From: Chloroflexaceae bacterium
Lineage (GTDB): Bacteria; Chloroflexota; Chloroflexia; Chloroflexales; Chloroflexaceae
DNA length: 64,000 nucleotides
Assembly (NCBI GenBank): GCA_034436755.1
Contig: DAOTVB010000015.1
Location: 56,516 to 120,515 of the forward strand
Direction of reading: 5' to 3'
Part shown: positions 1 through 64,000 of the stretch, one piece after another
Layout of the letters: each line of letters starts with the position of its first letter
Position numbering within the stretch: the stretch's first letter is position 1
Notes under the pieces: model-generated
The model's input: the letters and a program-made list of their open reading frames with translations, nothing else
What the model was told of the DNA's origin: nothing
Databases searched by the model: none
Translations under genes and position numbers: made by a program

Positions 1-257
1 AGCACATAGCCCGGCTATTGCATGGCCGGGAGTCCCGGCTTTCGTCAGTGGGATGCCTGCCTCGGCAGCAGCATACTGAGGGGGAAGTCTGATCCGGCTG
101 AAGCCGGGCCTCCTGAGCGTCGCTATCCGGGTCACATGAAATGTCCGGGTTGAATGCCAACCACATAACTCCAGTTTATTTGTACGATGCTGATCATTTA
201 CAACAGCATGCGTGCCGTTGCACATAATCAGCAGCAATTTAGGTAAGGAAGAGAACT

Positions 258-1478
258 GTGACGAGCACAATTCAGCAGAGTAGTCCCCGCCTGAGCAAGC
301 GGCTGGCACGCCTGCAGCCATCGGCCACGGTCGGACTGGGCAACCAGATCGCGCAGTTGCGCGCCCAGGGGATCTCGATCATCTCCTTCGGCCAGGGCGA
401 GCCCGACTTCCCAACACCCGCACCGATCAAGGCAGCGGCCATAGCCGCAATCGAGACCAATCAGACCCGCTACACGCCGACCGGGGGCATTATGGACCTG
501 CGGCGGGCCATCGCCGCGCGGGTCACGCAGCATACCGGCATCAACTACACGCCCAACCAGATCTCGGTGACCACCGGGGCCAAGGAAGCGATCTTCCTCG
601 CCTTCCAGTCACTCTGCGACGAGGGCGAAGAGGTGATTGTGCCCGCGCCCTACTGGGTCAGCTATGTAGAGCAGGTGCGTCTCGCAGGCGCGGTGCCGGT
701 CGTGATCGACACTGATGAGTCCACCGGCTTCAAGATTACGGCGGAGCAACTGCAGGCGCATCTGTCGCCCCGCACTCGCGCGCTTATCCTTAATACGCCC
801 TCCAACCCGACCGGCACGGTCTACACAGAAGAGGAACTGGCGGCACTGGCGGGTGTGCTGCGTGGCACACCGGTGGTCGTCATCAGCGACGAGATCTATG
901 ATGCAATCTGCTATGTGGACTATGCTCGCTGGCTGCGGGTGGCCCCCGACTTTGCCGACCGCACCCTGGTGATCAACGGCGCATCCAAGACCTACGCTAT
1001 GACCGGCTGGCGCATCGGCTATGTGGCCGGCCCCGAAGGGATTGTCGGGCCAATCCGCTCGATTCAGAGCCACTCCACCACGCACCCGGCCTCGATTGCG
1101 CAGCATGCGGCACTGGCCGCCTTCACGCCCTCGGAGGAACTGGCGCAGATAGTGGCCGGCATGGTGCAGGCGTTCCACGAGCGGCGCGACCTGATTATCG
1201 CCGCCCTGCAGGAGATCGCCGGTGTCACCTGCATGGTGCCGGACGGGGCGTTTTATGTCTTCCCCAATGTCAGCAGCCTGCTGAACCGTCCGCTCAAGGA
1301 GGGTGCGGTCTGCGCAACCGCCAGCGATCTGGCCGAGTATCTGCTGGATCAGGCGCGCATCGGGGTGGTGCCGGGTGAGGCTTTCGGCGCACCGGGCTAC
1401 CTGCGGCTCTCCTACGCGCAGAGCAACGCCGACATTGCCGAGGGCATGCGCCGCTTTGCGGAGGCGGTGGCGGGGTAA
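258..1478 (+). CDS. Class I/II aminotransferase, aspartate aminotransferase-like; GTG start
   Basis: Full-length 406-aa ORF with the typical AspAT N-terminal pattern (SxRLxxLxPSATVxL...IISFGQGEPDFPTP) and a PLP-enzyme C-terminus. Confidence 0.88.
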   Translation: MTSTIQQSSPRLSKRLARLQPSATVGLGNQIAQLRAQGISIISFGQGEPDFPTPAPIKAAAIAAIETNQTRYTPTGGIMDLRRAIAARVTQHTGINYTPNQISVTTGAKEAIFLAFQSLCDEGEEVIVPAPYWVSYVEQVRLAGAVPVVIDTDESTGFKITAEQLQAHLSPRTRALILNTPSNPTGTVYTEEELAALAGVLRGTPVVVISDEIYDAICYVDYARWLRVAPDFADRTLVINGASKTYAMTGWRIGYVAGPEGIVGPIRSIQSHSTTHPASIAQHAALAAFTPSEELAQIVAGMVQAFHERRDLIIAALQEIAGVTCMVPDGAFYVFPNVSSLLNRPLKEGAVCATASDLAEYLLDQARIGVVPGEAFGAPGYLRLSYAQSNADIAEGMRRFAEAVAG

Positions 1479-1496
1479 TCGAGAGAACACAGAACA

Positions 1497-1903
1497 AAGA
1501 AATACAGCCGTAGGAGGCATGCTATCCACCGTTCGGCTGTATTCCAGCAGCCGTAGCCGTAGCCGTAGGGTGCATTGTATGCACCGTTCTGCTATATTCC
1601 AGCGGTAGGGTGCATGCTATCCACCGTTCGGCTATATTCCAGCAGCCGTAGCCGTAGTAGCCGTAGGGTGCATTGTATGCACCGTTCTGCTGTATTCCAG
1701 CAGCCGTAGTAGGGTGCATTGTATGCACCGTTCTGCTGTATTCCAGCAGCCGTAGCCGTAGGGTGCATTGTATGCACCGTTCTGCTGTATTCCAGCAGCC
1801 GTAGCCGTAGTAGCCGTAGGATGCATGCTATTCACCGTTCTGCTGTATTCCAGCAGCCGTAGGGGGCATGCTATCCACCGTTCGGCTGTATCCAGAAGAA
1901 GGT
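1497..1903. repeat. Complex tandem minisatellite: about 8 units of 38-60 bp, each with two short hairpins, interspersed with (CCGTAG)n / TAG hexamer runs
   Basis: Direct reading. The unit is gggtgcattgtatgcaccgttctgctgtattccagcag. A variant unit reads ggcatgctatccaccgttcggctgtattccagcag. Units are separated by 1-3 copies of ccgtag. Confidence 0.9.
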
Positions 1904-1947
1904 AATCGCAGGGGTGAAAGTCGTTTCGCCCCACCGAGGTACATCCA

Positions 1948-2814
1948 ATGCCGGTTTTATCTTCCGCAACCAGAACCGCTTTCACCGCCGGGGCAGCCGG
2001 GGCGGATCGCTTTGCCTACGGCTGGCGCTATGTGCGGCGTACGCTGGAGAATGGGGCCGAGGTGGTGGAACAGGTGCCGCTCACCCGCGCCGATCTGCTG
2101 CATCCCCAGGAGGAAGATGTTATTTTACATAGCAGCGAACATGAGCGCACCTGCACCTACCTCCAGAATGTACTCGAGGCGCGCCTGGCAACTGATCCTA
2201 CCGCCGTCATCCTGCGGGATGTGCGCGTCGCCTGGGATGTCCCGGATGTGCAACCGCTCGGTCCGGACATCGCGGTGATCTTGGGCGTACAGGCGCAGAA
2301 AAACTGGAGCACGTTCGATGCCGCCGTTGAAGGCGTAAGCCCCGCGCTGATTATCGAAGTCACCTCACCGGAAACCCGCTCCCTCGACCTGATTGATAAG
2401 GTTGATGAGTATGACATGGCGGGTGTACCGCTGTACGTCATCGTTGATCTCTACCGGCGACGGGGGCACACCCGCATACGGTTGCTGGCCTATCACCAGT
2501 CACCCGACGGTCTGACGCCGCTCACGCCGGATGAACGCGGCTGGTTCTGGCTGGAACCAGTCGGTATCTGGATCGGCACCCAGGCGGATCGGGCTGTTTG
2601 CTATGATGCTGCGGGCAACCCGCTAGAAGATTATGTCAGCGTAAGCACGGCCCGGATCGCAGCCGAAAACCGCGCAATGGCGGCGGAAGCGCGCGCCGTT
2701 GCGGCCGAAGCCCGTGCAGACCGGGCCGAGGCGCAGATGACAGCGTTTGAGGCTCGCCTGCAGGCCCTGGAAGCGGAACTCCGCCGATTACGCGGCGAGG
2801 AAAATCCCGAATGA
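1948..2814 (+). CDS. Uma2 family (DUF820) restriction-endonuclease-like protein with a C-terminal coiled-coil tail
   Basis: 288-aa ORF with a PD-(D/E)xK-like core (IIEVTSPETRSLDLIDKVDEYDMAGVPLYVIVDL) typical of Uma2. The C-terminus AENRAMAAEARAVAAEARADRAE is Ala/Glu/Arg-rich. Confidence 0.72.
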   Translation: MPVLSSATRTAFTAGAAGADRFAYGWRYVRRTLENGAEVVEQVPLTRADLLHPQEEDVILHSSEHERTCTYLQNVLEARLATDPTAVILRDVRVAWDVPDVQPLGPDIAVILGVQAQKNWSTFDAAVEGVSPALIIEVTSPETRSLDLIDKVDEYDMAGVPLYVIVDLYRRRGHTRIRLLAYHQSPDGLTPLTPDERGWFWLEPVGIWIGTQADRAVCYDAAGNPLEDYVSVSTARIAAENRAMAAEARAVAAEARADRAEAQMTAFEARLQALEAELRRLRGEENPE

Positions 2815-3821
2815 CGGACGGGCAGTACGCCGCGCTGGTTCCGCGCCTGGCCGGTTTGCGGGTGCTGGTTGTGGGCGATGTCTCGCTTGACGAGTATGTC
2901 TTCGGGCACGCCACGCGGCTCTCCCGCGAAGCGCCGATCCCGGTCCTGGAGTGGATGCGGCGCGAAATTATCCTGGGTGGCGCGGCCAATCCCGCTCGCA
3001 ATATCGTGGCCCTGGGTAGCAGCACCACCCAGGTAGGCGTCGTCGGTGATGATGCGGAGGGCGAGCAACTGCGCGCGGCCCTGCGGGAGGCCGGCATCTC
3101 GCCCGCCGGTCTGATCACCAGCACCCGGCGGCCCACCACCACCAAAACCCGCATTCTCTCGCACGAACCGCCCCGTCTGCCGCAGCAGGTTGCCCGTATT
3201 GATCGACTCGCCCGGCACGAACTGACACCCACCGATGAGCAGCGGATCATCGCCATGCTGGAGACCCATATACCGCAGGTAGACGCCGTGCTCTGCTCCG
3301 ATTATCAACTTGGCCTGCTAACGCCGCGCGTGGTTGATATTATTCGGTTATTGTGCCGGCAGCATGGTGTGCTGCTAACGGTTGATGCACAGGGGAATTC
3401 GCACTACTACCGGGGGGTTGATCTATTTCGCTGCAACGATGCGGAAGCTGCCGCCGCACTTCAACGGTCGCTGGAGACGGAAGCGGAGTTTCGGGCAGGG
3501 CTGACCGAGTTGCAGGCCCGGTTGCAAGCGCGCCTGGTCATCGTCACCCGTGGCCCGGAGGGGCTGTCACTGCTGGGTGAAACAGTTGAGTATATGCATC
3601 TGCCCGCAACCAATATGAGCGAGGTGTACGATACCACCGGCGCGGGTGATACCTTTATCGCCGTGGCAACCCTGGCGCTGGCCGCGCACCTCGATCCATA
3701 CACTACAGCTCACCTGGCCAACGCCGCCGCCGCCCAGGTTGTACGTCGGCTAGGCAATGCTGTGGTGACACCGGCCGAGTTGATGCAGGCGGCAATTGCG
3801 GTACAGCATACGAAAACGTAG
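2811..3821 (+). CDS. PfkB-family carbohydrate kinase, RfaE/HldE domain I-like (heptose-7-phosphate kinase-like)
   Basis: 336-aa ORF with a ribokinase-fold N-terminus (LVVGDVSLDEY) and the C-terminal TTGAGDTF anion-hole motif. The start overlaps the Uma2 stop as ATGA. Confidence 0.7.
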   Translation: MTDGQYAALVPRLAGLRVLVVGDVSLDEYVFGHATRLSREAPIPVLEWMRREIILGGAANPARNIVALGSSTTQVGVVGDDAEGEQLRAALREAGISPAGLITSTRRPTTTKTRILSHEPPRLPQQVARIDRLARHELTPTDEQRIIAMLETHIPQVDAVLCSDYQLGLLTPRVVDIIRLLCRQHGVLLTVDAQGNSHYYRGVDLFRCNDAEAAAALQRSLETEAEFRAGLTELQARLQARLVIVTRGPEGLSLLGETVEYMHLPATNMSEVYDTTGAGDTFIAVATLALAAHLDPYTTAHLANAAAAQVVRRLGNAVVTPAELMQAAIAVQHTKT

Positions 3822-4115
3822 GGCAAGAAGAGATAACCGGAGTAGACCCATTCCCCACGCTGGATCTGCGATGGCGCGTGTGGTTCCAAGTTCGTGCGGG
3901 TCGCTCCAGAAAAGCTGTGACCCAAAGCAATCTGCTTGCCATCGCTTCGGGCTCATTCTAGCGAGCGCTATACGGCACAAAATAGTAAGGTCATGACACC
4001 CAGAATCCCGGTACACGGACATTGTCACCGGGATTAGCGCAGTTAGTAGAAATGGTTGGCAGGGCCACCCCACCCGACCCACCCCTGCATCAGTGAAGGC
4101 GCAAGAGCATGCGGG

Positions 4116-4481
4116 TCAGGCAGTGGTAGCACTCTTAAAGCCCTGGAGGGCTTCATCCTCATCCTGATAGATCTCAGCATACTGGGCCAGGCCGACCATG
4201 CGGAAAATTTTCTGAAAATGCTGTGACAGACCGCTGACCGCAAGCTTCTGATTATTCCGATTAACCTCAGTGACGATACCGATCAGAATGGCAATACCGG
4301 CACTGTTGATGTAATCATTCTGGCGAAAGTTGAGCAGCACATACCGGGCGCCCCCCTCGGTAACTTCCCGATAAGCGCTGTTTATTTTCTCTTCAGCAAA
4401 TGTTGTGACATCACCCATCAAATCAATGATTGCCACCCCTTCGCGCTGGCGAATTCCTACATTCAATTCATCTTCTAGCAT
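4116..4481 (-). CDS. STAS-domain anti-sigma-factor antagonist (SpoIIAA/RsbV-like)
   Basis: 121-aa product beginning MLEDELNVGIRQREGVAIIDLMGDV. The STAS fold pattern includes the conserved NSAGI phospho-Ser loop. The internal ATG is preferred over the ORF-track start. Confidence 0.8.
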   Translation of the reverse strand: MLEDELNVGIRQREGVAIIDLMGDVTTFAEEKINSAYREVTEGGARYVLLNFRQNDYINSAGIAILIGIVTEVNRNNQKLAVSGLSQHFQKIFRMVGLAQYAEIYQDEDEALQGFKSATTA

Positions 4482-4558
4482 GCCAACCTTACTCCTTATA
4501 TACACTATGATATAGCCACTAGCGTTGGGGCCTGGAGACTCCTTGCAATATTCCTGAG

Positions 4559-5032
4559 CTATTCGGTGGGTTGACTGGTAACATGCTCGGCAGTATGCTG
4601 CCGATACAATGTCAGGCGAAACCGATTACCGTCCTGCGAATTGGGATCAAACCCGGCCTCATCCATCAACTGACCAATCAGCAGCAACCCCATGCCCCGC
4701 ATCGATCCGAGGCCGGCCAGTTTATCGGCCATACTCAGCGGCATCTGCGCGGGTGTGTGATGCTTCAATCCCTGGTCATGTATCTCTACCAGCAGGCGAT
4801 TATTGTCGCATGTACAGGCAACATTGACCCGCAGATTGGGGGCCAGCATATTGCCATGCTCGATCGCGTTAATACATGCCTCAGACAACGCTGTTTTGAG
4901 ATCCTCGACACGTTCATGGGTAAACCCCATCCGCAACGCAAACGCCGCAACTGCATCACGCGCGATAACTTCATAGCCGAGTTCACTTGGGATGGAGAGT
5001 TCCATATTTGCCGAGTAATACGTTGTTTTCAT
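4559..5032 (-). CDS. Anti-sigma regulatory factor, RsbW/SpoIIAB-like serine kinase (HATPase_c)
   Basis: 157 aa. It has the N-box (EAxxNAIEHG) and G-box (GMGLLLI) of GHKL ATPases. Confidence 0.75.
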   Translation of the reverse strand: MKTTYYSANMELSIPSELGYEVIARDAVAAFALRMGFTHERVEDLKTALSEACINAIEHGNMLAPNLRVNVACTCDNNRLLVEIHDQGLKHHTPAQMPLSMADKLAGLGSMRGMGLLLIGQLMDEAGFDPNSQDGNRFRLTLYRQHTAEHVTSQPTE

Positions 5033-5487
5033 CGTTCGAGGTGGATTACCATACGCACCTGATTGCCACCACTCGGTGCTGTTGTAAATTCAACTTCATC
5101 TACCAATTCACGAATTAACCAGATGCCCCAACCACCTTTATCAGATTTATCCAGAATATCTTCGATATGGGGCGTGCGGGTAACACTGTTTTGATCAAGC
5201 AACTGACGACCCTGATCCGCGACACTGACAATCAACTCATCGTCACGCACAGTCAGCAGAACCACAACCTTCATGGCGGCATCATGCTGGTTGCCATGTT
5301 CAATCGCATTCGTCACCGCTTCACTGACAGCCGTCTTGAGGGCATCAATGCGGTCTCCTTGAAACCCCATCCGGCGGGCAAGTGAGGAGGCCGTATCCAT
5401 TGCGACACGTTCGTACCCGAGCCTGCTTGGTAGGCGTAGCTCAATGATCTTTTCGAGAGGTTTCGTTTCTGATTTGTTATTGCTCAT
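5029..5487 (-). CDS. Anti-sigma regulatory factor, RsbW-like serine kinase, paralog
   Basis: About 152 aa from the internal Met (MSNNKSE...). Motifs are EAVTNAIEHG and GGWGIWLI. The stop overlaps the start of the downstream paralog. Confidence 0.72.
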   Translation of the reverse strand: MSNNKSETKPLEKIIELRLPSRLGYERVAMDTASSLARRMGFQGDRIDALKTAVSEAVTNAIEHGNQHDAAMKVVVLLTVRDDELIVSVADQGRQLLDQNSVTRTPHIEDILDKSDKGGWGIWLIRELVDEVEFTTAPSGGNQVRMVIHLER

Positions 5488-5671
5488 GCCCGCGTCACCT
5501 GTACGTTGACCAGGACCGTCGCATTGCACGGATGGTCGTCATTGGTGCTGATAATAATCACCCTGGTTGGTCTACCCTGGTTCGTGTTGTCACAGCCGGA
5601 CTCGCGCCTGGATCATGCCAAACCTTTTTGGAACAACATAGAGGAGCCGCCCCAAAATGGACCCTGTCCGC

Positions 5672-5885
5672 GCGTACTCCTTTATTTACACGCGTTACGC
5701 GGTTGCTCACCCAAAAGAAAATGTCGCCTCCGGCAGGGCGGAAGCAAACAGATCTTTTGCACAAAAAAGTTCACAACGTGAATTTTTTTGTGCAAAAGAA
5801 AAAAGCGTCCCATGCTGCCGCAGGCAAATCAGGCTTCCATCGGGTCAAACGTCCGGGTTGCATGTCAACCGCGTAACTCGTGTTA
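5672..5885. repeat. Modular palindromic intergenic repeat element, copy 1, inverted orientation; central hairpin 5759-5793
   Basis: Contains cgcctccggcagggcgg, the T-run/perfect-hairpin/A-run core gcacaaaaaagttcacaacgtgaatttttttgtgc, catgctgccgcaggc and ccgcgtaactcgtgt. Confidence 0.85.
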
Positions 5886-6160
5886 TGTATATTGTACCAG
5901 GTAACAGCAGACCGTTGTATGTTGCAAGGCGCGAAACAAAAAGAAAATCCTGAACAGGATAAGACGCAGGTACCCTCTGCGTGCGGCTCCTGTCACGGCT
6001 TCCACCGCACATATACACGACTACTAAAGTATCTTAGCATAACTATTGTTGATGTTGCAATAGGACTGAAGTTCGATTGGCTGCTACGACGTTTTCCCAG
6101 GTAGCCTGTGTATTTATACGCTGCTACCGACAACTGGTAGCAGCGCGTAGGGTTACAACC

Positions 6161-7723
6161 TTACAGTGGAATATTACCATGCTTCCGCGCGGGCAGGCTC
6201 TGCCGTTTGGTGCGTGCCAGACGCAACGCCCGAATGAGGGTCGGGCGGCTCTCACGCGGCTCGATGACGGCGTCGATATAGCCCCGCTCGGCGGCGGCGT
6301 ACGGGTTGGCAAAGCGGTTCAGGTAATCCTGTGCCAGTTCTTGCTGCCGCTGCGCCGGATCTTCGGCCTCGGCAATTTCTTTGCGGAAGATAATCCGGAC
6401 GGCGGCATCCACGCCCATCACGGCAATCTCGGCGGTAGGCCAGGCAAAGTTGAAGTCAGCGCGGATATGCTTGCTCGCCATCACATCGTATGCGCCGCCA
6501 TAGGCTTTGCGCGTGATCAGCGTGAGTTTGGGCACTGTCGCCTCGCAGTAGGCGTAGAGCAGCTTGGCCCCATGCCGAATAATGCCGCCATACTCCTGCT
6601 GCGTTCCGGGGAGAAAGCCGGGAACATCAACCAGAGTCAGCAGCGGAATATTGAATGCGTCACAGAAGCGCACAAAGCGCGCGCCCTTGATCGAACTATC
6701 AATATCCAGCGTTCCGGCCAGATGCATCGGCTGGTTCGCCACCACGCCGACAACATGCCCATCCAGGCGAGCAAAGCCAATCGTGATATTGCGCGCCCAG
6801 AAGGGCTGAACTTCGAAAAAGAAGCCGTCGTCAACGATGGCCTCAATTGCCGTGGTAATATCATAGGGACGGCGCGGGTTGTCGGGGATAAGCGTTTGCA
6901 ACTCATCTTCCATCCGCTCCGGGTCATCTTCGGGGGGAATGTAGGGCGGGTCATCCATATTATTCAGGGGCAGGAAGGAGAGCAGCGTGCGCATCTGCTC
7001 AAAGCACTCCTGCTCATCCTCAATGGCAAAGTGCGCCACCCCACTGCGGCTGTTGTGGACCATTGCGCCGCCCAGGTCTTCAAAGCCGACTTCCTCTCCC
7101 GTGACCGTCTTGATCACATCCGGCCCGGTGATGTACATCTGGCCCACGCCCTTGACCATCATAATAAAATCGGTCATAATTGGCGAGTAGACTGCGCCAC
7201 CGGCACATGGCCCGGCAATAATCGAGAGTTGCGGGATCACACCGCTGCTCATCACATTGCGATAGAAGATCTCGGCATACCCACCCAGTGACACCACACC
7301 TTCCTGGATCCGCGCACCACCGCTATCATTGATGCCAATGCATGGCACACCCATGCGCAGCGCCAGGTCCATCACTTTACAGATCTTCTCGGCAAACACC
7401 TCGCCCAATGATCCGCCAAACACCGTAAAATCCTGGGCGAAGACACAAACAGAGCGACCATCTATCGTTCCATGGCCGGTGATAACACCATCGCCAAGCG
7501 GTTTCCGGCGTTCCATACCGAAGGCCGTATTCCGATGCACCGCCATAGCATCAAGTTCAATAAACGAGCCGGGATCGATCAGGGCATCGATCCGCTCGCG
7601 CGCGGTCAGTTTGCCGCGCTCATGCTGCTTCTGCGCTGCTTTGGGATCAATCGTCGTCGCCTTCTCACGACGCTGCCGGAGGTCTTCAATCCGTTCGGCG
7701 GTGGTTGCGGTGGTTACTGACAT
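6161..7723 (-). CDS. pccB: Acyl-CoA carboxylase carboxyltransferase subunit (propionyl-CoA carboxylase beta / methylmalonyl-CoA carboxyltransferase family)
   Basis: 520-aa ORF with a strong family signature ([46 protein letters not shown]). AGGAG RBS upstream. Confidence 0.9.
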
Positions 7724-7900
7724 CGCTAACTCCTGTTATATTCCAGGCGATAAACCGCACAGCATGCGCGACACACCAGCGGTAGGTGAGGGGAGTGACC
7801 GGGTACGTCGGCATTTCAGGTAATGAGATATGTTGCGTTAAAGCACCGCGAGGATGCGTCTCAATTGAGTAAGGTCAAGTATAGCATAAAATTTGCAACC

Positions 7901-8635
7901 CTACGTTTTTCGCCCACTCCGCAGCACCCGCCAGGAAAAGAGTGGCACGGCAATCAGAATCCGCCGCCAGCGCCGGGGTTGCCGCAGCAGTCGGTAGAGC
8001 CATTCCAACCCCAACCGCCGCAGCCAGGCCGGCGCCAGTGGTACCCGGCCTGCCAGGTAGTCAAAGACACCGCCCACCCCGATGGCAACCGGAATGCGCA
8101 GTTCGGGCTGGTTGCGGGCAATCCAGAGATCCTGCGCGGGATGGCCGTAGGCTACCAGCAGCACATCGGGATGGGCGGCGGTGATCAGTTGGCGCAGAAA
8201 TGGTTCATGGCGCGGATGGGGCGATCCGGCGTAGCAGCCGGCAATACAAAGACCGGGATATCGCGCGGTCAGAACGGCGGCGGCCTGCTCGGCTACACCG
8301 GGAGCGGCTCCCAACAAGAAGAGGCGATACCCGCGCGTTGCGGCCAGTGCGGCGATCCGCTGCGTCAGTTCGACGCCAGTGACCCGCCCACACAGCGGCA
8401 TACCCAGCCAGCGCGCAGCCAGCAGTAAGCCGAAGCCATCCGGGGTGGCCAGGTCGGCCTGACGCAGCACCGCACGAAAGGCCGCGTTATGCTGCGCTTC
8501 CATCACAAATTCCGGGTTGACGGTGACAATCTGGTGGGGTCCGCCCTGTTCGATGCAGGCGGCAACCCGCGCAACTGCATTCGCTATGGTGATATTATCG
8601 ACCGGCACACCCAGAATCGAAATGCGACTGTTCAT
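7901..8635 (-). CDS. WecB/TagA/CpsF-family glycosyltransferase
   Basis: 244 aa; conserved pattern (ISILGVPVDNIT, FLLGAAPGV, CYAGSPHP). Confidence 0.78.
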   Translation of the reverse strand: MNSRISILGVPVDNITIANAVARVAACIEQGGPHQIVTVNPEFVMEAQHNAAFRAVLRQADLATPDGFGLLLAARWLGMPLCGRVTGVELTQRIAALAATRGYRLFLLGAAPGVAEQAAAVLTARYPGLCIAGCYAGSPHPRHEPFLRQLITAAHPDVLLVAYGHPAQDLWIARNQPELRIPVAIGVGGVFDYLAGRVPLAPAWLRRLGLEWLYRLLRQPRRWRRILIAVPLFSWRVLRSGRKT

Positions 8636-8650
8636 CTGGTTTATTCATAT

Positions 8651-8735
8651 GACAGGACTTACGCGGTGCGCATTCACACGGGACATTTCACCCGATGGCA
8701 GCACGGTACGCACTCCTCCGCCGGGCAACGATCCC
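8651..8735. repeat. Degenerate, hairpin-less copy of the modular repeat element
   Basis: Contains gacaggacttacgcggtg, then gatggcagcacggtacgcactcctccgccgggc. These match modules of full copies (cf. 36440 and 23948). Confidence 0.5.
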
Positions 8736-9198
8736 CACTTGTGCGACAACCATGGCGCTCTCGCAGCAACAATCTTGCCGATAAAGGTAAGTGAGTGGCT
8801 TGCTGCCGCAGGCGCAACGCGTCGTACATTCTGATATTGATTGTCCCGATTATATAGCGAACAGCGCACAAAGCAACCGAGCGCAAACCCGCACGATCGG
8901 TCTCTGTCCGGTACCGGGTTGTGCTCTATCCGGTGAACCTCTGTTCTTGCTATCGTCCAGAATTCGCGCGGGCCATGCACCATGCTATAATGCCCGCATC
9001 CTGAATGAAAGTTGGGGAGTGTGCTGTTTCTTTCAGGTATAAGCAATTTTGCCGGAGCGCATGGGCATGCCATCCGGCGTTCGGGTCTGGCACGAGACAG
9101 GAACAGTCCACACCACGTAAGTCGTGTTATTGAGAATGGCCCTGATGTTCCATTTGTAGCGCAAACCAGAATCTACGGATAAGAGGAGTTACGACACT

Positions 9199-10980
9199 AT
9201 GTTCCGTTCGCATACCTGCGGCGAGTTGCGTTCAGAATACGCTGGACACGAAGTCACGCTGGCGGGCTGGGTTAATCGCCGACGCGATCACGGCCCGCTG
9301 ATTTTTATCGATCTGCGCGATCGCTATGGGATGACTCAGGTTGTCTTTGATGCCAACGGCGCGCCCGAGGCCCACGCCGTTGCGAGTGAGGCCCGGCCGG
9401 AATATGTTTTGCAGGTGCGCGGCCTGGTGCGCCCTCGCCCCGAAGATGCGATCAACCCGGAGATTACGACCGGCGCCATTGAGGTGCAGGCTGTTTCGGC
9501 CAATGTGCTTAACACCGCCCGCACTCCGCTACCGCTCTATATCTCCAAGGAGGGCAACGAGGAAGAAGCGTTGCGCCTCAAATATCGCTATCTCGATCTG
9601 CGGCGCGAGCGGATGCAGCAGAACCTGATCCTGCGCCATCGCGTGGTCAAGTTTATGCGCGATTTCCTGGACCGCGAGGGCTTTGTCGAGATTGAAACGC
9701 CCATCCTGATCAAGTCTACGCCGGAGGGCGCGCGGGACTACCTGGTGCCCAGCCGGCTGCATGCGGGCAAGTTCTATGCGCTGCCACAGAGCCCCCAGCA
9801 ACTCAAGCAGTTGCTGATGATTGCGGGCTACGATAAATATTTTCAGATTGCGCGTTGCTTCCGGGACGAAGATCAGCGGGCCGACCGCCAGCCTGAGTTT
9901 ACCCAGCTTGACCTGGAGATGAGCTTCGTGGAGCAAGAGGATGTGATTAATCTGATGGAGCGCCTCTTCACCGAGTTGGTCCGCGAGGTGACACCGCATA
10001 AGCGGCTGATTACCCCCTTCCCCCGAATGACCTATGCCGAGGCTATGGCAACGTATGGCACCGACCGGCCTGATCTGCGCTATGGTCTGGAACTGGTGGA
10101 TCTTTCGGATCTGGTTGCCCAGACCGAATTTAAGGTGTTTCGCGGCGCACTGGAGCAGGGCGGTCAGGTTAAAGGGGTACGTATCCCGGGCTGTGGTGGT
10201 TACAGCCGCAAACAACTGGACGAAGTGACCGATCTGGCACGCAACGCGGGGGCGAAGGGCCTGGCCTGGGCCGCACTGCCTGAGGAGAACAGCGCCGAAA
10301 TCCGCTCGTCGTTCGGGCGCTTTGTGACTGATACCGAGATGAGCGATATCGTTACGCGGCTGGCGGGGCAGCCGGGCGATCTGCTGCTGCTGGTTGCCGA
10401 TCAGCCTGCCGTTGTTGCTATGGTGCTGGACCGACTGCGGCGGGAGTTTGCGCTACGGCTGAAACTGATCGACACGGAACTGCTATCGTTTGCCTGGATT
10501 GTCGATTTCCCACTGGTTGAGTGGAATGAAGATGAGCAACGCTGGGATGCCGTTCATCATCCCTTTACCGCGCCGCTTGACGCAGATCTGGCGCTGCTTG
10601 ATAGTGATCTCGGTAAAGTGCGCGCTAAAGCCTACGACCTGATCCTCAATGGCTATGAGGCGGGCGGCGGCAGCATCAGAATTCACCGCCGCGATATTCA
10701 GCAGAAAATGTTCGCCAGCCTGGGGATCAGCCCGGAGGAAGCCCAGGCCCAGTTCGGGCATATGCTCGAGGCATTCGAGTATGGCGCTCCACCGCACGGC
10801 GGCATTGCGCCCGGCATCGACCGATTGGTTATGATCCTGGCTGATGAGCCGACCATCCGTGAGGTCATGGCGTTTCCGAAAACGCAGCAGGCAATTGACC
10901 TTATGACCAGCGCGCCATCGCCCGTCGATGAACGTCAACTCAAAGAACTGCACATTGCGCTACGCGAAAAACCGGTGTAA
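9199..10980 (+). CDS. aspS: Aspartyl-tRNA synthetase
   Basis: 593 aa with class II aaRS motifs and a typical AspRS N-terminal OB fold ([11 protein letters not shown]). AGAGGAG RBS upstream. Confidence 0.95.
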
Positions 10981-11159
10981 GGACGTTTTTACTAGTGATG
11001 GTAATATGCAGCACCCCCGTAGACAATCTGCCGAAAATGGAGCAACTATGGACTCAAACCGGGGCAAATACGTTATACTATATGCACCCATCACCAATAA
11101 CCCTCCGCGTCAGGAGAACTGCCTCCGGCGTTGCGCATCAGGGAAAGGGGACACAGCCG

Positions 11160-12122
11160 ATGTCAAAACGTATCCTTATCGTCGATGACGACATCAACAT
11201 CCGACGGATTGTTACACTGGCACTCACTGAAGACTCGTCATATATTGTCAGTTCCGTGTCTTCCGGTGAGGCCGCACTCCTGCATATTTCACGCCAGCCG
11301 GTCGATCTCCTCTTCACCGACATCAAAATGCCCGGCATGGATGGGCTTGAGCTTGTCCGTCGTGTAAGGGAACTTGATCCTGATACGGCTGTGATTGTCT
11401 TTACGGTCAGTCCACAGGATTTGTCACCGGAACGAGCTACGGAACTCAAGGTCGATTGTCTATTGGAGAAACCGATTTCGCCGGACCAGTTGCGGCTGGC
11501 GGTTGATCTCTTGCTGGACCCGACCAGGCTGGCACCATCCACGAATAAGCCGAAACCGGCAAGCCCGGCCCCACCGCCCCAACCGGCGGCGCCGGAAACC
11601 CCGGCGGCCCCGGTACGCCCCAAAGCGCGCGAGACATCGCCCCTGAATCAGGCGATTGCCCAGCGCCGCCGCGAAACCGCGCCGCTCAACCCGGCACCCG
11701 TGGCGGTGCGCCTGGGGGGACGCGGCACTGCCGGGCGCTCGTACAGCGAGGCGCAGATTGAAGCTATGCGCGCTGCCCTCAAAGAATTGGCGATGGAGCC
11801 GGGGGTCCACAGCGCACTGCTGGCGGATATGAGCGGCATTGTGTTGACGCACTGGAGCCGCTACCGGGATATCAATGTCACGGTGGTTGCGGCACTGGCA
11901 GCGGGCAACTCACTGGCGCTGGCCGAGATTGGGCGCAATATGGGGCAGCGCCATCCCGGCCGCCTGGTCATTCAGGAGGGCGACGATCAGAGCATCCTGA
12001 TGGCGCATATGGAAGATCTGCTGCTGCTGCTGGCACTGAGTGCCGATACCTCGCTTGGCTGGGCGCGGATTGCGACCATGCGCGCCTGCGAGGAGATTCT
12101 GCGTATTGCACACGGAGATTAA
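11160..12122 (+). CDS. Response regulator receiver domain fused to a C-terminal Roadblock/LC7 (MglB-like) domain via a Pro/Ala-rich linker
   Basis: A REC domain (ILIVDDD...DLLFTDIKMPGMDGLEL) is followed by a PAPPPQPAAP linker and a Roadblock-like segment (GVHSALLADMSGIVL...). The internal ATG at 11160 has a GGGAAAGGGG RBS; the track ORF start at 10995 is an N-terminal overextension. Confidence 0.68.
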   Translation: MSKRILIVDDDINIRRIVTLALTEDSSYIVSSVSSGEAALLHISRQPVDLLFTDIKMPGMDGLELVRRVRELDPDTAVIVFTVSPQDLSPERATELKVDCLLEKPISPDQLRLAVDLLLDPTRLAPSTNKPKPASPAPPPQPAAPETPAAPVRPKARETSPLNQAIAQRRRETAPLNPAPVAVRLGGRGTAGRSYSEAQIEAMRAALKELAMEPGVHSALLADMSGIVLTHWSRYRDINVTVVAALAAGNSLALAEIGRNMGQRHPGRLVIQEGDDQSILMAHMEDLLLLLALSADTSLGWARIATMRACEEILRIAHGD

Positions 12123-12142
12123 CCCGGCTAGAAAGGGCAACT

Positions 12143-12604
12143 GTGGCGGCACACTTTTTCAGCTACCAGCGGCGCGGACTGGGGGTTCTGCTGGCCTGGG
12201 GGTCCGGCAATGCAGCCGCCGGAATACCCATGCTACTCAGCCAGGATGAACTGATACGCCAGTTCGGGCTCCAGACGCTGATCTGGGGTGCAATCGATGC
12301 GGCCCTGGCGCTGGCGGGACGCCACAGCGCGCAACAGAAGGCCGAACGCTACGAACGGGGCGAACTGGACAACCAGGCCGGGGTGCAGGAGGCGCGTACG
12401 TTGCGCCGCATTCTGCTGGTGAATGCCGGCCTGGATGTTGGCTATGTGCTGGGGGGCACCTGGGCCATGCGCGCCTTCCCTGACCGGCGCGATCGGCGCG
12501 GCATGGGGCTGGGCATTGTCGTGCAGGGGCTGTTTCTGCTGATCTATGATAGTCTGTTTGCCTGGGATCTCAGCCGCCGCTGGTTAAAGCAACCACCGGC
12601 ATAG
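12143..12604 (+). CDS. Hypothetical small membrane protein; GTG start
   Basis: 153-aa ORF with 3-4 hydrophobic segments; no recognisable family. Confidence 0.4.
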   Translation: MAAHFFSYQRRGLGVLLAWGSGNAAAGIPMLLSQDELIRQFGLQTLIWGAIDAALALAGRHSAQQKAERYERGELDNQAGVQEARTLRRILLVNAGLDVGYVLGGTWAMRAFPDRRDRRGMGLGIVVQGLFLLIYDSLFAWDLSRRWLKQPPA

Positions 12605-12623
12605 CTGCATACATCCCGGCCTG

Positions 12624-13748
12624 TTGTATCTTCATAATGAGGTTATGGTTCCGCGAACCCTATTTCCACTCTTGCAGTGTCCCACCTGCCACTCACGTCA
12701 ACTGTATGTGCTTGACGCGGGGGTTTGCTGTGCGAGCTGCAATACTATCTACCCGGTGCATGCCGGCTATATCGACCTGATGCCGCGCGGCACAGCCTTT
12801 GACTACACCTCCAAGTATGTTTCTGAGGAAGAAGCGCTGGCGGAAGAACTGGACTACCGCGAACTGGCCCCACCGCTGCTGGCCGCCGGTCTGCGCAACC
12901 ATGCCCTGGTACGGTTGCTCCAGTTTCAGCCGGGGGATGTCGTGCTGGACAATGGCTGCGGCACCGCGAAGTTTGCCGCCTGGAATGCTCACCGCGTCGG
13001 GTTGATGGTCGGGAGCGATCCGGCCACGCTCTTTGCCGACGCTGCTGTGGATCAGGTCGCTCTGGCAAAGTCCGACTCGCGGGTGTTGCCCTTTGCCGAC
13101 AACAGCTTTGACAAAGCCTTCTCCATCGATGTGCTGGAACACTTTCCCCGCGATGTGATCGACGCCTACCTGCAAGAGACTGCCCGCGTCCTGCGGCCCG
13201 GCGGGCGCTTTCTGGCGTTTTCCAACACCCGGGAGCCATCGTCACTCCAGCCGCTGATTAATCTCAGCCGGGCGTTGGGACGGCTGTTTGTGCGCATGGG
13301 GTTGTACGATTTTCAGCGGGAAGCCCGCCGCAAATCCGATCATATCAAGGCGCTGGCGACCTGGGAAGAGGTCGTGGACGCGATGACCCGGGCGGGGCTG
13401 CGTCCGGTGCGGGTGGTCTTCTGGAACACCGTGTTTACCACGTTTGTCGAGCATGTGCTGATGAAGCTGGGCGAGGTCGCCTTTGGCAGCACGCCCGCCG
13501 GCCGCAAACCGCCGATCAGCGATCACACCCTGCCGGCACTGTCCGCCGAACCGGGCACCAGCGGCACGCAGCGCGAGATCCAGGCACGCCGGTACATGCG
13601 CCGCTACCTGGATCGGCGGGGGCTGGTCTACCGGGCGTTGCGCGCCATTACCCGACTGATGGAGTTGGAACTCTGGTTGTTTGGCCGGTTGCGCAGCGGA
13701 AATTATTTTATCGTCGTTGAGAAACCCTCCCGGAACCGCATGGTGTAA
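12624..13748 (+). CDS. Class I SAM-dependent methyltransferase with an N-terminal Trm112-like zinc ribbon
   Basis: A CPTC...CASC ribbon is followed by SAM motif I (VLDNGCGTAKFA) and a post-II motif (LRPGGRFL). Confidence 0.7.
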   Translation: MYLHNEVMVPRTLFPLLQCPTCHSRQLYVLDAGVCCASCNTIYPVHAGYIDLMPRGTAFDYTSKYVSEEEALAEELDYRELAPPLLAAGLRNHALVRLLQFQPGDVVLDNGCGTAKFAAWNAHRVGLMVGSDPATLFADAAVDQVALAKSDSRVLPFADNSFDKAFSIDVLEHFPRDVIDAYLQETARVLRPGGRFLAFSNTREPSSLQPLINLSRALGRLFVRMGLYDFQREARRKSDHIKALATWEEVVDAMTRAGLRPVRVVFWNTVFTTFVEHVLMKLGEVAFGSTPAGRKPPISDHTLPALSAEPGTSGTQREIQARRYMRRYLDRRGLVYRALRAITRLMELELWLFGRLRSGNYFIVVEKPSRNRMV

Positions 13749-13832
13749 AATAGTAAAATAGAAGCGACACGCAACGTATTCATACATTGCACCCCGGACT
13801 TCCCATTTTGCAGTGGATCTGTGCGATAACCT

Positions 13833-14870
13833 ATGCCAATACGCCCGCTCTACATTTCGCCGGTGGGTCGCGGTGGTGTGGACTTCGGCATCCAGAACAT
13901 CACCCGCTCAGTGCGCGCGGCCGGGTTACCGGCCGAGTTGCTGCGTCTCCCGGAAATCTATAACTTTCTGCCCTTCCTCATCCCATACGGTCTCCCGGCG
14001 GGCTGGTGGCGGGGCTTTGATATCGTCCAGGGGCGCTCACGCCTGGCCTTTGCCCTGCGCGCATCCGGACTGCCGGTGGTGACAACGGTGCATCACCTGA
14101 CCACCGACCCGGCCCTCCAGCCCTATAGCTCGCCGGCGCAGCGGCTGTTTTACCGCCTGGCCGAGTCGCGCTATGATCGCTGGTCGGTGCTCGATGCCGA
14201 TGCGGTGGTTTGTGTCAGCCAGTTTACCCAGCGGCAGGTAACACAGACCTATGGCCGGGTTGACACCGTGCTGATCTTTGATGGGATCGACACAACGGTA
14301 TTTATCCCAACACCAGACTTGGCACGCTCCGACGATGGTCTGCCGCCGAGTGATGCGCGCATCCGGCTGCTCTTTGTGGGCAACCGCACGCGGCGCAAGG
14401 GGTTTGATCTACTGCCGCAGATTATGGATCAGCTTCCCGACGAATATGCGCTATACTATACAAGTGGCTTCCAGGGGCGTGACGCAACCCCGCCGCACCC
14501 CCGGATGATTCCCATCGGTGCGCCGGATCGGGCCGGGTTAGTGGCAGCGTACCAGAGTTGCGATATCTTACTCTTTCCATCGCGTATGGAAGGATTTGGC
14601 ATGGTGCCCGCCGAAGCCCTGGCGTGTGGTCGTCCAGTTGTCACCACCGACTCAAGCGCGCTGCCGGAAGTGGTTGATCATGGCGAGAATGGCTTTCTGG
14701 TGGCGCAGAACGATGTCGCGGGCTTTGCTGCGCGGGTGCAGGAGTTGGGCGAAGATGCGCACCTCCGCCGGCAGTTTGGCGAACATGGGCGCGACAAAAT
14801 TGTGCGCTGCTTTGGGTATGACCAACTGGGGAATGGCTTTCGCGCCGTTTACCAGCGCCTCCTGGGGTAG
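13833..14870 (+). CDS. Glycosyltransferase family 4 (GT-B, group 1)
   Basis: 345 aa. C-terminal GT4 signature (SRMEGFGMVPAEALACGRPVVTTDSSALPEVV...ENGFLV). Confidence 0.8.
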   Translation: MPIRPLYISPVGRGGVDFGIQNITRSVRAAGLPAELLRLPEIYNFLPFLIPYGLPAGWWRGFDIVQGRSRLAFALRASGLPVVTTVHHLTTDPALQPYSSPAQRLFYRLAESRYDRWSVLDADAVVCVSQFTQRQVTQTYGRVDTVLIFDGIDTTVFIPTPDLARSDDGLPPSDARIRLLFVGNRTRRKGFDLLPQIMDQLPDEYALYYTSGFQGRDATPPHPRMIPIGAPDRAGLVAAYQSCDILLFPSRMEGFGMVPAEALACGRPVVTTDSSALPEVVDHGENGFLVAQNDVAGFAARVQELGEDAHLRRQFGEHGRDKIVRCFGYDQLGNGFRAVYQRLLG

Positions 14871-15089
14871 GCAGGTTGCGTTGGGGGTTACGCCGGGTGT
14901 ATAATACCCTTGTTCAATTTATCACAAGCGCTGTAGCCGGATGGATATAATGACAGGTGCATTTCAATGAAGACTGCGCTTTCACATACTGCAAAAGAGC
15001 AGTGCCGGGTTCGTTTGAGTAAGTAACGGCTAAATTCCTCAACATGCGGTTCTGTCGTCAGTGCCCATGTTGATGTCCCGGGAAAAACT

Positions 15090-15530
15090 ATGAAGACATC
15101 GGTGTCCGAATTATTACACGAGGCGCGCATGGCTGCGCCTCATCTTATCTCAATTCGTTCCGACTCGGATATTATCGCGGCGCGGATGGCTGCCCGCGAT
15201 ATGGCGCGAAGTATGGGGTTCAGTGCCATTGATCAGGCGCGCATTGCCACAGCAACCTCCGAATTGACCCGGAATATCCTGATCTACGCCGGCGAGGGAA
15301 CGGTTACGCTTAGCCAGGTGCATCGCGATAACCGGACAGGTATTGAGATGGTGTTTGCAGATCAGGGGCCGGGTATTGCCGAGATTGAGCAGAGCCTGCA
15401 GAATGGCACGTCGGTCGGTGGCATACCAGGCATGGGGTTGGCCGGGACACGTCGCCTGATGGACGAAATGGACATTGAATCGACCATCGGAGTAGGCACC
15501 CGCATCACCTGCCGGAAATGGTTATCCTAG
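15090..15530 (+). CDS. RsbW-like anti-sigma regulatory factor / GHKL serine kinase, orphan
   Basis: 146 aa. Motifs SELTRNILIYAGEG and GMGLAGTRRLMD. Candidate TATAAT promoters upstream. Confidence 0.62.
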   Translation: MKTSVSELLHEARMAAPHLISIRSDSDIIAARMAARDMARSMGFSAIDQARIATATSELTRNILIYAGEGTVTLSQVHRDNRTGIEMVFADQGPGIAEIEQSLQNGTSVGGIPGMGLAGTRRLMDEMDIESTIGVGTRITCRKWLS

Positions 15531-17149
15531 CCCCGCCCGAGTCGGAGTCGCGTGCGCAGCCGTGCCCCAACCTCGCGGGCCTCACGCGACCCCAGTGCCG
15601 CCGCCATGCCGAGATACCCCAGGCTACCCACTCCACCTACGACAGCGACCCATACCAGCAGAAGTAACATGTCTTGCCGCCAGGCGTAGGAACCGCTGAG
15701 CGCCAGAAACGGCAGCCAGGGCAGCGAAAACCGGCGGACCACCCAGAGCAGTAGCGCCAGCCCGCCCGTTGCCAGAACCGTCGCTCCCAATGATCGCCAC
15801 AGCGTTCGTTCCCCCCAGATGCCCGGTCGCCGCCGTCCCAGCATGATGAGTAAGAGCAGCAGTTCGACATTGGTTGCCAGGCTAAATGCCAGCGTCAGCG
15901 CAACGACACCGCCCCCGGACAGCAGCGCCAGGGTGCCAACTCCCAGGTTGAGCGTAACTTGAAGCAGACCGATCAAGACCGGCGTCCAGGTTTGCTGCAT
16001 AGCATAAAATGCGCGGATCAGGATCTCGGCAGCGGCAAAGGCGGGCAGCGCGGTAGCATACCCCAGCAGCGGCATAACCGTGTAGAGTAGCGAAGTCTGA
16101 TCGAACGCAAACCGTTGGTATAGCAGGCGCACCAGTGGTACTGCCAGGATCACGAGGGCCACGGTTGCCGGGATGGTCAGGAACAGAATAGTGCTGAGGG
16201 TGTTACGCACACTCGCGTCCAGTTCGGCGTGGCGATTCTCGGCGATGAGGCGTGCCAGGCGGGGGTAGGCCACGGTGCTCAGGCTGAGCGAGAAGACCCC
16301 ATAGGGCAGCAGCATAAGCTGGTAGGCATAGTTTAATCCGGCCAGTCGCTCGAAGCCCAGGGTCAGCCAGGTTGTCAGCGCAGCCGTTACCAGCAGACTG
16401 ATCTGTGCGGCAGCCTGCCCAAACACGCGCGGCGTCATCTGCTGCGCGATGGTCTTCAGTTCAAGCATACCGCGCCCCAGGGTCAGGTGCAGGCGCATAC
16501 CCATGCCCCAGAGCCCGGGGATCTGCACCAGCAGGTACAGTCCGGCCCCGATAATCACGCCCCAGGCCAGCCCCCAGATATCCAGGAAGGGTACCAGGAA
16601 AATCGCCCCACCGATAATGCCCAGATTGTAAATCGCAGGTGCCAGAGCGGGCAGCGTAAAACGATCTTGCGCATTAAGCGCCGCCATTGCCAGTCCACCC
16701 AACCCCAGCAGCAACGGTGAGAGCAGGAACAGGCGAATAATCCGCGCCGTCAATGCGATATTCGTTTCGGTAGCGTCGAAGAACCAGACGGTAAGCTGCG
16801 GAGCCAGCACCCAGAGCAGCGCACTTGCCAGCGCCAGCAGCGCCAGCGCCCATGTGACGACTGCGCTTGCCAGGTGCCAGGCCCGTTCGCTACCGTCGCG
16901 CTGCCACACCTGGATAAAGACCGGAATAAAACTGCTACCCAGTGCGCCGCCAATAATCACCATATACAACAGGTCGGTTACGCGGAAGGCGGCGTAGTAA
17001 GCGCCCAGGTCAGCGTCCGTGCCAAACCGCGCCGAAATGACCACATCGCGGGCCAGTCCGGTGATTCGGCTCAACAGGGCACCCCCGATGACAATCAGAC
17101 TGTTGAACAGGGGGCTGCGGACCTGGCGGCTCAACCGGGAGAGTTGCAC
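15527..17149 (-). CDS. murJ: Murein biosynthesis integral membrane protein MurJ (lipid II flippase)
   Basis: 540-aa polytopic protein. The N-terminus FNSLIVIGGALLSRITGLARDVVISARFG is typical of MurJ/MviN. Confidence 0.85.
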   Translation of the reverse strand: MQLSRLSRQVRSPLFNSLIVIGGALLSRITGLARDVVISARFGTDADLGAYYAAFRVTDLLYMVIIGGALGSSFIPVFIQVWQRDGSERAWHLASAVVTWALALLALASALLWVLAPQLTVWFFDATETNIALTARIIRLFLLSPLLLGLGGLAMAALNAQDRFTLPALAPAIYNLGIIGGAIFLVPFLDIWGLAWGVIIGAGLYLLVQIPGLWGMGMRLHLTLGRGMLELKTIAQQMTPRVFGQAAAQISLLVTAALTTWLTLGFERLAGLNYAYQLMLLPYGVFSLSLSTVAYPRLARLIAENRHAELDASVRNTLSTILFLTIPATVALVILAVPLVRLLYQRFAFDQTSLLYTVMPLLGYATALPAFAAAEILIRAFYAMQQTWTPVLIGLLQVTLNLGVGTLALLSGGGVVALTLAFSLATNVELLLLLIMLGRRRPGIWGERTLWRSLGATVLATGGLALLLWVVRRFSLPWLPFLALSGSYAWRQDMLLLLVWVAVVGGVGSLGYLGMAAALGSREAREVGARLRTRLRLGRG

Positions 17150-17269
17150 AGGGTATATCCTTCTGCTATAATTTCTCTTCAGTGTGTGTATGGTTAGCTG
17201 TAGAGTATACCACCAGGTAGCGGTTGAACTGCTCTGCGGCGCATGAAAGTATATAGGGAGCGAGAAACC

Positions 17270-17551
17270 TTGGCGAACTCACGTTCAGCAAAGAAACGCA
17301 TTCGCACAAACGCACGCAAACATTTGCGCAATCAGATGTACCGTTCGCGCGTTAAAACCATGATCAAGAAGGCCGAGCAGTCGATTGTCAGCGGCGCACA
17401 GGATGATGAGGCACTGCGCCTCGCTGTGAAGACGCTGGACAAAGCCGCTGTCAAAGGTATCATTCATAAGAACAATGCTGCCCGCCGGAAGTCACGCCTG
17501 ATGAAGAAGTTTAACGCTGCCCGCCAGGAAGCCGCATCGGCCGGCACCTAG
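17270..17551 (+). CDS. rpsT: 30S ribosomal protein S20
   Basis: [21 protein letters not shown]... is a canonical S20 N-terminus. A probable TTG start at 17270 is preceded by a GGGAG RBS; the track ORF start at 17243 is less likely. Confidence 0.82.
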
Positions 17552-17569
17552 CTCCTGGGCGGAACGACG

Positions 17570-18547
17570 TTACCCCGGCATGCGCTCCGACCGCGGCCCG
17601 GTTTCCCCACACATCTCGATCACCAGAACTTCAAGCGCTACATCGGCCTGAATACGCCCGGTTTTGATGGCATGATCCATCTCGACCAGGCGGTCATGTA
17701 GCGCTTCGAGTTCATCCGCGCGAAAGTTCCGCGCCTGCCCCAGTGCTTTGCGGACAACAAAGGGCTTCTGTTTGAGTTGTGCTGCGATATCGTCGGCCCG
17801 CATCCGCTGCGCCGCCAGTTGCTGCACCCCCAGCAGAATGCGGACCTGGCGCGCCAGCATAAACATGATGTAGGTTGCTGCCTGGCCTTCCGCCAGCAGC
17901 GCGCGTACTCCGTGCAAGGCCGCGCCGCGCTGCCGCATGCTCAGTGCATCGATAAAGGCAAACAGATTCTGCTCCTGGGCATCCTGCACCAGCAGATCAA
18001 CCACGGCACTGGTTATCTGCCCGCCGCGCCCGACATAGCTTGCCAGCTTATCCAGTTCCGTTGCCAGCGCACGCCCATCGTTGCCGACAAAATCGACCAG
18101 GTGCTGCGCCGCCGCTTTATCCAGCCGGACCTTCAGCCCCTTTGCGCGTTCGTTCAGCCAGCGCAGCAGCTCATTCCCGCTCCGTGGCTGAAATTCCTGC
18201 ACCTGCGCAATCTTCTTGAGATGGGTGAAGAGCGCATTGCGTTTATCTACATCATCATGCTCAAGAAACAGGAGGTCGCAGGTAGGCGGAACTCGCTCCA
18301 GGTAGGCGCGCAGTTCATCTCGATCTTTACCTGCTTTGGCATGCTTCAAAGCATCATTGACGATAACCAGGCGCTTATCAGCCAGGAAGGGGAGCGCTTC
18401 ACATGCGCTTGCCAGGGCATCCAGCTTAAGTTTGCGCCCTTCCAGGGTGGTACTGTTCAGTGCAGCCAGGTCAGGAGGAAGCGTAGCGCGCAACGCCGCA
18501 ACTGCTTCGCTACGAGCAAATTCATCGGGGCCATAGAAGAGGTAGAG
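17570..18547 (-). CDS. holA: DNA polymerase III delta subunit
   Basis: The MLYLFYGPDEF start and overall pattern match HolA. Confidence 0.78.
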   Translation of the reverse strand, partial: LYLFYGPDEFARSEAVAALRATLPPDLAALNSTTLEGRKLKLDALASACEALPFLADKRLVIVNDALKHAKAGKDRDELRAYLERVPPTCDLLFLEHDDVDKRNALFTHLKKIAQVQEFQPRSGNELLRWLNERAKGLKVRLDKAAAQHLVDFVGNDGRALATELDKLASYVGRGGQITSAVVDLLVQDAQEQNLFAFIDALSMRQRGAALHGVRALLAEGQAATYIMFMLARQVRILLGVQQLAAQRMRADDIAAQLKQKPFVVRKALGQARNFRADELEALHDRLVEMDHAIKTGRIQADVALEVLVIEMCGETGPRSERMPG

Positions 18548-18820
18548 CATCTGCCCTCGTTCAGTGCAACGCCGGCCAGGATGATCCGGACCAGAGAGGA
18601 GAGGCAAAAACCCTGCCGGGCCGTGAATGAGCTAGTTTCGAACCTGATACGCTCAGGTGGGTGCCCGTCCACGAGGTCTGCGGACCACCGCATAGCTCGC
18701 TTGATCCAGGCTCCCTATCGAAACTCTGTTGGCTCAAAACATTCACCCATCCACGTACCAGGCGGGGTTAACCCGGATCATACCATACCGCTTCCGAACG
18801 TGCAAGGTGTACAAAAAATC

Positions 18821-19996
18821 TTACCGCCGGGGGCGTTGCGTTGCCACCCCATTCCGCTGCGCCTGATCCAATTGCTGCACGATACCGACCACGAACCGGG
18901 TTGTGCGTTCCAGCATCTGGGCATCGAGGTTTGCCAGCGGTTTAGTGTCGGAGATGGTCACAGGCTCGTCCGTGTGCGATAGAATGGAGAGCACCCGATA
19001 ACTGCGTGCGTAGAGCAGGGTGGCAAGCGAGGGGGCCGTGCGATAGGGACGCGGTTCGGCATTGATCAGCGGATCGCGGGTATCGACCAGTTCGGCCAGT
19101 TGAACCAGCCGGGCATCGGCGGTATGCCGGCGCACCACGCCCTCGCGCGAGGCATAGGTCAACTGACCGGCAGCGATATGTTCCAGGTTGAGAAAGAGTG
19201 TCTGTGCCGCAGGAAAGGGATAGCGTGCCAGCAGATCGCGGACGCCGCTGCTGCCGGTTGCCGTCGCTCCCAGGGCAACGGTCCAGAGTTCCACCGTCTG
19301 CAGCGTCTGCAACTGTTCCGCCGCCGCGAGCAGCACCGCCAGCGCCCCCGCCCCACCGGGCGATGTCCCCAGGCGCGCCCGCTGCGGCAGCAGCAGCAAG
19401 AGCAGGTAGACCGCCGGCAGCACCTGACCATACCACCAGATCTCGCTGGGCGCGAACGCATGTAGCAGCGCCAGCAGCGTCAGCAGACCAAACACCACCA
19501 TCCGGCTGATGAAGGCGACCCGATGCTGACCCAAAAAGCGGTACAACCCGGTTCGGTCGGGGTATGAGTCGAGGGGCGCCAGCAGCACCACCCGCCAGCG
19601 GGGTGCTTTCTCACCCGCGCGTGTGCCGACAATATTCTGGCTGTCGCGCTGCAATGAGAGGGGCGGCAAGGGGATAACCAGTGCATCACCCAGGGTCAGG
19701 AGAAAGCCCCAGAGCGCCAGCAGGAACGAGGGGAGCGGCAGCCAGCGGGTCAGCAGCGCAGCGGTCAACCCCAGCAGTGCCAGCAGGGGATAGGTCAACC
19801 CGGCGTGCGTGGCGGCGCGGAAGGTATCAGCGTTGACACGCATACCCGCACGCCGCAACCGCCCATCAACATAGGCGGCGGCCTGCGCCTCGGCCAGCGA
19901 GGTTGCCTGACGCGGCCCGATGACCGTCACCAGATGGCGAACGACTTCGAGCGCGTCATTCCGGCGCGAACGTGAAAGCATAAGTTTGCTGACCAC
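18821..19996 (-). CDS. M28-family peptidase-like membrane protein, possibly non-catalytic
   Basis: M28-like blocks (NIVGTRAGE, VVLLAPLDSY) are interrupted by about 4 TM helices. The canonical His/Asp metal ligands are not obvious. Confidence 0.5.
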   Translation of the reverse strand: MVSKLMLSRSRRNDALEVVRHLVTVIGPRQATSLAEAQAAAYVDGRLRRAGMRVNADTFRAATHAGLTYPLLALLGLTAALLTRWLPLPSFLLALWGFLLTLGDALVIPLPPLSLQRDSQNIVGTRAGEKAPRWRVVLLAPLDSYPDRTGLYRFLGQHRVAFISRMVVFGLLTLLALLHAFAPSEIWWYGQVLPAVYLLLLLLPQRARLGTSPGGAGALAVLLAAAEQLQTLQTVELWTVALGATATGSSGVRDLLARYPFPAAQTLFLNLEHIAAGQLTYASREGVVRRHTADARLVQLAELVDTRDPLINAEPRPYRTAPSLATLLYARSYRVLSILSHTDEPVTISDTKPLANLDAQMLERTTRFVVGIVQQLDQAQRNGVATQRPRR

Positions 19997-20054
19997 TAAA
20001 TGCTGAAGACTGCGTCACGCCGACGCGGGTCAGCCTTCGCCTTTAGTCTTCAGC

Positions 20055-22394
20055 TTACGGCAGATCCGCACCATAGCGCCACTGATGATAGTGCCGGCCG
20101 ACATTTCCCATCTCAACCTGCCACTCGGCGGGATTGGTGGGAGTGTAGGTCAACACCCGACGTTCAAACGCCTGTACCAGCACATCCTGCGGTTCGCCGG
20201 CGACACTGACACGGATCCAGTAGGGTTCGCTAATCGGATAGCCAACGGTTTGCAACCAGTTGAGCAGCGGGCCGCGGGTAAACTCACCCGCCTCATAGAC
20301 ATCGCCCCAGGCATTCAGGTACTGCCAGAAGACGGTCGGGATATTATGGCCGGTCGTGGGCACGAAATGGGCCAGTCGGGTTGCAGATGAAGTTGGCCCG
20401 GCATATTCAGTGATGCGACCATCACGCTGAAGCTGTTCCGTCACCTGCTCCCCGGTGCGGTCCGCAAAGGTACGCTCAAGGAGGGTATGCAGGCCGGCAT
20501 AAGTCGGTGTTGAGTCGCTGTTGCTATCACCCGCCAGCGCAATATCGGCGGCTTCGTGGGGCACAAAGTCGGTATCACCCACCTGAATGCGCCCGCTGAT
20601 CATCTCCTGGACAAGCAATCCATTCGTGGCCTCTCCCGTAGAGGCAGCCGTTTCCATGCGGGCCTTATCAAAATATTGCACCTGACGTAGCCCATCGGCG
20701 GCCTGAGTGTAAGATTCCTCACCGATCATCAGGCTGTCGGGCCCCCACATCCAACTGCGCTCAACATACTTGCCGGCGACCGGCTGATCATTGCGATGCC
20801 ACATCTGCTCAAAGACAGCATCGGCAAACGGAAACGGTGGAACGACCGTGCGTACTTCCGGGCGCGCCGTGGAGGTAGGCGTTGGCACCGCTCGATAGTT
20901 GATCGTCTCCAGTTCTTCATCGTCAACCCCATCCAGCGTAAACTCTTCCACGGGTGTTGCCAGGAGCGTTGGCGATGGATTGGGGTCAGCCGGGTCGGGT
21001 GTTGGCGTCGGCGTATCCAGGGAGGGCAGATCTTCCGGGTTAGTACGTCCGCAGTCGGTCTGGCCCGGCACACAGAGCTGCAAGAAGAGGTCATAGACAA
21101 TATACTGATTGCCAATATCACCGATATTCTTGACCTGCGCATAGTAGAAACCGTCTACTTCGGGGATAAACTCAATCTGCGAGTCGAGCGTTTCGCCTCC
21201 CGGAATATCGTCATTGATATCGAGAATGCTGACACCATCGCGGTCGGTCAACACCAGAACCGTATCAGCCCCGGCCTGCGTTTCATCATTAATCGATCGC
21301 GGCCCCCGGTAGCGACTGGTGTCGGTAAAGAGGAAGTAGCGCTTCCCGGTTTTCCCGAAGAATGTCACCCAGTCCGCATCACCATCGGGACAGAGGCGAC
21401 GCGCCTCCTGTAGCTCATTTGAGGTAATCAGACGCGCCTCTTCCGGCAGGCCATCCGGCTCAAACAGGTCCAGACAGACCTCAGAAATGGTGCTGGGGGT
21501 CGGGCCGGTGCCTTCACCAGTCAGAGTAATGACATATTCGCGCCCCGGACCACCGCTGCCGGAAACGTCGCGCACCCGGATGAAATACTTGGCATCTTCC
21601 GGAGCCTGCCAGAGATAAATGCGCGGGCGCAGATCATTCGGATTTTCTACATTGAAGTCATCATTAAACGCCAGTCTGTTACCATCTTCATCAGTCAGTT
21701 CGAGAGTCAGATCGAGCCCGGCGTCCATTTCAAGAATACTGATCGTATAGACCTTGCCCGCGATGCCGCCAAACTCCAGCCAGTCCTCATCGCCCTGGGG
21801 ACAGATGGTATGCAACTGGTTGACGAACACATCGATCTGCCGGGCATTCTCCCGTTCATCATCGTCCTCAAAGGCATCTTCACAGATAACCCCTTCGGTG
21901 GGAGTAGGTGTATTAGTGCTATCCGGCGTACGCGTAGGCGTGGGCGTGGGCCCCGTAATATTGATGGTCAACTGCGCATTTGCCTCGATATCGCTATCAT
22001 CCACATCCCGGGCGCGCAGGCGTCCACGTTCAGTGCGTTGGATCTCATCATCCGGGATCGTTATAAGAACAGTAATCGTTGCCCGATCACCACGGGGGAT
22101 GGTGACAGTAGGATTAGGGATAACAACTTCAAAATCGATGGGCAAGTCAAACACATCAATGGAGAAGGTACGATCCTCCTCCTCACTTGTGTTTGACAGG
22201 ATGAGATCGGTGAGAAATGTAACCGTTTCGCCCGGATTCTGCGTCGCTTCTAACTCTGTATCTGCAAACTGGACCACTGGTTCCGCCTGTGCCAGAACAA
22301 GATCAGGCAGTGGCTGTGTTGCCAGGATCAGCACAACGAGAATTGCCAGCGTGGTTATTGCGAGGTTTCGCAGGTGGTTAAGCGGTCGTGTCAC
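20055..22394 (-). CDS. Secreted multidomain protein: signal peptide, CARDB-like region, 2x PPC (pre-peptidase C-terminal) domains, PT-linkers, C-terminal domain of unknown function
   Basis: The N-terminal signal is LAILVVLILATQPLP. Two CPxGDxDW motifs are present, plus PTPTPT linkers. The ORF is 779 aa. Confidence 0.6.
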   Translation of the reverse strand: MTRPLNHLRNLAITTLAILVVLILATQPLPDLVLAQAEPVVQFADTELEATQNPGETVTFLTDLILSNTSEEEDRTFSIDVFDLPIDFEVVIPNPTVTIPRGDRATITVLITIPDDEIQRTERGRLRARDVDDSDIEANAQLTINITGPTPTPTRTPDSTNTPTPTEGVICEDAFEDDDERENARQIDVFVNQLHTICPQGDEDWLEFGGIAGKVYTISILEMDAGLDLTLELTDEDGNRLAFNDDFNVENPNDLRPRIYLWQAPEDAKYFIRVRDVSGSGGPGREYVITLTGEGTGPTPSTISEVCLDLFEPDGLPEEARLITSNELQEARRLCPDGDADWVTFFGKTGKRYFLFTDTSRYRGPRSINDETQAGADTVLVLTDRDGVSILDINDDIPGGETLDSQIEFIPEVDGFYYAQVKNIGDIGNQYIVYDLFLQLCVPGQTDCGRTNPEDLPSLDTPTPTPDPADPNPSPTLLATPVEEFTLDGVDDEELETINYRAVPTPTSTARPEVRTVVPPFPFADAVFEQMWHRNDQPVAGKYVERSWMWGPDSLMIGEESYTQAADGLRQVQYFDKARMETAASTGEATNGLLVQEMISGRIQVGDTDFVPHEAADIALAGDSNSDSTPTYAGLHTLLERTFADRTGEQVTEQLQRDGRITEYAGPTSSATRLAHFVPTTGHNIPTVFWQYLNAWGDVYEAGEFTRGPLLNWLQTVGYPISEPYWIRVSVAGEPQDVLVQAFERRVLTYTPTNPAEWQVEMGNVGRHYHQWRYGADLP

Positions 22395-22699
22395 TGATTG
22401 TCATCTCCCGCTGCCAGATTTATCTTACGGTTTAGACTGAGGCAATTATAGCATGGGGCATGAGTGTGTCAAGAATGAGACAGGGCATAGTAACTTTCAA
22501 TTTCTTAACAGTCCCATTCTGTCCGATACTTCGCTCTTTTCAAATCCGGCAATTTTGTCATACCGCACCTATCCAGAGAATAACAATCATTAGAAATGTA
22601 GAAGTGTGCATTCTTTTTTTGTAAACATAATGTTTTTATACATCATCCGCCCGGTCAACATTAACATATTGTTGACCGGGCAGAATGAAAGGCTGACAC

Positions 22700-23863
22700 C
22701 TACAGGCTAATATCCTGCATAGCAGCGGCAGCCACACGCTTCCCGACAGCCGCCGTTACCGCAGCCAGGCGGGGCATCAGCGCGGCGAAGTTTTCCAGCG
22801 TCAGCGACTGCCCGCCGTCGCTACGCGCACGATCCGGATCGGGATGCACCTCGATGGCAAGCCCATCAGCGCCGGCAGCCAGTGCGGCCAGCGCCAGCGG
22901 TTGCACCAGGTACCACTTGCCGGTGCCGTGGCTGGGGTCGGCAATAACCGGCAGATGTGAGCGGCGCTTCGCCAGCGCCACGGCGTTGAGGTCCATGGTG
23001 TTGCGCGTGGCCGTCTCGAAGGTACGAATCCCACGCTCGCACAGAATGACATTCGGATTGCCCTGGGCAACAATATATTCGGCACTCAGTAGCCACTCGT
23101 CGAAGGTCGCCGACATCCCCCGCTTGAGCAGCACGGGTTTCCCGGTGCGCCCAACCTCCTCCAGCAGTTGATAGTTCTGCATATTGCGCGCACCGATCTG
23201 CAGCAGGTCGGCATACTGCGCAACCAGATCAACATCGGTCGGGGTCATCACCTCGGTGACAACCGGCAGGCCCGTCTCTGCGCGCGCCTGGGCCAGCAAC
23301 TGCAACCCCAGCTTGCCCAATCCGCGGAAGGTGTAGGGCGAGGAGCGCGGTTTGAACGCGCCACCGCGCAGCATGGTTGCCCCGGCTTCGCGCACGGCGT
23401 AGGCGGTGGTCATCATCTGCGCTTCGCTCTCGACGGCACATGGCCCGGCGATGACCACACAATCGCCGCCGCCAACTTTGATACCGGATACATCAACAAT
23501 GGTGTCGTGGGGATGCATTTCGCGCCCGGTAAGTTTGTAGGGCCGCGTCACCCGCATCGTCTCCTGCACACCGGGGAAGCGCTCCATGTCTTCCCGCAGG
23601 GCCGGCGGGATGAATGCACCGATGACCCCGACGATCATGCGCTCCTCGCCATGAATAATATGGCCCTTCAAATCATGTTCCTGTAACCGTTCAAGTACGG
23701 TGTCGATGTTCTCCTGCGTGGCGCTGCTGCGCATAATGACGATCATTGCGTTATCTTCCTCTCCTGATGATATAACTTCTGCGACTGGTCGAACGGCATA
23801 TGCCACACGCGGCGCGCCGGGCCGCAGCGTCGGCGTGGCCTGGGGCGGGGCAACGGTTGCCAT
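22700..23863 (-). CDS. 3-deoxy-7-phosphoheptulonate (DAHP) synthase, type I-beta with N-terminal regulatory domain
   Basis: The catalytic core ([24 protein letters not shown]) is preceded by an ACT/FL-like N-terminal domain. The ATG at 23863 has a GGAGG RBS. The track start at 23962 lies inside the repeat element (artifactual MLPQA). Confidence 0.83.
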
Positions 23864-23879
23864 AACAGTAATCTCCTCC

Positions 23880-24110
23880 ACCGTATATAACGCGAAGTAC
23901 GCGGTGGGTCTGCAAACTGGGCGTTTGCGCCCGGTAATGGCCCGATTCGCCTGCGGCAGCATGGTACGCTCTTTTCTTTTTCACAAAAAAATTCACAACG
24001 TGAATTTTTTTGTGAAAAAGAATGATATCTTCCGCCCTGCCGGAGGCGGAATCTCCTGTCGGGTCAACAACCGCGTAAGTCGTGTAAATAACGCGAGTTA
24101 CGCGGTGGGT
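23880..24110. repeat. Modular palindromic repeat element, copy 3, forward orientation; hairpin 23979-24015
   Basis: Contains cgcctgcggcagcatggtac, the core ttcacaaaaaaattcacaacgtgaatttttttgtgaa and the 3' arm cttccgccctgccggaggcggaatctcctgtcgggtcaac...ccgcgtaagtcgtgtaaat. Confidence 0.9.
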
Positions 24111-24345
24111 CCACAAACTGGACATTTGCCCAGGTGGAAGCCCGATTCGCCTGCGGCAGCATGGTACATTTTGAACTTTTTTCACAAAAAATTTGCACTG
24201 TGTGCAAATTTTTTGTGAAAAAAGAATGATATCTTCCGCCCTGCCGGAGGCGGAATCCCCTGTCGGGTCAACGACCGCGTAAGTCGTGTAAATAACGCGA
24301 GTTACGCGGTGAGCGTACACATCAGACGTGTACTTCCACAACGGC
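24111..24345. repeat. Modular palindromic repeat element, copy 4, tandem to copy 3; hairpin 24181-24218
   Basis: Same flanks as copy 3. The hairpin ttcacaaaaaatttgcactgtgtgcaaattttttgtgaa differs in its inner stem by a compensated change. Confidence 0.9.
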
Positions 24346-24400
24346 CGGCTTCGCCTGCGGCAGCATAGTTCGGTCTTTACGGCAAAGAAAAACCCCCAGC

Positions 24401-24811
24401 TTACGACTGAGAGTCCGGTGATTGCATGGTAAATGCGGTCATCTGCGCACGTTCGGGACGCAGATTGCGCGCGTCCCGGATGTAGACATGCACCAACTCA
24501 TCGGCGCGGCGGGTGGTGTTCCAATGAATAAGCACCCGGATACAGCCCTGCAAACTACCCGGCACATTCATCTCGTGCCCGCAGAGCAGTGCGGTATCCA
24601 GCCAACCCAACTCACGCGCGGCAACGGCGGGAAACTCGGCATTGAGGTCGGGAGTAGTGGTGAAGATCGCGCTGGCGATATCCTCCGGCCGCAGATCGTT
24701 AGCCGCGATAAGCTCCTGGAGCATCTCGCGGGTCGCCTCCAGGATGGCTTCGCGTGTATTCTCGGTTGCGGTGGTTGCGCCACGAATACCGCGACACCAG
24801 ACGGTTGTCAT
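24401..24811 (-). CDS. aroH: Monofunctional chorismate mutase, AroH class
   Basis: [24 protein letters not shown] is a canonical AroH N-terminus. AAGGAG RBS; 136 aa. Confidence 0.75.
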
Positions 24812-25098
24812 AGCAGTCTTCTCCTTTATCGATCTTGAGCTGGTACGAGACAAACAGAAAGGGCGTGGAAGCTGCTGCTCCACGCCCTGTCGTTTATCTG
24901 TCTACTATCTTAGATCTTACGCAACGCGAAGCACCCAGTCCTTATGTTGGCCGGTAAAATAAAAGAAGTAGAAAAAGCTGTTGATCAGATATACCATGGG
25001 CCTTTTCGTCCTCTACCGCTTCGCGCTAAATGCCATCCGACTATAGCACACAACCACACGTACGTCAAGCGGATATGCGGGATCGGATGCGCCGTATC

Positions 25099-26142
25099 TC
25101 AGAAGAACACCTTCACCAGCCGGAGCGCGCCCTGCTTCCAGGGGACACGGTGCGAGACACCGGAACTCTGCTCGAATTTCGCCAGATTATCCAGGTACCA
25201 CTGGTAGTTCCGGATCAAGGCATCCTTGTTTGAAAACTTGGGATCATATCCAAGCACGCGTTCGGCCTTCTCGATGGAGACAAACGAGTCTTTGGAAACT
25301 GTCTCGTAGACCCACTTGTAGAGCGGGGAGAGATGAAAGAACTCGAGCACGCGCAGGGCCATGATCATCGGGCCGGCCGGGAAGGTGCGGATCTGCTTGC
25401 CATGACCGGCATAATCTAACACGGCCTGGAAATCCTCTTTGACGGTGGAAAACTCGCGGGCCCCGATGTTAAAGGTATCGTTGACCTTCGCCTTGTCGCC
25501 CTGCGCAACCAGGTAGATCGCCTCGCAGAGATCTTCGACATCGAGATACTGGTAGCGGTTGTTGCCGCTCCCCAGCACGGGGAAGCTCTTGCCATCCTTG
25601 GCCCAGTCGTAGAGCAGCGCAAAGACACCCAGGCGCTCCGGGCCAATAAACGATTTCGGGCGCAGAATGGGGATGCACATTCCTTTCTGGCGATACTCAA
25701 GGCAGGCTTCCTCGGCCTGGATCTTGGCTTCACCGTAGGGACCAACCCCACTCATTTTGTCGGTTTCGTACAGGGGATGATGATCAGGGATGCCATACAC
25801 GGCGGTGGTGGAGATATGGATCAGCCGGTCCACGCCATGGTGATAGGCCACGTCGATCACGTTGCGCGTGCCGGTGACCTCCGTGGAGTAGATATCTTCT
25901 TTTTTGTAGAGCGGTAACGCCGCCGCCGTATGCACCACAATGTCGATGTTCTCCATTGCCCGATCAACCGTCTGGCGGTCACGGACATCGCCCTTGATGA
26001 TTGTCACCTTATCGACAACATCGGGATAATCAAAATCGGCGATATCAAGCGAGGTAACGGCGTGCCCCTTGTCGAGGAGAAACCGGACCAGGTTGATCCC
26101 CAGGAACCCCGCGCCACCAGTAATTAAATATCGTTGTGACAT
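25099..26142 (-). CDS. NAD-dependent epimerase/dehydratase (SDR, extended family)
   Basis: GGAGFLG Rossmann motif at the N-terminus; YxxxK-containing core; 347 aa. Confidence 0.85.
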   Translation of the reverse strand: MSQRYLITGGAGFLGINLVRFLLDKGHAVTSLDIADFDYPDVVDKVTIIKGDVRDRQTVDRAMENIDIVVHTAAALPLYKKEDIYSTEVTGTRNVIDVAYHHGVDRLIHISTTAVYGIPDHHPLYETDKMSGVGPYGEAKIQAEEACLEYRQKGMCIPILRPKSFIGPERLGVFALLYDWAKDGKSFPVLGSGNNRYQYLDVEDLCEAIYLVAQGDKAKVNDTFNIGAREFSTVKEDFQAVLDYAGHGKQIRTFPAGPMIMALRVLEFFHLSPLYKWVYETVSKDSFVSIEKAERVLGYDPKFSNKDALIRNYQWYLDNLAKFEQSSGVSHRVPWKQGALRLVKVFF

Positions 26143-26514
26143 AACCTTTACCTTCTCCTGATTTTCTACTCTGTCGCCGGCATAGGCTGTGCTACGCTTT
26201 GCAGGACGCGTCTGGATCGTCCTGTTCGTAGTATAACGAATTGTAGCGACACGATTATAACCGGGGTTGCGATTATATTGAGTAACTGATATGGGATGTG
26301 ACGTAAAGTTCTGCGCCGGCCCGTAGGGGCGAAAGATTTTTCGCCCTTACCCGTCCTGGGAAGCGCATACCGGAGGCATGCAGACCGGGTACACCAGAAC
26401 CGTGTGCAGAAACATACGTCACACCCCTGTAACTGATAGCGCTTGACAGCCGGACAGAAAAAATGTACCCTCTATCTTTGTTACTGTTATTCTGCAAAGC
26501 GACCCTGGTTCAGT

Positions 26515-27111
26515 ATGACGACCAACCCGATTACACCCGATCCACCGGCAGCAACGCCGACCACGGCGGCTGCATCCCCACCGGCCCGACGGCCATGGCG
26601 GGCGCTCTTCTTGCTGTTCGGCACACTGCTGCTGACCGGGGCGATTCTGCTGGTGCCGCTGGATGTGCTTGAGCGTCTGGGGGATTTTGGCTACCTGGGG
26701 GTTTTCCTGCTAACGCTCTTTTCCAGTGCCTCGATTGTGCTGCCGTCGCCGGCCCTGGGAGCGGCCCTGGCGGGGGGCGCGGTGCTGAACCCCTGGATTG
26801 TCGGGGTGCTGGCGGGAATTGCGGCGGGATTGGGCGAGTCCACCGGCTATGCGGCGGGCTACAGCGGGAGCGGGCTGGCGATGCGTTCGCGTTTCTATGC
26901 TCGGGTAGAAAGCTGGGTGCGGCGCTGGGGCATGCTGACCGTGTTTGTGCTGGCGGCCATCCCCTCACCGCTGATTGATCTGGCGGGGATTGCGGCGGGT
27001 ACGTTGCGGCTGCCCTTTCGCGCATACCTGCTGGCCTGCCTTGCCGGGAAGATCGTGCGCTTTGTTCCCGTGGCAATGGCGGGACGGCTGTTAAAGGATG
27101 TCCTGTTTTGA
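26515..27111 (+). CDS. DedA/VTT-domain (SNARE-associated) membrane protein
   Basis: The VTT motif region (FSSASIVLPSP...GESTGYAAGY) and multiple TMs are present. The internal Met start is preferred over the track start. Confidence 0.65.
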   Translation: MTTNPITPDPPAATPTTAAASPPARRPWRALFLLFGTLLLTGAILLVPLDVLERLGDFGYLGVFLLTLFSSASIVLPSPALGAALAGGAVLNPWIVGVLAGIAAGLGESTGYAAGYSGSGLAMRSRFYARVESWVRRWGMLTVFVLAAIPSPLIDLAGIAAGTLRLPFRAYLLACLAGKIVRFVPVAMAGRLLKDVLF

Positions 27112-27137
27112 GTTGCACATGAGGCATACGAGTACAT

Positions 27138-27740
27138 ATGAGCGATCTACTGATAGCCACACGCAACCCGGGGAAGCTGCGCGAGTTTGCCCAGATCTTT
27201 GCCGACCTGGGAATGAACTTGCGCTCGCTCGATGATCTGGGGATCAGCGCGGAGATTGAAGAGACCGGTACAACCTTTACCGCCAATGCCCAGTTGAAGG
27301 CCGAAGGCTACATGCACCTGAGCGGGTTGCCGGCGCTGGCCGACGACAGCGGGCTGGAGGTGGCAGCGCTGGATGGTGCGCCGGGGGTCTACTCGGCGCG
27401 CTACGGCGGTGTTACGGGCGCGGCGCAACTCGCCTATCTGTTGCAGCAACTGGAAAGTGTCCCGGTTGAGGCCCGGCAGGCCCGCTTTGTCTGTGTGATT
27501 GCGCTGGCGCGGCCCGGTGGTGCAACCGAGTTTGTCGAGGGTACACTCTCCGGTGCGATTGCGCCGGCACCACGGGGGACGGGCGGGTTTGGGTATGATC
27601 CGGTTTTTTATCTGCCGGAAGCGGGCAAGACCCTGGCGGAGCTGCCGCCGGAACATAAAAACGCCATCAGCCATCGCGCCGCGGCCGCACGCGCGGCACG
27701 GGCCGTGCTGCAGCGCTGGCATACCGAGGGCCACCTATGA
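27138..27740 (+). CDS. rdgB: Non-canonical purine NTP pyrophosphatase (RdgB/HAM1)
   Basis: LLIATRNPGKLREF ... SARYGG ... GFGYDPVF signature. Confidence 0.85.
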   Translation: MSDLLIATRNPGKLREFAQIFADLGMNLRSLDDLGISAEIEETGTTFTANAQLKAEGYMHLSGLPALADDSGLEVAALDGAPGVYSARYGGVTGAAQLAYLLQQLESVPVEARQARFVCVIALARPGGATEFVEGTLSGAIAPAPRGTGGFGYDPVFYLPEAGKTLAELPPEHKNAISHRAAAARAARAVLQRWHTEGHL

Positions 27741-28564
27741 CCCTGGTCGTCTCCGCGCTGGCCTCCAGCAGCCAGGGCAATGCCATCCTGCTGCGCATGG
27801 AGCAGACCGCCATCCTGATCGACTGCGGGCTGTCGATGCGCGCGATTGAGCGACATCTGCGGCTGGCGGGGCTGGACCCGGCGGATCTGCATGCGATCCT
27901 GTTGACGCACGAGCATGGCGATCATGCGTTGAGTGCGGGCAAACTGGCGCGGCGCTATGGTCTGCCGGTGGTGTGTAATGCTGCAACCCGCGTCGCGCTG
28001 GGCGAACAACTCGCCGGGGCCGCCGTTGAGCTACTGCCGATTGGCGCGGTGGCCGGGATCGGGCCGTTCGATATCACCAGTTTTCGGTTGCCGCACGATG
28101 CCGCTGCGCCGGTCGGCTACTCGATTACTGCGGCAGGTGTTACGGTGGGGCTGGCAGTTGATCTGGGTAGTTGGACCGAGGAGATCGTAGAGCATCTGCG
28201 CCCGGCGGATCTGCTGATTGTCGAGGCCAATCATGATCGGGAACAGTTGCAGGTAGCACCCTATCCCCAGGCGACGCGCCGGCGCATCTTTAGTTCACTG
28301 GGCCATCTGGATAATGTTCAGACCGGCGAGTTGCTGGCACGTATCGGTGCGGACGGGCGCGAACGGGATGTCTGGCTGGCCCATCTCTCGGAACAGGCCA
28401 ACACGCCGGAGCGGGCGCGGAAGGGTGTCGGGCGCGTCCTGCAGATGGCGGGAATATCCGGGTTGCGGCTGGTAACGCTGCCCCACCGGGCAACACTGGC
28501 CCCGCCGGGCACGGCCGTCTGGAGCAGCGATGGTATGCTCAAACAGAAGAGTTTGTTCGGGTAG
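27737..28564 (+). CDS. MBL-fold metallo-hydrolase
   Basis: HxHxDH motif ([10 protein letters not shown]); 275 aa. The start overlaps the rdgB stop. Confidence 0.75.
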
Positions 28565-28599
28565 GCGTATCCACCTGCCCCACGCAAAGGAGTTGTGCG

Positions 28600-29529
28600 A
28601 TGGCGATGCAGAAGACAGAGTTTATCTGGTTCAATGGTCAACTGGTGGAGTGGGAAAAGGCCACGGTGCATGTGTTATCGCATGCGCTGCACTATGGCAG
28701 CAGCTTCTTTGAGGGCATTCGCTGCTATGCCACCCCGCGCGGTCCGGCAGCTTTCCGACTGACGCCCCACATGCGGCGGTTGTTCGACTCGGCTAAGATT
28801 TATCGCACCGAGATCCCCTACACCCTGACGCAACTGGTTTCCGCCGTTAAAGAGACCGTGCGCGCGAACCAGTTGAAGTCGGCCTATGTGCGCCCGGTGG
28901 TCTTCCGGGGCTTTGGCAGCCTGGGGGTTGATCCGATGCCCTGCCCGGTTGAAGTGGCTATCGCGGCGATTGAGTGGGGGAAGTATCTGGGGGATGAGGG
29001 GTTGGAGCAGGGTGTCGATGTCTGTGTCTCCTCCTGGAACCGCTTTGCGCCCAACACCCTGCCCGCGCTGTCGAAGGCAGGCGGGAATTACCTCAACTCG
29101 CAACTGGTCAAAATGGAGGCGCTGCGGGATGGCTACAGCGAGGGAATTGTGCTCGACTCGCAAAACCAGGTCAGCGAGGGCAGCGGCGAGAATATCTTTG
29201 TTGTACGCGATGGCGTGGTAATGACGCCCCCAGCCAGTTCCTCGATTCTATGGGGCATTACGCGCGACACCGTGATCACGCTGCTGCATGAACTGGGGAT
29301 TGAAGTGCGCCAGCAGGTGATTCCGCGTGAGATGCTCTACCTGGCCGATGAGATCTTCTTTACCGGAACCGCCGCCGAGATCACGCCCGTCCGCTCGGTT
29401 GATGGTATTGCGGTAGGAACGGGGCAGCGGGGCACGCTGACGGCCGAGGTGCAGTCGGCCTTCTTTGGGATCGTGCAGGGCGAGCGCGCGGATACCTACA
29501 ACTGGTTAGAATATGTCGATGAAGCCTGA
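28600..29529 (+). CDS. ilvE: Branched-chain amino acid aminotransferase
   Basis: Fold-type IV PLP-enzyme pattern ([28 protein letters not shown]). Confidence 0.9.
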
Positions 29530-29736
29530 AATAAGGTATTGCAACGCAGTAGACCATCGGCTATAATGTTTTGCGCATTCACAGGACGATCAGGCGTGAC
29601 AAAACCGAATTTTGGGCCATGGTGCGCAAAAGCAACAAGGCCAGCATCCACTTGCGGAAGCTGGCCCTGGTTTCTGGCGTATGTTCTGTTCTGATGAACT
29701 ATGAACTATTTGGATGAATGAGAGAACGGGTGGGGG

Positions 29737-29928
29737 TTAGCGGTTGCGGGTTTTGTACATCGTACGCAGGTGGCTAGTACTGATCTTGACCCGCCGGCGC
29801 TTCCCATCGGCATCAATAATGGTTTTGGTTTGGACATTTGGGTACCAGGTGCGCTTTGTGCGCCGCTTGGAGTGGCTCACATTATTCCCGGTTGAGGGCT
29901 TTTTGCCCGTAAATTGACACTTTGCCAT
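29737..29928 (-). CDS. rpmB: 50S ribosomal protein L28
   Basis: [28 protein letters not shown]... is canonical. Confidence 0.9.
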
Positions 29929-30016
29929 GAGCTATACCTCAGTTATCGATAGTTATCGGTTACAATCGCAATGAGCTTTGTAGACTATACCATATCTAAC
30001 AACCCCTGGCAAACGT

Positions 30017-30394
30017 ATGAGTAAGCAGGTTTCACATCCTAATGCCCGGGTGTTACCGGACGGCAAGATCGAGGTAGCGCCCCGAGCGATTGCAACCATC
30101 ACGGCGTGCGCTGTGCTCCAGTGTTATGGCGTTGTTGGTATGGCCCCGCGTAACTTGCGTGAGGGTGTCGCGCAGGTGTTGCATAAAGAAGACCAGTATA
30201 AAGGTATTGATATTCTTATCAAAAATGATGAGATCGCGATTGATCTGTATGTCATTATCGAATATGGAACACGCATTGTCGAAGTAGCGCGGAATGTTCA
30301 GGAGAATGTGCGCTATGCAGTGGAGCATGCGCTGGGATTACCGGTTTCGCGGGTAAATGTACGGGTGCAGGGTGTGCGTATTAGCCGGCCATGA
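30017..30394 (+). CDS. Asp23/Gls24 (YloU-like) family protein
   Basis: 125 aa. Lies in the conserved position between rpmB and the DAK2 gene. Confidence 0.78.
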   Translation: MSKQVSHPNARVLPDGKIEVAPRAIATITACAVLQCYGVVGMAPRNLREGVAQVLHKEDQYKGIDILIKNDEIAIDLYVIIEYGTRIVEVARNVQENVRYAVEHALGLPVSRVNVRVQGVRISRP

Positions 30395-30406
30395 GAGGAA
30401 AGTGTT

Positions 30407-32092
30407 GTGAGTGAACATGCAGCAGTAAGCACCCGGCCTGTCTCCTGGACCGGAACGGAGCTGTTGGATGCATTAAACGCGGCGGAACAGTGGCTGCAAC
30501 AGCATGTTTCTACGATAAACGCCCTGAATGTCTTCCCCGTTCCCGACGGCGATACCGGTACGAATATGCATATGACGCTGGCCGCCGCGCTGCGGGAGGT
30601 GCTGCCGCATGGCTCCTGTGCCCAGGTGAGTGAACAGGTCTACCGGGGGGCGCTGATGGGGGCCCGGGGCAACTCCGGCGTCATTCTCTCGCAGATCCTG
30701 CGGGGCGTGGCCCAGGCGCTGGCCGGGCATGAGCGGTGCGGCCCGCCGGAACTGGCGAATGCGCTGGTGCAGGCCAGTACCACCGCGTATCGCGGCGCCA
30801 GCGAGCCGCGCGAGGGCACCATCCTGACGGTGATCCGTGAAACCAGTGTGGCGGCCCAGACTGCCCTGGAAACCGCCGATGCGGACCTGATCACGGTTCT
30901 ATCCGCTGCGGTTGTCGGCGCGCGCGTTGCCGTTGAGCAAACACCAACGCTGCTCAAGGTGCTGCAGGACGCCGGGGTGGTTGATGCCGGTGGACAGGGG
31001 TTGTATGTCATTCTGGAGGGCATGCTGCGCTGGGCGCAGGACGAAAGCGTGTCGCCGACCCACGATCCGGCGCTGACGCAGAACTTCGGCATGGCCTTCA
31101 GGGATATTCACACGGAGGATGATTCTGGCTACTGCACCAACGTTCTGTTGCGGGGTGAGCATCTGCCCTTTGAAGAGATTCGCCGGCATATGAATGCGGT
31201 GGGAACCTCGGTGGTGGTGGTGGGGGATGCGGCGCTGATACGCATTCACATTCATACGCTGCGTCCGGGGGATATCCTGAATTATGCGGTACAGTTTGGC
31301 GAACTCCTCAACGTCGAAATCACCAACATGAACCAGCAGCGCGCGGCCCTGCACCAGGGCAATGGACAGAACGCGCGGTCAGGGATGCGTGACGCAGTGC
31401 CGACACCGCCGGTTGATGCCGGTGAAGCGGCGCAGAATGCCATCGGGCTGGTGGCGGTTGCGCCGGGGAGCGGGTTTGCGGCAATCTTTCGCAGCCTGCG
31501 CGTCGGGGCGGTGGTGACGGGCGGGCAGACCATGAATCCCAGCACGCAGGAACTGGCCGAGGCGATTGAATCCTTGCCCCAGAATGAAATAATTGTCTTG
31601 CCCAACAATAGTAATGTTATTATGGCGGCACAGCAGGCAGCGGAAGTTACCGGCAAGCAGGTACGGGTGCTGGCCTGCAAAACGGTGCCCCAGGGTATCG
31701 CGGCGATGATGGCATTTGGCTACCAGCGTGACCTGGAAACCAACTTCACTGCGATGCAGCGCGAGATCGAGCGCGTTGTCACGGCGGAAATTACCACGGC
31801 AGTGCGTGATGCGCTGATCGATGGCGTGGCGGTACGCGGCGGGCAGACGATTGCGCTGCTGAATGGCGACCTGGTTGTGGCGGGGGATGACCGGGATCAG
31901 GTGATCGATGATATTTTAGCGCAGATGGGGCTAGAAGCGTTCGAGATCTTGACAGTCTATTATGGTCACCATGTATCGGCGGAACATGCCCACGCACTGG
32001 CGACCCGCCTCAACAGCCGCTATCCTGAGTATGAAATCGAGGTCAGGTCGGGTGGGCAGCCCTTCTACGACTATATTCTCTCAGCCGAATAG
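30407..32092 (+). CDS. DAK2-domain protein YloV/FakA-like (fatty-acid kinase ATP-binding subunit-like)
   Basis: Dak2 motif DGDTGTNM, followed by a DegV-partner-type C-terminal region; 561 aa. Confidence 0.85.
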   Translation: MSEHAAVSTRPVSWTGTELLDALNAAEQWLQQHVSTINALNVFPVPDGDTGTNMHMTLAAALREVLPHGSCAQVSEQVYRGALMGARGNSGVILSQILRGVAQALAGHERCGPPELANALVQASTTAYRGASEPREGTILTVIRETSVAAQTALETADADLITVLSAAVVGARVAVEQTPTLLKVLQDAGVVDAGGQGLYVILEGMLRWAQDESVSPTHDPALTQNFGMAFRDIHTEDDSGYCTNVLLRGEHLPFEEIRRHMNAVGTSVVVVGDAALIRIHIHTLRPGDILNYAVQFGELLNVEITNMNQQRAALHQGNGQNARSGMRDAVPTPPVDAGEAAQNAIGLVAVAPGSGFAAIFRSLRVGAVVTGGQTMNPSTQELAEAIESLPQNEIIVLPNNSNVIMAAQQAAEVTGKQVRVLACKTVPQGIAAMMAFGYQRDLETNFTAMQREIERVVTAEITTAVRDALIDGVAVRGGQTIALLNGDLVVAGDDRDQVIDDILAQMGLEAFEILTVYYGHHVSAEHAHALATRLNSRYPEYEIEVRSGGQPFYDYILSAE

Positions 32093-32139
32093 AACGTAAT
32101 GAGTGAGCAGGGGAATCCAGATGGTGTCAGGAGTGTGTT

Positions 32140-32994
32140 ATGGCCAGCATAAAAATTGTTACCGATAGTGCGGCTGATATTCCGCCGAGTCTGGCGCAGG
32201 AACTGGGAATAGAAATCGTTCCGCTGCGGCTTCACATTAATAATCAGATCTACCGCGCTGGCCTGGACATATCAAGTGAAGAATTTTACGAACTGCTGCA
32301 AAGCAACACCTGTGATATCGCAGTTTCGTCGCCGGGTGTGCTGGTCTTTGAGCATCTCTACCGCCGGCTGGTGCTCGAGTATGAGCATGTGTTCTCGATT
32401 CATCTGAGTGGCCGCCTCGGGGGGGTGTTTCGGGATGCAAATCAGGCGCGGACTAAGCTGCCCGCCTCGCTAACCCGGATCGAGTTGATTGACAGCAAAT
32501 CGGCTTCGATGGGCATGGGGCTGGTGGCGCTGACGGCAGCACGCGCGGCGCGGAATGGCGCTTCGCCCGCCGAGGTCCGGCAACTCATCAACGATATGAT
32601 CCAGCATACGCATGTGGTCTTTTTTGTTGATACTATGGAGTATCTGGAACGGGGCGGACGCCTGACCGTTGCGGCCTCAGTGCTCGGTTCCATGCAGCGG
32701 ATCAAGCCGCTCATGATCCTCGACGAGGGCGAGATTGTGCCCTACGAGCGCACCCGTACTCGCGCCAAGGCGATTGAGGGGTTGTATACCTTTATCGAGG
32801 ATTTTCCCAGGGTACAGGAGGTGGTCGCCCTCTACTCAACCACACCGGAAGATATTGAGAAGCTGCTGGAGAAGGTTGAGCCGATCTTCCCCCCGGAGCG
32901 CGTGCAGGCGGTTCAGTTTAGCCCAAGCATTGCCGCCCATCTGGGCCCCGGCGCGATGGGGGTGGCGGTTTTTGAGGGCCTGGAGGAAGCTTGA
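32140..32994 (+). CDS. DegV-family fatty-acid-binding protein (FakB-like) 1
   Basis: MASIKIVTDSAADIP ... is a typical DegV N-terminus. Confidence 0.8.
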   Translation: MASIKIVTDSAADIPPSLAQELGIEIVPLRLHINNQIYRAGLDISSEEFYELLQSNTCDIAVSSPGVLVFEHLYRRLVLEYEHVFSIHLSGRLGGVFRDANQARTKLPASLTRIELIDSKSASMGMGLVALTAARAARNGASPAEVRQLINDMIQHTHVVFFVDTMEYLERGGRLTVAASVLGSMQRIKPLMILDEGEIVPYERTRTRAKAIEGLYTFIEDFPRVQEVVALYSTTPEDIEKLLEKVEPIFPPERVQAVQFSPSIAAHLGPGAMGVAVFEGLEEA

Positions 32995-33037
32995 GGCATG
33001 TTGTAATGCCCGCTGTACGCCGTGCGAGGAGTTATGT

Positions 33038-33880
33038 GTGGTTAAGATAGTTGTCGATAGTACCGCCGATATGCCGGCGGAGTTGTGTCGTGAGTTCGAT
33101 ATACAGGTTGTACCGCTGCAGGTACGCTTTGACGATGAGGCCTTTCGTGATGGCATCGATATCAGCCGGGATGAGTTTTACCAGCGCTTAGTCACCAGCC
33201 CGACCTTGCCCACCACCTCGACACCGCCACCCGGTGCCTTTGTCGAGGTTTATGAACGGCTGGCCCGGGAAACCGATGCAATTCTGGCGATTCATCTGTC
33301 GGGGAAGTTGAGTAGCACGGTTGGGGTTGCGCGCAAGGCGGCGGAGATGGTACCCCAGGTGCGGATCGAAGTGGTCGACTCGCACTCGCTGGCAATGGTG
33401 ATGGTCTATATGGCGGTTGCAGCCGGGGCCGCCGCGCGCAATGGCGCGGGAGTGGACGAACTGATACCGCTGGTCAACCGGGTTCGGGAGCGCGCGTTTT
33501 TCTATGTCGGGCTGGATACGCTGCACTATCTGGAGAAGGGCGGGCGGATTGGCCGGGCGCGGGCGTTCCTGGGAACGCTGCTCAATGTGAAGCCTTTGAT
33601 CGAGGTGCGCGACGGTGAGGTGCATCCGCTGGAGCAGGTACGCACCGGCAAGCGGATGATGGCCCGCCTGGTTGAACTGGTGCAGGCGCAGACCCCCGTG
33701 GAAGAACTGGCGCTGCTCTACACGTCACAGCGGGAGAAGGCCGAGGCGCTGCTTGAGCAGATTGTGGCGCAGCAGATCTTTCCCCGCGAGCGCATCCAAC
33801 TGGTCCAGATGGGCGGAGTTATCGGCACCCACGCCGGGCCGGGTGCGGTTGGCGTTGTTGGCATCAAGCGAGAGGAGTAA
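33038..33880 (+). CDS. DegV-family fatty-acid-binding protein (FakB-like) 2; GTG start
   Basis: VVKIVVDSTADMP... with a GAGGAG RBS 8 nt upstream. The ORF-track start at 32735 is an overextension running through the DegV1 3' end in another frame. Confidence 0.75.
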   Translation: MVKIVVDSTADMPAELCREFDIQVVPLQVRFDDEAFRDGIDISRDEFYQRLVTSPTLPTTSTPPPGAFVEVYERLARETDAILAIHLSGKLSSTVGVARKAAEMVPQVRIEVVDSHSLAMVMVYMAVAAGAAARNGAGVDELIPLVNRVRERAFFYVGLDTLHYLEKGGRIGRARAFLGTLLNVKPLIEVRDGEVHPLEQVRTGKRMMARLVELVQAQTPVEELALLYTSQREKAEALLEQIVAQQIFPRERIQLVQMGGVIGTHAGPGAVGVVGIKREE

Positions 33881-33889
33881 CGCGGAGCG

Positions 33890-35044
33890 ATGCAGGCGTT
33901 TTTTGAGTTTGGGTTGGGGACGCGGGTACTCTACGACGTTGGCCTGGCGCGTGAGTGTGCGCAGGAGATAGAACGAATGGGCGCGCAACGCGTGCTGCTG
34001 GTAACGGACACGGGTATTGCCACCGCCGGGCTCCTTGAGCCGATCCAGGCAAGCCTGAGTAGTGCCGGTACCCATGTTGTAATCTTCGACCAGGTACCCG
34101 CGAACTCATCGGTCCAGGTGGTTGCGGATGGTGCGGCGCTGGCGCGTGAACAGGAGATTGATCTGCTGGTGGCAGTTGGTGGCGGTAGTCCGCTCGATAC
34201 GGCCAAGTGTATGCGCATTCTGCTGACGCATGGCGGCGATCTGCTGGACTACCAGGGCTACAATGTGCTGGAGCAGCCGCTGCTGCCGATGATTGCGATC
34301 CCCACGACCGCCGGAACCGGGAGCGAAGTGTCGCCCTTTGCCGTGATCCGCGATGAGACCACGCAGGTCAAGCTAACCTTTGCCAGCCCCTTCCTGGCCC
34401 CGACGCTGGCAATCCTCGACCCGGAACTGACCCGCACCCTGCCCGCGACCCTGACCGCCGCCACCGCGCTGGATGCATTGACGCATGCTATCGAGACGAT
34501 TGCCTCGAGCGAAAGTAACCCGATCAGCGATAGCCTGGCACTCGCGGCGATTGAGCGGGTCGCTCACCATCTGCGGGATGCCCTGCAGGATGGAACGAAT
34601 ATGGTCGCACGGGGGAACCTGCTGCTGGCCTCCTGTATGGCCGGGATCGCATTCTCAAGCGGGTTTCTGGGCGTGGTGCATGCGCTGGCGCACGCAACCG
34701 GGGGCAAGTTCTGTGTGCATCACGGGATGGCGAATGCGCTTTTTCTGCCCCACGGGATGCAGTTTAATGCGGCAGTTGTGCCGGAGCGTTATGTCAAAAT
34801 TGCGCAGGCCCTGGGCGTACCGAGCGCAGGCCGCAGCCAGGCCGAGGTGATTACGGACGGCATCGCGGCGGTACGCGCGTTATGCGCCGACGCGGGCATG
34901 CCCACCCGCCTGCGCGATCTGGATATACCGGAAGCGGCACTGGAGGAACTGGCCGAGATAGCGCTGACCGATGCCGCCATCTTCACCAACCCGCGTAGTG
35001 CCACACAAGAAGAGTTGCTGGAACTGCTGCGCGCGGCCTGGTGA
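33890..35044 (+). CDS. Iron-containing alcohol dehydrogenase
   Basis: GGGSPLD NAD motif; His-rich metal site (HALAHATGGKFCVHHGMANA). Confidence 0.85.
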   Translation: MQAFFEFGLGTRVLYDVGLARECAQEIERMGAQRVLLVTDTGIATAGLLEPIQASLSSAGTHVVIFDQVPANSSVQVVADGAALAREQEIDLLVAVGGGSPLDTAKCMRILLTHGGDLLDYQGYNVLEQPLLPMIAIPTTAGTGSEVSPFAVIRDETTQVKLTFASPFLAPTLAILDPELTRTLPATLTAATALDALTHAIETIASSESNPISDSLALAAIERVAHHLRDALQDGTNMVARGNLLLASCMAGIAFSSGFLGVVHALAHATGGKFCVHHGMANALFLPHGMQFNAAVVPERYVKIAQALGVPSAGRSQAEVITDGIAAVRALCADAGMPTRLRDLDIPEAALEELAEIALTDAAIFTNPRSATQEELLELLRAAW

Positions 35045-35084
35045 ATTGGGCGGGGCAGAGCGCCAGACATCGCGGGCCACATTT

Positions 35085-36278
35085 CTACTCCGTGGGAAAC
35101 AATACACTCCCCGGCTCAACACTGCTCCCCGCCGGCAGCGTAACCCCCGGCCCCAGGACCGCACCGCGCCGGCAGAGCACCTCCGGATCAAGCCGGTCAC
35201 CCACCTGGGCGGTAGACTGCACATCGGCAAAGATGCGCGACGGCAGCCGGGTAGCCGTTCCCAGACGCGCGCCGGTATCAAGCAGACTGTGCTGCACCAG
35301 GCAGTCATCCCCAACCACCGCACCGGCTCCCAGCATCGCATGTTCGATCACGCAGTTAGCGCCCACCGTAACTCCCGCCGCCAGCACCGAGCGTTCGATA
35401 ACCGTGTTTGCGCCGATCACAACGCCATCGCCAATAATTGCCGGTCCCGTGATGCGACTACCTGCGCCGATGCGGGCCTGCCCAACCGCTACTGCTCCGT
35501 TGAGCGTACTGGTCGCCGCGATGGTTGCTGCCGGATGCTGAACGGCGGGCCGGTCAGATTGCTGCTCCAGCAGAAACGCATTGGCAATCAGCGCCTCCCA
35601 GGGCGTACCCACCGGCACCCAGTGACCGGCGCAGAGCTGGTAGTGAACGGGATGCTCCGCGGCCAGCAGCGCAATCAGATCGGTCAGTTCATACTCGCCA
35701 CGGGGAGAGGGCCGGATACGCTCCAGCAGGGGGAAGACCGCCGCGTCGAAGTGGTAGATACCGGGATTCGCCAGCGCGCCGGGTTGCGCGTGGGGCGGCT
35801 TCTCGATAATGCGCTGCACCCGGTCATCGACAATATCCAGAATGCCAAACGCCTGCGGATCAGCCACGCGCAGGGCAGCCATGCTGTAACGCTCCCGGCA
35901 GATGTTCTCCAGGTCCACCCGGCTGATCAGGTTATCGCCGTAGAGCAGGAAAAAGGGCGCGTCTATCCGGCCCGCGACGGCCTGCAGCGCACTGGCGGTG
36001 CCGTTGACCTGCTGCTGCGGTACGTAGCGCAGTTCCATCCCCCGGTAGTCTGTACCAAAGTGCGCCTGGATATCGGCGGCACGGTAGCCCACCACCAGCG
36101 TGACATGCGTAACCAGTCCAACCAGTTCATCGAGGATATGGGCCAGCAGCGGACGACCAACCAGCGGAATAAGCGGCTTGGGCCGGTGCAGCGTGAGGGG
36201 CCGGGTACGCCGCGACTCACCGGCGACCAGGATCACGGCGTGGCGGGTCGAACATTGATCCGGGTTTGTCAATGGCAT
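35085..36278 (-). CDS. Sugar-phosphate nucleotidyltransferase: N-terminal NTP-transferase domain plus C-terminal left-handed beta-helix
   Basis: ILVAGESRRTRPLT (G-x-G-T-R-like) N-terminus; hexapeptide repeats at the C-terminus. Confidence 0.75.
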   Translation of the reverse strand: MPLTNPDQCSTRHAVILVAGESRRTRPLTLHRPKPLIPLVGRPLLAHILDELVGLVTHVTLVVGYRAADIQAHFGTDYRGMELRYVPQQQVNGTASALQAVAGRIDAPFFLLYGDNLISRVDLENICRERYSMAALRVADPQAFGILDIVDDRVQRIIEKPPHAQPGALANPGIYHFDAAVFPLLERIRPSPRGEYELTDLIALLAAEHPVHYQLCAGHWVPVGTPWEALIANAFLLEQQSDRPAVQHPAATIAATSTLNGAVAVGQARIGAGSRITGPAIIGDGVVIGANTVIERSVLAAGVTVGANCVIEHAMLGAGAVVGDDCLVQHSLLDTGARLGTATRLPSRIFADVQSTAQVGDRLDPEVLCRRGAVLGPGVTLPAGSSVEPGSVLFPTE

Positions 36279-36439
36279 ATGCGCGCCTCACAGAGCCGGT
36301 ACTACTGCTTGTGCCAGGTTTGTGAAAAAAATAGCGGTGACTGACACGACATTATACTGCAAAAGCAGCTAATGAAAAAGCCCACTGCGGAGGTAGCACA
36401 CCGCAATGCGCTTCTGATTGGACGGGGGGAGCAGGCTAA

Positions 36440-36665
36440 TAATGAACAGGACTTACGCGGTCAGTTCCAAATCCGGCATGTGCCTGAATAAACGGCCCGA
36501 CTCGCCTCCGGCAGGGCGGAATAGAACATTCTTTTTCCGGAACATGTGGCACGGTGTGTCACATGTTCCGGAAAAAGACAGAAAAGTACCACGCTGCCGC
36601 AGGCGAAATACACCATTATCGGGAGCAAACGACCCGTTTGAATGCCCACCGCGCGCGTCGTGTAA
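36440..36665. repeat. Modular palindromic repeat element, copy 5, inverted orientation; hairpin 36535-36572 of entirely different sequence
   Basis: Contains aacaggacttacgcggtcagttccaaatccggc, cgcctccggcagggcgg, the core ttccggaacatgtggcacggtgtgtcacatgttccggaa between ttttt and aaaaa, and gtaccacgctgccgcaggcg. Confidence 0.85.
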
Positions 36666-37253
36666 TTAATAATCCGGGGTAATCTGCTGGGCCAGCAGGA
36701 TCGCCTGGGCGACTTCCTTCATCGACTTGCGGCTATTCATTGCGAGTTGTTGAATGCGGCGAAATGCCTCCGCCTCGCGCAGTCCCTGGCTATCCATCAG
36801 GTAGCCCTTGGCGCGTTCGATCACCTTGCGCGTCTCCAGCCGCTCTTGCAGTTGCGACAACTCCTGCTTGCGCGCATGCTGCTCCTGCCAGCGCGCACAG
36901 GCGACCTCAATGATCGGCATCAAGGTGCTCTCGTGGATCGGCTTGACCAGAAAGCCCAGCACACCGGCGTCACGCGCGCGGGATACCAGTTCCCGGTCAC
37001 TGGAGTTCGTAATCAAGATAACCGGAGCCAGCCCTTCATTCTGGAGCAACCGGGCAACCTCAATGCCGTCCATACGCGGCATATCGCGGTCGATTAACAC
37101 CACATCGGGCCGAAGCTGGCGGATCAAGAGAATGGCGCTCATCCCATCGCCGGCCTCACCAATAACCAGGTAGCCCAGATGCTCCAGCGTTTTGCGCAGG
37201 TTGGCGCGAATGGTCGACTCATCTTCCGCTATCAAAACGCGTTTGCCTGTCAT
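36666..37253 (-). CDS. ANTAR-domain response regulator (AmiR/NasR-like RNA-binding antiterminator)
   Basis: A REC domain (VLIAEDE...VLIDRDMPRMDG) is followed by a C-terminal ANTAR (LETRKVIERAKGYLM...EAFRRIQQLAMNS). Confidence 0.8.
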   Translation of the reverse strand: MTGKRVLIAEDESTIRANLRKTLEHLGYLVIGEAGDGMSAILLIRQLRPDVVLIDRDMPRMDGIEVARLLQNEGLAPVILITNSSDRELVSRARDAGVLGFLVKPIHESTLMPIIEVACARWQEQHARKQELSQLQERLETRKVIERAKGYLMDSQGLREAEAFRRIQQLAMNSRKSMKEVAQAILLAQQITPDY

Positions 37254-37600
37254 TGATCGATGCCTCCAAACATCAATAAGCCCCTTGTCGCGCCGGTTCT
37301 ATGGGCGGCAAGGGGCAACCATGCACCAGATTCAGACATCGTAGCTTACAGGCCAGTATACCTGGTTGCTGCGGCGACAACAAGAGCCACAATATACAAA
37401 GTCACACCAGCGGCACTTGTGCAGGAGAATGGAGGAGTGGTGACATACAGATGTTATGCATTGCCCTGTGGACGGAGCTTTGCGCCTCCGGCAAGACGGA
37501 AGATTCCATAATAGAGCAACCCTCCATTGGTCGTATGCCGCCTTCAGGCGGTTGAGAGCGAATCCCGCAGAATTAGTTCACAACCAATGGAGGATTGTTA

Positions 37601-37822
37601 TATACAGGATTTACGCGGTCGGTTCCAAATCAGGCATCTACCTGGACAACCGGCCCGATTCGCCTCCGGCAGGGTGGAAGCCAACAGATCTTTTTCACAG
37701 AAAAATTCACGTTGTAAATTTTTCTGTGAAAAAGATAAAGAAGTACCATGCTGCCGCAGGCGAAGCTGCCGTTCACCGGGTGAAACGTCCGGTTTGATGA
37801 ACCACCGCATAACTCGTGTAGT
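37601..37822. repeat. Modular palindromic repeat element, copy 6, inverted orientation; hairpin 37694-37730
   Basis: Contains acaggatttacgcggtcggttccaaatcaggc, cgcctccggcagggtgg, the core ttcacagaaaaattcacgttgtaaatttttctgtgaa and gtaccatgctgccgcaggcg. Confidence 0.85.
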
Positions 37823-37834
37823 TGTAACCCACAC

Positions 37835-38515
37835 TCAGGGCGCAATCAGCGCCAGGCAGGTGCCGTTGCCCACACTCGCCAGCGCATTGGGCAGGGGGAA
37901 ACAACTGGCAACCGTCGCACTGGTTGCGGGCAGGGCGGCACCGCTAGCCAGACCAAGCACAACCAGGAAAATGACCAGCGCCAGACCAGCGCCCCCGGCA
38001 ACCGTCAATGCTTTGTTTTGATTAAGCTCCGGGTCGGTCAGGAAAAATGCATACGCTGTGTAGATCACGTAGGCAATCAGGCCAATCGCAACGGGCTGAT
38101 AGAGGCAGCCAATCCGGGCAATACTGCCAACCGCGGCATTAAGGCCGAGAATCGGCACCGTATAGAGCGCAGTGGTGTAGATAATCTCATCCTGGGCAAA
38201 TGAACTCCCCTGCTGGCGGCCCAGTGCATTCAGCACAAAGGCAAAGATAAAAAACGCACCAAAGGGTGTCACCAGGGCAAACAGCAACTTCAGGAAGGCA
38301 TAGGGTACCGCCGCAATAAAGGGCGACAGGCCCGCAATCAGGCCAAACACAAAGGCAAACAGCGCTGCCACAACCGACACCGCGCTCACAAAAATCAGCG
38401 CCTCGCGCATCCCGCCTTCTTTCTGAAACCGCCTGAAAGTCTCCGCTTCCGGCTTCCGCAATATCGCCAGGCCCCGGTCAAGCTGGGCGCTGAGCGACGT
38501 GTCCCGAACGATCAT
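37835..38515 (-). CDS. Yip1-domain membrane protein, paralog A
   Basis: 5 TM with the Yip1 topology and a conserved RKPEAETFRRFQKEGGMREAL N-terminal block shared with paralog B. The ATG at 38515 has a GAGGAGG RBS. Confidence 0.6.
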   Translation of the reverse strand: MIVRDTSLSAQLDRGLAILRKPEAETFRRFQKEGGMREALIFVSAVSVVAALFAFVFGLIAGLSPFIAAVPYAFLKLLFALVTPFGAFFIFAFVLNALGRQQGSSFAQDEIIYTTALYTVPILGLNAAVGSIARIGCLYQPVAIGLIAYVIYTAYAFFLTDPELNQNKALTVAGGAGLALVIFLVVLGLASGAALPATSATVASCFPLPNALASVGNGTCLALIAP

Positions 38516-38902
38516 GGCCACTTCCTCCTCTGCTATGCAACACGAGCTTTACCCTTATCCGCTACTGCTACCGTCAGCCGGGGCCCGCACGAGACGAGCC
38601 GCGCAGAGCTAAATGCCCGACCCTACCGGGCACCTCCGTCTTCGGGTTGATCTCCCTGATAAAAAGAGCAACCGGCGGCAGCAGGACAGCACGCTGGGGG
38701 CGCACAGGCCGCGATAAACTGGTTCTGTAACGGTCAATGCGCTCTGGCCTATTGTAACAAAGTTTTCCGCATCCGTTGTCAGACCACAACATACGCAAAG
38801 GGGTCGCGTCAATAACGCGACCCCTTTGAACTGCTCCCAGCACGCCCGGCAGAGCGGACGACCGGGCGTGTCATACCATTTGCAGACCCTGGTCAGATGG
38901 TT

Positions 38903-39472
38903 CTACGCGACGTAAAAAATCGAAAACACCACCCCGGTGACGATCCAGTAGGCAACGAGCGCTGCGACCACCGAAATGACCGCTTTCGTCGTATCGGTCA
39001 GGTTCATGCTGGAGCGCGATGCCAGATAGGCCAGGTAGAGCATATACAGGCTCAGGATGAGTACGACGGTGGGAATAAAGATAATGTTAAAGAGCGGAAT
39101 ATTACTCATAATGCCATTCACGGCCATAATTGGGGCCGCGTAGAGCGCAATGGTGTAAAACACCTCATCCTGCGTTCCGGTACCACCCTGCTGCTTGCCC
39201 ACCCAGTAGAGCACGTAGGAGAATGCAAAAAAGCCGACAATGGGCGTAATAAAGCCACCCAGCAGCCGCAGCAACGCATATCCGAAGCCGCCGAACAGAC
39301 CAAACACAAAGGCAACAATCGCCGCCAGTGCCGCCGCCACCCCGACATAGACCAGCGCCTCGCGCATGCCGCCGCGCTTTTCGTACTGCTCAAACGTCGC
39401 CACGCTGGGCCGGGTCAGAACATTAATGCTCTGATTGAGCATCTCATCAATGGATACACCCTGAACGATCAT
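38903..39472 (-). CDS. Yip1-domain membrane protein, paralog B
   Basis: MIVQGVSIDEM...TRPSVATFEQYEKRGGMREAL is parallel to paralog A. AAGGAGG RBS before the ATG at 39472. Confidence 0.6.
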   Translation of the reverse strand: MIVQGVSIDEMLNQSINVLTRPSVATFEQYEKRGGMREALVYVGVAAALAAIVAFVFGLFGGFGYALLRLLGGFITPIVGFFAFSYVLYWVGKQQGGTGTQDEVFYTIALYAAPIMAVNGIMSNIPLFNIIFIPTVVLILSLYMLYLAYLASRSSMNLTDTTKAVISVVAALVAYWIVTGVVFSIFYVA

Positions 39473-39722
39473 AACCAACTCCTCCTTATACATAAACCGG
39501 CCACGGATAAAGATATGCGTAACTGCCACAGACCGGACGGCGTTATGGTTGCGCCACACGCCGTCATTAATCTGCAGCGCTCCTTTGCATATTGTAGCAA
39601 AAACTGGCACCTTTTGTACAGTTATGCAATTTTCTCGTCTGCTGTGTATGTCCCGACGCGCTTCACTCTATTAGCTGTATTATATGATACGCAATACTGT
39701 GCATAAACGTTGCATACGGCCA

Positions 39723-39765
39723 GGGGTTACGGGTTACGGGTTACGGGTTACGGGTTACGGGTTGG
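39723..39765. repeat. (GGGTTAC)5-6 heptanucleotide microsatellite, telomere-like and G-quadruplex-capable
   Basis: Direct reading: ggggttac gggttac gggttac gggttac gggttac gggttgg. It lies in the divergent intergenic region between the Yip1-B and rph starts. Confidence 0.95.
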
Positions 39766-39799
39766 CGTGTGGGGGACGGCTATGTTATGATGCATTTCA

Positions 39800-39920
39800 T
39801 GCACAGGAGTTACGTGGTGCGGCCTATTCTGGCCTGGTGACAACCCTGAACGCCGGCTGCGCCTGCGGCAGGATGGTACTCTTTTTCTGCCACCCTGCCG
39901 GCGGCGAAAAGCACTCGCTC
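39800..39920. repeat. Degenerate copy of the repeat element lacking the large hairpin
   Basis: Contains cacaggagttacgtggtg ... cgcctgcggcaggatggtactctttttctgccaccctgccggcggcgaaaag. Confidence 0.5.
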
Positions 39921-39971
39921 GGGGAGAACCACGCAACTCGTATCGGTCACGAACACTATGTAGAGGAGCGA

Positions 39972-40706
39972 ATGATGCCACGTCACGATGGGCGACGGCC
40001 GGAGCAGTTGCGCCCGGTGCAAATCACGCCCGAGGCGGCACCCTACGCCGAGGGTTCGGCCCTGATCGAAATGGGTGCCACGCGGGTGCTCTGTACCGCC
40101 AGTGTTGAGCCCACAATTCCCGGCTGGCTGCGCGGGCAGGGGCGCGGCTGGATCACGGGTGAATATGCGCTGCTGCCCCGCTCAACCCTTACCCGCACCC
40201 GCCGCGAGCGCAATGGTGCCGGCGGACGCACGCAGGAGATCCAGCGGCTGATCGGGCGTGCCCTGCGTGCCGCAGTTGACCTGACGGTGCTGGGCGAGCA
40301 GATGATCATCGTTGACTGCGATGTGCTGCAGGCCGATGGCGGGACACGGACTGCCGCGATTACGGGCGGGTATGTGGCCCTGGCTCTGGCCCTGCGGCAC
40401 ATGCATACTGCCGGCCGGTTAGAGATCAACCCGCTGCACCAGGCCATTGCGGCCGTCAGCGTCGGGGTGGTGGGCGGCGAGATTCTGCTGGACCTGGACT
40501 ACAGCGAGGACAGTCAGGCGGATGTCGATTGCAACGTGGTGCAGACCGGCGCGGGCGAACTGGTGGAAGTCCAGAGCACGGCGGAAGGCACACCTATCAA
40601 GCGCGAGCAACTGGATCGGCTGCTGGACCGCGCCGGGCAGGGCATCACCGAACTGCTGGCGCTGCAGCGCGCAGTCCTGGAGCTACCGCAGTCCGCTATC
40701 GAGTAA
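39972..40706 (+). CDS. rph: Ribonuclease PH
   Basis: RPDGR..LRPV ... [14 protein letters not shown] ... [12 protein letters not shown] is the canonical RNase PH pattern. GAGGAG RBS. Confidence 0.9.
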
Positions 40707-40837
40707 CTGCGGCGCACAAACCCAATAGTTTACCGATTTTAACAGTCTATCGGGCCGCATGGCTCACCAAACGGTAGATTGGTATGCTATAATAGTACCC
40801 AATACCCGGTTCGTATGCGTAACTGGAGAGGCCAGCA

Positions 40838-42088
40838 ATGCTGGAAGACTTTAAGCGGGAAGAGGGTCTGCGCCACTTCCATCGAGGATTAACCCTTGAA
40901 CGCGCCAACCGCGTCATGGAGGCCGTTGAAGCCTATCGGCAGGCCGTGGCCCACTATCCACACCTGCGCGAGGCCCACGATGCGCTGGGCTTTTACTATC
41001 AGCGCCATGGGTTACTGGCGAAGGCCGCCGATGAGTTTCGCATTGTCACCAACCTTGATGGGGACTTTCTCTCCTTCTTTAACCTGGGCTATGTCCTGAT
41101 CGAGCTGGAACGGTATGAAGAAGCCCTGGAAACATTTCAGCGCTGCCTCCAGTTTGCCCCGGAAGACTCGGCCACACACTATGAACTGGGGTTGATCCAC
41201 TTCTCGCGGGGCGAGTTTGGCGCCGCGCTGGAACATCTGCAGCGGCCGCTGCGGAGTTATCCGGAAGACTGGGAAGTACACAATCTGATCGGGAAGTGCC
41301 ATCTGGAACTGCGCCAGTATGACGAAGCGCTCAGTGCCTTTGGACGAGCGCTGATACTGGCCCACATCCCCGAGACCCAGGCTATTCTCCTCGAAAACAT
41401 CAACACGGTTGAACGCTATCGCGAGTTTCGTAATCTCAACAGTACCAAAGATCAGGTCTATGCGCAGGATGGCGTGGTCTACCTGGGATCGGCCCAGGAC
41501 GATGGACTCAGCATTACCGCCGCCCAGGACTACCACTTCACCTATCCCGATATCGGGACGACCGTCCAGCGCCTGCTGGCGCTGCATCAGGGATGTCGCT
41601 GGCATTTTACTGCGGTCGTGGCGGTCGATAAGCTGGCCTACCCGCTGGCCGTCAGCCTCAGCCAGTTGTTGAACCTGCCCCTGCGGGCGGTGACTGAACT
41701 CAACCCGGACGATACCGCCCTGCTGGTGATGGCCGTGGCGCGCGAGGCCGAACTGCTGGCGCTGACCATCGAACGCGCCCCTTGCCAGAGCGTGTCGTTC
41801 TGTATGGGGCTCAACTGGTTGCGCCACAACAAGATTCTGCCCGATGTGATCGGGATTGTGGCACAGGAAGCATGCAGCGTGCCCTGGGAGGCCGAACTGC
41901 GCCGCCTCCGCGCCGATGGTGCGCCCGCCGCCCAGATCGACGCCTGTCTGGACTATGCCATCAGCGCAATTGATCAGGCCGTCCGCGAAACTCCGCTTGA
42001 TGCCAACCTGCCGCGTCAGGTGCGCTACTACACCCGTAATCACCGCCGTCTGACCTTCTCGCTACTCCACGAGCAGACGGTTGTGTGA
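40838..42088 (+). CDS. TPR-repeat protein with a C-terminal domain of unknown function
   Basis: 4-5 TPR-like helical pairs fill the N-terminal 200 aa (AVEAYRQAVAHYP..., ALETFQRCLQFAP...). Confidence 0.55.
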   Translation: MLEDFKREEGLRHFHRGLTLERANRVMEAVEAYRQAVAHYPHLREAHDALGFYYQRHGLLAKAADEFRIVTNLDGDFLSFFNLGYVLIELERYEEALETFQRCLQFAPEDSATHYELGLIHFSRGEFGAALEHLQRPLRSYPEDWEVHNLIGKCHLELRQYDEALSAFGRALILAHIPETQAILLENINTVERYREFRNLNSTKDQVYAQDGVVYLGSAQDDGLSITAAQDYHFTYPDIGTTVQRLLALHQGCRWHFTAVVAVDKLAYPLAVSLSQLLNLPLRAVTELNPDDTALLVMAVAREAELLALTIERAPCQSVSFCMGLNWLRHNKILPDVIGIVAQEACSVPWEAELRRLRADGAPAAQIDACLDYAISAIDQAVRETPLDANLPRQVRYYTRNHRRLTFSLLHEQTVV

Positions 42089-42160
42089 GGCGTTGACGCG
42101 TGCCGGATTACACCGCACCGCTCCGGCTTATCACCAAACTTCTCCATAGTCCATAGCTTC

Positions 42161-42345
42161 ATTTTATAACTTTTCACCGTCACCCGCCTTACCTGGTCGG
42201 TTCCAAACGGGGCGTTTCACCCGGTGAACGGCAGCAGCGCCTGCGGCAGCATGGTACACTTTGTATTCTTTTTCAAGAAAATTCACAATGTGAATTTTCT
42301 TGAAAAAGATCGGGGTTTTGCTACCCTGACGGAGGCGAAATCTCC
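42161..42345. repeat. Repeat element copy 8; hairpin 42272-42304
   Basis: cgcctgcggcagcatggtac, then ttcaagaaaattcacaatgtgaattttcttgaa, then ctgacggaggcgaaatctcctgccgggttgatgaccgcg. Confidence 0.85.
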
Positions 42346-42560
42346 TGCCGGGTTGATGACCGCGCAACACCTGTTACAGTTACCCGCCTTACGCAGTGGG
42401 CATTCAAATCAGGCAGTTGCCTCTATGAACGGCACGATTCGCCTGCGGCAGCATGGTACTTGATTTATCTTTCTCACAAAAATGTTGCACTTTATGCAAC
42501 ATTTTTGTGAGAAAGACGGTCCTCTTTCACCCTGCCGGAGGCACTGTCCACTGACAAACA
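42346..42560. repeat. Repeat element copy 9; hairpin 42472-42512
   Basis: cgcctgcggcagcatggtac, then tctcacaaaaatgttgcactttatgcaacatttttgtgaga, then caccctgccggaggcac. Confidence 0.85.
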
Positions 42561-42860
42561 CAAGATCGCGTAACGCACATCAGCACGGGTCGTTTCGCGT
42601 TTTTCGCTCATTTCGCGGCGTTCGTGGTCCAAACTTTCACCGCGCAACGCCTGTTACAGTTACCCGCCTTACGCGGTGGTTCATCAAACGGGGCGTTTCA
42701 CCCGGTGAACGGCAGAAGCACCTGCTGCCGCAGGTACTTGATCTATACTTTTGCAGCAATGTTGCGCCTTACGCAACATTGCTGCAAAAGGTTGGAAATC
42801 CGCTTGCGTCGTGTTGCAGCTTACACGATTTCGTGTTATTCTATTGTTACGTTACCGTGT
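42561..42860. repeat. Repeat element copy 10 plus an accessory module; hairpin 42749-42789
   Basis: The accessory module gtttcgcgtttttcgctcatttcgcggcgttcgtggtccaaa is also present at 48085-48135. Core: ttttgcagcaatgttgcgccttacgcaacattgctgcaaaa. Confidence 0.8.
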
Positions 42861-42873
42861 AAGGCAGCATGCT

Positions 42874-43827
42874 ATGATCCGTCTGGGCTTCGCGGTGCGG
42901 GTGGTCGGGCAGCCGGCGCTACGCGCTTATGAGCGGCGACGACACCCGGCCCCCGATCTGAGTATCAATCTGATCTATCTGCGCGATGTGCTGGTCTACC
43001 TGCAGCGCGTGGGCATCCGGTTCTACCGCATTGCGTCCACGCTGCTGCCGGATGCACCAGGCATAAACGCATTTGAACAACTGACCGCATGTGCAGTTGA
43101 GCTGGATGCGCTGGCTGCCCAGGTCACGGCACAGGATGTCCGGCTCACGCTCCATCTGGATCACCATATCGCCCTGGGCAGTGCCGATGATACCCAGGCG
43201 GCGCGCAGTCTGGCAACCATCGAAGCCCAGGCCGCCCTGCTGGAGCGGCTCGATGCCGGGCAGTCGCCGGGCATGCCGCCTGCGGGTGTACTGGTGACGC
43301 ATGTGGGCGGCCCGACGCATACCCCCGCCACGCTGCAACGCTTTGCCCGGCGCTACCAGGCGCTGTCGCCCCGGGCCCGCGCGCGCCTGGTGGTCGAGCA
43401 TGACACGGGCGGCTTTAGTCTGGGACGCCTGCTCAGGCTGCATCAGCAGTGCGGTATCCCGGTCGTTTTTGACTACCTCCACTGGCAGATCCACAACCCG
43501 GAGCGACTGCCACCGGGGCTGGCGCTAGGGCTGGCGCTGGCAACCTGGCCGCCCGGAGTACGCCCGGAAGTGCATCTCAGCACCGCACGGAGCGAGGCGC
43601 ATCTGCTGCCGGCGGCGGCGGGGCAGAGTGGGCGCGTGTTGCCCCCCCGTCCCGGCCAGCACGCCGATTTTATCGCTGCCGCCGATCTACTGCACCTGCT
43701 CGACGCGGCGCGCGGGTTGCCGCCCTTCGACCTGATGCTGGAAGCCAAGGCCGGCGATCTGGCGCTGCTGCGGCTGCGTAGCGATATTGCCCGCATAAAT
43801 CCGGCGCTGGCCGCACGGCTGGCATAA
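42874..43827 (+). CDS. uvsE: UV-damage endonuclease (UvsE/UVDE family)
   Basis: MIRLGFAVRVVG is a canonical UvdE start and the TIM-barrel pattern follows throughout. The internal ATG is preferred over the track start at 42751, which lies in the repeat. Confidence 0.78.
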   Translation: MIRLGFAVRVVGQPALRAYERRRHPAPDLSINLIYLRDVLVYLQRVGIRFYRIASTLLPDAPGINAFEQLTACAVELDALAAQVTAQDVRLTLHLDHHIALGSADDTQAARSLATIEAQAALLERLDAGQSPGMPPAGVLVTHVGGPTHTPATLQRFARRYQALSPRARARLVVEHDTGGFSLGRLLRLHQQCGIPVVFDYLHWQIHNPERLPPGLALGLALATWPPGVRPEVHLSTARSEAHLLPAAAGQSGRVLPPRPGQHADFIAAADLLHLLDAARGLPPFDLMLEAKAGDLALLRLRSDIARINPALAARLA

Positions 43828-44278
43828 CACCATCGTTCTGTATCGTTTTGTTTTGTTTTTTCTACATATAAATCATCAGCATTACGACAAGTCATAGTAG
43901 ATAAGCAGGTACTTTTCTCCTATTGACGTTAACGACCAGGGGTAGTACGCTGTCAGATGTATGCAAACTGAGATCAACTACCGTGTAGCATCAGCAGGCA
44001 TCATTCTACCTTCACTTCTCCCCTGCCTGTAGGCCTTTCTGCCAATACCCGTATCGATCAGTCGGATCGATCAGATCGATCAGGCCGACCAGTCCGACGA
44101 AGACCAGTATCAACCAGCATTGCTTTGATCAGTAGCCGGGCGGAACGCCCACCGCGTAACTCCTGGCCGGTTCGGTTGACCACACCCATCAGGCCCCTTG
44201 TGCTAACGTGCAGCGCGGGGGTGGATCGGTTTTTGCATGAAACAACAACGCATGCCGATTTAGACGAAGGAGGTTCGT

Positions 44279-45427
44279 ATGCGTACTATCGCCGTTGCAT
44301 CACTCGTACTCCTGTTTGGTTCCCTGGCAATCATGTATATCGCGCAGCCAACCGCCCTGCTGCTGGCAATTGGCGTTATTATTCTGGCCGTTGGTGCGGG
44401 GCTGGCGTTCCTGGGCAAACAGCGCGAGGTTTTGCTGCTGGGGAGCCTCTCCCTGCTGCTCTCAATTGCGGCAGCCGGGCTGATTGGTCAGGCCAGTTGG
44501 GGCGCAACCGGGGCACTGATTGTACCGCTAATCTGGGTGTTGCTGCTCTATGCTGCTCTGACGTGGGCCTGGAACAATACCATCGATATCCCCAGCGGGA
44601 CGGTTATGGTCATCCGGCACCCTAACGGTATCCGACTGCGCGAAGGACCGGCGCGCATTATTCCGCCGCTACCCTCTTTTGAGCGGCATATCGCCACCAT
44701 GCCTACCTACGAGTTGTCGAGTAATTTTACCGTTGAGCATCTCAACACGCGGTCGTTGCAAAATATCAACGGGATTGCGCTGGATGTAGGCTATCAGATA
44801 CGCCTGCCGCTCAAGCTGCTGGCTAACCTGCCGAACCGGGCCCGGCTGATTGAGGAGATGGCAAGTGAAACGGAGCAGAGTCCGGAGCGCGCCATGCTGC
44901 GCACGGCTTTCTGGGAGCGCCTGCTGGATCGGCAGATCCGCGAGGTTATCGACGGCCTGCTACGGTCGGCGGTCTATGAACATATCAACCGGGCCGTCGA
45001 TGGCAGTAACGAGCGCAATAAACTGGCCGACGAGGTAGAGACCCGCCTGCGCGAGTCGGTGCAGCACTGGGGCATCACCATTCACTTCCTGGAAATCCCC
45101 TCCGTGACGCTTGATCCGGAACAGATCAAGCGTAGCAAGCGCGAGTATGCCATCAAGCGCGAGATCGAAGATGCCGAACGTGCCGCGCGGATCGAAGCCC
45201 AGAAGATCGAGATGATGGGCAAAGCGCAGGCCCAGGTGCAGGCCCACGCGATTGCCAGTTGGATCAAAGCCATCCAGGATCAGGGCGTCAACCTTGCGCC
45301 CGAAGATATCGAGCAGATCGTACTGAACGCGCTGGAGGAGATGAACGAGAAGTACCGGCGGGTCGAGTTGTTTACCGGAATGAAGAAGCCCCAGCACGCG
45401 CAACAGGAGCGCGCGATTGGTAAGTGA
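44279..45427 (+). CDS. Membrane-anchored SPFH/band-7-like domain protein
   Basis: 4 N-terminal TMs are followed by an SPFH-like region and an Ala/Glu/Lys/Arg-rich coiled coil. GGAGG RBS. Confidence 0.55.
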   Translation: MRTIAVASLVLLFGSLAIMYIAQPTALLLAIGVIILAVGAGLAFLGKQREVLLLGSLSLLLSIAAAGLIGQASWGATGALIVPLIWVLLLYAALTWAWNNTIDIPSGTVMVIRHPNGIRLREGPARIIPPLPSFERHIATMPTYELSSNFTVEHLNTRSLQNINGIALDVGYQIRLPLKLLANLPNRARLIEEMASETEQSPERAMLRTAFWERLLDRQIREVIDGLLRSAVYEHINRAVDGSNERNKLADEVETRLRESVQHWGITIHFLEIPSVTLDPEQIKRSKREYAIKREIEDAERAARIEAQKIEMMGKAQAQVQAHAIASWIKAIQDQGVNLAPEDIEQIVLNALEEMNEKYRRVELFTGMKKPQHAQQERAIGK

Positions 45428-45469
45428 GGTTAGGGGCAATACTTTTCAAATAGCAGAACCTGTGCGGTA

Positions 45470-45640
45470 GCATGACAAACCGGGTGGTTGCTCCGATACA
45501 GAACGGTTCCGCCTGCCGCAGCATGGTACGTTTTTATCTTGTTTCACAAAAAATTTTTCACAAAGTGAAAAATTTTTTGTGAAACAAGGATGATTTCTTC
45601 CACCCTGCCGGAGGCGGTATCCTCTTCCAGGTAAGGAATC
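45470..45640. repeat. Repeat element copy 11, inverted; hairpin 45541-45585
   Basis: ccgcctgccgcagcatggtac, then gtttcacaaaaaatttttcacaaagtgaaaaattttttgtgaaac, then ccaccctgccggaggcgg. Confidence 0.85.
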
Positions 45641-45976
45641 ACATAAGCCCGGTTATTTGAAAGATATTGAGGTTAGGGGACAGGGGACAGGTCATAGGGG
45701 ATAGCTCTCAGGTGTCGGCTTTTTGTGGTAGGGACGCACAGAAACGCGTCCGCCGCCCGTCCTGGTGCGGAACATGGTTTCGGGAGCGGCAGTCTCTGTT
45801 GGTCTCGCCAACCGCATTCCAAGCAAAACACATCTGGCGCATCGTTATCGACCAGACAATTTGTTCTTTGTCCTTTGTTTGTTTGTTCTTTCGCTAAATC
45901 GCTCTTCCATGTGGGCCGCTTCATGCTATAATACCCTGCTGGAGATGAAGGTTGTGTAGATGAAAGAGGGATTAGC

Positions 45977-46720
45977 GTGAGTCAGGCCAAAGAAGCGCAG
46001 GACATGAAACCATCGCTCTCACCTGGCGGTATCGCCTCAATGCTGGTTGTGCTGGCTGTTTTTATCGCCCTCGCCTGGCTATTGATCAACCGGGCGGAAG
46101 CGTTACAACCGGGTGACACAGCCGCCGAAGAACCGGCCCACGGAGAAGTTACTGAGGCAGAAGAGGTTATTCCCGCCGAGGGAGAAGCAGAGGAGCAAAC
46201 TATCGTGCGAACCTATGATGCACCGCCCCCAATGACCATTAATCCGGAGCATGAGTATACCGCGACGATTACGACACCACGCGGCGATATTCGGATCAAG
46301 CTGTTCCCGGAGGTTGCCCCGCAGACCGTCAATAACTTTGTCTTCCTGGCCCGGAACGACTTCTACGACGGTTTGACCTGGCACCGGGTTATTGCAGACT
46401 TTATGGCTCAGGGTGGCGATCCGGCCGGCACCGGCGCGGGTGGCCCCGGTTATAGCATTCCCGCCGAGTTTTCGGATGAACTGCGGTTTGACCAACCCGG
46501 CAAGGTGGCGATGGCTCGCTCAGCCAATCCCGACAGTGCCGGATCACAGTTCTTTATTACCACCGCACAGGCACCCTGGCTGAACGGGCAGTACACCATC
46601 TTTGGCGAGGTGCTTGAGGGCCAGGAGATTGTGAACAGCATTCCGTTGCGCGACCCGGCTATGGCAACGGAGCCCGGCGAAGAGATTGTTGAAATCACCA
46701 TTACCGAGAGCGAGGGATAA
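45977..46720 (+). CDS. Cyclophilin-type peptidyl-prolyl cis-trans isomerase, N-terminally membrane-anchored
   Basis: FHRVIxxFMxQGGD-like (WHRVIADFMAQGGD) and FFIT motifs. There is an N-terminal TM helix and an acidic linker. GTG start with a TATAAT promoter 40 nt upstream. Confidence 0.85.
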   Translation: MSQAKEAQDMKPSLSPGGIASMLVVLAVFIALAWLLINRAEALQPGDTAAEEPAHGEVTEAEEVIPAEGEAEEQTIVRTYDAPPPMTINPEHEYTATITTPRGDIRIKLFPEVAPQTVNNFVFLARNDFYDGLTWHRVIADFMAQGGDPAGTGAGGPGYSIPAEFSDELRFDQPGKVAMARSANPDSAGSQFFITTAQAPWLNGQYTIFGEVLEGQEIVNSIPLRDPAMATEPGEEIVEITITESEG

Positions 46721-46754
46721 GCGCGCTTCGCTGTCGGTTCCACGGCTTCAGCGT

Positions 46755-46788
46755 CAGGGGGGCAACCAGTTGTAGGTTGCCTCCCTGA
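46755..46788 (+). terminator. Candidate intrinsic terminator after the PPIase gene
   Basis: gtcagggggcaacc...ggttgcctccctgac is a 14-bp stem with 1 mismatch. T-rich tail. Confidence 0.4.
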
Positions 46789-46892
46789 CTGTTGGTGGGT
46801 TGTTGTGATGTCATAACCGCAGGCGGGCCGAGGTGTGGTACACTCTTATCCAGACCCATATCGTGCCAAGATTAGCGAAAGGAGCTAACCGT

Positions 46893-47651
46893 ATGCCCGA
46901 GCATAAGCCGATCGCGCAGCAGCCGGATGCATGGTGTACCCTGGCGCAGCAGACGACCGAAGCCATGCAGGTCTGGTATGATTTCTTCCAGATGACTAAC
47001 ATCACCGGGTTGCATATGGTTGGGATGGGGGTTTATACCACCACTGCGCTGTTGAAAACAAATACGCACCTGCTGCAGACGCTCCTGGAGAATGCCTTCA
47101 GTATAAGTCGGGTTCATGGCTATGACTGGCAGACAACGCTCTTGCCAGAGAACGGCATGTATGCCCGGCAAGCGCCCCCAGTGGACAACCGGCCCATAAC
47201 CAATGGCAATGGCAATGGCAATGGTTCGCCGGCAGAACCAACCATTGATGCTTCCCCGGAAGTGCCGGTAGCAGTTACCACACCTGTCACCAACGGCGCG
47301 GTGGATAGTGTAGTAGAAGTTGAGGTCAGCCCCCCGCAACCGCCCCGCCGGGAAGATATCGGCGCGGTAGGCCCAGAGGCCGGCTTTTATTTCACCGGAC
47401 CTGACGATCAAGCGCACCACGCGGTCCACAATCTGACCGATTTTGTCCAGCAGAGTGCAGCGGTTGACGACACGACCTGGATCTACCATCTGCACCGGGG
47501 CGACTATAGCAACTGGTTTCGCTATGTCGTTGCGGATGCCGAACTGGCCGACGCCGCCGCGCAGATTGAGCAGGAGGCGGATGTCACCCCGGCAGACAGC
47601 CGCGACCAGGTGCAGGCGCTGATCACGGAGCGCTACGCGGTGCAGGTGTGA
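46893..47651 (+). CDS. Hypothetical protein with internal (NG)4 repeat
   Basis: AAAGGAG RBS before ATG 46893. (GGCAAT)3 encodes NGNGNG. No recognisable family. Confidence 0.45.
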   Translation: MPEHKPIAQQPDAWCTLAQQTTEAMQVWYDFFQMTNITGLHMVGMGVYTTTALLKTNTHLLQTLLENAFSISRVHGYDWQTTLLPENGMYARQAPPVDNRPITNGNGNGNGSPAEPTIDASPEVPVAVTTPVTNGAVDSVVEVEVSPPQPPRREDIGAVGPEAGFYFTGPDDQAHHAVHNLTDFVQQSAAVDDTTWIYHLHRGDYSNWFRYVVADAELADAAAQIEQEADVTPADSRDQVQALITERYAVQV

Positions 47652-47659
47652 GTTCTATC

Positions 47660-47880
47660 GCCATTTGTCATTTGACAGGAGTTACGCGGTTGAGATCCAA
47701 ACCGGACGTTTGAACCGATGGAAGTCTGTTTCGCCTGCGGCAGCATGGTACATTTTGATCTTTTTTCACAAAAAATTTGCACAAAGTGCAAATTTTTTGT
47801 GAAAAAAGATGGTTTCTTCCGCCCTGCCGGAGGCGGAATCTCCTGTCGGGTCAACGACCGCGTAAGTCGTGTCAAATGAC
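47660..47880. repeat. Repeat element copy 12; hairpin 47765-47803; the 3' module contains a perfect 17-bp palindrome
   Basis: cgcctgcggcagcatggtac, then ttcacaaaaaatttgcacaaagtgcaaattttttgtgaa, then cttccgccctgccggaggcggaatctcctgtcgggtcaacgaccgcgtaagtcgtgtcaaatgacacgacttacgcgg. Confidence 0.9.
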
Positions 47881-48150
47881 ACGACTTACGCGGTCGGCAT
47901 GCAAACCGGGCGTTTGATCCGATGAACACCCGCTTCGCCTGCGGCAGCATGGTACTTGATCTTTCTTTTTCACGAAATGTTAGCTCGAAGAGCCAACATT
48001 TCGTGAAAAAGAAATGATATCTTCCGCCCTGCCGGAGGCGATAACCCCCGCCAAACGCGGGATCGTCTTATACCTATCAGCACTGGCCGTTTCGCGTTCT
48101 TCGCTCATTTCGCGTTGTTCGTGGTCCAAATCCCCACCGCGTAACTCGTG
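47881..48150. repeat. Repeat element copy 13 plus an accessory module; hairpin 47969-48007
   Basis: cgcctgcggcagcatggtac, then ttcacgaaatgttagctcgaagagccaacatttcgtgaa, then cttccgccctgccggaggcg, then gtttcgcgttcttcgctcatttcgcgttgttcgtggtccaaa. Confidence 0.85.
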
Positions 48151-48166
48151 TCACTCACGGGGGCAT

Positions 48167-48203
48167 AGCGACGCCCCGGCGCGGAATGCGCCGGGGCGTC
48201 GCT
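48167..48203. other. Perfect 16-bp-stem palindrome immediately downstream of the ATPase gene stop
   Basis: agcgacgccccggcgc ggaat gcgccggggcgtcgct. No U-run is visible on the minus strand, so this may be a protein-binding site or a U-independent terminator. Confidence 0.5.
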
Positions 48204-48239
48204 GTGTGGCAGAATTTCAAACCAGGGCACATGTGCCGC

Positions 48240-50732
48240 TTATTTCTTGCGCCGGACCCAGCCGCGTTTAGGCTCCTCAACGCTCTGGCGCAATTTCGCC
48301 AGATCATTCTGGATCTCGTCCGGCTCCGGTTCCGGTTCACGCTCGGGCGGTTCCTGCGGCTGGCGCGGCTCCTCCTGCGCCGCCAGATCGCTCAATGAGA
48401 TCCGTTTGCCCGTCTGCACCTTTTCCGCACCCGTGGTCGTCTCGGCTGTCGGTTCGGGCAGATCCACCGGCCGGGGCGAGGGCGGTTGCTCCTCCTGCGC
48501 CGCCAGGTCACTCAGCGAGATCCGTTTGCCCGGTTTGATCTTTTCCGCACCCGTGGTCGTCTCGGCTGTCGGTTCGGGCAGATCCACCGGCTGGGGGGGG
48601 GATGGTTGCTCCGGTTGCTCCTCCTGCGCCGCCAGGTCACTCAGCGAGATCCGTTTGCCCGGCTTAAAGCGGGTGGTTTCGGGCGTCTCTGCGGCCGCGG
48701 GCGGTTCCTCCAGCATCGGGGCGAAGGGCTGATCCGCCGGGAGCATTTCCGCACCAGGCTGCTCCGGCAGCGGCGGCATAGCCGGCTCGGGTTGCGCCGG
48801 TTCAACCGGTTCAGCCACCGGCGCGCCCGCCTGACCATTAACCGACCGCAGTGCTGCCGGCCGCGCCACACCCACCTGTTCATCTACCACGGGGGCGGAG
48901 ATGACCGCATCAACATAGGGACTGGGAGCCTGCGCCGCACCCAGCGCGACTAACCACGCCCAGATCTGTGCGCAACGCTGCGTGGCATCCTCCGGCAGGC
49001 GCAGCGGTCGCCCGCGCGCATCGATGACCACACCCAGCGCGCTCCCCTTGATGGCGGCAATATCGGTCTGAACTTCTTCCCCCGGTTCATTCTGCCCGAT
49101 CCGCACATTGGCCGCCGGTCGCAGGGTTAACTGCCCGCTGCTGCTCTGATCCAGCCGCAGACGGGCAATCTGCCCATGCCGCACCGTTACCCGCCGCGAC
49201 TTGCCGCGCCGGGAAGTCAACTCGGCCTCAACCGCGACCTCACCGGGCTTGCCCTCCCCCAGCGGTACCACGCAGGTTGCCAGCGGCACATTACGCAGCA
49301 GATCACGTTCAAAGAGCGTCACCGCCGCATCGGGATTGAGTTTTGCCAGCACCCCACAGGCCGGCAAGAGCCCCAGGATATCGAGATGCAGATCGAGCGC
49401 CAGCAGACTCTCCCCAGTGGTCGGCTGGAGGACATCCAGCAACATCAACGCCGCCATACCGGGATGCGGCGCATGCGCCAGCACCCCGCCACCCGCGATC
49501 ACCAGATCATAGTCCAGGTCAGGATCTTCATCGGTGAGGGTTTCCAGCAGGAGTGCCAGCACCTCGCGGGTTATGGCCTGTTCGATAAACACATCTTCGC
49601 GGCTGGCGGGCAACATCTGCGGGCGCAACAGCTTATTCAGCAGCCAGTGCGTCAGGTCGGCCTCGCTGATGGGGAAGGGCAGCCAGCGGGCAATATTGGC
49701 CACACCGCGCGCTTTGAGCAGGTTGGTAATGCCATACGCGGTGCCACATGCGCCCAGGATCGATAGGGTATAACTGCCGGGGCCGGCGTGGAAGGCGCTG
49801 CTGCCGGCCGCGCCGACATCCAGCGTTAACACCTTGCGGCTATTCCGCTCGGCGATAAAGCGGGTCATCAGCCCGGACATACTACAGACCGTTGTCACCG
49901 GCACATGACACATGCGACGCAACGTCGGGAGACCGGGCAGACGGGTGAGGACGCGCTCGTCGTACAGACGACTCAGCGCCTCGCGGGCGGGCTCGAGCCG
50001 CTCCTGCGTCAGCGATGGTCGCACATTATCTACCACCAGCGTCTCGGCCCGCCCAGAGAGCGCCTCGACAACCTGATCGCGGGCATCGCTGTTGCCGGCA
50101 TAGATCACCGGACGGGCCATCAGGTTCTGGCTTTGCTGGCCGCTGGCATCAACCGAGGTACGCAGCGCGGTTAACCCCACGATATGCGCCAGACGGTGCA
50201 GCGCATCGGTTGCGCCACCCTCAAGCCCCCCCGCAATAAAGACGGCATCCGGCTCCAGGGAGAGCATCGCCTGGATCTGCCGCACAATCCAGGAAGCGCC
50301 GCCGCCACTGGAGCGCATCATGGCATCATCAAGCGTAATCACCTGCAGAATGCTGGTGTAGGTGCTGCGACAGGCATGCAGCGCACTCCGGGCCGAGACA
50401 TCGCTGGCAATTGCCGTCACCACCAGCGCCAGCGTGCCGGTCGCACTGGTGACACAGATCAGCCGGTCAACGCCGTCACGCTCGTTATTCTGCGGCATCA
50501 GCAGTTGACCTTCGCGCAGCAGTTGCCGCCCGATAGTCTCGCTGATCTGCGCGGCGGCTTCCAGGATGCCGAACAGGGCATTCTGGTGTGGCGGCTCCAG
50601 GCTGCTCGGCACCTCGGCCCGACCAATCATGCGGTGCTCGCCATCAACCGTATCAACCAGCGTGACACGCGTGATCAGGCTGCCAATTTCGGCAATAAGG
50701 ATCGAATCAGGTGGTGGTGGTGTATCAGGCAT
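48240..50732 (-). CDS. GlmL/MutL-type (PF13941-like) actin-fold ATPase domain protein with C-terminal 3x tandem ~38-aa repeats and a basic tail
   Basis: The N-terminal ILIAEIGSLITRVTLVD phosphate-1-like motif is followed by an about 600-aa actin-fold-like region. The C-terminus carries PVDLPEPTAETTTGAEKIKPGKRISLSDLAAQEEQP x3 and ends ...KRGWVRRKK. The family assignment rests on pattern memory. Confidence 0.55.
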   Translation of the reverse strand: MPDTPPPPDSILIAEIGSLITRVTLVDTVDGEHRMIGRAEVPSSLEPPHQNALFGILEAAAQISETIGRQLLREGQLLMPQNNERDGVDRLICVTSATGTLALVVTAIASDVSARSALHACRSTYTSILQVITLDDAMMRSSGGGASWIVRQIQAMLSLEPDAVFIAGGLEGGATDALHRLAHIVGLTALRTSVDASGQQSQNLMARPVIYAGNSDARDQVVEALSGRAETLVVDNVRPSLTQERLEPAREALSRLYDERVLTRLPGLPTLRRMCHVPVTTVCSMSGLMTRFIAERNSRKVLTLDVGAAGSSAFHAGPGSYTLSILGACGTAYGITNLLKARGVANIARWLPFPISEADLTHWLLNKLLRPQMLPASREDVFIEQAITREVLALLLETLTDEDPDLDYDLVIAGGGVLAHAPHPGMAALMLLDVLQPTTGESLLALDLHLDILGLLPACGVLAKLNPDAAVTLFERDLLRNVPLATCVVPLGEGKPGEVAVEAELTSRRGKSRRVTVRHGQIARLRLDQSSSGQLTLRPAANVRIGQNEPGEEVQTDIAAIKGSALGVVIDARGRPLRLPEDATQRCAQIWAWLVALGAAQAPSPYVDAVISAPVVDEQVGVARPAALRSVNGQAGAPVAEPVEPAQPEPAMPPLPEQPGAEMLPADQPFAPMLEEPPAAAETPETTRFKPGKRISLSDLAAQEEQPEQPSPPQPVDLPEPTAETTTGAEKIKPGKRISLSDLAAQEEQPPSPRPVDLPEPTAETTTGAEKVQTGKRISLSDLAAQEEPRQPQEPPEREPEPEPDEIQNDLAKLRQSVEEPKRGWVRRKK

Positions 50733-50810
50733 AGGTATTTCAACCGTCAGAGTTGAGTAGTCAGCGATCTACTGACTGCCAGTTTATCAATTTATCTATC
50801 GTCTACCCGT

Positions 50811-51461
50811 TCAAAAGGTCCAGGTCACCAGAAACTCGAGACGCTCACTCAGCGCCGCCAGGTAGGTGCGCAACGCCCCGGCCAGAAAGAAGCCCAGTGC
50901 AACCATCAGGAGCCAGTAGCCGACATGGGCACTGCCCGCCACCAGCCGCCCCAGACCCGTATCGCGCCGCACCGTAAAGTAGAAGTAGCTCAACGTCAGG
51001 ATCACGCCTATAGCCAGCACCGCCGTGCCGATAAGCTGCGGCAGGGTGTTTCCGGCTGGTTGCACCGTATCGATCCACTGCGGGTAGAGCGTCCCCACCA
51101 GCACGCCACCCAGCGCCAGAGCCGCGCCGACCCCAAAGAGCAGCGCCAGGGGAATATTTGCCAGCCAGGAGAAGCCCTGCCGCCCGGTAATCCGGGGCAG
51201 CAGCAGCAGACCCAGGATAAACGGCACGAGCGTGAGGTAGAGATCGAGACTCTGCGGGTTCTCCGCCCCCAGCAAGACTTGAACGACCGCCGGCCAGAGC
51301 ACCTGATGGTAGAGCACCACAAAGGCATAGCCCAGCGACACCCCGATAAACAGGTATTGCGCCAGCCGGAACAGCGGATTATTTTCCGCCCAGACGATCC
51401 GGCTGAACACAAACAGGGTCAGCACAACGCCAACAATTTTGACTACAAGCGCCGTCGCCAT
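50811..51461 (-). CDS. Polytopic integral membrane protein, ~6 TM, unknown function
   Basis: 216 aa, almost entirely hydrophobic helices. Its start overlaps the upstream giant gene stop by 1 nt (TAATG). Confidence 0.5.
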   Translation of the reverse strand: MATALVVKIVGVVLTLFVFSRIVWAENNPLFRLAQYLFIGVSLGYAFVVLYHQVLWPAVVQVLLGAENPQSLDLYLTLVPFILGLLLLPRITGRQGFSWLANIPLALLFGVGAALALGGVLVGTLYPQWIDTVQPAGNTLPQLIGTAVLAIGVILTLSYFYFTVRRDTGLGRLVAGSAHVGYWLLMVALGFFLAGALRTYLAALSERLEFLVTWTF

Positions 51462-54400
51462 TACTCCTCGCTCTCCGGGTGCAGCTTCGGCTTCGGCTGG
51501 AGCAGCAGGCCGGCAATGCCCCCGACGATAATCAGGACCACAAAGACCAGCGCGGCGAAATGCTGCAATCCACTGGAGCGAATAGCCGCCACATCATCCA
51601 CACCGCCGCCACTGGCCGCCGCATAATTTAGCGCGCCCTGCCGCCCGACCAGTTGGTAGACATTCGGGTAGCGCAGGTAGGGTTGCACCACCGGCGCGGT
51701 CTCAAACGGCAGCAGGAAGGCCATCGGCACGTCGGGGGTGCTGGTATGCACCTGCTCAATCCAGCCCTGCACATCCTGCGGCTGATCGGCCATAATCAGG
51801 ATCAGATCAAAGTCGGCAACCGTTTCCAGTTGAGTCTGTTCGACCATCCAGCTTCTGGTAGCATCCGCACCCGAGAATGTTCTGAATGACTCGGTAAAAT
51901 TCTGCTGAACCAGACGGCGCAGGGCAAACTCGCCTCCCGGCTGGTAGCCCATCAGCACATAGTCCCGCCCCCCCAGGTCTGCGGTGCGCTGCTCGTCGGT
52001 ATTGTAGCCGGCGGCGCGCAGGGGATCACGAAAGTTGAAGGAGAGCAGTGTGCCCTGCGGATCGGTGCTGAGCACCACAAAGCGCACATTCTGCTCAATC
52101 AGATGCTGCGTAACGGCGGTCTCGAGCGGACGCAGTTCGCTGCTGCGCTGGGCATCCCACTCGTAGGCCACCAGCACAACATCCTCCTCCGAAAGCCCGG
52201 CGACAATGCTGGACAACTCACCGGCAGCGGGGGCCGCCGGATTGGCACTTCCCAGAAACCCTGTTACGGACGGAACAAACAGCCCAATCAGCAGCGCCAG
52301 TGCCAGCAACAGGTAGAGGACGCGCTCCAGACCAACCCGCCGCCAGCGCGCCGGTTCGGCGGGTGCCGGCGTGAGGGTCGTCTCCGGAAATGGTCGGGCC
52401 ACCAGGCGTTGCAGCAGCGCGGCCGCTTCCATCTGGGCCGGGCTGCGCGTGAAGGTTGGCCGGGGCAGCACGGTTGGTGAGGTGGTAGTTGCCACGACTG
52501 GTCCTTCGGCCTCTTCTTCGCCCACACCCAGGTTCGACAGCCAGTCTACCTGCTGCGACTCTTTGGTGCTGACGCGGGGCTCCGGTTCGGTGGGCCGCAA
52601 CCACTCCGGCAGATCCGCTCCACCCAGGAAGCTGCTGCCCTCATCAGCGGTACCGCGTGGTTGCACCGCAGCGGGAGCGGGGGCCTGCGCTACCGGCTCC
52701 TCCCGCAACCAGTCCGGAACATCCTCCTCCGACCCTTCATCCTGCAGCCAGGACGGCAGTGCGTCATCAACCGGCTCTGCGCCGGATGGTGCCGGTGGCG
52801 GCGGGGGTGCGGACGAGCGCGGCGGGAGTGCCGGCTCTTCTAACTCGGTATCGGCACCCTGCAACCAGGAGGGCAGCCCGCCGGTCTGGTCCGCCAGGGG
52901 ATCGTTGGACTCGTCGGTCATCCAGGGCGGCAGATCGCTGCTATCGGTTGTGTCGGTTGTGTCGCTGCCGGCAGCCGGAGGTGCGCTCTCGCCACCAGTC
53001 AGCCAGGCAGGGATATCTTCGGCTCCGGTATCCGCCGGCCCAGCCGGTTCCGCCGTTGCTGCGTCATCACGCAACCAGTCGGGAACATCCGCATCCGGGG
53101 CCGCCGGCGCAGACGGTGGGGCCGCCGACCCGGTATCCGCCGGTCCAGCCGGTTCCGCCGTTGCCGCGTCATCACGCAACCAGTCGGGAACATCCACATC
53201 CGGGGCTGCCGGCGCAGACGGTGGGGCTGCCGACCCGGCATCTCGCAGCCAGTCCGGCTCTTCGGCTTCCGGCAGTGCCTCGGCTGTCGGCGCAGACGGT
53301 GCATCGGCGGATAGCCAGTCAGGCAACTCCTCTTTCTCGACCACATCGGGCATGCGGGGCGGTTCCGCGTCCGACTCCGCGCTCACATCAGCCCGCAGCC
53401 AACTGGGCAAATCTTCCTGGGAGGCTGCCGCACCGGTTGAACCTACATTATCCGCCAGCCAGTCAGGGAGTTCCGTTTCGGCAGCCGCGTCTGCTGGCGC
53501 GGGTGTATCGGCCTCTGACACGGATGGCGGTTCATCTATCGACTGCAACCAGTCAGGCATTGCCCCGGCGTCCGCCATCGCGCCGCCCTCTTCGGGTGGC
53601 GCAGCCTCATCACTCTCGGGCATGGGGGGTGGTTCATCAACGCCCCGCAGCCAACTGGGTATCGCGGCATCTTCCGGCGCGGTTGGGGCTGCGGGCACCT
53701 CGGACTGAGGAGACCAGTCCGGCGTACTGCCGGCTTCGGTCGGCGACTCATCTGCGGAAGCACCACTCAGCCAGGAGGGCATCTCCGGCTCGCTGCCCGA
53801 CGCGGCGGGCTGGTCAAACCAGTTGGTCGTATCCCCCGCTCCGGTTGATGGATCTTCAGGAGTCGCGCCACTCAGCCAGGCGGGCATTTCCGGCGCACCA
53901 CCCGGCTCGCTGCCCGACGCGGCGGGCTGGTCAAACCAGTTGGTCGTATCCCCCGCTCCGGTTGATGGATCTTCAGAAGTCGCGCCACTCAGCCAGGCGG
54001 GCATCTCCGGTTCGCCGCCCGACGCGGTGGGCGCGGTAGTTTCCGGCGGTGCCCCCGGTTCACCCTGGAACCAGTCGGGGATACCGGTTTCTGTGACACC
54101 GGGGGGTTGCTCCGGCGACTGCAACCAGTCCGGCGACTCAGCCGATGATGGTGGTGCTGCCGGCATATCCAAACCAGTTTCGGCAATATCGCGGGAGACT
54201 TCATCGGGCGAGATATCGCGCAGCCAGTCGGGGATACCGGGCTCATCGCCGGCAGGGGATGCGGACGGCGTATCCGCCGGTGCTGCCTCTGCAAACCAGT
54301 CCGGCGACTCTGCGGCCCCAGGTGGCGTGGTGGGAGATCCACCTTCCGTCGCCGCAATATCGCGGGCCATCTCGTCCGGCGAAATATCGCGCAGCCAGTC

Positions 54401-55291
54401 GGGGATACCGGGCTCTTCGGATAATTCCTCCTGGTGCTGGTGGGCTGCGTCCGCAGCCGAAGCCGCGCCGGCCACCATCCAATCAGATGACTCCGTTTCT
54501 GCGGGGGCGGGTGGCGTGAACGGCTCCGGTTCCGCGCTATCGCGGGCTACTTCGTCCGGTGAGATATCCCGCAGCCAGTCGGGCACACCGGTATCACCCT
54601 CACCCTCTGGGCGCTCCGCCTGCTCGGCAGGGGCTGCGGTTGGGCCACCCATCTCCGGTTGCTCGGCAGGCGCAGGCGCAGACTCGGCATCATCTTCCCG
54701 GCCCAGACTGCGCAACCAGTCGGTTGCGCCGACGGGCATCTGCACCCGTGACGCAGGCTGATCCCCGGCTTGATCGGCCGCCGCTGCTTCGGTGGGGAAG
54801 CTATCGGCAGCCTCCGCCGGTGCCGACTCCTCCGGCTGGGCAGTTGCGCGGAGCCAGTCCGGCATTTCTGCGTCATCGGGCTGCGAGCTATCAGACGGGG
54901 CAGCCTCCGCCGGCAGATCGGACGACTGCGCGGCCGTCAGACTGGTGAGCCAATCCGGCTGATCATCAACCGGCAGCGGCTCGTCCTCTTCCATTGCCCC
55001 GATATCACTCTGCAGGTCACGCAGCCAGTCCGGAATAGCCGCATCCGCAGCACTGGACGGGGCTGACTCCTCACTGCGGAACTGGTCAGAGTCCACCGCA
55101 GCCGCAGCCGCAGCCCCCTGCAACCAGTCCGGCACCGCCTCCTCCGGCTCATCGGGTGGGGCGGCCTGCTCCTCGGGCGGAGCGGCCCGCGAAGGCGGAC
55201 GGGGAGGTAGAGGTACGCCCCGCAGCCAGGGTGGCAGCCAGGTTGCATCGTCTGAGTCACCAAATTGCGATCCGCGAGATATCCGATCCAT
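51461..55291 (-). CDS. Giant acidic repeat protein (1276 aa): about 900 aa of low-complexity D/E/P/A/S-rich sequence with >25 [IL]PDW[LF] short-motif repeats, then a TM helix, an about 330-aa domain, a second TM helix and a short tail
   Basis: An uninterrupted ORF. IPDWLRDISPDE(V/M)ARD and related motifs recur every 25-40 aa, and near-identical 105-114-bp DNA repeats are present. The C-terminus carries two TM segments (VLYLLLALALLIGLFVPSV and FAALVFVVLIIVGGIAGLLL). Confidence 0.7.
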   Translation of the reverse strand: MDRISRGSQFGDSDDATWLPPWLRGVPLPPRPPSRAAPPEEQAAPPDEPEEAVPDWLQGAAAAAAVDSDQFRSEESAPSSAADAAIPDWLRDLQSDIGAMEEDEPLPVDDQPDWLTSLTAAQSSDLPAEAAPSDSSQPDDAEMPDWLRATAQPEESAPAEAADSFPTEAAAADQAGDQPASRVQMPVGATDWLRSLGREDDAESAPAPAEQPEMGGPTAAPAEQAERPEGEGDTGVPDWLRDISPDEVARDSAEPEPFTPPAPAETESSDWMVAGAASAADAAHQHQEELSEEPGIPDWLRDISPDEMARDIAATEGGSPTTPPGAAESPDWFAEAAPADTPSASPAGDEPGIPDWLRDISPDEVSRDIAETGLDMPAAPPSSAESPDWLQSPEQPPGVTETGIPDWFQGEPGAPPETTAPTASGGEPEMPAWLSGATSEDPSTGAGDTTNWFDQPAASGSEPGGAPEMPAWLSGATPEDPSTGAGDTTNWFDQPAASGSEPEMPSWLSGASADESPTEAGSTPDWSPQSEVPAAPTAPEDAAIPSWLRGVDEPPPMPESDEAAPPEEGGAMADAGAMPDWLQSIDEPPSVSEADTPAPADAAAETELPDWLADNVGSTGAAASQEDLPSWLRADVSAESDAEPPRMPDVVEKEELPDWLSADAPSAPTAEALPEAEEPDWLRDAGSAAPPSAPAAPDVDVPDWLRDDAATAEPAGPADTGSAAPPSAPAAPDADVPDWLRDDAATAEPAGPADTGAEDIPAWLTGGESAPPAAGSDTTDTTDSSDLPPWMTDESNDPLADQTGGLPSWLQGADTELEEPALPPRSSAPPPPPAPSGAEPVDDALPSWLQDEGSEEDVPDWLREEPVAQAPAPAAVQPRGTADEGSSFLGGADLPEWLRPTEPEPRVSTKESQQVDWLSNLGVGEEEAEGPVVATTTSPTVLPRPTFTRSPAQMEAAALLQRLVARPFPETTLTPAPAEPARWRRVGLERVLYLLLALALLIGLFVPSVTGFLGSANPAAPAAGELSSIVAGLSEEDVVLVAYEWDAQRSSELRPLETAVTQHLIEQNVRFVVLSTDPQGTLLSFNFRDPLRAAGYNTDEQRTADLGGRDYVLMGYQPGGEFALRRLVQQNFTESFRTFSGADATRSWMVEQTQLETVADFDLILIMADQPQDVQGWIEQVHTSTPDVPMAFLLPFETAPVVQPYLRYPNVYQLVGRQGALNYAAASGGGVDDVAAIRSSGLQHFAALVFVVLIIVGGIAGLLLQPKPKLHPESEE

Positions 55292-55406
55292 ATGCTTCCG
55301 TTATACGAGCATGCAAGCAGGCACAATCAACCCTGCAACTGCTTCCATCCTCACCTGGTATAGCGATAAAACATTTATTCCCAGCGACATTATCGATCTG
55401 TCGATC

Positions 55407-56048
55407 CTATCGGTCAAGGTAGGGCTGATCAAAGCCGAGCAACACCCGCACACTTGCCACCAGCGTACCGATGGCGGCCCCCAGCAGCAACCCGCGCGCC
55501 CCCGCCAGCGTGACATACTCATTAAACCAGCCAAGTGCTTCGCCGACCAGGGGCAGTGCGGCAACCGGCGGCAACCCCAGAATAAGCACCAGCAGCGCCA
55601 CCACGACAATCACCATCGCCGGAACATTCCGCTCCCGCACCGTACGCAGGATCGCACTCAGGCTAAAGAAGGCCAGAAGCGCCAGCAGACTGCTGGCAAG
55701 CGGCACATAGACCGCCTCAAAGAGCCGCCGGATTGGCTCCTCGGCCAGATTAACTCCGGGCGGACCAGCCAGACCGACAATAATCACCGTAAACATTGCC
55801 AACAGCAGCACGGCACTATAGATCCAGTCGGCATCGCGCCGGAACACGCGTGCGGCATGCGAAAAGGCCACATTAATCAACCCGACCAGGAGGGCCAGGG
55901 CCGTCAGGATCGCCGCCCACTCCACCAGATAGCTGGAGAGGCCACCAACGCCCGGTGCAGCCCGGGCGAAGTCTAACAACACGATGGCCCCGGCGACACC
56001 GGCAATCAGGGTTGCCAGGAGGCGTTTTGGATCGCGGAAAAAGGTCAT
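55407..56048 (-). CDS. Polytopic integral membrane protein, ~6 TM, unknown function
   Basis: 213 aa, hydrophobic throughout. It lies 16 nt downstream of the preceding gene. Confidence 0.5.
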   Translation of the reverse strand: MTFFRDPKRLLATLIAGVAGAIVLLDFARAAPGVGGLSSYLVEWAAILTALALLVGLINVAFSHAARVFRRDADWIYSAVLLLAMFTVIIVGLAGPPGVNLAEEPIRRLFEAVYVPLASSLLALLAFFSLSAILRTVRERNVPAMVIVVVALLVLILGLPPVAALPLVGEALGWFNEYVTLAGARGLLLGAAIGTLVASVRVLLGFDQPYLDR

Positions 56049-56064
56049 TCACTACCCTCTCACG

Positions 56065-56871
56065 CTATAACAGCCCCGGCAGCGGCGGCAGGCCGAGCGT
56101 CGGCTGGAGCAGACTGTAGAGCAGTCCGCCAATAATCAACAGGATAATCAGCGTACGCAAGAAGTCCTGGGTCAACAGCCGCGACTGGGGCGCGGGGATC
56201 GTTGCCAGGTAGGCCTCCGCCGCAAACACTTCCTCGCCAATCAAGACTGACCGACTGCTCAAAAACATCACCGGCAGCGCGGCGGAAGAGGTACTACCCG
56301 TCACCTGGGGCACCTGGCGCATTGCGCCTTCCTCGCCCAGCAGCAGAAACTCCTGCCCGAAGCTCCCCAGCAGTTGGCTGGCCTCTAACCGCTGCCGGGC
56401 ATAGATCGCCGCAACCCCGGCTGCATAGGCCATCGAGTCATCGTGGGCCAGCAGTTGCACATTGCGCGGATGGTAATCCTGCCCCTGTCCCGCCTGCTGG
56501 TAGGACTGGCGAATCGCCCCGCGCAGTGCCAGATGCGACACCGCATCGCCACTGCTTGCCAGGATATGCGCGCCGTTGAAGGCCGCTTCACTCGCCACCC
56601 GCTCAACGGTCAGCAACCCAACCACCGTTTCGGCGGTAGTTGCGCGATTACCGATCGTCCCGGCCCCCGGCGACACATGGATTGCGCGCCCGGTTTCGGC
56701 GCCGCGCCCGAGGGCGGCCCAGAGCAGATCGAGTGCCGGCAACGGCCGACGAAAGGGTGTCCATCCGGCGCGGATACGCGCATGATACCAGAGCGTCAGG
56801 ATCAACACACCCAACGCAACAACTAAAAGAAGAATCGTTTCCGGGGGGAAATTCAGGAGAGGCATAGACAC
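56065..56871 (-). CDS. Membrane protein: N-terminal TM, about 200-aa soluble domain, C-terminal TM; first gene of the operon
   Basis: GAGGAG RBS 6 nt before the ATG. TMs are LLLVVALGVLILTLW and LIILLIIGGLLYSLL. Confidence 0.5.
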   Translation of the reverse strand: MSMPLLNFPPETILLLVVALGVLILTLWYHARIRAGWTPFRRPLPALDLLWAALGRGAETGRAIHVSPGAGTIGNRATTAETVVGLLTVERVASEAAFNGAHILASSGDAVSHLALRGAIRQSYQQAGQGQDYHPRNVQLLAHDDSMAYAAGVAAIYARQRLEASQLLGSFGQEFLLLGEEGAMRQVPQVTGSTSSAALPVMFLSSRSVLIGEEVFAAEAYLATIPAPQSRLLTQDFLRTLIILLIIGGLLYSLLQPTLGLPPLPGLL

Positions 56872-56947
56872 TCCTCATGCTCTGCGGCGCTCATTCTTGT
56901 CAACACAGCAGATGTGGGGCGGGGCATAGTGTACATACTACACAATA

Positions 56948-56965
56948 TGTGTGCAATTACACACA
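56948..56965. promoter_or_regulatory. Candidate operator palindrome upstream of the five-gene operon
   Basis: TGTGTGCAATTACACACA lies about 80 nt upstream of the first start codon. A TTGACA -35-like hexamer sits between it and the RBS on the minus strand. Confidence 0.35.
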
Positions 56966-57024
56966 ACACTTTACAGCCCTGGCGGGCAACGTGCCTTTGA
57001 GTGTAACCCAAAAGATCGGCTTTG

Positions 57025-57273
57025 TCAACTTTCCTGACGGGCTAAAAGACGGCGTAATTCTTTCCAGCCGGCCTCCTTCGTCAGGGCCACAGCGTAACGC
57101 TCAAAACTACAGCCGGTCGTAAAAGGCCGGGCGAACAGGGCCAACTGGCTGCTGAGGAAGTCGAAGGGCCGGATCATATCCAGGGCGAAGCTGACCGGCG
57201 CACGCAGCCCGGCGTTGGAGAGATGATCCGCCAGATGCTGGAGCGCCTCATGATGCTGGTCGGTTGGGGACAT
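57025..57273 (-). CDS. Small hypothetical protein, 82 aa
   Basis: ORF from the internal Met (MSPTDQHHEALQHL...). It overlaps the SRPBCC gene 3' end by about 26 nt. Weak call. Confidence 0.3.
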   Translation of the reverse strand: MSPTDQHHEALQHLADHLSNAGLRAPVSFALDMIRPFDFLSSQLALFARPFTTGCSFERYAVALTKEAGWKELRRLLARQES

Positions 57274-57721
57274 GGGAACCTCGTGCTTCAACCGTCTGCT
57301 TGAGCGCCTGGAGAAACTCGGCCGCCAGCCGCTCGAAGCGCTCACGCTGGGTGGCATTGAGAAAGGAGGCAATCGGACCAGGCATGTCGATATGATCCTG
57401 CCGCTCCAGCCGGTAGCGCCCATCCTCGAGGGGAATGACGCGGCAGCGGTTCGCCCCGGTCAGCGGCGGGATATTCAGGCGAAAGTGAGTCGCCCGCTCC
57501 TGCGGCGTGAAGGTCGTTACTTCCAGGTCGGCATAGACGACACGGCCGCGTATGCGAAAGCGGTAGCCCGGACCGGGCGCACCCGGCGAGAGCAACTCGA
57601 CGCGCACATTCTGCATGGAAGGCATCCAGCCGGGCCAGCCGCCAAAGTCGTCCAGCACCGACCAGACCACCTCGGGCGGCGCGGTAATGATGGTTGTAGC
57701 ATTTATTTCGTAGCGTGCCAT
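57248..57721 (-). CDS. SRPBCC (START/Bet v1-like, polyketide cyclase/dehydrase) family protein
   Basis: MARYEINATTIITAPPEVVWSVLDDFGGWPGW is a typical SRPBCC N-terminus; 157 aa. Confidence 0.62.
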   Translation of the reverse strand: MARYEINATTIITAPPEVVWSVLDDFGGWPGWMPSMQNVRVELLSPGAPGPGYRFRIRGRVVYADLEVTTFTPQERATHFRLNIPPLTGANRCRVIPLEDGRYRLERQDHIDMPGPIASFLNATQRERFERLAAEFLQALKQTVEARGSHVPNRPAS

Positions 57722-57725
57722 AGCT

Positions 57726-58067
57726 CTATTGTAGCACAGACGGCGGACCGCCCTGTCGCATGCGCCAGTGAACCCAGCGCTGCCGCACATGACTCCCCCG
57801 CCAGCGCGCCGGGAAGTAATCGCCATCGCTGGTAACGACCACCGAGCGAACGCCCCCCGGCACCATGCCATAGGCACGTTCGATGCGCGGATCGAGCACC
57901 GCGCGATAGAACAGCACAGCAACGACGCTGTGGTAGGGAACCGTCAATCCATTGTAGCCCAGCCAGAGCGTCTCCACCGTTTGCTGTCCCACCTTTCCAC
58001 AGGCTATCAGTGCGTCGAACCATTCCGGCATGATCGTGTGCGGGGCATTATACCATCCGGTCCTCAA
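57726..58067 (-). CDS. Hypothetical protein, 113 aa, translationally coupled to recG (ATGA overlap)
   Basis: In-frame ORF filling the gap between recG and the SRPBCC gene. No family recognised. Confidence 0.4.
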   Translation of the reverse strand: MRTGWYNAPHTIMPEWFDALIACGKVGQQTVETLWLGYNGLTVPYHSVVAVLFYRAVLDPRIERAYGMVPGGVRSVVVTSDGDYFPARWRGSHVRQRWVHWRMRQGGPPSVLQ

Positions 58068-60601
58068 CTCGACCCCTCGGCCTTCTCCCAGAAGTCCTGC
58101 ACCTTTGCGCGTAACGGCGCATGCTCGGCGCGCTCGAGCTGCGGATCTTCTGCCAGGATCTGCTGCGCCTCGCGGTTGGCGGCATGCAGCAGGCGAGTGT
58201 CGGCCAGGCGTGCCACCTTCAGGTCGGGCATACCGCTCTGGCGCTTGCCCAGGAACTCGCCCGGGCCGCGCAGTTGCAGGTCGATCTCGGCCAGCTTGAA
58301 GCCGTCGTGCGTGCCCTCCATCGCCTCCAGCCGCTGCTGCGTCACCTCGTTATCAATATCGCTGACCAGGATGCAGTAGCTCTGATGTTCACCCCGCCCG
58401 ACGCGCCCGCGGAACTGATGCAGTTGCGCCAGCCCGAAGCGCTCGGCTCCGTCGATCATAATTGTCGTGGCGTTGGGCACATCAATACCGACCTCCACCA
58501 CCGCCGTCGCCACCAGGATGTCAAACTCGTGATCGCGGAAGGCACGCATCGCCAGATCTTTCTCGCGGGGCAGCATGCGCCCATGGATCAGGCCCACCCG
58601 CAGATCGGGGAAGACCTCGTTCTGCAACTGCACATAGGTCTCCTCGGCGGAGGGCAGATCGATCTTCTCGCTCTCCTCCACCAGCGGGCAGATCACGAAT
58701 GCCTGGCGACCCTTGCCAATCTCTTTGCGCATATGCCGGTACGCCTTCTCCCGTTCGCCCCGGGTGATCCAGCGTGTCTTAATCTCCTGACGGCCCGGCG
58801 GCAGTTCATCCAGCACCGAGGTATCCAGGTCGCCATAGATCGTCAGGGTCAGCGTGCGCGGGATGGGCGTGGCGGTCATGACCAGCATATGCGGGTTCAG
58901 CCCCTTCTGCTTGAGCCGCTCGCGCTGTTCCACCCCAAAGCGGTGCTGCTCGTCAATCACAACCAGGCCCAGGCTCTGGTACTGCACGCCCTCGGTAATC
59001 AGCGCGTGGGTGCCGATTACCAGATCCACTTCGCCGTTAGCAATCGCCTCCAGCACCCGCCGTCGATCCTTCACCCCCAGGCTGCCGGTCAGCAGCGCGA
59101 CCCGCACGCCTTCGCCGCCCAGGTCATCCTCCGGCACCATATTCAGCAGGCGCTTGAGTTCTTCCAGGCGGGCCAGTTGTTCCGCGTCGGCCTCACTCTT
59201 CCAGTCATCCAGCGGCTGTCCCTCGCTGTCGGTTGGCTTGCGCGGCACCCGGATCTGCCCCAGCAACTGCCGCAGGCCTTTGTAGTGCTGCTCGGCCAGG
59301 ATCTCCGTGGGGGCCATCAGTGCGCCCTGCAACCCGGCGGCCACTGCCTGCAAGAGCGCCGCCGCCGCCACAATCGTTTTGCCGCTGCCCACATCACCCT
59401 GGAGCAGGCGCGCCATCGGCACCGGCCGGTGCATGTCGGCGAAGATCTCTGCCAGCGTGCGCTGCTGCGCTCCGGTCAGGGCAAAGGGCAACTTCGCCAG
59501 CAGATCGGCATGCACCGCTTCATCAACATTGACGGCATAGCCCAGTTCGCCCTGCCAGAGAATGCGCCGCTGGATCACCCCCAGTTGAATAAACAGAAAC
59601 TCGTCAAATCCCAGACGATGCCGCGCCCGCTCCAACAACTCGGGGCTATCCGGGAAGTGCATCTGGGCCAGCGCCTCGGGCAGGGGCAGCAGATTGGCCC
59701 GCTCCTGCACTGCGGCCGGCAGGTAGTCGTGGACCTGCGGGGCCGCCAGATCCACCACCTGCTTGATAATCCGGCGGGCGTTGCGCTCGTACAATCCTTT
59801 GGTCAGCGGATGCACCGGCACCAGCCGGCCGGTGTGGATCAACTGGTCGGCGTTGAAAGGCTCCCAATCCGGCGAGGTCATCTGGCGCAACCCCTGATAG
59901 GAAGTCACTTTGCCGCTCAGTACCACCTTACGCCCGATGGTGAACTGCTGGGCCAGCCAGCGCGCCCCAAAAAAGACCACCTTGAGCAGGCCGCTCTCGT
60001 CCCGCACCTGCACCTCAACGCCGTCGCGCCCGGTTTTGGTGCGAAAGGTCCGCACATCGCACACCTGACAGACAACCGTCTCAATCGAGCCGATGGTCAG
60101 GTCGGCAATGCATTTCTGCGAGGTGTAATCATCGTAGCGATGCGGAAAATGGTAGAGCAGATCCGCAACCGTATGCAGCTTGAGCCGCTTGAAGGCGTTG
60201 ACCGTAGTGCGCCCGATCCCCGGCACGTTCGCAATCGGCGAGTCGGGACGCAGCGGGCCGGATGCGGGGGTTGGCTGGTTTGATCGGGCCGGCTGGCGCG
60301 GCTGGCGCGGGGCCGCTGCTTTGGCCGAGTTGGAGGGTTCAGCGGTTTTAAACAGCGCACGCAACCCCGCCAGCGCCTGAGTCAACTGCTCCTGGCGCGC
60401 GGAAACCGGCTGGTCGTCATACGCTGCCAACAGATCCAGCGCGGCGCGGACCGCCGGAACCTCCAGCGCGCCGTTGGAGTTGGACTGCCAGGCGGTCAGA
60501 AACGCCTGCAACCCACCATCGACAGCGCTGTTATCACAGCCGCGCCGCTCCTCCTCGGCCAGTACCTTCCCCAGGTTGATAATCTGATCGCGTTCTTGCA
60601 T
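58064..60601 (-). CDS. recG: ATP-dependent DNA helicase RecG
   Basis: Wedge domain plus SF2 helicase motifs (GDVGSGKT, DEQHRFG, TATPIPRT, QLHQFRGRVGRG); 845 aa. Confidence 0.9.
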   Translation of the reverse strand: MQERDQIINLGKVLAEEERRGCDNSAVDGGLQAFLTAWQSNSNGALEVPAVRAALDLLAAYDDQPVSARQEQLTQALAGLRALFKTAEPSNSAKAAAPRQPRQPARSNQPTPASGPLRPDSPIANVPGIGRTTVNAFKRLKLHTVADLLYHFPHRYDDYTSQKCIADLTIGSIETVVCQVCDVRTFRTKTGRDGVEVQVRDESGLLKVVFFGARWLAQQFTIGRKVVLSGKVTSYQGLRQMTSPDWEPFNADQLIHTGRLVPVHPLTKGLYERNARRIIKQVVDLAAPQVHDYLPAAVQERANLLPLPEALAQMHFPDSPELLERARHRLGFDEFLFIQLGVIQRRILWQGELGYAVNVDEAVHADLLAKLPFALTGAQQRTLAEIFADMHRPVPMARLLQGDVGSGKTIVAAAALLQAVAAGLQGALMAPTEILAEQHYKGLRQLLGQIRVPRKPTDSEGQPLDDWKSEADAEQLARLEELKRLLNMVPEDDLGGEGVRVALLTGSLGVKDRRRVLEAIANGEVDLVIGTHALITEGVQYQSLGLVVIDEQHRFGVEQRERLKQKGLNPHMLVMTATPIPRTLTLTIYGDLDTSVLDELPPGRQEIKTRWITRGEREKAYRHMRKEIGKGRQAFVICPLVEESEKIDLPSAEETYVQLQNEVFPDLRVGLIHGRMLPREKDLAMRAFRDHEFDILVATAVVEVGIDVPNATTIMIDGAERFGLAQLHQFRGRVGRGEHQSYCILVSDIDNEVTQQRLEAMEGTHDGFKLAEIDLQLRGPGEFLGKRQSGMPDLKVARLADTRLLHAANREAQQILAEDPQLERAEHAPLRAKVQDFWEKAEGSS

Positions 60602-60866
60602 ATTTTATGTAAAGTTTAGGATTGAGCAGCCGGATTACGCATAGCGGTTCTCACCTGACCCGCGCCCAACCCACGCGTCTTCTTGCCGTATGTGCGCCTA
60701 TCCTACCACATTCGCGCGCGCTCTGGCAACGGATGCGGTCGAAACTGACGGCGTTTTTCCCGCCACACTATTCGCAGTGATATGCCGCCAGATTGCACTT
60801 GACAGAGACTGCCCACCGTGGTATTCTTGTGCAGACGATACAACCAAACAGGGGTCTGTGATAGAT

Positions 60867-60962
60867 ATGTTGCCCATAAACTTTTCGTTCATTCTTATTA
60901 GTGTAGTACTTGTACTCCTCCTTATTGGGTGGAGTTATCGGCACTTGGGAGGAACGAAGTAA
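60867..60962 (+). CDS. Candidate ilv leader peptide (31 aa, 14 Ile/Leu/Val) or small membrane peptide
   Basis: MLPINFSFILISVVLVLLLIGWSYRHLGGTK, 640 nt upstream of ilvB. A terminator hairpin follows 37 nt after the stop. The RBS is weak. Confidence 0.3.
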   Translation: MLPINFSFILISVVLVLLLIGWSYRHLGGTK

Positions 60963-60998
60963 GCAGCCCCTGGCAAGCGAAGAGATTTGGAAGCAAAA

Positions 60999-61027
60999 CC
61001 TCCCAGGCAATCTGGGGGGTTTTTTTA
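60999..61027 (+). terminator. Intrinsic terminator / attenuator candidate
   Basis: cctcccag gcaat ctgggggg followed by ttttttt (8-bp stem including one G-U pair). Confidence 0.6.
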
Positions 61028-61603
61028 CTGCCAACACTGGAGCAGGAAATGCAATCTTTTTTACGTAAAATCAAAGGCTTGCTTGCCGGTCTTGCCGTCC
61101 CACAACAACGCCCTGTGCCGGTGTTGGTCCCGGTCCCGGTACGGCGACGGTTCCCACGGCGCTGAGAGCGGCGGACCCGATCCGCACGACTGGCGCTCTG
61201 TTACCAGTCGATAGTCCACCCACCGTCTGTGCGCGGCAGCATCGCCCCGCCGTTGCGCACACCACAACGCAGTGAGCGACGGTGTTGCCCGATTGTTCAG
61301 GGCCCGGATGGATTGCATTCATCTGGCGGCCTTTTCCCGCAATGTTCGTACAAGCCCCATAGCAGTGTTGCAATATCAGTGTGTGGAGCACTGGGTGGCT
61401 TCGGGTTGCCTGTTTTTTCACCCGGAGTGTGATGAAGCCTCAAAATCATTGGGTGAAGTTCCAGACCTTGTGTAAAACGCGCCGCGCGCGGAAATCAACA
61501 AGGTCTGGAACCGCAGGCATACCCGTCAGAGTATCGTTATGTGTGGTCGTTACCGTACTATAGAACCGTAGTAGTTCAAACAGCTTAGCAGGAGGTTGTT
61601 CTC

Positions 61604-63397
61604 ATGTCCGATCAACAGCTTACCGGCGCGCAGATCATGTGCGAAGCCCTGATCCGCGAGGGTGTGGAGGTCATGTTCGGGATTCCCGGCGGGGCAATTA
61701 TGCCGTTCTACTTTGCGATGTGGGATTATCGGGATCGGCTGCGGCATGTGCTCTGCCGCCACGAGCAGGGCGCAGGACATGCCGCCGAGGGCTACGCCCG
61801 CGCTACCGGCAAGGTGGGCGTCTGCATCGGCACCAGCGGTCCCGGCGCAACCAACCTGGTGACGGCCATCGCCGACGCGATGATGGACAGTACGCCGCTC
61901 GTCGCCATTACCGGACAGGTGGCAAGTTCCGTTCTCGGGAAAGATGCCTTCCAGGAGACCGACATTGCCGGCATTACGATGCCGGTTACCAAGCACAATT
62001 ATCTCGTCAAAGATATTGAAGATCTTCCCCGCGTTTTTAAAGAAGCTTTCCATATTGCCGCCACGGGCCGTCCCGGTCCCGTCTTGATCGACATCACCAA
62101 AGATGCCCAGCAGGCCCGCATGGTGCCCAACTGGGATGTGCAGTTGACTCTGCCCGGCTACCGGCCGACCTACCAGGGCAATCGCAAGCAGATCCGCGAG
62201 GCGCTGAAGCTGTTGCTGGGCGCAAAGAAACCGCTGATTATGGCCGGCAACGGCGTGATTATGTCCGGTGCGCATAGTGAGTTGCGCACCCTGGCCGAGC
62301 GCACCGGCATCCCCGTGATTACTACACTCCACGGCATCGGCTCCTTCCCCGAAGAGCACCCGCTGAGTATCGGCATGCCCGGCATGCATGGCTGGGTGCA
62401 TGTGAACCGCGCCATCCAGGAGTGCGATGTGCTGTTCAACATCGGCGGGCGCTTTGACGACCGCGTGACCGGCAAGGCCGGCACCTTCGCGCCCAATGCA
62501 AAAGTTATCCACGTTGATATTGACCCCAGCGAAATCGGCAAGAATGTGAAAGTCACCGTGCCGATTGTCGGTGATGCGCGCAATGTGCTGACCGCCATCC
62601 TGGAAGAAATGCCGGATAAGGAAGGCATGGCTGACCTGCATGGCAACACCAACAACTGGATGGAGCATATCCGCGAGATGCAGTCGAAGCACCAGCACAA
62701 GCAGCAGTATGTGGCTCGACCGGATACGCCGATGTACCTGCCGCCACACGATGTTTATGCGATCCTGACGCGCATGCTCAACGAGCGCGGCAGCTACCGC
62801 GTGGTCACCGATGTGGGGCAGCATCAGATGTGGGCAGCGCAACTACTCGACTGGCATCGTCCGCGCACGCACATGACCAGCGGGGGTGCCGGCACGATGG
62901 GCTTTGCGGTTCCGGCGGCGATGGGCGCGGCCATTGCCTGCCCCGACGAGACCGTCTGGGCGGTCTGCGGCGACGGCGGCTTCCAGATGACTAATCAGGA
63001 GATCGCCACGATTGTGCAAGAGGGGCTTAACAACGTCAAGATTGCCGTGATCAACAATGGCTACCTGGGCATGGTGCGCCAGTGGCAGGAGCTGTTCGAG
63101 AACAAGCGCTACAGCGGTACGCCGCTCAGTGGCCCCAACTTTGTCAAGCTGGCGGAGGCTTACGGCATCAAGGGGATCGCCGTTGAGCATACCAGTATGG
63201 TTGAGACGGCCATCCAGGCAGCCTACGACCACGACGGCCCGGTGCTGATTGACTTCCGGGTGGAGCGCGAGGTGAATGTTTTCCCGATGGTGCCGCAGGG
63301 CAAGAGCATCGGCGATATGATCACCGAAGCCCCGATTATCGAGCCGGCTAACCCGGATGTCTCCATCGTCACCAACCCGGAGCCCGAGTCGGTCTAG
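61604..63397 (+). CDS. ilvB: Acetolactate synthase large subunit
   Basis: TPP-enzyme motifs (GIPGGAIMPFY, GDGGFQM...NN); 597 aa. AGGAGG RBS. Confidence 0.95.
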   Translation: MSDQQLTGAQIMCEALIREGVEVMFGIPGGAIMPFYFAMWDYRDRLRHVLCRHEQGAGHAAEGYARATGKVGVCIGTSGPGATNLVTAIADAMMDSTPLVAITGQVASSVLGKDAFQETDIAGITMPVTKHNYLVKDIEDLPRVFKEAFHIAATGRPGPVLIDITKDAQQARMVPNWDVQLTLPGYRPTYQGNRKQIREALKLLLGAKKPLIMAGNGVIMSGAHSELRTLAERTGIPVITTLHGIGSFPEEHPLSIGMPGMHGWVHVNRAIQECDVLFNIGGRFDDRVTGKAGTFAPNAKVIHVDIDPSEIGKNVKVTVPIVGDARNVLTAILEEMPDKEGMADLHGNTNNWMEHIREMQSKHQHKQQYVARPDTPMYLPPHDVYAILTRMLNERGSYRVVTDVGQHQMWAAQLLDWHRPRTHMTSGGAGTMGFAVPAAMGAAIACPDETVWAVCGDGGFQMTNQEIATIVQEGLNNVKIAVINNGYLGMVRQWQELFENKRYSGTPLSGPNFVKLAEAYGIKGIAVEHTSMVETAIQAAYDHDGPVLIDFRVEREVNVFPMVPQGKSIGDMITEAPIIEPANPDVSIVTNPEPESV

Positions 63398-63400
63398 GCA

Positions 63401-63519
63401 GGGGCGAATAATTTGGTAGGGGCGAATAATTATTCGCCCCTACGTCCCTACGTTCCGACGACGATAGGCAATCCAACCATAACCGAATCTGACAGCAGAG
63501 GGCAAATAATTATTTGCCC
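63401..63519. repeat. Twin perfect palindromes, plus a half-site, in the ilvB-ilvN spacer
   Basis: gtaggggcgaataattattcgcccctac (28 bp, 63416-63443) and gggcaaataattatttgccc (63500-63519). A half-site ggggcgaataattt lies at 63401-63414. Confidence 0.85.
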
Positions 63520-63551
63520 CTACTCTTGAACAGTTCAAGGAGAACCCTCCC

Positions 63552-64000
63552 ATGCATAAGCATACAATCGTCGCGCTGATGCAAGACCAACCCGGTGCGC
63601 TGAGCCGCGCCGTGAACCTGTTTCGCCGCCGGGGGTACAATATCGCCAGCCTGGCCGTGGGCCACACCGAGACGCCCAACGTGAGCCGTATGACTGTGGT
63701 GGTCGAGTCGGAAGATGTCGAGCAGGTGGTCAAGCAACTCTACCGGCTGATTGATGTGATCAAGGTCAGTGATGTGACCGAAGATCCGACCGTGGACCGC
63801 GAGATGGCGCTGGTGAAGGTGCAGGCCGGCAGCAAGAACCGGGCGGAGATTGCCACCCTGTCTGAGATCTTTGATGCTAAAATTGTGGACGTTGCCGCCA
63901 ACTCAATGATTATCGAGATGACCGGCACGCCGTCCAAGGTTGAGAATTTTATCGAGGTGCTGCGGCCCTTCGGCATCAAGGAGATGATGCGCACCGGGCG
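63552..64000 (+). CDS. ilvN: Acetolactate synthase small (regulatory) subunit, 3'-truncated by the window end
   Basis: MHKHTIVALMQDQPGALSRAVNLFRRRGYNIASLAV is a canonical ACT-domain start. There is no stop within the window. Confidence 0.85.
   Translation, partial: MHKHTIVALMQDQPGALSRAVNLFRRRGYNIASLAVGHTETPNVSRMTVVVESEDVEQVVKQLYRLIDVIKVSDVTEDPTVDREMALVKVQAGSKNRAEIATLSEIFDAKIVDVAANSMIIEMTGTPSKVENFIEVLRPFGIKEMMRTG

Follow-up and report, generated by a model that had tools for sequence, protein, structure and literature searches.

A previously undescribed MITE-like repeat of Chloroflexota with a central palindrome whose two arms change together

The window analysed here, that is the whole stretch of 64,000 nucleotides of a Chloroflexaceae contig, carries between its genes a repeat of about 200 bp with a long hairpin at its centre. 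The initial annotation had counted at least 11 copies and quoted nine of the hairpins. All nine were found where they had been placed, and the window does contain 11 hairpin-bearing copies, one of which (42660-42799) is truncated. The stems, which had been given as 13-20 bp, are in fact 19-25 bp long; 7 of the 11 are perfect and 4 have one mismatch, in agreement with the earlier claim that the arms are complementary in every copy. The repeat-derived features of the window are as follows.

5685..5886, minus strand: full copy (nhmmer score 197); arms 5753-5774 / 5778-5799, 22 bp, 1 mismatch, loop 3
8650..8859, minus strand: degenerate copy, central hairpin not recognisable
9112-9127: orphan TIR near the degenerate copy 8650..8859
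23887..24088, plus strand: full copy, first in a tandem array; hairpin 23974-23996 / 24000-24022, 23 bp, perfect
24088..24292, plus strand: second full copy of the same array; hairpin 24176-24198 / 24202-24224, 23 bp, perfect
24292..24379, plus strand: truncated third copy; only left TIR, small hairpin and L box left
36443..36666, minus strand: full copy, one arm being a variant; stem 36530-36552 / 36556-36578 of 23 bp with 1 mismatch; orthologous copies in L038 and L093-L102
37601..37822, minus strand: full copy; hairpin 37688-37710 / 37714-37736, 23 bp, 1 mismatch adjoining the loop
39803..39943, plus strand: hairpin-less copy, L box joined straight to R box
42180..42376, plus strand: full copy, first of a tandem three; hairpin 42267-42287 / 42289-42309, 21 bp, perfect, loop 1
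42379..42660, plus strand: copy with a long right-arm variant; hairpin 42468-42489 / 42495-42516, 22 bp, perfect, loop 5
42660..42799, plus strand: truncated copy, degenerate L box, no R box or right TIR; perfect 19-bp hairpin retained, 42748-42766 / 42772-42790
45450..45655, plus strand: lone copy, from a sub-family whose termini diverge; hairpin 45538-45561 / 45565-45588, 24 bp, perfect
47673..47875, plus strand: full copy, first of a tandem two; hairpin 47758-47782 / 47786-47810, 25 bp, perfect
47876..48153, plus strand: copy with a long right arm; hairpin 47962-47986 / 47990-48014, 25 bp, 1 mismatch
47855..47896, strandless: junction palindrome of a right TIR and the next copy's left TIR, 20 bp, perfect at this junction

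Together with related loci (L numbers), the window yielded a set of 127 copies from six assemblies, every sequence compared being metagenome-assembled. The repeat begins with a left TIR, ACA[C/G]GA[C/G]TTACGCGGT, followed by a variable arm containing a small hairpin and by a near-invariant L box, GCCTGCGGCAGCATGGTAC. Its centre is a perfect palindrome, rich in AT, with 19-26 bp in each arm and a loop of mostly 3 nt, after which come a near-invariant R box, CCCTGCCGGAGGCG, a second variable arm and the right TIR. The TIRs are 16 bp long, and 86% of their cells in the alignment are complementary. As single-stranded DNA, the unit 47673..47875 folds into a rod over its whole length (-64.5 kcal/mol, z -10.7). 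Mean pairwise identity is 0.88 in the L and R boxes, 0.79 in the TIRs, 0.65 in the inner stem and 0.52-0.59 in the rest of the arms and the spacers; values of 0.73-0.80 make the outer stem, TCTTTTTCAC/GTGAAAAAGA, fairly well conserved. The hairpin had been described as hypervariable between conserved flanking arms. It is variable relative to the boxes, but the term goes too far, since variation is greater in the non-box arms than in the stem; conservation of the flanks, in turn, applies to the two boxes of about 19 nt and the termini, and not to the rest of the arms. Few alternative bases occur at several stem positions, which hints at some sequence constraint.

As had been proposed, the copies lie between genes, and do so in all gene arrangements, judging by Pfam context in the window and by a crude gene caller across the loci. 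Divergent, convergent and tandem intergenic regions hold them equally, and in either orientation, with no bias relative to the genes (27 same, 24 opposite), and no enrichment at gene 3' ends was seen; with the same crude caller, 17 of 68 arrays, about a quarter, lie between divergent genes. In the window, the hairpin-less copy 39803..39943 sits between the divergent genes for Yip1 (minus) and RNase PH (plus), and the array from 23887 between those for chorismate mutase (24401-24883, minus) and DAHP synthase (22700-23962, minus).

The repeat is mobile: it inserts with target-site duplication and builds tandem arrays. The duplication is of 5 bp, at times 6 bp, at the target N-A-W-T-N; exact flanking direct repeats of 5 or 6 bp accompany 47% of 64 copies and only 1.7% of cross-pairs, and in these copies there are none at k = 3, 4 or 7. 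One clean empty/filled site was found, empty in the window (29529-29737), L108, L109 and L111, and filled in L110, L112 and L113, where the copy is flanked by TATTTC; presence/absence polymorphism and target duplication, which the initial annotation had suggested looking for in sister genomes, are thus both seen. Relatives differ at the same intergenic sites in copy number, orientation and presence, and the arrays, which are head-to-tail with a common 5-bp spacer, expand, contract and drop the palindrome through deletion. On sequence grounds, we class the repeat as a MITE-like transposable element that is non-autonomous, measures about 200 bp and has no coding capacity; its observed range is so far confined to Kouleothrix-type Chloroflexota. 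That it might be an already described MITE whose partner transposase is known had also been considered. The element is indeed MITE-like in its TIRs and target duplication, but our literature search found no published description of it, and no recurrent transposase or other partner was present among the open reading frames in about 600 kb of loci; we regard it as previously undescribed.

Pairing of the central stem is close to complete. The mean stem in the 127 copies is 22 bp, 101 stems (80%) are perfect, and mismatches make up 35 of 2844 pairs (1.2%, the other 98.8% being Watson-Crick), with G:T/T:G (14) and A:C/C:A (13) equally rare. At the same time, 125 of the 127 left arms are distinct, and the inner 13 bp have 0.23 mismatches with their own arm versus 6.06 with the arm of another copy. 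The covariation statistics, which had been proposed as a check, gave a strong signal: in a 61-copy alignment, 18 of the 19 central pairs carry double-sided changes and pairing extends to 98.2% of cells, a level reached in 0 of 500 shuffles, slid controls being 33-50% paired. In this alignment covariation is confined to the central helix, and polymorphic TIR positions do not covary. The copies are old, their arms being at least 90% identical in only 6 pairs among 108 copies; given this age and diversity, they did not arise recently from a perfect master copy. The hairpin is still perfect in 71-75% of copies that miss TIRs or boxes; mismatches per copy climb slightly, from 0.20 to 0.46, with the loss of other landmarks, and in one truncated copy (L098/L100) it has decayed, with several mismatches. 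TIR-TIR junctions of tandem copies behave differently: with 16-nt arms and a 5-7-nt spacer (n=60), they have 2.85 mismatches per 16 and so pair no better than do both TIRs within a single element (2.62), and just 5% are perfect. In a related copy (L040:1031-1077) a second palindrome of 21 bp is perfect; it is the perfect version of an imperfect left-arm palindrome at 45472-45520 of the window, in keeping with correction of one arm from the other.

Comparison of closely related copies revealed how the stems change in place. The copy 36443..36666 differs from its orthologue in L038 by two paired substitutions, and from the L093 group by a paired 1-nt indel (T5>T4, A5>A4) and one unpaired change. 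L008 and L039 differ by three paired changes and one pair altered on both sides. In L025 and L058, whose arms are about 95% identical, the inner stem has been rewritten on both arms, the locus-specific outer stem CCCGAA being retained and the new inner stems being variants common elsewhere in the family. Five such close comparisons gave about 14 paired changes, 1-nt indels included, versus 2-4 unpaired ones. The loops flip as well. One paired change and a loop GAA>TTC separate L017:6614 from L011:4495 (arms 98.6% identical), and the loop, GCA or TGC, is the sole difference between L110 and L112, which are 99.8% identical over 1686 bp. Loops come in reverse-complement pairs in the family at large (AAA 16/TTT 9, AAC 11/GTT 8, GGA 10/TCC 3, ACA 5/TGT 8, GAA 7/TTC 3), with a loop-pairing statistic S = 335 versus nulls of 136±19 and 75±57. 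Of the copy pairs with the same inner stem, 25 agree in the loop and 31 have it in reverse complement.

We lean, at slightly better than an even chance, towards the view that this is a MITE-like element whose palindrome arms evolve together by template switching at replication. In this view the replicating DNA strand would switch template over a short range at the hairpin, and a change in one arm would thereby be erased or else passed on to the other (intra-palindrome conversion, or quasi-palindrome correction). A copied tract passing across the loop would invert it. No signature of template-switch mutation is considered stronger than compensatory change with loop inversion (PMC8794818), and template switching has been proposed as the force holding bacterial inverted repeats perfect (PMC5941160); the paired changes and loop inversions of the repeat match these published signatures. 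As to the enzymology, we favour by inference a template switch during replication over repair within an extruded cruciform. Of the readings suggested earlier, the evidence favours a templating mechanism, specifically arm-to-arm copying, on the strength of paired substitutions and paired indels between orthologues and of loop inversions.

It is plausible to ask whether selection alone could do the same. If a perfect central hairpin or cruciform were required, either for transposition (e.g. as a hinge bringing the ends of the 200-bp element together) or for a host function, mismatched copies would be lost or would cease to multiply, leaving survivors that look perfect, and independent mutations would compensate. 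That perfection is limited to the central palindrome and spares the TIR junctions fits this idea, as do the fairly conserved outer stem, the slightly higher mismatch number of degraded copies and the fast turnover of arrays. However, independent compensation cannot yield paired changes near the neutral rate, it leaves loop inversions unexplained, the age of the copies speaks against a recent perfect master, and perfect stems persist in truncated copies unable to transpose (42660-42799); we thus consider it unlikely on its own. A little less probable still is that the centre is repeatedly overwritten from other copies by inter-copy gene conversion or template switching. Since the stem is palindromic, donor copies could pair in either orientation, and both arms would be replaced at once, at times with the loop inverted. 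On one hand, the stem swap of L025/L058 exceeds one simple intra-hairpin event and may have had another copy as donor, stem alleles are common to several species, stem and box identity correlate weakly (r 0.2-0.3), and the near-invariant boxes could anchor exchange. On the other hand, 125 of the 127 full stems are unique, the simplest events (one paired substitution accompanied by a loop flip, one paired 1-nt indel, or nothing but a loop flip) demand a donor identical bar one change, and retention of CCCGAA in L025/L058 leaves almost no homology tract to guide the exchange.

A functional RNA, be it a terminator, a target of RNase III, a determinant of mRNA stability or a segment of a small RNA, would explain strong covariation in the central helix as selection on RNA structure; most window copies do lie downstream of at least one gene, and a stem of about 22 bp would be as long as RNase III substrates are. 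Yet no Rfam family was hit at the gathering score (merely sub-threshold miRNA-like hairpin matches), G.U is as rare as A.C, loops occur both ways, orientation is unbiased, and one array lies between the same-strand chorismate mutase and DAHP synthase genes. The functional RNA proposed earlier is accordingly not supported as a strand-specific RNA, and neither is the bidirectional intrinsic terminator: no U-tract follows the hairpin on either strand, only 1 of 9 hairpins in 36000-49000 satisfies a terminator consensus, and about a quarter of the arrays have divergent genes on their two sides. The T- and A-runs are just the outer stem, since in the layout T-run/hairpin/A-run they pair together. 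We find this family of explanations very improbable, and hold just as little for a palindrome remade at each transposition via a hairpin or single-strand fold-back intermediate, its perfection being a by-product of mobility. Perfect, Watson-Crick-only stems, loops facing both ways like the flip/flop of hairpin-primed replication, and a whole unit that is a rod-like imperfect palindrome would suit it. But orthologous copies that stayed in place, with no re-insertion, have undergone paired changes and a loop flip, TIRs with a 5-bp duplication suggest an ordinary DDE-type cut-or-copy mechanism, and the asymmetric outer arms (L versus R box, left-arm hairpin), which do not covary, indicate that the element was not made by fold-back copying.

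Bacterial MITEs such as Correia/NEMIS of Neisseria, ERIC/IRU of enterobacteria and Nezha of cyanobacteria are likewise non-coding, intergenic, multi-copy elements of about 200 bp with TIRs, a short target duplication, presence/absence polymorphism and an imperfect palindrome able to fold over a long length. Unlike them, the repeat has an unrelated sequence, no described family or partner IS, head-to-tail arrays with a common spacer, and a perfect AT-rich centre that differs in nearly every copy. In those MITEs it is the TIR hairpin whose structure is conserved or compensated, whereas here the TIRs do not covary. REP/BIME and RAYT-mobilised REPIN elements share the intergenic, often clustered palindromes in both orientations with a maintained hairpin. 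REPs are GC-rich imperfect palindromes of 20-40 nt without TIRs or target duplication, in contrast to the 16-bp TIRs, 5-bp duplication and AT-rich centre seen here, and there is no candidate RAYT, because no recurrent protein of any kind appeared among the open reading frames of the loci. Intrinsic terminators are also intergenic stem-loops flanked by T and A runs, but the order T-run/stem/A-run, AT-rich 22-bp stems and the lack of enrichment at gene 3' ends set the repeat apart. Integron attC sites, which are palindromes of perfect or imperfect form, keep structure rather than sequence, each copy being different; the repeat, with its fully Watson-Crick stems, lacks cassette organisation, a nearby integrase and conserved extrahelical bases, and the likeness is a resemblance only.

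A further parallel is template-switch mutagenesis at quasi-palindromes, described for rRNA/miRNA hairpins (PMC8794818), perfect inverted repeats of Proteobacteria (PMC5941160; see also PMC7202029) and E. coli hotspots. There, too, arms are made or kept complementary, multi-base and indel changes are mirrored, the loop is inverted, and pairing is strand-symmetric and Watson-Crick only. The repeat differs in presenting a steady state, common to over 100 paralogous palindromes with stems of 19-26 bp, instead of single hotspots or rare RNA-gene events, and in its common loop inversions, elsewhere "extremely rare". Not every quasi-palindrome is subject to the process, for the neighbouring GC-rich TIR junctions stay uncorrected: either efficient switching needs AT-richness and near-perfection, or selection for a perfect central hairpin also acts. 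As these junction palindromes are not symmetrised, such selection may contribute too.

The initial observation is therefore confirmed and its interpretation partly supported. The evidence points to strand-symmetric templating at the DNA level. Because one arm would be re-copied from the other by template switching, covariation in this repeat has its origin in DNA and does not count as evidence for a terminator or for a functional RNA; most likely, arm-to-arm recopying during DNA replication keeps the palindrome paired while its sequence drifts.

The hairpins quoted in the initial annotation were all found, and each of them lies mid-position in a repeat unit of about 200 nt, which is small, non-coding and multi-copy. 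The unit starts with a 16-nt terminal repeat, ACA[C/G]GA[C/G]TTACGCGGT, and ends with ACCGCGTAA[CG]TC[CG]TGT, which is complementary to it (16 pairs, 86% of cells in 61 copies). Between these terminal inverted repeats (TIRs), an L box (GCCTGCGGCAGCATGGTAC) and an R box (CCCTGCCGGAGGCG), both near-invariant, stand to the left and right of the palindrome, each separated from it by a spacer, which on the L side is short and T-rich. Outside the boxes lie two variable arms: the left one holds a small hairpin, CAAAC-n5-GTTTG, and the right one can be either short or long. The palindrome typically consists of TCTTTTTCAC, about 13 variable nt, a 3-nt loop and the exact complement.

Eight window copies served to train an HMM, which gave 15 hits in the window, whole or fragmentary, 11 of them with the hairpin. 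The window and 91 loci listed from the species-representative genome collection (these and further loci carry L numbers below) together gave 223 non-redundant nhmmer hits, 135 with both boxes and 127 with a stem no shorter than 15 bp. Copies are solitary or form head-to-tail arrays with a period of about 204 nt, the arrays of the window lying at 23.9 kb, 42.2 kb and 47.7 kb. The following window features are referred to in the text:

22700-23962 (-), DAHP synthase gene
23887-24379, array of 2.5 copies
24401-24883 (-), chorismate mutase gene
35085-36278 (-), NTP_transferase gene
36443-36666 (-), copy referred to as element d
42660-42799, truncated copy
45450-45655 (+), solitary copy of a sub-family
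48164-48206, GC-rich hairpin right after an element array
48240-50732 (-), ORF upstream of that hairpin

The array of 2.5 copies separates the genes for chorismate mutase and DAHP synthase; both belong to the aromatic pathway and lie on one strand, and they may form a single transcript. The stem had been described as hypervariable and its flanking arms as conserved. Both descriptions hold in part: mean pairwise identity is 0.88 in the boxes, about 0.79 in the TIRs, 0.65 in the inner stem and 0.52-0.59 in the non-box arms, spacers and loop. Thus, the stem is variable relative to the boxes but is not the most variable part, and conservation applies to the boxes and termini but not to the remaining arms.

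With the element bounded as ACA...TGT and the duplication flush with its ends, 30% of solitary and 41% of array copies have exact direct repeats of 5 bp at their two sides, and another ~10% have 6-bp ones, while cross-pair controls gave 0.5-2.3% and lengths of 3, 4 and 7 bp gave no signal. This delimitation replaced a 4-bp duplication with one extra element base. The target consensus is N-A-W-T-N. The comparison with relatives proposed in the initial annotation provided a direct case of presence/absence polymorphism with target-site duplication. The loci concerned were retrieved through ribosomal protein L28. Their L28/aminotransferase spacer lacks the element in the window, L108, L109 and L111 (...CCT TATTTC AGG...), and it holds a 222-nt copy with TATTTC on either side in L110, L112 and L113. 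More generally, copy number, orientation and presence all vary among relatives at the same intergenic sites. L038 has one additional, hairpin-less copy, L039 has one copy more than L008, and at sites where only a remnant is left in the window, L092 carries arrays, and vice versa. Hairpin-less copies look like palindrome deletions; in an example from L092 the loop and right arm are missing between TTGCG repeats.

As TIRs are combined with a fixed-length duplication, a DDE-type enzyme is indicated, and 5-bp duplications are typical for several IS families. Clustering of the ORFs in ~600 kb of element-bearing loci revealed no recurrent transposase that could be the partner, only ABC ATPases and secreted repeat proteins, nor any recurrent protein family that might be a RAYT candidate. 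The 10 ORFs tested from the window all proved to be housekeeping genes, and every orphan TIR lies next to an element. The repeat represents a new family of MITE-like elements. Its TIRs and target-site duplication distinguish it from REP/REPIN sequences, which are short GC-rich palindromes lacking both and linked to RAYTs, and also from PATEs derived from IS200/IS605, which have subterminal hairpins, no TIRs and no duplication.

The claim that the central hairpin stays complementary although its sequence differs was borne out. In 127 copies from six assemblies the stem averages 22.4 bp (range 16-26); it is perfect in 101 copies and has a single mismatch in 21, so that only 35 of 2844 pairs (1.2%) are mismatched, while 125 of the 127 left arms are distinct. 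The inner 13 bp carry 0.23 mismatches when a copy's own arms are compared and 6.06 when arms of different copies are. RNAalifold recovers the central helix from a MAFFT alignment of 61 full copies. A pair count on this alignment gave double-sided change in 18 of 19 pairs and 98.2% of cells paired; none of 500 shuffles reached the observed value, and slid controls were 33-50% paired. Pairing at the two polymorphic TIR positions is at chance level (CG 20, GC 17, other 22), which leaves the centre as the one covarying part. We therefore rejected selection on an RNA or ssDNA structure of the whole element: the entire unit is predicted to fold as a rod, but covariation is limited to the central helix.

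Covariation of this kind had been taken as a possible mark of a functional RNA, a reading that we now find scarcely credible. At the gathering score Rfam gave no match in the whole window, and a scan by E-value gave sub-threshold matches only, mainly to miRNA-precursor models. The mismatches that do occur are mainly transitions, with G:T-type (14) and A:C-type (13) about equal, so that G.U is no commoner than A.C. Thus, no described Rfam RNA is present, and the covariation is strand-symmetric, lacks a G.U excess and is accompanied by loops that flip.

The suggestion that the core acts as a bidirectional terminator did not hold either. The stems are AT-rich. With the T-run on the 5' side of the hairpin and the A-run on its 3' side, the two runs lie inside the stem and pair as its outer part; the other strand likewise reads T-run, stem, A-run because the sequence is palindromic. 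No U-tract follows the hairpin. In a terminator consensus scan of 36000-49000, one of nine hairpins was flagged, and the regional count of 18 does not exceed the range of shuffles (12.6±3.7). Every gene arrangement occurs, as had been stated: the 68 arrays comprise 36 tandem, 17 divergent and 15 convergent ones, with 23 hairpin-bearing copies in divergent regions. These counts are approximate, as the GC3-based gene caller is crude and made a wrong call to the left of element d, where in truth the NTP_transferase gene lies. The split matches the expectation of random intergenic insertion, and element orientation relative to the flanking gene is balanced (27 same, 24 opposite). Separately from the element, the GC-rich hairpin at 48164-48206 (CATAGCGACGCCCCGGCGC / GCGCCGGGGCGTCGCTGTG; 19 bp, near-perfect) looks like a terminator-type hairpin of the upstream ORF.

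Few copy pairs have closely similar arms (among 108 copies, identity is at least 97% in one pair and 90-94% in five), so the copies are old. Element d differs from its counterpart in L038 by two paired substitutions, and from the copies on six contigs belonging to a more closely related strain (identity 95% in the adjoining response-regulator gene) by a paired single-base deletion, T5>T4 with A5>A4; one unpaired change is found in the window lineage. Between L008 and L039 there are three paired substitutions and one pair altered on both sides. In L025 and L058, whose arms are ~95% identical, the inner 12-13 bp of each arm have been rewritten, and a two-base change also extends the stem; this rewrite exceeds one simple event. 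In total, the close comparisons yield ~14 paired events and 2-4 unpaired ones. A steady-state mismatch level of 1.2% implies, by 2μ/f, that mismatches would have to be resolved ~170 times faster than the per-site mutation rate, which is beyond independent compensatory mutation.

The loops flip. Those of 3 nt occur in reverse-complement pairs (AAA 16/TTT 9, AAC 11/GTT 8, GGA 10/TCC 3, ACA 5/TGT 8, GAA 7/TTC 3), with a pairing statistic of 335 against nulls of 136±19 and 75±57, the observed value being reached in none of 5000 null replicates. In copy pairs sharing the same inner stem, 25 loops are identical and 31 reverse-complementary. The most similar paralogues, L017 and L011 (arms 98.6% identical), differ by one paired substitution and a loop change GAA>TTC. 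L110 and L112 stem from two samples of a single project; in their 1686 bp of overlap (99.8% identity), only the loop of the element differs (GCA and TGC). Compensatory change together with loop inversion has been named the strongest possible signature of template-switch mutation (Mönttinen and Löytynoja, PMC8794818), and template switching has been proposed to keep bacterial inverted repeats perfect (Lavi et al., PMC5941160). Both features of this quasi-palindrome process, compensatory multi-base or indel changes and loop inversion, are present in the element.

The templating alternative raised at the outset is thus the one supported, by paired substitutions and indels between orthologues and by loop inversions. 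The matched arms would be kept by a DNA-level, strand-symmetric templated process, and we lean, on data that are all metagenome assemblies, towards self-templating as their main cause. The mechanism is already known; its scale and clarity here are unusual. Among other quasi-palindromes, template switching seems apparent at a 21-bp palindrome in L040 and is not seen at 60 TIR-TIR junctions, which have 2.85 mismatches per 16 (2.62 for TIRs within an element, 3.27 for random pairs) and are perfect in 5% of cases. The hairpin of a truncated copy in L098/L100 has decayed. Given the unsymmetrised junctions, this decay and the L025/L058 rewrite, there are two possibilities: efficient switching might require a palindrome that is long, near-perfect and AT-rich and has a 3-nt loop, or else selection for a perfect hairpin and inter-copy exchange might also contribute.

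Selection as the sole keeper of the perfect hairpin appears rather unlikely; the decayed hairpin of the truncated L098/L100 copy is to be set beside a frequency of perfect stems that is 80% overall and still 71-75% in copies without TIRs or boxes, the truncated copy at 42660-42799 included. Conversion between copies, by which arms would be matched through exchange, is in our opinion somewhat less probable again; the L025/L058 rewrite is of the extent that such exchange might produce, and nearly every left arm is distinct. That a hairpin intermediate linked to transposition regenerates the palindrome we regard as highly improbable; the L110/L112 loop difference is found in copies at one and the same site. 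It is also conceivable, if quite doubtful, that the perfect palindrome is an obligatory working part and not a passive by-product, re-templating of the arms and flipping of the loop being steps of an enzyme's reaction cycle. A cruciform or hairpin would then be needed by the putative transposase or by a host structure-specific enzyme, for example to bring the two ends of the 200-bp element into synapsis by folding it. If true, the core would be rewritten with every use, by a mechanism linked to mobility.

L040 provides two further observations. At 1031-1077, in a copy of the same sub-family as the window copy at 45450, the small hairpin of the left arm has grown into a perfect palindrome of 21 bp (CTGCACAGTAGCGTTGCAAAC cgggc GTTTGCAACGCTACTGTGCAG), while the counterpart at window 45472-45520, in the copy at 45450, is an imperfect palindrome only; this looks like a quasi-palindrome made perfect in one step. 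At 1147-1297, inside the right arm of a central hairpin, there is a different insertion of ~150 bp with its own inverted ends (GTTAGCGCGAATAAG... / ...CTTATTCGGGCTAAC) and a ~10-bp flanking repeat, AAATTTTT(T)GT, which looks like another MITE inserted within the first one. We dropped the idea that the window copy at 45450 is the orthologue of L040:1010-1420, as BLAST of the flanks indicated the same sub-family only. Just downstream of that copy, 45705-45822 is ~85% identical to L017 12-129 and 5437-5553, which suggests another dispersed repeat. The window also holds an unrelated array at 1505-1891, with ~8 units of 40-58 nt (consensus CAGCAGCCGTAGCCGTAGGGTGCATTGTATGCACCGTTCTGCTGTATTC), each containing the palindrome GGTGCAT-tgt-ATGCACC; its GGTGCATAGAATGCACC motif adjoins the truncated element in L098/L100. 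Repeats within coding sequence comprise 2 x 120 nt at 48368-48607, in the ORF 48240-50732, and 3 x ~117 nt plus many repeats of 31-66 nt at 52676-55252, in a 1276-aa ORF (51461-55291, -).

The 19-mer of the L box matched at least 91 stretches in the species-representative genome collection, and among the matches listed it is confined to five Chloroflexota assemblies: Kouleothrix sp. STL-CHL26, Chloroflexaceae F17_50, an uncultured Chloroflexaceae bin, Roseiflexaceae SMAG_U9509 and Chloroflexi SZAS-1. It was found in no viral contigs, and a literature search on Kouleothrix repeats returned no description. The genes flanking copies are ordinary housekeeping genes. Contig JBKHCP010000255.1 of GCA_046541795.1 is identical to the window over the compared region, and F17_50 is 92-95% identical where overlapping. 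Exact-protein look-ups (Band_7, UvdE, a 226-aa protein, a 157-aa HATPase protein and RNase PH) returned the same strain only, and a metagenome scan with Band_7 led to one distant locus, L092, whose arrays are too rearranged for copy-by-copy orthology. An identical ANTAR response regulator is shared between L093/L094 (9246-10000) and the window (37254-37834), with EAL/PAS genes upstream in L093, L094, L096 and L097 and the 226-aa protein, Yip1 and RNase PH upstream in the window; these differing neighbours mark a rearrangement breakpoint adjoining an element. The short-read contig JBKHCP010000255.1 ends at window 45462, within the copy at 45450-45655. As several other contigs also terminate in or beside copies, the family fragments assemblies.

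These results carry a warning for RNA discovery: near-perfect covariation, with 18 of 19 pairs double-sided, would pass any covariation test as a structured RNA, and yet it bears the DNA-level marks of strand symmetry, absence of G.U and flipping loops. Template switching, proposed to create and maintain hairpins, is usually observed as rare single events. This family is a natural array of template-switching reporters, probably hundreds per genome, which allows loop inversions and paired indels to be tallied, even when the samples compared come from a single population. For Kouleothrix, a filamentous member of Chloroflexota important in activated sludge, it adds a dense, evidently active family of mobile elements that disrupts short-read assemblies and remodels intergenic regions.

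Follow-up and report, generated by a model that had tools for sequence, protein, structure and literature searches.

A probable non-autonomous DNA transposon family with a variable central palindrome in an uncultured Chloroflexaceae lineage

The repeat array located in the spacer between the chorismate mutase gene and the DAHP synthase gene (CM-DAHPS) of a Chloroflexaceae contig is built of copies of a short element whose ends are terminal inverted repeats (TIRs) flanked by a target-site duplication (TSD), a point missed by an earlier note on this DNA. On the basis of these two features we identify the element, with a probability of roughly 85%, as a non-autonomous DNA transposon (MITE) of an uncultured Chloroflexaceae lineage, mobilized by the mechanism proposed below. 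Short non-coding units, TIRs, a TSD of fixed length, many dispersed copies and insertion polymorphism were all looked for and found. A MITE is in itself an ordinary, known kind of element; the family is new and present in high copy number. The most unusual thing about it is how its central palindrome behaves, not its nested fold.

Organization of the array and distribution of the family

The array was analyzed together with its relatives in the window (the whole stretch of 64,000 nucleotides) and in related genomes. It had been described as two tandem copies of a unit of about 230 bp at 23880-24345. TRF (23883-24311; period 204, 2.1 copies, 86% matches, score 640) and a repeat search, which recovered the direct and inverted repeats described for this region, found it in place, and its full extent is 23884-24378: two full units are indeed present, but they are followed by a truncated third unit of the ~197-bp element that runs past the noted end. 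The full units measure 194-197 bp and not 230 bp, and with a 7-bp duplication they give the period of 204. The module order is as it had been read: terminal motif, small hairpin, TTCGCCTGCGGCAGCATGGTAC, T-run, perfect palindrome, A-run, TTCCGCCCTGCCGGAGGCGGAAT, terminal motif. The inverted repeat ccgcgtaagtcg / cgagttacgcgg exists, but it is formed by the right TIR of one unit abutting the left TIR of the next across the 7-bp TSD. "Archetype" proved a loose term, as units 1 and 2 are genuine family members but their terminal repeat is of a minority type (CGCGAG in place of CASGAG). Unit 3 is devoid of the palindrome, module e and the right TIR.

Table 1 Features of the CM-DAHPS array and other family members in the window
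Feature	Position	Strand	Basis or remark
Probable true DAHP synthase start	23861-23879	-	ATG 23863-23861, SD GGAGGAG 23879-23873; relatives
Outer TSD copy TATATAA	23884-23890		one mismatch to TAAATAA; sequence read and 7-bp TSD rule
Unit 1, full MITE copy	23891-24084	+	nhmmer E 7.7e-55
Unit 1, left TIR	23891-23905
Unit 1, module c	23946-23967
Unit 1, palindrome arms	23974-23996 / 24000-24022		loop AAC; 23-nt arms, 100% complementary
Unit 1, module e	24030-24052
Unit 1, right TIR	24070-24084
TSD copy TAAATAA, junction of units 1 and 2	24085-24091		sequence and TSD analysis
Unit 2, full MITE copy	24092-24288	+	nhmmer E 2.1e-58
Unit 2, left TIR	24092-24106
Unit 2, module c	24146-24167
Unit 2, palindrome arms	24176-24198 / 24202-24224		loop TGT; perfect
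Unit 2, module e	24234-24256
Unit 2, right TIR	24274-24288
TSD copy TAAATAA, junction of unit 2 and truncated unit 3	24289-24295		sequence and TSD analysis
Unit 3, left half only	24296-24378	+	nhmmer model positions 3-84, E 3e-15
Unit 3, left TIR	24296-24310		followed by a variant small hairpin
Unit 3, module c	24350-24371		2 mismatches
Terminator-like hairpin and T-run	24390-24416	-	overlaps chorismate mutase stop codon; terminator scan and relatives
Full unit	5688-5883	-	nhmmer E 1.2e-53
Degenerate family member	8652-8856		nhmmer
Unit of ~218-bp class	36446-36663	-	nhmmer; ortholog in L026
Right-end fragment	37447-37509	-	nhmmer; model positions 134-197
Full unit	37604-37819	-	nhmmer
Unit with central palindrome lost	39803-39942	+	nhmmer; modules c and e nearly adjacent
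Array of two units and a partial third	42185-42797	+	nhmmer; 42185-42374, 42385-42654, 42662-42797
End fragment only	44120-44165	-	weak match, E 0.002; terminal repeat and start of small hairpin, model positions 2-48
Unit with degenerate ends	45461-45650	+	nhmmer
Two-unit array	47675-48151	+	nhmmer; 47675-47872 (197-bp class), 47879-48151 (273-bp class)

The outer TSD copy lies 4 nt upstream of the Shine-Dalgarno sequence of DAHP synthase (- strand), and at the other side the terminator-like hairpin belongs to host sequence outside the element, conserved also in the element-free relatives. The array now has the chorismate mutase terminator on one side and the DAHP synthase ribosome-binding site on the other, and because it separates the two it may affect expression of the aromatic amino-acid pathway. 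The DAHP synthase start MLPQA.. at 23962 is an artefact, as had been suspected: the ORF extension runs into unit 1, and in relatives the protein begins either at MATVA.. (window 23863, with the SD GGAGGAG) or at MIVIM.. (23746, the start of the Pfam FXD domain). ORFs crossing the units are in general chance extensions of neighbouring genes, in accord with the view that no CDS is associated with the element.

The proposal that the repeat represents a dispersed and modular intergenic family was borne out. The core 22-mer has 12 matches in the window (0.00 expected) and occurs, among the matches listed, in at least 90 loci of five related MAGs (F17_50, F17_55, SRR4030105_bin.95, Roseiflexaceae SMAG_U9509 and Anaerolineae F14_29), so that copies are found throughout the window and in related genomes and not at this locus only. 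By nhmmer the window contains 13 full or partial units and three fragments, and the family takes up about 4-5% of the window. Units range from 141 to 310 bp, mostly 195-200, 216-219 or 271-274 bp, and these size classes (~197, ~218 and ~273 bp) carry alternative right-arm modules. None of the units lies inside a gene (0/170); their intergenic contexts resemble background, and with respect to flanking transcription 35 are in sense and 45 in antisense orientation, which means no bias.

Termini, target duplication and formation of arrays

The TIRs of 15-16 bp (5'-CASGASTTACGCGGT...ACCGCGTAASTCSTG-3') comprise 14 positions, each conserved at 89-100% in 117 units, and two S (G/C) positions; these two polymorphic positions show no left/right covariation, as expected for two protein-bound ends. 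In a first test perfect 5-mers flanked 29 of 77 single units and none of 308 shifted control positions. This 5-bp estimate was then revised: whenever the "first base" of the element was not A, the identical host base followed the right repeat (6/6 cases), and the duplication is therefore 7 bp long. Over 135 units 42 duplications match at 7/7 and 26 at 6/7 positions (shifted controls: 0 and 1 of 540), and only about half of the units have a TSD that is perfect or nearly so. The consensus of the TSD is TNANTNA and the target is palindromic and AT-rich; at sites without a neighbouring copy (n=25) T at -1 occurs in 23/25, A at 2 in 19/25, T at 4 in 24/25 and A at +1 in 21/25.

We propose that a transposase provided in trans cuts with a 7-bp stagger and binds the terminal repeats, and perhaps the strongly conserved subterminal modules c and e as well. 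Its family and chemistry are deduced from the TSD alone since no autonomous element has been found in the sampled sequence. The 642 kb of window and sampled loci contained no autonomous element or transposase with the same ends; neither TIR pairs 0.33-5 kb apart nor a generic search for inverted repeats with duplications in this sample provided a candidate. Clustering of 480 predicted proteins for multi-copy families revealed no candidate transposase family; the sizes of the large clusters (16, 12 and 7 members) and the identification of one member by Pfam as an ANTAR response regulator suggest ordinary regulator or kinase families. Far-apart c-to-e pairs were traced to double hairpins or nested foreign MITEs. 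A scan of viral contigs with the TIR gave 10 isolated chance matches and no partner, and a metagenome scan for module c without the following T-run gave 10 loci and no transposase; one metagenome locus, which resembled a TIR-bounded element of 1.25 kb, encodes no evident transposase, its 266-aa ORF resembling by eye a protein of the endonuclease/exonuclease/phosphatase type. The family provides a target (TNANTNA, with a 7-bp duplication) and ends (CASGASTTACGCGGT) for a transposase still to be found. Copies of the family break short-read assemblies and create false ORF extensions such as the MLPQA start, and a family model would improve gene calls and binning in this Chloroflexaceae clade.

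Presence/absence and unit-type differences were observed among genomes ~92-96% identical. No unit occupies the CM-DAHPS spacer in L094, L095/96 and L097/98, whereas the close relative L092 has there the same truncated unit as the window and a full unit that belongs to another subtype and is flanked by the same 5-mer. A possible excision footprint, TCAGTTg-c-TCAGTTA, is seen in L092. The genomes with empty sites are less closely related, and the array of the window starts with a truncated unit; a clean filled/empty pair with a single precise junction was not recovered among the loci compared. The array of the window probably arrived after the split from the empty-spacer relatives, judging from this comparison. 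Orthologous arrays differ in copy number (e.g. 4 versus 2 units), and L026 has an extra hairpin-less unit at the site orthologous to 36446-36663.

The arrays are products of separate insertions into the duplicated target. Tandem duplication as their general origin was ruled out, adjacent units being as different as random ones (similarity 0.66 versus 0.64, p 0.40) while junction 5-mers are common to neighbours. Special targeting of resident ends is unneeded because about half of the intergenic TNANTNA sites are already element-flanking copies. Every insertion would duplicate its own target and leave ready-made targets beside resident copies, in selectively safe places, so that independent insertions would pile up into arrays such as 23884-24378. 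The family illustrates how mixed arrays can form through target duplication alone.

Fold of the unit and evolution of the central palindrome

The whole unit was claimed to fold into one nested stem-loop, and it does so in prediction both as DNA (-62 kcal/mol, z -9.7) and as RNA (-98.5 kcal/mol, z -9.9), with 0/200 shuffles folding as well in either case; the T-run and A-run pair with each other as the outer stem. The central hairpin is AT-rich, with arms of 22-25 bp (typically 23 bp) and usually a 3-nt loop (115/152 units). The full-length c-to-e segment (58-70 nt) is kept in 152 of 170 units, at least 17 of the 20 loop-proximal positions are paired in 148 of these 152 and the stem is perfect in 110, whereas about 10% of units have lost the palindrome. 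Watson-Crick pairs account for 97.9% of 3020, a share somewhat inflated by centring the hairpins for maximal pairing; the mismatches (17 G.T, 22 A.C and 25 other) reveal neither an excess of G.U nor strand asymmetry.

Nineteen of the 20 palindrome pairs have changed on both sides (458 cells), which 0/500 shuffles reach. In 50 closely related pairs of units, which are not independent of one another, 108 compensated double changes were counted versus 31 single changes, and the loops were identical in 21, exact reverse complements in 21 and otherwise different in 8. Loop triplets occur family-wide as reverse-complement pairs; the orthologous copies L036 and L066 have the loops GAA and TTC, respectively, and the palindromes of 36446-36663 and its ortholog in L026 differ by two exactly compensated pairs. 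The stem changes at 14% per position, the flanking arms at 6.3%. We conclude that the hairpin evolves as DNA, not RNA, by homogenisation of the arms, in which changes would pass from one arm to the other, and by inversion of the loop at a high rate. The likeliest origin of this behaviour is short-range template switching at the replication fork (quasipalindrome correction), since switching of templates between short inverted repeats makes the arms alike and reverses the spacer between them (PMC8604942; PMC8794818). Similar patterns could also result from selection for pairing or from ectopic gene conversion among copies. Its persistence in the different subfamilies hints that the hairpin may also help the element to propagate.

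Three other readings of the units themselves were considered. Genes or cis-elements of a useful structured RNA (a small RNA, a transcript-stabilising or RNase III target hairpin, a bidirectional terminator) would account for a predicted fold that is very stable on both strands, for the massive covariation in the central stem and for the location of units between genes, with which they should often be co-transcribed. Such a role is nevertheless highly improbable, given units in both orientations without preference, G.U pairs no more frequent than A.C (17 vs 22 of 3020), loops in both orientations, and TSDs and insertion polymorphism that show mobility. Within the units the scan of the locus detected neither a promoter-like site nor a stem with a T-run after it; intrinsic terminators were dismissed, the units having no G+C-rich stem with a T-run and the sole site being the host terminator at 24390-24416. 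Rfam gave no match in the window at the gathering score, in keeping with the earlier note, and at a permissive threshold only generic (miRNA-precursor) hairpins, the best with 29.8 bits versus a gathering score of 41. Slightly less probable still are REP/BIME- or REPIN-type elements spread by a REP-associated tyrosine transposase (RAYT), which are likewise high-copy, extragenic and palindromic and form BIME-like arrays with units in either orientation. REPs are 20-40 bp long, leave no duplication on insertion and are tied to a Y1 transposase gene (PMC2817692), whereas here units of ~197 bp have TIRs in place of 20-40-bp palindromes with a GTAG or CGTC head, and are flanked by a 7-bp TSD; a phmmer search of the six-frame translated 642 kb for a Y1/RAYT-like ORF gave no match at E <= 10, a weak test with two probe sequences on a partial sample. 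A local tandem duplication confined to this locus has next to no probability. Units 1 and 2, with 85% identity, are the most similar adjacent pair seen, but the core 22-mer recurs at other places in the window and at 90 or more loci of other genomes, adjacent units in general are no more alike than random ones, and in the relative L092 this site holds a unit of another subtype.

A further alternative concerns the hairpin alone and is compatible with the MITE reading: the hairpin or cruciform may itself be needed, for joining the ends in transposition, for binding or bending around a host protein or for acting on transcripts, and selection would then keep the palindrome perfect and favour the compensated changes. 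Long perfect palindromes are normally deletion-prone, and yet the palindrome is lost in so few units and well paired in nearly all full-length segments; arm length, loop size and the T-run/A-run outer ends are constant, and the hairpin is kept even in a shorter Roseiflexaceae variant without some other modules. Deleterious intermediates should, however, slow down the stems, which change at least as fast as the flanking arms diverge, G.U and G.T pairs are not tolerated on either strand, and the loop flips as often as it stays, as predicted by template switching or conversion and not by selection for pairing. We regard selection as possible but the less likely cause. We give about half as much probability to the palindrome being a working part of the transposon recognised by its shape alone, as in a structure-dependent fold-back MITE; for example, a hairpin or cruciform extruded at replication might fold the unit back and juxtapose the terminal repeats for the transposase, and would be rebuilt, with a loop flip, in each cycle of transposition or replication. 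If true, this would be a type of fold-back MITE not described in bacteria, and its hundreds of copies would report, as a natural array, on hairpin extrusion and template switching in vivo.

Comparison with known systems

A literature search for a described Chloroflexi MITE or Chloroflexi-1 RNA motif found no match. Bacterial MITEs such as Correia of Neisseria, RUP of Streptococcus pneumoniae and Nezha of cyanobacteria are likewise short, non-coding and intergenic, and share with the new family TIRs, TSD, hundreds of copies, fold-back structure and differences in copy number and presence/absence between close relatives. Correia and RUP elements duplicate TA, and we can name no MITE family that matches the terminal repeat CASGASTTACGCGGT and the 7-bp TNANTNA target. 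To our knowledge a palindrome conserved in structure and hypervariable in sequence, with a flip-flop of the loop, has not been described as a MITE feature. The new family also differs from bacterial MITEs (reviewed in PMC3184786) in that no cognate IS was found in the sampled sequence.

Interchangeable modules, complementary ends, arrays and either orientation are also features of BOX (Streptococcus pneumoniae) and BIMEs (enterobacteria). We know of no regular target-site duplication at BOX or BIME units; in the new family the modules lie inside a TIR-bounded transposon and the arrays are built up by separate insertions at duplicated targets. REP/REPIN elements with RAYT are extragenic palindromic repeats too, with hairpins kept paired by correlated changes (PMC2817692).

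Integron attC sites resemble the units in being conserved in structure, not sequence, and in having a variable palindromic centre. The attC sites are imperfect, with extrahelical bases, and flank gene cassettes near an integrase, with RYYYAAC/GTTRRRY cores; the units abut each other or housekeeping genes and their stems are perfect in 110/152 cases, and this identity was rejected. The closest process to that seen in the palindrome is quasipalindrome correction (Ripley model; PMC8604942, PMC8794818), which likewise comprises homogenisation of arms and inversion of a 2-5-nt spacer, with tcc/gga and gaa/ttc loop flips of the same kind as in the new family. It has been described as sporadic at single-copy inverted repeats (PMC8604942, PMC8794818), whereas here it would act on hundreds of paralogous hairpins with 23-bp arms in one genome, and these provide an unusually large natural data set on inverted-repeat homogenisation and spacer inversion.

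Unit architecture and neighbouring genes

The array in the spacer between the chorismate mutase and DAHP synthase genes (CM-DAHPS) is detected as a head-to-tail repeat at 23883-24311 (TRF: period 204, 2.1 copies, 86% matches, score 640). The earlier note had described 23880-24345 as a modular, self-palindromic element, and both the repeat search and reading of the sequence bear this out with two corrections: a unit measures 194-197 bp plus 7 bp (period 204) instead of about 230 bp, and the array reaches 24378 through the truncated unit 3, which is cut off past module c. The proposal that a whole unit can fold into one long nested stem-loop also holds, a single unit reaching -62 kcal/mol (z -9.7) with DNA parameters and the other strand -98.5 kcal/mol (z -9.9) with RNA parameters; none of 200 shuffles folded as well under either set.

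An ORF starting at 23962 (MLPQA..) extends into unit 1. Because relatives start DAHP synthase at MATVA.. (window 23863, preceded by GGAGGAG) or MIVIM.. (23746), both downstream, this start is an artefact of the element, as had been suspected. The outermost repeat copy lies just 4 nt from the Shine-Dalgarno sequence of DAHP synthase. An in-frame 39-codon extension with its own strong Shine-Dalgarno sequence lies upstream of the ferredoxin-like domain (23746-23863, - strand), and its frame stays open in four relatives (L092, L094, L095, L097) despite fast sequence divergence; it may be a real N-terminal extension of the enzyme, or a leader. Other repeats in the window are included in the table.

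Parts of the unit, neighbouring features and sites at compared loci (window coordinates unless a locus is named)
Feature	Position	Strand	Remark
Unit part 1		+	terminal motif ..CGCGAGTTACGCGGT
Unit part 2		+	small hairpin around CAAAC..GTTTG
Unit part 3		+	module c TTCGCCTGCGGCAGCATGGTAC
Unit part 4		+	T-run
Unit part 5		+	perfect palindrome, 23-nt arms, 3-nt loop
Unit part 6		+	A-run
Unit part 7		+	module e TTCCGCCCTGCCGGAGGCGGAAT
Unit part 8		+	short linker
Unit part 9		+	terminal motif as reverse complement
Type I chorismate mutase	24401-24811	-	on one side of the array
Terminator-like hairpin of chorismate mutase	24390-24416		overlaps the stop codon
DAHP synthase		-	on the other side of the array; N-terminal ferredoxin-like domain
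Element-free CM-DAHPS spacer	L094		CM 92% identical
Element-free CM-DAHPS spacer	L095/96		CM 87% identical
Element-free CM-DAHPS spacer	L097/98		CM 88% identical
Units with a tandem pair of unlike central palindromes flanked by modules c and e	L036 2157-2318; L042 1848-2011; L062 6325-6491; L066 1814-1975
Other MITE-like elements	L019 4825-5042; L028 1078-1350; L008 near 4480 and 5000		in or next to central palindromes of units; own terminal repeats (GGGAAGCGGAAG.., TAGCGCGAATAAG..)
Tandem array	1549-1895		periods 40-58 and 153 bp, unit AGCCGTAGGGTGCATGCTATCCACCG..; not related to the MITE
GGGTTAC x5.7	39724-39763		divergent intergenic region, 40 bp upstream of hairpin-less unit 39803-39942
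105-120-bp tandem repeats	48368-48661; 53025-53242; 53785-54010		in the two very long ORFs; probably repeated protein segments
Very long ORFs	48240-50732; 51461-55291	-

Dispersal, insertion and array formation

As the earlier note had supposed, the family is dispersed and not restricted to this locus. The 22-mer of module c, the conserved block left of the central palindrome, has 12 window matches with at most 3 mismatches against 0.00 expected; module e, the block on the right, and the terminal motif show a similar surplus, and a profile built from 63 units recovered 13 full or partial units and 3 fragments, about 3 kb of the 64 kb. Scanning one genome per species for exact matches gave at least 90 loci in other genomes; among the matches listed, nearly all lie in MAGs labelled Chloroflexaceae (F17_50, F17_55, SRR4030105_bin.95), with one locus each in a Roseiflexaceae and an Anaerolineae MAG. 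The window organism and F17_50 share about 92-95% nucleotide identity in their overlapping parts. At the window's density (12 core matches in 64 kb), a genome measuring a few Mb would, on a rough estimate, hold several hundred to about 1000 copies. Two public-run short-read assemblies, L001 (window 24282-26377) and L093 (window 24344-26289), end exactly within element copies, so the family fragments the assemblies of this lineage.

In a shorter variant the terminal repeat is followed directly by module c and the small hairpin is absent (L048 523-690; L109, L115, L117). One copy, from the Roseiflexaceae MAG and read from end to end, is missing module e too and has a perfect central palindrome, and contigs of the JGI metagenome Ga0126311 carry the variant as judged by the spacing from terminal repeat to module c; the family thus extends beyond the Chloroflexaceae.

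None of the 170 units spanning modules c to e in 642 kb (window plus 90 loci) lies within a gene predicted by our home-made codon-usage caller. Between co-directional genes 35 units are sense and 45 antisense, and co-directional, convergent and divergent settings occur in proportions resembling those of the intergenic spaces overall in these sequences. This lack of orientation or context bias makes a strand-specific RNA function unlikely.

Chorismate mutase loci of relatives were retrieved for comparison of the CM-DAHPS spacer. In three lineages the gene pair is conserved and the spacer, of 100-200 bp, is without trace of the element. The closest relative, L092 (96%), carries the truncated unit of the window and, after it, a single full unit that belongs to a different subtype: its right-arm module differs, its palindrome has collapsed, and its flanking 5-mer is the one seen at the two window units. 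The orthologous arrays L059 and L069 have 4 and 2 units, respectively, and L026 has an additional hairpin-less unit relative to window 36.5 kb.

The units are bounded by inverted repeats whose left and right copies share 14 positions conserved in 89-100% of 117 units; two further G/C-polymorphic positions do not covary between the ends. The flanking 5-mers of 77 isolated units were identical in 29 cases and differed by one base in 14; 308 comparisons at shifted positions gave 0 and 5, respectively. Since a near-invariant T precedes the 5-mer and an A follows it in the reconstructed targets, also without a neighbouring copy, and since every unit that begins with a base other than A has that same base in the host sequence past the right-hand repeat (6/6), the duplication is 7 bp, T-N-A-N-T-N-A, and the element proper is 5'-CASGAS...STCSTG-3'. 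Such 7-mers are perfectly duplicated in 42 of 135 units and with one mismatch in 26 (controls: 0 and 1 of 540). A symmetric target duplicated at a fixed length is the hallmark of staggered cleavage by a transposase. The element is moreover small, non-coding and bounded by inverted repeats, and these features combined identify it as a MITE.

A different, 142-bp element occupies window 26290-26431, with ends CAGGGGTGTGACGT...ACGTCACATCCCATA (similar CAGG.. ends) and TCAGTTA on both sides; no second copy was found in the 642-kb sample. The orthologous point of L092 (2300-2540) reads TCAGTTg-c-TCAGTTA, a canonical unit and TCAGTTA. This single case is suggestive of an excision that left a footprint and of a later insertion into that target.

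An array has 2-4 units, which may point the same way or opposite ways, and the 5-mer is usually identical at all junctions. Their origin by tandem duplication is ruled out by the mean global identity of adjacent units, which is no higher than between loci (0.66, n=32, versus 0.64, n=293; p 0.40); adjacent units being as unlike as random ones, the arrays represent separate insertions. One insertion, by duplicating its own target, would leave two targets in place of one. The window holds 22 free intergenic TNANTNA sites and a comparable number of element-flanking copies, which means that roughly half the tolerated insertions should adjoin a resident copy, and with flanking copies so abundant special end-targeting is not needed. 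Units 1 and 2 are the most similar adjacent pair found (85%), and this one pair could conceivably have arisen by duplication.

The central palindrome

Over the 20 loop-proximal positions of 151 distinct units, 2956 of 3020 pairs (97.9%) are Watson-Crick; perfect pairing over 20 bp is seen in 110 of 152 stems, and the loop measures 3 nt in 115. Two-sided changes occur at 19 of the 20 positions (458 cells, two to four pair types each), a level of covariation matched by none of 500 shuffles. The 64 mismatches comprise 17 G.T, 22 A.C and 25 others, and the stems show neither wobble-pair tolerance nor strand asymmetry: the constraint is DNA complementarity, not RNA. Closely related units, defined by flanking arms of at least 90% identity (mean divergence 6.3%), were compared in 50 non-independent pairs. 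Of their 1000 stem positions, 108 carry double changes that compensate exactly, 31 changed on one side only and 1 changed otherwise. The loops were identical in 21 pairs, exact reverse complements in 21 and different in 8. Reverse-complement triplets also coexist family-wide (GGA 14/TCC 6, AAA 13/TTT 10, AAC 10/GTT 9, GAA 7/TTC 5). Orthologous copies from genomes about 92-95% identical follow this pattern too: those at window 36.5 kb and in L026 differ by two compensated pairs, and those of L036 and L066 by a GAA/TTC loop flip and one corrected arm mismatch. Shortened palindromes keep their outer arms symmetrically (for example CTTTTTCC/GGAAAAG in L092, TCTTTTT-tac-AAAAAGA in L002), as expected from centre deletions of a DNA palindrome.

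The stem thus changes at least as fast as its flanks and always in both arms, and the spacer inverts freely, which is not what one would expect if compensatory changes accumulated slowly under selection. Polymerase template switching between the arms of inverted repeats homogenises them and inverts the spacer, including 3-nt flips (PMC8604942; PMC8794818), and the units show arm homogenisation, spacer inversion and 3-nt flips of the same kind. Conversion between copies, which could pair either way round through their palindromic arms, would have the same outcome as template switching and may be responsible instead. Nearly every copy retains one and the same G/G mismatch between modules c and e, which are close to complementary (cgcctGcggcag versus cgcctCcggcag); homogenisation is therefore limited to the central hairpin. 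Modules c and e are probably constrained separately, perhaps as putative subterminal binding sites. The hairpin is kept in about 90% of units with constant arm length and loop size, which suggests that copies able to spread would need it, and it is also kept in the shorter Roseiflexaceae/soil variant.

Standing of the element

The units do not display the defining features of REP/REPIN sequences, intrinsic terminators or attC sites. The Rfam scan gave no match at the gathering score and, below it, only generic hairpin matches far under threshold, in agreement with the initial impression that no known RNA family is involved. Neither a transposase nor a longer element bearing these ends was found in the 642-kb sample, in viral contigs or in a metagenome scan designed to skip MITE copies, and two approximate Y1-transposase probes had no match in the 642-kb sample. 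We know of no IS family with 5'-CA ends and a 7-bp TNANTNA duplication. The element has every testable defining feature of a MITE, an autonomous partner not being among those found.

A literature search found no description of the element. Its specialist interest lies in arrays built via target duplication and in a large set of paralogous hairpins whose arms symmetrise and whose loops flip-flop. In their working the units are like other bacterial MITEs, and their mosaic make-up is reminiscent of BOX elements and BIMEs.

Follow-up and report, generated by a model that had tools for sequence, protein, structure and literature searches.

The 785-nt spacer between a TPR gene and uvsE is best read as an array of three MITE copies, of which the third is damaged and possibly followed by the stub of a fourth, and the family that they belong to is abundant in Kouleothrix-like Chloroflexi. 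We give this reading a probability of roughly four in five. The window (the whole stretch of DNA analysed, 64 kb) contains about 14 copies at nine sites (16 nhmmer segments). What is notable in the family is (i) that its arrays are built on a shared heptamer and (ii) that each unit carries a self-symmetric, hypervariable palindrome; otherwise it is a MITE, a known kind of element.

The array between the TPR gene and uvsE

With the last position of the TPR ORF at 42088 and the first of uvsE at 42874, the spacer agrees with the intergenic region described in an earlier, sequence-only reading of this DNA (the first-pass annotation). The Pfam assignments of the two genes come from gene calls on L092, a contig of the same strain, and the window differs from GCA_046541795.1, also the same strain, by 3 mismatches in 8589 bases. 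The only ORFs in the spacer are mechanical ones of 68–126 aa that cross parts of the repeats. Three perfect hairpins are present (42267–42309, 42468–42516 and 42748–42790), and the 20-mer CGCCTGCGGCAGCATGGTAC stands before the first two of them. As a core motif this 20-mer occurs 13 times in the window with three or fewer mismatches, against 0.02 occurrences expected. Given the recurrence of the 20-mer, the hairpins and the modules discussed below, the spacer repeats are real and far beyond chance.

All parts of the array lie on the + strand. Copy 1 (42181–42373; nhmmer 186.6 bits, profile positions 5–217) is a full unit. Motif matches place its 5′ terminal inverted repeat (TIR), CACCCGCCTTACCTGGT, at 42181–42197 and box 1 at 42238–42257; after the first hairpin come box 2 (42324–42336), a short ‘A’ tail and the 3′ TIR (42359–42373). 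The heptamer on its left, TCACCGT (42174–42180), is read from the sequence as a flanking repeat and matches the array spacer TTACAGT at 5 of 7 positions, a likeness that is weak when taken alone. TTACAGT itself follows copy 1 at 42374–42380, its length being that of the target-site duplication of the family, and an identical second spacer occupies 42654–42660.

Between the two spacers lies copy 2 (42381–42653), a long-tail variant delimited by motifs and nhmmer. Its 5′ TIR (42381–42397), box 1 (42440–42459), palindrome (the second hairpin) and box 2 (42530–42542) are followed by a ‘C’ tail (42543–42638) and the 3′ TIR (42639–42653). The C tail is found again at 48040–48135 and in loci L038, L025, L058 and others. 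One of the modules proposed in the first-pass annotation is part of this long alternative tail; it is present at 42592–42633, about 15 nt from where it had been placed, and at 48089–48130.

Copy 3 (42661–42813) is damaged, and nhmmer matches it only to profile positions 8–158. A 5′ TIR (42661–42677) and the third hairpin are retained; box 1 (42718–42737) has been altered to GCACCTGCTGCCGCAGGTAC, in which 12 bases of the normal box are replaced by their inverse complement. The rearranged 5′ box noticed earlier is therefore present as a 12-nt inversion. Box 2 and the 3′ arm are missing, and the copy ends in a degenerate 3′ TIR, TCCGCTTGCGTCGTG, at 42799–42813. Thus the three head-to-tail copies with hairpins of the earlier reading are real, except that the third is not a full one. 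Beyond it, at 42814–42836, the spacer-like heptamer TTGCAGC (42814–42820) precedes TTACACGATTTCGTGT; here the stub of a 5′ TIR seems to be joined to that of a 3′ TIR, possibly what remains of a fourth copy.

Two further arrays lie on the + strand of the window. The first (23878–24380) consists of two full units and a third, truncated one, with TAAATAA as the spacer at each junction (24070 and 24274), and the second (47662–48150) joins a full unit to a C-tail unit whose 3′ TIR is at 48136–48150. Solitary full copies are found at 5677–5897 (− strand; flanks TACATAA and TAAATAA), at 37597–37822 (− strand; with the ‘B’ tail described below) and at 45439–45660 (+ strand), the last belonging to a subfamily with longer terminal repeats (TTTCAAATAG… and …TATTTGAAA). 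A copy without the central palindrome (39799–39944, + strand) is intergenic and lies upstream of RNase PH, which starts at 39975 by the L092 gene call. A degenerate copy (8640–8860, − strand) and a single chimeric unit with a B tail (36442–36671, − strand) make up the remainder.

Architecture of the unit and evidence for its transposition

A profile built on six window copies was searched against the window and 91 further loci (660 kb in total) and gave 222 non-overlapping matches, 110 of them full length and mostly 200–235 bp. Seventy-five full copies align end to end in a single register with the same order of parts: 5′ TIR, 5′ arm, box 1, palindrome, box 2, 3′ tail and 3′ TIR. The unit measures 205–215 bp, rising to about 270 bp where the C tail is present. 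Its TIRs of 15–17 bp have the form (A)CAGGAG-TTACGCGGT … ACCGCGTAA-CTCCTG(T), and the base pairs of the core TTACGCGGT/ACCGCGTAA are each formed in 54–72 of the 75 sequences. The 5′ arm (about 42 nt) contains a small CAAAC…GTTTG hairpin. Box 1, TCGCCTGCGGCAGCATGGTAC, and box 2, TTCCGCCCTGCCGGAGGCG, are nearly invariant in the 75-copy alignment and face each other with a conserved G·G mismatch. Conservation is highest in these internal boxes and lower in the terminal repeats, even across genera; boxes more conserved than ends are unusual for a MITE. The predicted fold of one unit is a rod (−112.5 kcal/mol; z = −13), and 79% of the cells in the alignment pair in this rod structure, against about 42% with the partners slid.

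Within this frame the units vary: there are three 3′ tails and several 5′ arm types, and the hairpin may be present or absent. Among 114 copies defined by anchor motifs, the tails fall into length classes of about 22, 42 and 95 nt (20–29 nt, n = 72; 40–49 nt, n = 28; 90–99 nt, n = 11). The B tail (40–49 nt) reads as the reverse complement of one 5′ arm type. The C tail, about 95 nt from box 2 to a normal 3′ TIR, occurs in about 10% of copies. We rejected the idea that it is an internally deleted second unit, since its interior aligns to the unit no better than shuffled sequence does (local alignment scores of 20–22; shuffles, mean 18–19 and maximum 31–34).

In an exact-match scan for box 1 that covered one genome per species, only genomes of Chloroflexaceae and Roseiflexaceae were found, five in all: F17_50 (DAOTUI01), SRR4030105_bin.95, Kouleothrix sp. 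STL-CHL26 (JAXLWP01), SZAS-1 and SMAG_U9509. In the last three the relatives are shorter, at about 170 nt, and combine the same terminal repeats and an identical box 1 with a box 2 that is related and a palindrome with a GC tip. A literature search found no paper with the box 1 sequence and no description of Kouleothrix repeats, and the MITE family is apparently undescribed so far.

Direct repeats, taken as exact matches of at least 5 bp or matches of at least 7 bp with no more than one mismatch, flank 30 of 42 solitary full copies; they are 5–9 bp long, most often 7 bp. When flank partners were shuffled 2000 times, the number was 2.0 ± 1.4 and never exceeded 8. The other 12 solitary copies have no flanking repeat. 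The repeats fit a palindromic target TNANTNA (TCACTTA, TGAATAA, TATGTGA, TGAGTGA, TAAATTA and TAATTGA). Orientation relative to the flanking genes is random (18, 15, 14 and 14 over the four classes), and the copies are mostly intergenic: of 118 loci, each an array or a single copy, only 1 falls within a predicted gene. In the three orthologous pairs available, copy number differs at occupied sites only, and there is no clean empty site. The TIRs and target-site duplications bound the unit as a whole, so the family spreads mainly by transposition of a defined unit. The small size, lack of a transposase ORF, TIRs, target-site duplications and dispersed intergenic copies all agree with how bacterial MITEs are usually defined (Delihas 2011, PMC3184786), except that an autonomous partner was not found.

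The search for such a partner took several routes. In the 660 kb, no spacing between TIRs longer than 300 bp recurs, and a 1497-bp spacing in L023 arises from a chance match within a dehydrogenase gene. The sequence that follows 28 orphan 5′ halves shows only truncations and nested insertions. An all-against-all protein comparison across the loci gave no multi-copy protein, Pfam found housekeeping genes and no transposase among 20 window proteins, and a plasmid search gave no match. We would expect a DDE-type transposase, acting in trans, to bind the terminal repeats and to cut with a 7-bp stagger.

The ISAs1 family has ends that begin CAGGG and direct repeats of 8–10 bp. The units start with CAGGAG, CAGGAC or CAGGGG and have only 4–5 terminal bases in common with it, their direct repeat is mostly 7 bp, and the host DNA searched yielded no transposase of this type. 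YhhI, the protein of the Escherichia coli H-repeat, an ISAs1-family element, matches DDE_Tnp_1_assoc and DDE_Tnp_1, and just past the yhhI stop the H-repeat reads …CTTGCCCTG-AATAC, or CAGGGCAAG on the other strand, a motif that was read beside yhhI and is not a mapped element end; CAGG alone is common to it and the unit ends. Assignment to the ISAs1 family is unsupported.

Array junctions and recombination between units

Arrays account for about a third of the loci (42 of 118) and reach 3–4 units. Every tandem junction in the family is made up of a 3′ TIR, a 7-nt spacer and the next 5′ TIR, and exactly 6+7+6 nt separate ACCGCGTAA from TTACGCGGT in 88 of 150 tandem junctions. This composition accounts for an accessory module that the first-pass annotation had described between the copies. 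The module is present at 42360–42399 and 42640–42679 (the second 4 nt from the position first given), but it is not an extra part: it consists of the ends of neighbouring copies with the spacer between them, essentially a piece of the longer conserved element, which is much the result that the first-pass annotation had named as counting against its own reading. In length and pattern the heptamer corresponds to the target-site duplication, and it is usually constant throughout one array, as with TAAATAA and TTACAGT above. Locus L038 reads TTAATTA-unit-TTAATTA-unit-TTAATTA, with the same heptamer at both flanks and at the junction.

Two ways of building such arrays may be considered: (i) repeated insertion of different units into one heptamer and (ii) local tandem duplication of a single inserted unit together with unequal crossing-over. 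The second could produce the identical spacers within arrays, and recombination has altered unit number between L038 and the window. It would also fit the alikeness of terminal repeats and spacers at successive junctions of the TPR–uvsE array and of the array at 23878–24380, where the pair 23878/24087 is 0.80 identical and each unit is the other's closest relative. In most arrays, however, the heptamer is constant but the terminal repeats change from one junction to the next, and neighbouring units are hardly more alike than any two members of the family (mean identity 0.63 for adjacent units versus 0.60 for all pairs). In the median adjacent pair, the first unit has 60 copies elsewhere that resemble it more than the unit beside it does, and in 17 of 19 adjacent pairs at least 10 copies elsewhere beat the neighbour. 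Copies 1 and 2 of the TPR–uvsE spacer are 0.54 identical, and 80 copies elsewhere are closer. We regard an origin of the arrays by duplication, in place of repeated insertion, as unlikely.

Because neighbours are no more alike than random members, arrays are better explained by growth through repeated insertion at the same heptamer; in the simplest reading, different family members appear to have inserted repeatedly into the same heptamer beside a resident copy. New copies would land preferentially in the heptamer that adjoins the resident one, which would generate the pattern heptamer-unit-heptamer-unit. Insertion does not account for everything. The two junctions of the TPR–uvsE array are identical at 40 of 42 positions and have the unusual variant CCCGCC, and in this array and the one at 23878–24380 the matching terminal repeats at successive junctions imply that local homogenisation or duplication acted besides insertion.

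A precedent exists in the tandem transposon dimers that form by double insertion at one target site, as in the Drosophila P-element and hobo, with bacterial IS dimers also cited (McGurk and Barbash 2018, PMC5932611). As in the window family, the dimer junction consists of exactly one motif of target-site length that matches the insertion preference, and array size can afterwards be altered by unequal exchange. Those dimers were described in Drosophila, whereas the present arrays consist of bacterial MITEs, reach 3–4 units and occupy about a third of the loci. They are a clear example from bacteria of MITE arrays that rest on one common target heptamer and are then remodelled by recombination.

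The remodelling can be seen where the window is compared with L038 (F17_50). This locus is 92–95% identical to window positions 32897–37432 and has two tandem units at the orthologous site where the window has one. The single window unit (36442–36671) is made of the 5′ part of L038 unit 1 and the tail of L038 unit 2, joined inside box 2, the expected product of a deletion by recombination between two copies of box 2. Another orthologous pair, L039 and L008, differs by one unit, the extra one being in L039. Family-wide, the linkage between the type of 5′ arm and that of 3′ tail is weak (adjusted mutual information, AMI, 0.136; permutation maximum 0.105), and hairpin type is linked to neither. 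Box-to-box recombination between neighbouring units may delete or swap halves and so form chimeric units, and such units could transpose again, giving the family its mosaic look. Arrays thus appear to act as sites that make chimeric units able to transpose afterwards.

The first-pass proposal amounts to a view in which there is no fixed mobile unit and the copies are assembled by local recombination from at least four independent, shufflable modules. Alternative tails, arm types and hairpin presence or absence, the weak linkage of the halves and the demonstrated chimera all suit that proposal, as do the two TPR–uvsE junctions that are 95% alike between units that are 54% alike. Against it, the order of parts is constant in all 75 full copies, the whole unit is bounded by TIRs and target-site duplications, the supposed accessory module is merely the junction of two units, and no module was found alone outside the copies. 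We consider assembly from independent modules very unlikely. What stands from the proposal is genuine recombination between units, along with the existence of alternative, weakly linked parts; what does not is the denial of a fixed unit. The mosaic look is real, yet transposition of a defined unit comes first and the mosaicism second.

The central palindrome and comparison with known elements

In 104 copies the arms of the central palindrome, mostly 22–25 bp long and 34% G+C, contain 97 mismatches in 2433 pairs, and 103 of the 104 palindrome sequences are different. The central helix pairs in 93% of the cells, with 22 of 26 pairs changed on both sides, and one-sided changes of the G–U type are almost absent. 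Outside the hairpin, the window copy at 36442 and L038 differ by 3 substitutions and 1 indel over 116 nt; inside it there are 6 differences in 45 nt, four of which form two symmetric pairs. Between L025 and L058, 5 of 89 and 9 of 114 positions differ outside the hairpin, and the whole hairpin apex has been swapped for another variant common in the family. In these two orthologous pairs, the palindrome changes faster than the rest of the element and does so symmetrically.

Two mechanisms are likely to contribute. One arm would template the other at replication by quasipalindrome template switching, as the two orthologous pairs suggest, and apical segments would be exchanged between copies. Selection for a perfect hairpin is the alternative to this account, and the data do not separate them. 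Copies that lack the hairpin are interpreted as secondary deletions because their deletion end points differ. Long hairpins number 230 in the loci, of which 156 are in detected copies and the rest are GC-rich or in related elements of other genera; no AT-rich palindrome stands alone outside the copies. The absence of stand-alone palindromes and the varied deletion end points led us to reject the hairpin as an independent mobile module or as the ancestral state.

It is conceivable, though we doubt it, that the boxes and palindrome constitute a working device, either a hairpin or cruciform needed in cis for movement of the element or a protein-binding or structural site adopted by the host, and that this device is actively re-symmetrised and diversified. 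If so, it would represent a new kind of self-correcting, fast-evolving palindrome on a bacterial transposon. In any case, the central palindromes provide a natural data set on the upkeep and change of long perfect palindromes.

A structured RNA is the other explanation that the hairpin invites: the element would be a non-coding RNA gene or cis-element of about 210 nt, its variable stem under selection on RNA folding. The very stable fold, the strong covariation of the central stem and the invariant boxes with their G·G mismatch, common to several genera, are compatible with this. The covariation is almost purely Watson–Crick, however, and two-sided changes without G–U intermediates fit a DNA palindrome better than an RNA stem. 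In addition, orientation to genes is random and the copies have target-site duplications, a scan of the spacer gave no promoter or terminator signal above chance, and Rfam 15 has no match at its gathering score in the whole window. At E ≤ 10, searched in two sub-regions, Rfam returned generic microRNA-type hairpin noise far below the gathering scores. Taken together, we judge an RNA function highly improbable.

REP, BIME and REPIN elements are palindromes of 20–40 bp that are tagged with GTAG or CGTC, are associated with a RAYT and make no target-site duplication, and IS200/IS605-derived elements have neither TIRs nor target-site duplications and insert strand-specifically 3′ of a fixed tetranucleotide. 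That the present family is of this kind, moved as single strands by a Y1 (HUH) transposase, is scarcely credible: its intergenic, palindromic and clustered copies and BIME-like mosaic make-up are set against flanking direct repeats, which those systems do not make, a unit of about 210 bp with true TIRs, the lack of any strand or orientation bias and ends without a GTAG or CGTC tag. Integron attC sites were also rejected, as the ends are GCGTAAC/GTTACGC and not RYYYAAC/GTTRRRY, the units are too long and there are no cassettes between them.

In enterobacterial BIMEs the constituent REPs are 20–40 bp and make no target-site duplications, and the BOX elements of Streptococcus pneumoniae contain a variable number of boxB parts. 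Like the window family, BOX elements and BIMEs are mosaic and clustered in intergenic DNA, with alternative or optional internal parts in a common frame. The frame of the window family is instead a TIR-bounded transposon with alternative tails.

The closest counterparts by description are Chunjie of Geobacter uraniireducens and Nezha of Anabaena/Nostoc, which are alike in small size, lack of a transposase gene, TIRs, direct repeats, intergenic position, multiple copies and a stable fold. Chunjie is 178–235 bp long with 21-bp TIRs, 9-bp direct repeats and ΔG of about −98 to −130 kcal/mol (Delihas 2011, PMC3184786), compared with 205–215 bp, 15–17-bp TIRs, 7-bp direct repeats and −112.5 kcal/mol for the window family. 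The likeness is one of description and no sequence relationship is expected, the partner IS of the window family not having been found. The window family differs from both in its frequent head-to-tail arrays on one heptamer, in boxes more conserved than the ends and in a near-perfect palindrome that is almost never repeated.

With about 1 copy per 4–5 kb in the window, the family makes up a sizeable share of the intergenic DNA in these activated-sludge and mat Chloroflexi, and it has practical effects on their genome data. ORF calls are inflated, as at 39684, where an ORF runs through a copy, and short-read assemblies are broken by the copies: the same-strain contigs L092 and L093 both end inside one.

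Contig ends and strain differences

For two contigs of the window's own strain (GCA_046541795.1), L092 and L093, the start of L093 and the ends of both (window positions 42686, 45462 and 45466) are contained in MITE copies, and thus the family fragments short-read assemblies. Where the window and L092 can be compared, only three differences are found in 8.6 kb, two of which fall within the region of a GC-rich hairpin at 38796–38828. These differences, at positions 38812 and 38814, lie in or beside the loop, and the hairpin stem is longer in L092 than in the window.

Reading frames in and around repeats

The mechanically called ORF at 39684–40706 traverses the MITE copy at 39799–39944 (plus strand), which lacks the central palindrome and lies upstream of the RNase PH gene. 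The 5′ end of this ORF is over-extended; the RNase PH domain begins only at residue 108 of the frame, and the gene as publicly annotated maps to 39975–40706 of the window. A short distance upstream of the same copy is a perfect heptamer run, (GGGTTAC) x5.7, at 39724–39763, and similar GGGTTA(C/G) runs are located near a MITE copy in two of the loci fetched for comparison (L025, ~1330–1420 and L058, ~2330–2420).

On the minus strand of the C tail, the long alternative 3′ tail of some copies (42543–42638 and 48040–48135), a conserved ATG starts a short reading frame, MSE[K/E]RET…. The frame extends into box 2 and is intact in all five copies read; it seems unlikely to be coding. Two long minus-strand ORFs, at 48240–50732 (830 aa) and 51461–55291 (1276 aa), enclose tandem repeats at 48368–48661, 53025–53242 and 53785–54010, with units of 120, 105 and 117 nt that are in-frame-sized, and the predicted products look like repeat-containing proteins.

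Other repeats and palindromes

An array of ~8 copies of a 38–58-nt unit (AGCCGTAGGGTGCATGCTATCCACCGTTCGGCTGTAT) occupies positions 1505–1895, between an aminotransferase gene (258–1478) and a Uma2-family gene (1948–2814). It is a repeat family distinct from the MITE, and has no match in Rfam. In L028, a minus-strand MITE copy at ~4900–5109 has its central palindrome interrupted by a nested insertion of ~120 nt. The insertion, bounded by GGGAAGCGGAA … TTCCGCTTCCC, is possibly another small mobile element. Kouleothrix sp. STL-CHL26 carries further recurrent long palindromes, attgtgttgcacgacgtggcgaagc… and ttttcttgtgcggcgcccggc…, at L003 2165–2207, L051 3827–3869, L060 1839–1881 and 2090–2134, and L067 634–678; these are unrelated to the MITE family.

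Follow-up and report, generated by a model that had tools for sequence, protein, structure and literature searches.

The gene located at positions 51461..55291 on the minus strand of the window (the whole stretch of 64,000 nucleotides of DNA analyzed here) encodes a membrane protein of 1276 aa which, in our estimation, has roughly an even chance (about 0.5) of serving as a multivalent array of docking sites, anchored in the membrane, for a partner in the cytoplasm, most likely the ATPase encoded in the same operon. The gene itself is a real, conserved Chloroflexota membrane protein gene. Its ORF is intact, and its product, a bitopic protein containing 0 Cys and 39 Trp residues, belongs to an unnamed family of this phylum, orthologs of which are present at loci L001, L002, and L004–L011. 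An identical protein (P0082) is annotated as "hypothetical protein [Chloroflexaceae bacterium]". No family was matched at E ≤ 0.01 in Pfam-A and NCBIfam, no hit was obtained with PADLOC, and the best E-value in the PDB profile search was not below 0.29; nothing relevant was found in the literature on PDWL repeats, DUF6754, PF13941, or Chloroflexus actin-like/MutL proteins. The protein was called giant in the first-pass annotation, and we have kept the word, which is true only in a relative sense: its 1276 aa make it ordinary to large in size within a family reaching 2219 aa.

The first 930 residues of the giant protein (52502..55291, minus strand) form a polyacidic arm, predicted to be disordered and cytoplasmic, which carries 35 motifs of the type [DE]-Φ-P-[DSA]-W-L-[RQ], such as DALPSWLQ, EDLPSWLR, GGLPSWLQ, and EDIPAWLT; further PxWL peptides of 12–20 aa are EEPGIPDWLRDISPDEV and VDDALPSWLQDEG. 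All 35 Trp residues of the arm (aa 18–917) lie within motifs of the x-P-[DSA]-W-[LFM] type. The pattern P.W[LFM] occurs 28 times in the protein, as against a mean of 0.46 and a maximum of 4 in 2000 shuffled sequences, which agrees with the more than 25 PDW-type motifs claimed in the first-pass annotation; elsewhere in the 64-kb window, the PxWL motif occurs at the background level only. The median spacing (25.5 aa) falls within the interval of 25–40 aa put forward previously, but the range measured is wider (13–47 aa), and the overlapping Trp residues at aa 18 and 22 are only 4 positions apart. Around the Trp, a Pro at position −2, acidic residues at −1 and −4, and an Arg or Gln at +2 are conserved, and the motif commonly has a further hydrophobic residue at +4. 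The likeness to the eukaryotic W-x-x-[LF] motifs suggested in the first-pass annotation is imprecise, because the W and the L adjoin in the present motif, and the closest pattern found was that of the C-terminal peptide of the bacterial FtsZ.

The composition of the arm (21.7% D+E, 3.3% K+R, net charge −171 over aa 1–930) bears out its description as acidic, Cys-free, and disordered over some 900 N-terminal residues. The charge-hydropathy plot places all of the 100-aa windows examined (34 out of 34) on its disordered side, and AF2 gave pLDDT values of 33–48 for aa 284–378 of the arm when these residues were modeled in a chimera with the ATPase. The identity to the orthologs amounts to 48–65% at the motif positions, 25–39% in the linkers, and 41–66% in the folded ectodomain. 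The motif positions are therefore approximately as conserved as a folded domain while the linkers diverge, a pattern which fits selection on the motif itself, and the multivalent binding platform suggested in the first-pass annotation is a plausible reading of the arm.

The array was built in part by tandem duplications, all of which are on the minus strand and in frame. A recent duplication of 105 nt (2.1 copies, 53025..53242) encodes a unit of 35 aa (..DVPDWLRDDAATAEPAGPADTG..), the copies of which differ at 5 positions (94% identity according to TRF); the second copy is missing in P0083, P0084, and P0085 and present in L011. A second recent duplication, that of a 117-nt unit (1.9 copies with 98% identity at 53785–54010, or two copies over 53785..54018), encodes 39 aa (EMPAWLSGAT..DTTNWFDQPAASGSEP), and a third, more diverged copy of this unit is located at 53680–53796. 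Three older copies of a unit of about 57–60 aa, having the core G-IPDWLRDISPDEV-RD, extend from 54183 to 54599 (54183..54599, repeat family D4, 88 and 79% identity); their 66-nt core is located at 54183, 54354, and 54534, which corresponds to spacings of 171 and 180 nt. The near-identical repeats noticed in the first-pass annotation are thus real, and the coordinates given there were right within a few bases.

Comparisons with three close relatives (83–91% identity) showed that the large indels correspond to whole repeat units, as expected if the array gains and loses copies, which had been the earlier reading of these repeats. The 35-aa and 39-aa duplications are restricted to the present lineage, and the count of the 57-aa unit, which it had been proposed to check in orthologs, is three here, four in P0083, and lower in P0085. 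Since whole-unit indels are observed in close relatives and an identical array is found in an independent assembly, these differences reflect real copy-number evolution, in which the number of motifs would change through in-frame unequal recombination between repeat units. The ORFs of 445, 460, and 312 aa overlapping the repeats on the plus strand were taken to be antisense artifacts of the GC-rich repeats.

The C-terminal part of the giant protein has a different organization. The last two positionally conserved motifs are followed by a conserved juxtamembrane helix (aa 951–965, QMEAAALLQRLVARP, 52397..52441, minus strand), which was modeled as a helix by AF2 (model residues 16–30) and whose conservation is seen in alignments A1 and A4. 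Next come a first TM helix (aa 991–1013, 52253..52321, minus strand), identified by hydropathy and as an AF2 helix, a predicted extracytoplasmic Rossmann-like alpha/beta domain (aa 1014–1244, 51560..52252, minus strand), and a second TM helix (aa 1245–1264, 51500..51559, minus strand), again found both by AF2 and by hydropathy, which precedes a short cytoplasmic tail, QPKPKLHPESEE. The complex domain bracketed by two TM helices, as it had been described at first reading, is therefore present, and AF2 modeled the alpha/beta domain with a pLDDT of 82 and a pTM of 0.73; sequence and profile searches in the PDB yielded no meaningful match to the ectodomain. The giant protein has no signal peptide, five Arg residues immediately precede the first TM helix (in line with the positive-inside pattern), and an N-terminal zinc ribbon is present in 57 out of 138 relatives, for which reasons the arm is predicted to be cytoplasmic. 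An extracellular arm was rejected as being at odds with all three of these features.

The giant protein belongs to a large family. The last 319 aa have 81 relatives, with E-values down to 1e-90, and the family profile search retrieved 2488 representatives (about 2,500 clusters) at E ≤ 1e-30. Most of the proteins matching the arm (114 out of 120) also carry the TM-ectodomain-TM module, and in the 138 family representatives studied, the number of motifs ranges from 2 to 50 (median 18), the consensus is the same as here, 81% of the Trp residues are located within a motif, and all the sequences are net acidic. The giant protein has all the features by which the family is recognized, that is, a homologous TM-ectodomain-TM module, an acidic PxWL arm, and the operon context. 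A scan of genome contigs with a single sequence detected two true loci and one spurious match in Agromyces. The genes of this family are frequently broken, gapped, or "partial" in short-read assemblies. A second family with a PxWL array was also found (P0159, P0188), in which TPR domains flank the array on both sides; these proteins are soluble and have no TM helix.

The gene forms part of an operon consisting, in order, of a small ORF, a DUF6754 gene, a TM protein gene, the giant gene, a second TM protein gene, and a gene encoding a GlmL/MutL-family ATPase, all on the minus strand. The small conserved ORF (82 aa, 57025..57273) lies upstream of the DUF6754 gene in most loci, and homologs of it were found in L004, L006, L007, L009, L010, and L011. 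The DUF6754 protein (56065..56871; Pfam PF20539, E = 2.2e-35; alignment A3) consists of a TM helix, a soluble domain of about 200 aa, and another TM helix. It was tried as a paralog of the C-terminal module of the giant protein and rejected, the hhalign probability being 1.7%. The two other membrane proteins are polytopic, with 213 aa (55407..56048) and 216 aa (50811..51461), and BLASTP found no similarity between them, so that they are not taken to be paralogs. The start codon of the gene for the 216-aa protein, which matched no family, overlaps the stop codon of the giant gene, and its position is kept in all the loci. The order DUF6754/TM/giant/TM/MutL-like is found in the window and in L001, L002, L004, L006, L007, L009, L010, and L011, while the downstream half of the operon is present in L005 and L008; among the loci compared, the six-gene order is constant from the Chloroflexia to Anaerolineae-like genomes. 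Sequence and profile searches in the PDB gave no meaningful match for the DUF6754 protein, the two TM proteins, or the ATPase, and none of the six operon proteins matched a defense family in PADLOC. The idea that the giant protein might be a RiPP precursor with repeated core peptides is contradicted by the conserved ectodomain with its two TM helices and by the fact that no maturation enzymes are adjacent.

The ATPase (830 aa, 48240..50732, minus strand) has an actin fold and a disordered tail. It matches PF13941 over the full length of the profile (1–450/450, E = 2.6e-61, 208 bits for a cut-off of 27), and shares with the GlmL/MutL accessory proteins both this match and the database name "glutamate mutase L", but it differs from GlmL in having an extra beta-rich region of about 130 aa, the disordered tail, and, at its C-terminus, a basic peptide which is conserved. 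It scored 59.8 bits against the equivalog NF040745 (GlmL), for which the cut-off is 475, and none of the 11 loci contained glutamate mutase genes; the name given in the databases was almost certainly transferred in error. The best structural matches among solved folds appeared to be FtsA and PilM, which among bacterial proteins with an actin fold are to our knowledge the two that bind short peptides of their partners. The PDB title of 5eou reads "PilM:PilN1-12". A 120-nt tandem repeat (2.4 copies, 48368..48661, minus strand) encodes three copies of the motif KPGKRISLSDLAAQEE in the tail, and from 0 to 5 copies of this unit are present in relatives. The tail is net acidic apart from its last 10 residues or so, where the conserved basic-hydrophobic peptide ..EEPKRGWVRRKK is located (48243..48272, minus strand). 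An end of the type ..PKKRG[LFWI]F[GR]RKK is present in 118 of the 120 closest homologs; one exception is a truncated partial sequence.

On the docking hypothesis, each motif would fold upon binding into an amphipathic helix of one to two turns, inserting its W and L into a hydrophobic groove of the partner, and the arm would thus concentrate many copies of this partner beneath the membrane, while the two TM helices and the Rossmann-like ectodomain might link the giant protein to the operon's other three membrane proteins. The most likely partner is the operon ATPase, which would be built like FtsA or PilM: its actin-fold core would be joined through a flexible linker to a basic-hydrophobic peptide at the C-terminus, well suited for contacts with the membrane or with a polyanion. 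In a distant operon (L006), the tail of the ATPase itself contains two PxWL motifs, a direct link between the motif and this ATPase. When the ATPase (aa 1–660) and an arm segment with three motifs (aa 284–378) were modeled with AF2 as a single-chain chimera, using an MSA of 41 sequences, in order to look for a W-binding pocket on the ATPase, the peptide was not docked with confidence, in a test which has limited power for weak peptide interactions.

Several known systems resemble this arrangement in part. The DPF repeats of Eps15 and the DPW repeats of epsin, two eukaryotic endocytic scaffolds, bind the AP-2 appendages. As in the giant protein, many aromatic motifs of 3–6 residues occur there in an acidic context within a long disordered region, and the multivalent, low-affinity docking at the membrane is what we propose for the giant protein; they are not homologous to it, however, the motif order there is D-P-W/F rather than P-D-W-L, and the giant protein is bacterial, with a TM anchor and an ectodomain. 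MamJ of magnetotactic bacteria, an acidic repeat protein rich in Ala, Pro, and Glu whose repeat number varies between strains, links a membrane structure to the actin-like MamK, and like the giant protein it is encoded beside an actin-like ATPase. It has neither PxWL motifs nor a TM/ectodomain module, however, and MamK is a canonical filament-forming actin and not a GlmL-family protein; Chloroflexota have, as far as we know, no magnetosomes. In the PilM-PilN pair of the type IV pilus alignment complex, PilN has a single N-terminal peptide with a different motif, whereas the giant protein has an array and the operon contains no other pilus genes.

Disordered scaffolds bearing arrays of short linear motifs are a central principle of organization in eukaryotic cells; for the machinery of bacteria themselves, such arrays have rarely been documented. 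Here, one Trp-Leu motif, present in 2 to 50 copies on a membrane anchor, is conserved throughout a phylum beside an actin-fold ATPase. If these motifs recruit the ATPase or readers of the FtsZ tail, they would define a new bacterial membrane-cytoskeleton system and offer a way into Chloroflexota cell biology, from the growth of filaments to septation and the organization of the envelope. The docking hypothesis is directly testable with peptides, since the motif is short and its W and L are invariant. The most far-reaching form of this idea, to which we give only a small probability, is that the operon might be a new Chloroflexota-wide membrane-cytoskeleton module: the ATPase would be an FtsA/PilM-like protein which its basic C-terminal peptide attaches to the membrane, and the giant protein its multivalent organizer or nucleator, on which up to 50 FtsZ-tail-like PxWL helices about 25 aa apart would each bind a single subunit of the ATPase (or a reader of FtsZ tails from the divisome), coupling a cytoplasmic polymer to the Rossmann-like ectodomain during filament growth or septation.

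The host bacteria are mostly filamentous, and the motifs might imitate the C-terminal peptide of FtsZ, in which case they would bind FtsA- or SepF-like readers and the giant protein would titrate components of the divisome or set their position along the membrane. The two kinds of motif resemble each other in an acidic lead-in followed by an aliphatic residue, a Pro, a small residue, an aromatic residue, a Leu, and a basic or polar residue, in a disordered segment, and one of the readers of the FtsZ peptide (FtsA, SepF, and ZipA) combines an actin fold with a linker and, at the C-terminus, a peptide that binds the membrane, a construction which the operon ATPase appears to share. The FtsZ peptide of Corynebacterium glutamicum crystallized with SepF is DDLDVPSFLQ (PMC7118173), and the key contacts in the E. 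coli tail are I374, F377, and L378, that is, Φ-x-x-Φ-L (PMC8669495). Counted by eye, 16 of the 35 motifs fit the pattern [ILVM]-P-x-W-[LMF]-[RKQ], the reference tails being those of C. glutamicum and E. coli, which may differ from that of the host. We nevertheless consider this mimicry unlikely: the Trp of the motif is invariant where the FtsZ tails cited have a Phe, a degenerate pattern of six residues may match by chance and a pattern match is not homology, and no division genes were found in or near the operon. FtsZ moreover is a tubulin-like GTPase that ends in a single copy, whereas the giant protein has 35 internal copies and no FtsZ/tubulin domain in Pfam searches, and the ATPase belongs by its sequence to PF13941 and not to FtsA.

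Trp residues favor membrane interfaces, and it might also be argued that the W-L pairs anchor the arm weakly at the membrane interface and that its polyacidic linkers form an entropic, cation-binding brush having no specific reader. The tethering of the arm by a TM helix, its high negative charge, and its regular spacing would suit a polymer brush, but the anionic membranes of bacteria should repel a polyanion, the conservation at positions −4, −2, −1, and +2 exceeds the needs of an interfacial anchor, and the motif is found in the soluble TPR proteins as well; this reading seems to us quite unlikely. That the polyanionic arm might form a membrane-attached coacervate with the polybasic peptides or tails of the ATPase, the W, L, and R residues being generic stickers, is improbable. 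The charge of the arm and the conserved ..KKRGLFGRKK end of the ATPase are compatible with such a condensate, and both proteins are multivalent, since the KPGKRISLSDL units of the ATPase also vary in copy number; generic stickers, however, need no invariant P-x-W-L register, and the ATPase tail is itself acidic outside its basic end.

Still more doubtful is the reading that the motifs may be ligands of TPR proteins, by analogy with the W-acidic motifs read by kinesin light chain. The second PxWL family, in which the array lies between TPR domains, and a TPR gene that in Chloroflexales lies some 6 kb away from the operon would be in keeping with such a reader, but the similarity of this gene to P0159 is no more than that common to TPR proteins in general, it is not close to the operon in L006–L010, and TPR genes are very frequent in Chloroflexota.

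An artifact due to misassembly, a frameshift, or collapsed repeats, as suggested by the short-read assemblies that such arrays break elsewhere, the 100-N gap in the Oscillochloris ZM17-4 ortholog, the contig ending within a Chloroflexus ortholog, and the many "partial" database entries of the family, can be dismissed, because the independent assembly GCA_046541795.1 (L011), which differs by 3 SNPs in 9.8 kb, two of them within the giant gene, encodes an identical 1276-aa protein on the minus strand, and because the frame is continuous over all 1276 aa, the duplications are all multiples of 3, the repeat copies differ by 5–6 nt, and the architecture is common to full-length orthologs. Cultured relatives, Oscillochloris trichoides among them, also have the PxWL motif.

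The ORF at 51461..55291 (- strand) is intact and encodes a protein of 1276 aa, which contains no Cys and 39 Trp residues. All the Trp residues present within aa 18-917 (35/35) share one short context: [DE] at position -4, L/I/V/M at -3, Pro at -2 (29/35), Asp/Ser/Ala at -1, Trp at 0, Leu at +1 (28/35), Arg/Gln at +2 and Asp/Gly at +3. The P.W[LFM] pattern occurs 28 times, whereas 2000 shuffles preserving the composition gave 0.46 on average and 4 at most, and the motifs are spaced 13-47 aa apart (median 25.5) when the overlapping Trp residues at aa 18 and 22 are set aside. The first-pass annotation, which announced more than 25 motifs in an acidic, Cys-free, disordered N-terminal region, is borne out: the arm (aa 1-930) consists of 21.7% Asp+Glu and 3.3% Lys+Arg, with a net charge of -171; its sliding 100-aa windows are all on the disordered side of the charge-hydropathy boundary (34/34), and aa 284-378 have pLDDT values of 33-48 in the AlphaFold model containing this segment. 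In the rest of the 64-kb window, the PxWL motif occurs at background frequency and the motif scan detected no real-looking array.

Three sets of DNA repeats were called in this gene with Tandem Repeats Finder and a repeat finder, at almost exactly the positions first noted: a 105-nt tandem repeat (x2.1, 94% identity) at 53025-53242, a 117-nt tandem repeat (x1.9, 98% identity) at 53785-54010, and 66-nt cores at 54183, 54354, and 54534 (88% and 79% identity). Their lengths are all multiples of three. The window protein is 83-91% identical in aligned columns to its close relatives P0083, P0084, and P0085, and most of the differences consist of complete repeat units. The duplications of 35 aa and 39 aa were found only in the window lineage; a 57-aa unit (SPDWF...G-IPDWLRDISPDEV) occurs in three copies in the window protein, in four in P0083 and in fewer in P0085, which has a small duplication of its own. 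The fact that such close relatives differ by whole units indicates that the array truly grows and shrinks through in-frame recombination, as had been proposed from the repeats. The + strand ORFs antisense to them (52371-54761; 445, 460, and 312 aa) were rejected as genes, being Ser/Gly/Ala/Pro/Arg-rich mirror images of the repeats.

The giant protein matched none of the Pfam, NCBIfam, and PADLOC models, and the only annotation attached to its exact sequence in the databases is 'hypothetical protein', from a Chloroflexaceae MAG. Searching with its last 319 aa yielded 81 relatives, all belonging to Chloroflexales, and searching with the arm yielded full-length orthologues (800-1330 aa) in Chloroploca, Kouleothrix, Roseiflexaceae, Herpetosiphonaceae, Anaerolineaceae, and unclassified Chloroflexota; the same C-terminal module (TM, ectodomain, TM) was present in 114 of the 120 arm-search matches. 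Searching 1.84 billion representatives with a profile identified 2488 proteins at E<=1e-30, counts at weaker thresholds being inflated because the profile took in part of the repeat region. Among 138 full-length representatives, the longest having 2219 aa, the number of P-x-W-[LMFIV] motifs ranges from 2 to 50 per protein (median 18), 81% of the arm Trp residues lie inside a motif, the arm is always acidic (138/138; net charge -64 to -462), and an N-terminal CxxC...CxxC zinc ribbon is present in 57. Their pooled consensus (D/E, L/V/I, P, D/A/S, W, L, R/Q, D/E) is that of the window; in Anaerolineae-like members the motif reads [ST]-P-D-W-L-[KR]-[SA]-[FM], with an extra hydrophobic residue at +4. 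Within this family the giant gene is of ordinary to large size, and two very recent duplications are what make it stand out.

Pairwise identity to seven orthologues amounts to 48-65% at motif positions -3 to +1, 25-39% in the linkers, and 41-66% in the folded ectodomain, the motif-linker comparison being partly circular in that the high BLOSUM62 score of Trp helps to anchor the alignments. Positional conservation is seen for the opening motif (LPPWLRGVPLPP), the 'MPVGATDWLRSLG' motif, and the final two ahead of the membrane, and the variable part of the array is the middle. Since five Arg residues directly precede TM1 and none follow it, Lys residues occur after TM2, and no signal peptide was found, the arm and the short C-terminal tail would be cytoplasmic and the Rossmann-like domain outside; the Cys4 zinc ribbons at the N-terminus of some relatives reinforce this topology.

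The giant gene is located between those of a 213-aa (55407-56048) and a 216-aa (50811-51461) polytopic protein, the start of the latter overlapping its stop. The cluster also includes the DUF6754 gene (56065-56871), an 82-aa ORF upstream of it (57025-57273), and the gene of the 830-aa PF13941 'MutL' protein (48240-50732), all on the - strand. This order recurs in every locus with flank available: it is common to the Chloroflexales loci L001, L002, L004, L005, and L011 and, flank permitting, to the distant zinc-ribbon-bearing and Anaerolineae-like genomes L006-L010. Its conservation across classes argues that the six genes work as one unit. Only in Chloroflexales is the cluster flanked by RecG, a polyketide-cyclase-like protein, cyclophilin, UvdE, and a TPR protein. 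The operon proteins matched no defence models, and no solved or named relatives were found for DUF6754 and both TM proteins; a comparison of DUF6754 with the C-terminal module of the giant protein led us to reject paralogy between them. The 82-aa ORF, homologues of which occupy the same position in L004, L006, L007, L009, L010, and L011, probably belongs to the operon as its sixth gene; at its 3' end is a match to a sigma-70-like promoter (TTGACA-17-TACACT, 57028-57000). In the Anaerolineae-like operons (L008 5313-7033; L009 12719-14421; L007 13492-14070), two genes are added after the MutL-like gene, encoding a soluble protein of ~350 aa and a bitopic protein of ~200 aa, the LPxTG-like end of which (ALPTTGFAD or ALPNTGFAD, a hydrophobic stretch, and RR) suggests a sortase substrate. 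A perfect 20-bp AT-rich inverted repeat at 47761-47807 (TTTTTTCACAAAAAATTTGC...GCAAATTTTTTGTGAAAAAA), between the convergent MutL-like gene and 46833-47651 ORF, is probably a bidirectional terminator. Elsewhere, the adjacent large ORFs 18821-19996 (-; 391 aa) and 20055-22394 (-; 779 aa) had no Pfam match at E<=1e-5 and are surrounded by ordinary housekeeping genes (holA, DAHP synthase, MurJ, AspRS).

The core of the ATPase encoded by the 'MutL' gene (~600 aa) is 54-64% identical across Chloroflexales, far above the giant protein's conservation. This protein matches PF13941 end to end; since it scores 59.8 bits against the NCBIfam GlmL equivalog (cut-off 475) and no glutamate mutase genes are present nearby, the database name 'glutamate mutase L' is untrustworthy. 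The core is followed by a disordered tail, which in Chloroflexales carries 0-5 copies of KPG[KS]RISLSDLAAQ (five in L001, two in L002, one in L004, none in L005); the window protein has three copies of KPGKRISLSDLAAQEE, arising from a 120-nt tandem repeat (x2.4, 88%) at 48368-48661 (-). This is a second copy-number-variable linear motif of the same operon. In a distant zinc-ribbon-type operon (L006 12684-14810), two PxWL motifs, EIPAWLQED and EMPEWLQED, replace the RISLSDL units. The window ATPase ends with a basic-hydrophobic peptide, ..EEPKRGWVRRKK (48243-48272, -), and of the 120 closest homologues 118 have a ..VEEPKKRG[LFWI]F[GR]RKK C-terminus; the two lacking it include a truncated partial sequence. 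MinD and FtsA have weak, valency-dependent C-terminal membrane-targeting peptides, which the ATPase peptide resembles, in resemblance only. These MinD and FtsA peptides have been reviewed (PMC6803595).

The pattern is that expected of a short linear motif array docking a folded partner many times over: the hydrophobic core has two invariant residues, a helix-starting Pro is present, the context is acidic, the motif is strongly conserved, the linkers drift freely, and the copy number turns over. What the giant protein does we at present infer from this pattern, and the reading we favour, in keeping with the multivalent binding platform of the first-pass annotation, is that it would serve as a multivalent array for docking, anchored in the membrane. 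Disordered scaffolds carrying arrays of motifs are a principle familiar from eukaryotes; MamJ-MamK, PilN-PilM, and FtsZ-FtsA are partial bacterial parallels. Our literature search found nothing on the PxWL motif, DUF6754, PF13941 beyond glutamate mutase, or the operon. The family and operon are uncharacterised and phylum-wide. The occurrence of up to 50 conserved FtsZ-tail-like motifs beside an FtsA/PilM-like ATPase is surprising, and immediately testable by bacterial cell biologists.

The most economical candidate reader of the motifs would be the operon's actin-fold ATPase, because the genes are strictly linked, because its closest relatives in structure appear to be FtsA and PilM, the two actin-fold proteins of bacteria with a known capacity to bind short partner peptides, and because one orthologue has the PxWL motif in its own tail. 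We infer both steps here, from a motif under selection to protein binding and from protein binding to the ATPase. In a single-chain AF2 model of the ATPase core, its own linker, and three motifs, made to look for a W-binding pocket as the first-pass annotation had advised, the motifs were left undocked, with low confidence. Single-chain AF2 often misses low-affinity peptide sites, which makes this result a weak negative.

Mimicry of the FtsZ tail directed at divisome proteins is the best placed of the other explanations, though an unlikely one, and the motif itself offers a further lead. The window motifs DALPSWLQ, EDLPSWLR, and EDIPAWLT closely resemble, in pattern, the FtsZ C-terminal peptide read by FtsA, SepF, and ZipA: the Corynebacterium glutamicum FtsZ peptide co-crystallised with SepF is DDLDVPSFLQ (PMC7118173), and the key residues in Escherichia coli are I374, F377, and L378 (PMC8669495). 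Somewhat less probable is a membrane-interface or entropic brush, and slightly less again an electrostatic condensate involving the basic ends of the ATPase. A separate family, P0159 (L012 3548-6850) and P0188 (L013 2025-6332), likewise has PxWL arrays, with 15-28 motifs, TPR domains at both ends and no TM module, which suggests that the reader may be a factor of general use in the cell and not part of the operon; that TPR domains themselves read the motifs we consider improbable. A histone-deacetylase-like gene precedes the genes of this family. Close downstream of them comes ndk, immediately in L013 and with an RcpC-like gene in between in L012, and Tad pilus genes follow at a greater distance in one of these loci, L012.

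Misassembly of the ORF or its repeats is essentially excluded, since the separate assembly GCA_046541795.1 (L011, a 13-kb contig), which differs from the window by three mismatches in 9.8 kb of matching sequence, encodes a 1276-aa protein identical to that of the window, both recent duplications included; the frameshift or artefact feared initially is not seen there. Arrays of this type do damage other assemblies: in Oscillochloris sp. ZM17-4 (L004 ~9650-9750), a 100-N scaffold gap in the array splits the orthologue into two called genes, and the contig end cuts off a Chloroflexus orthologue (L005 position 1). Many database entries of the family are labelled 'partial' because gaps and contig ends break the arrays.
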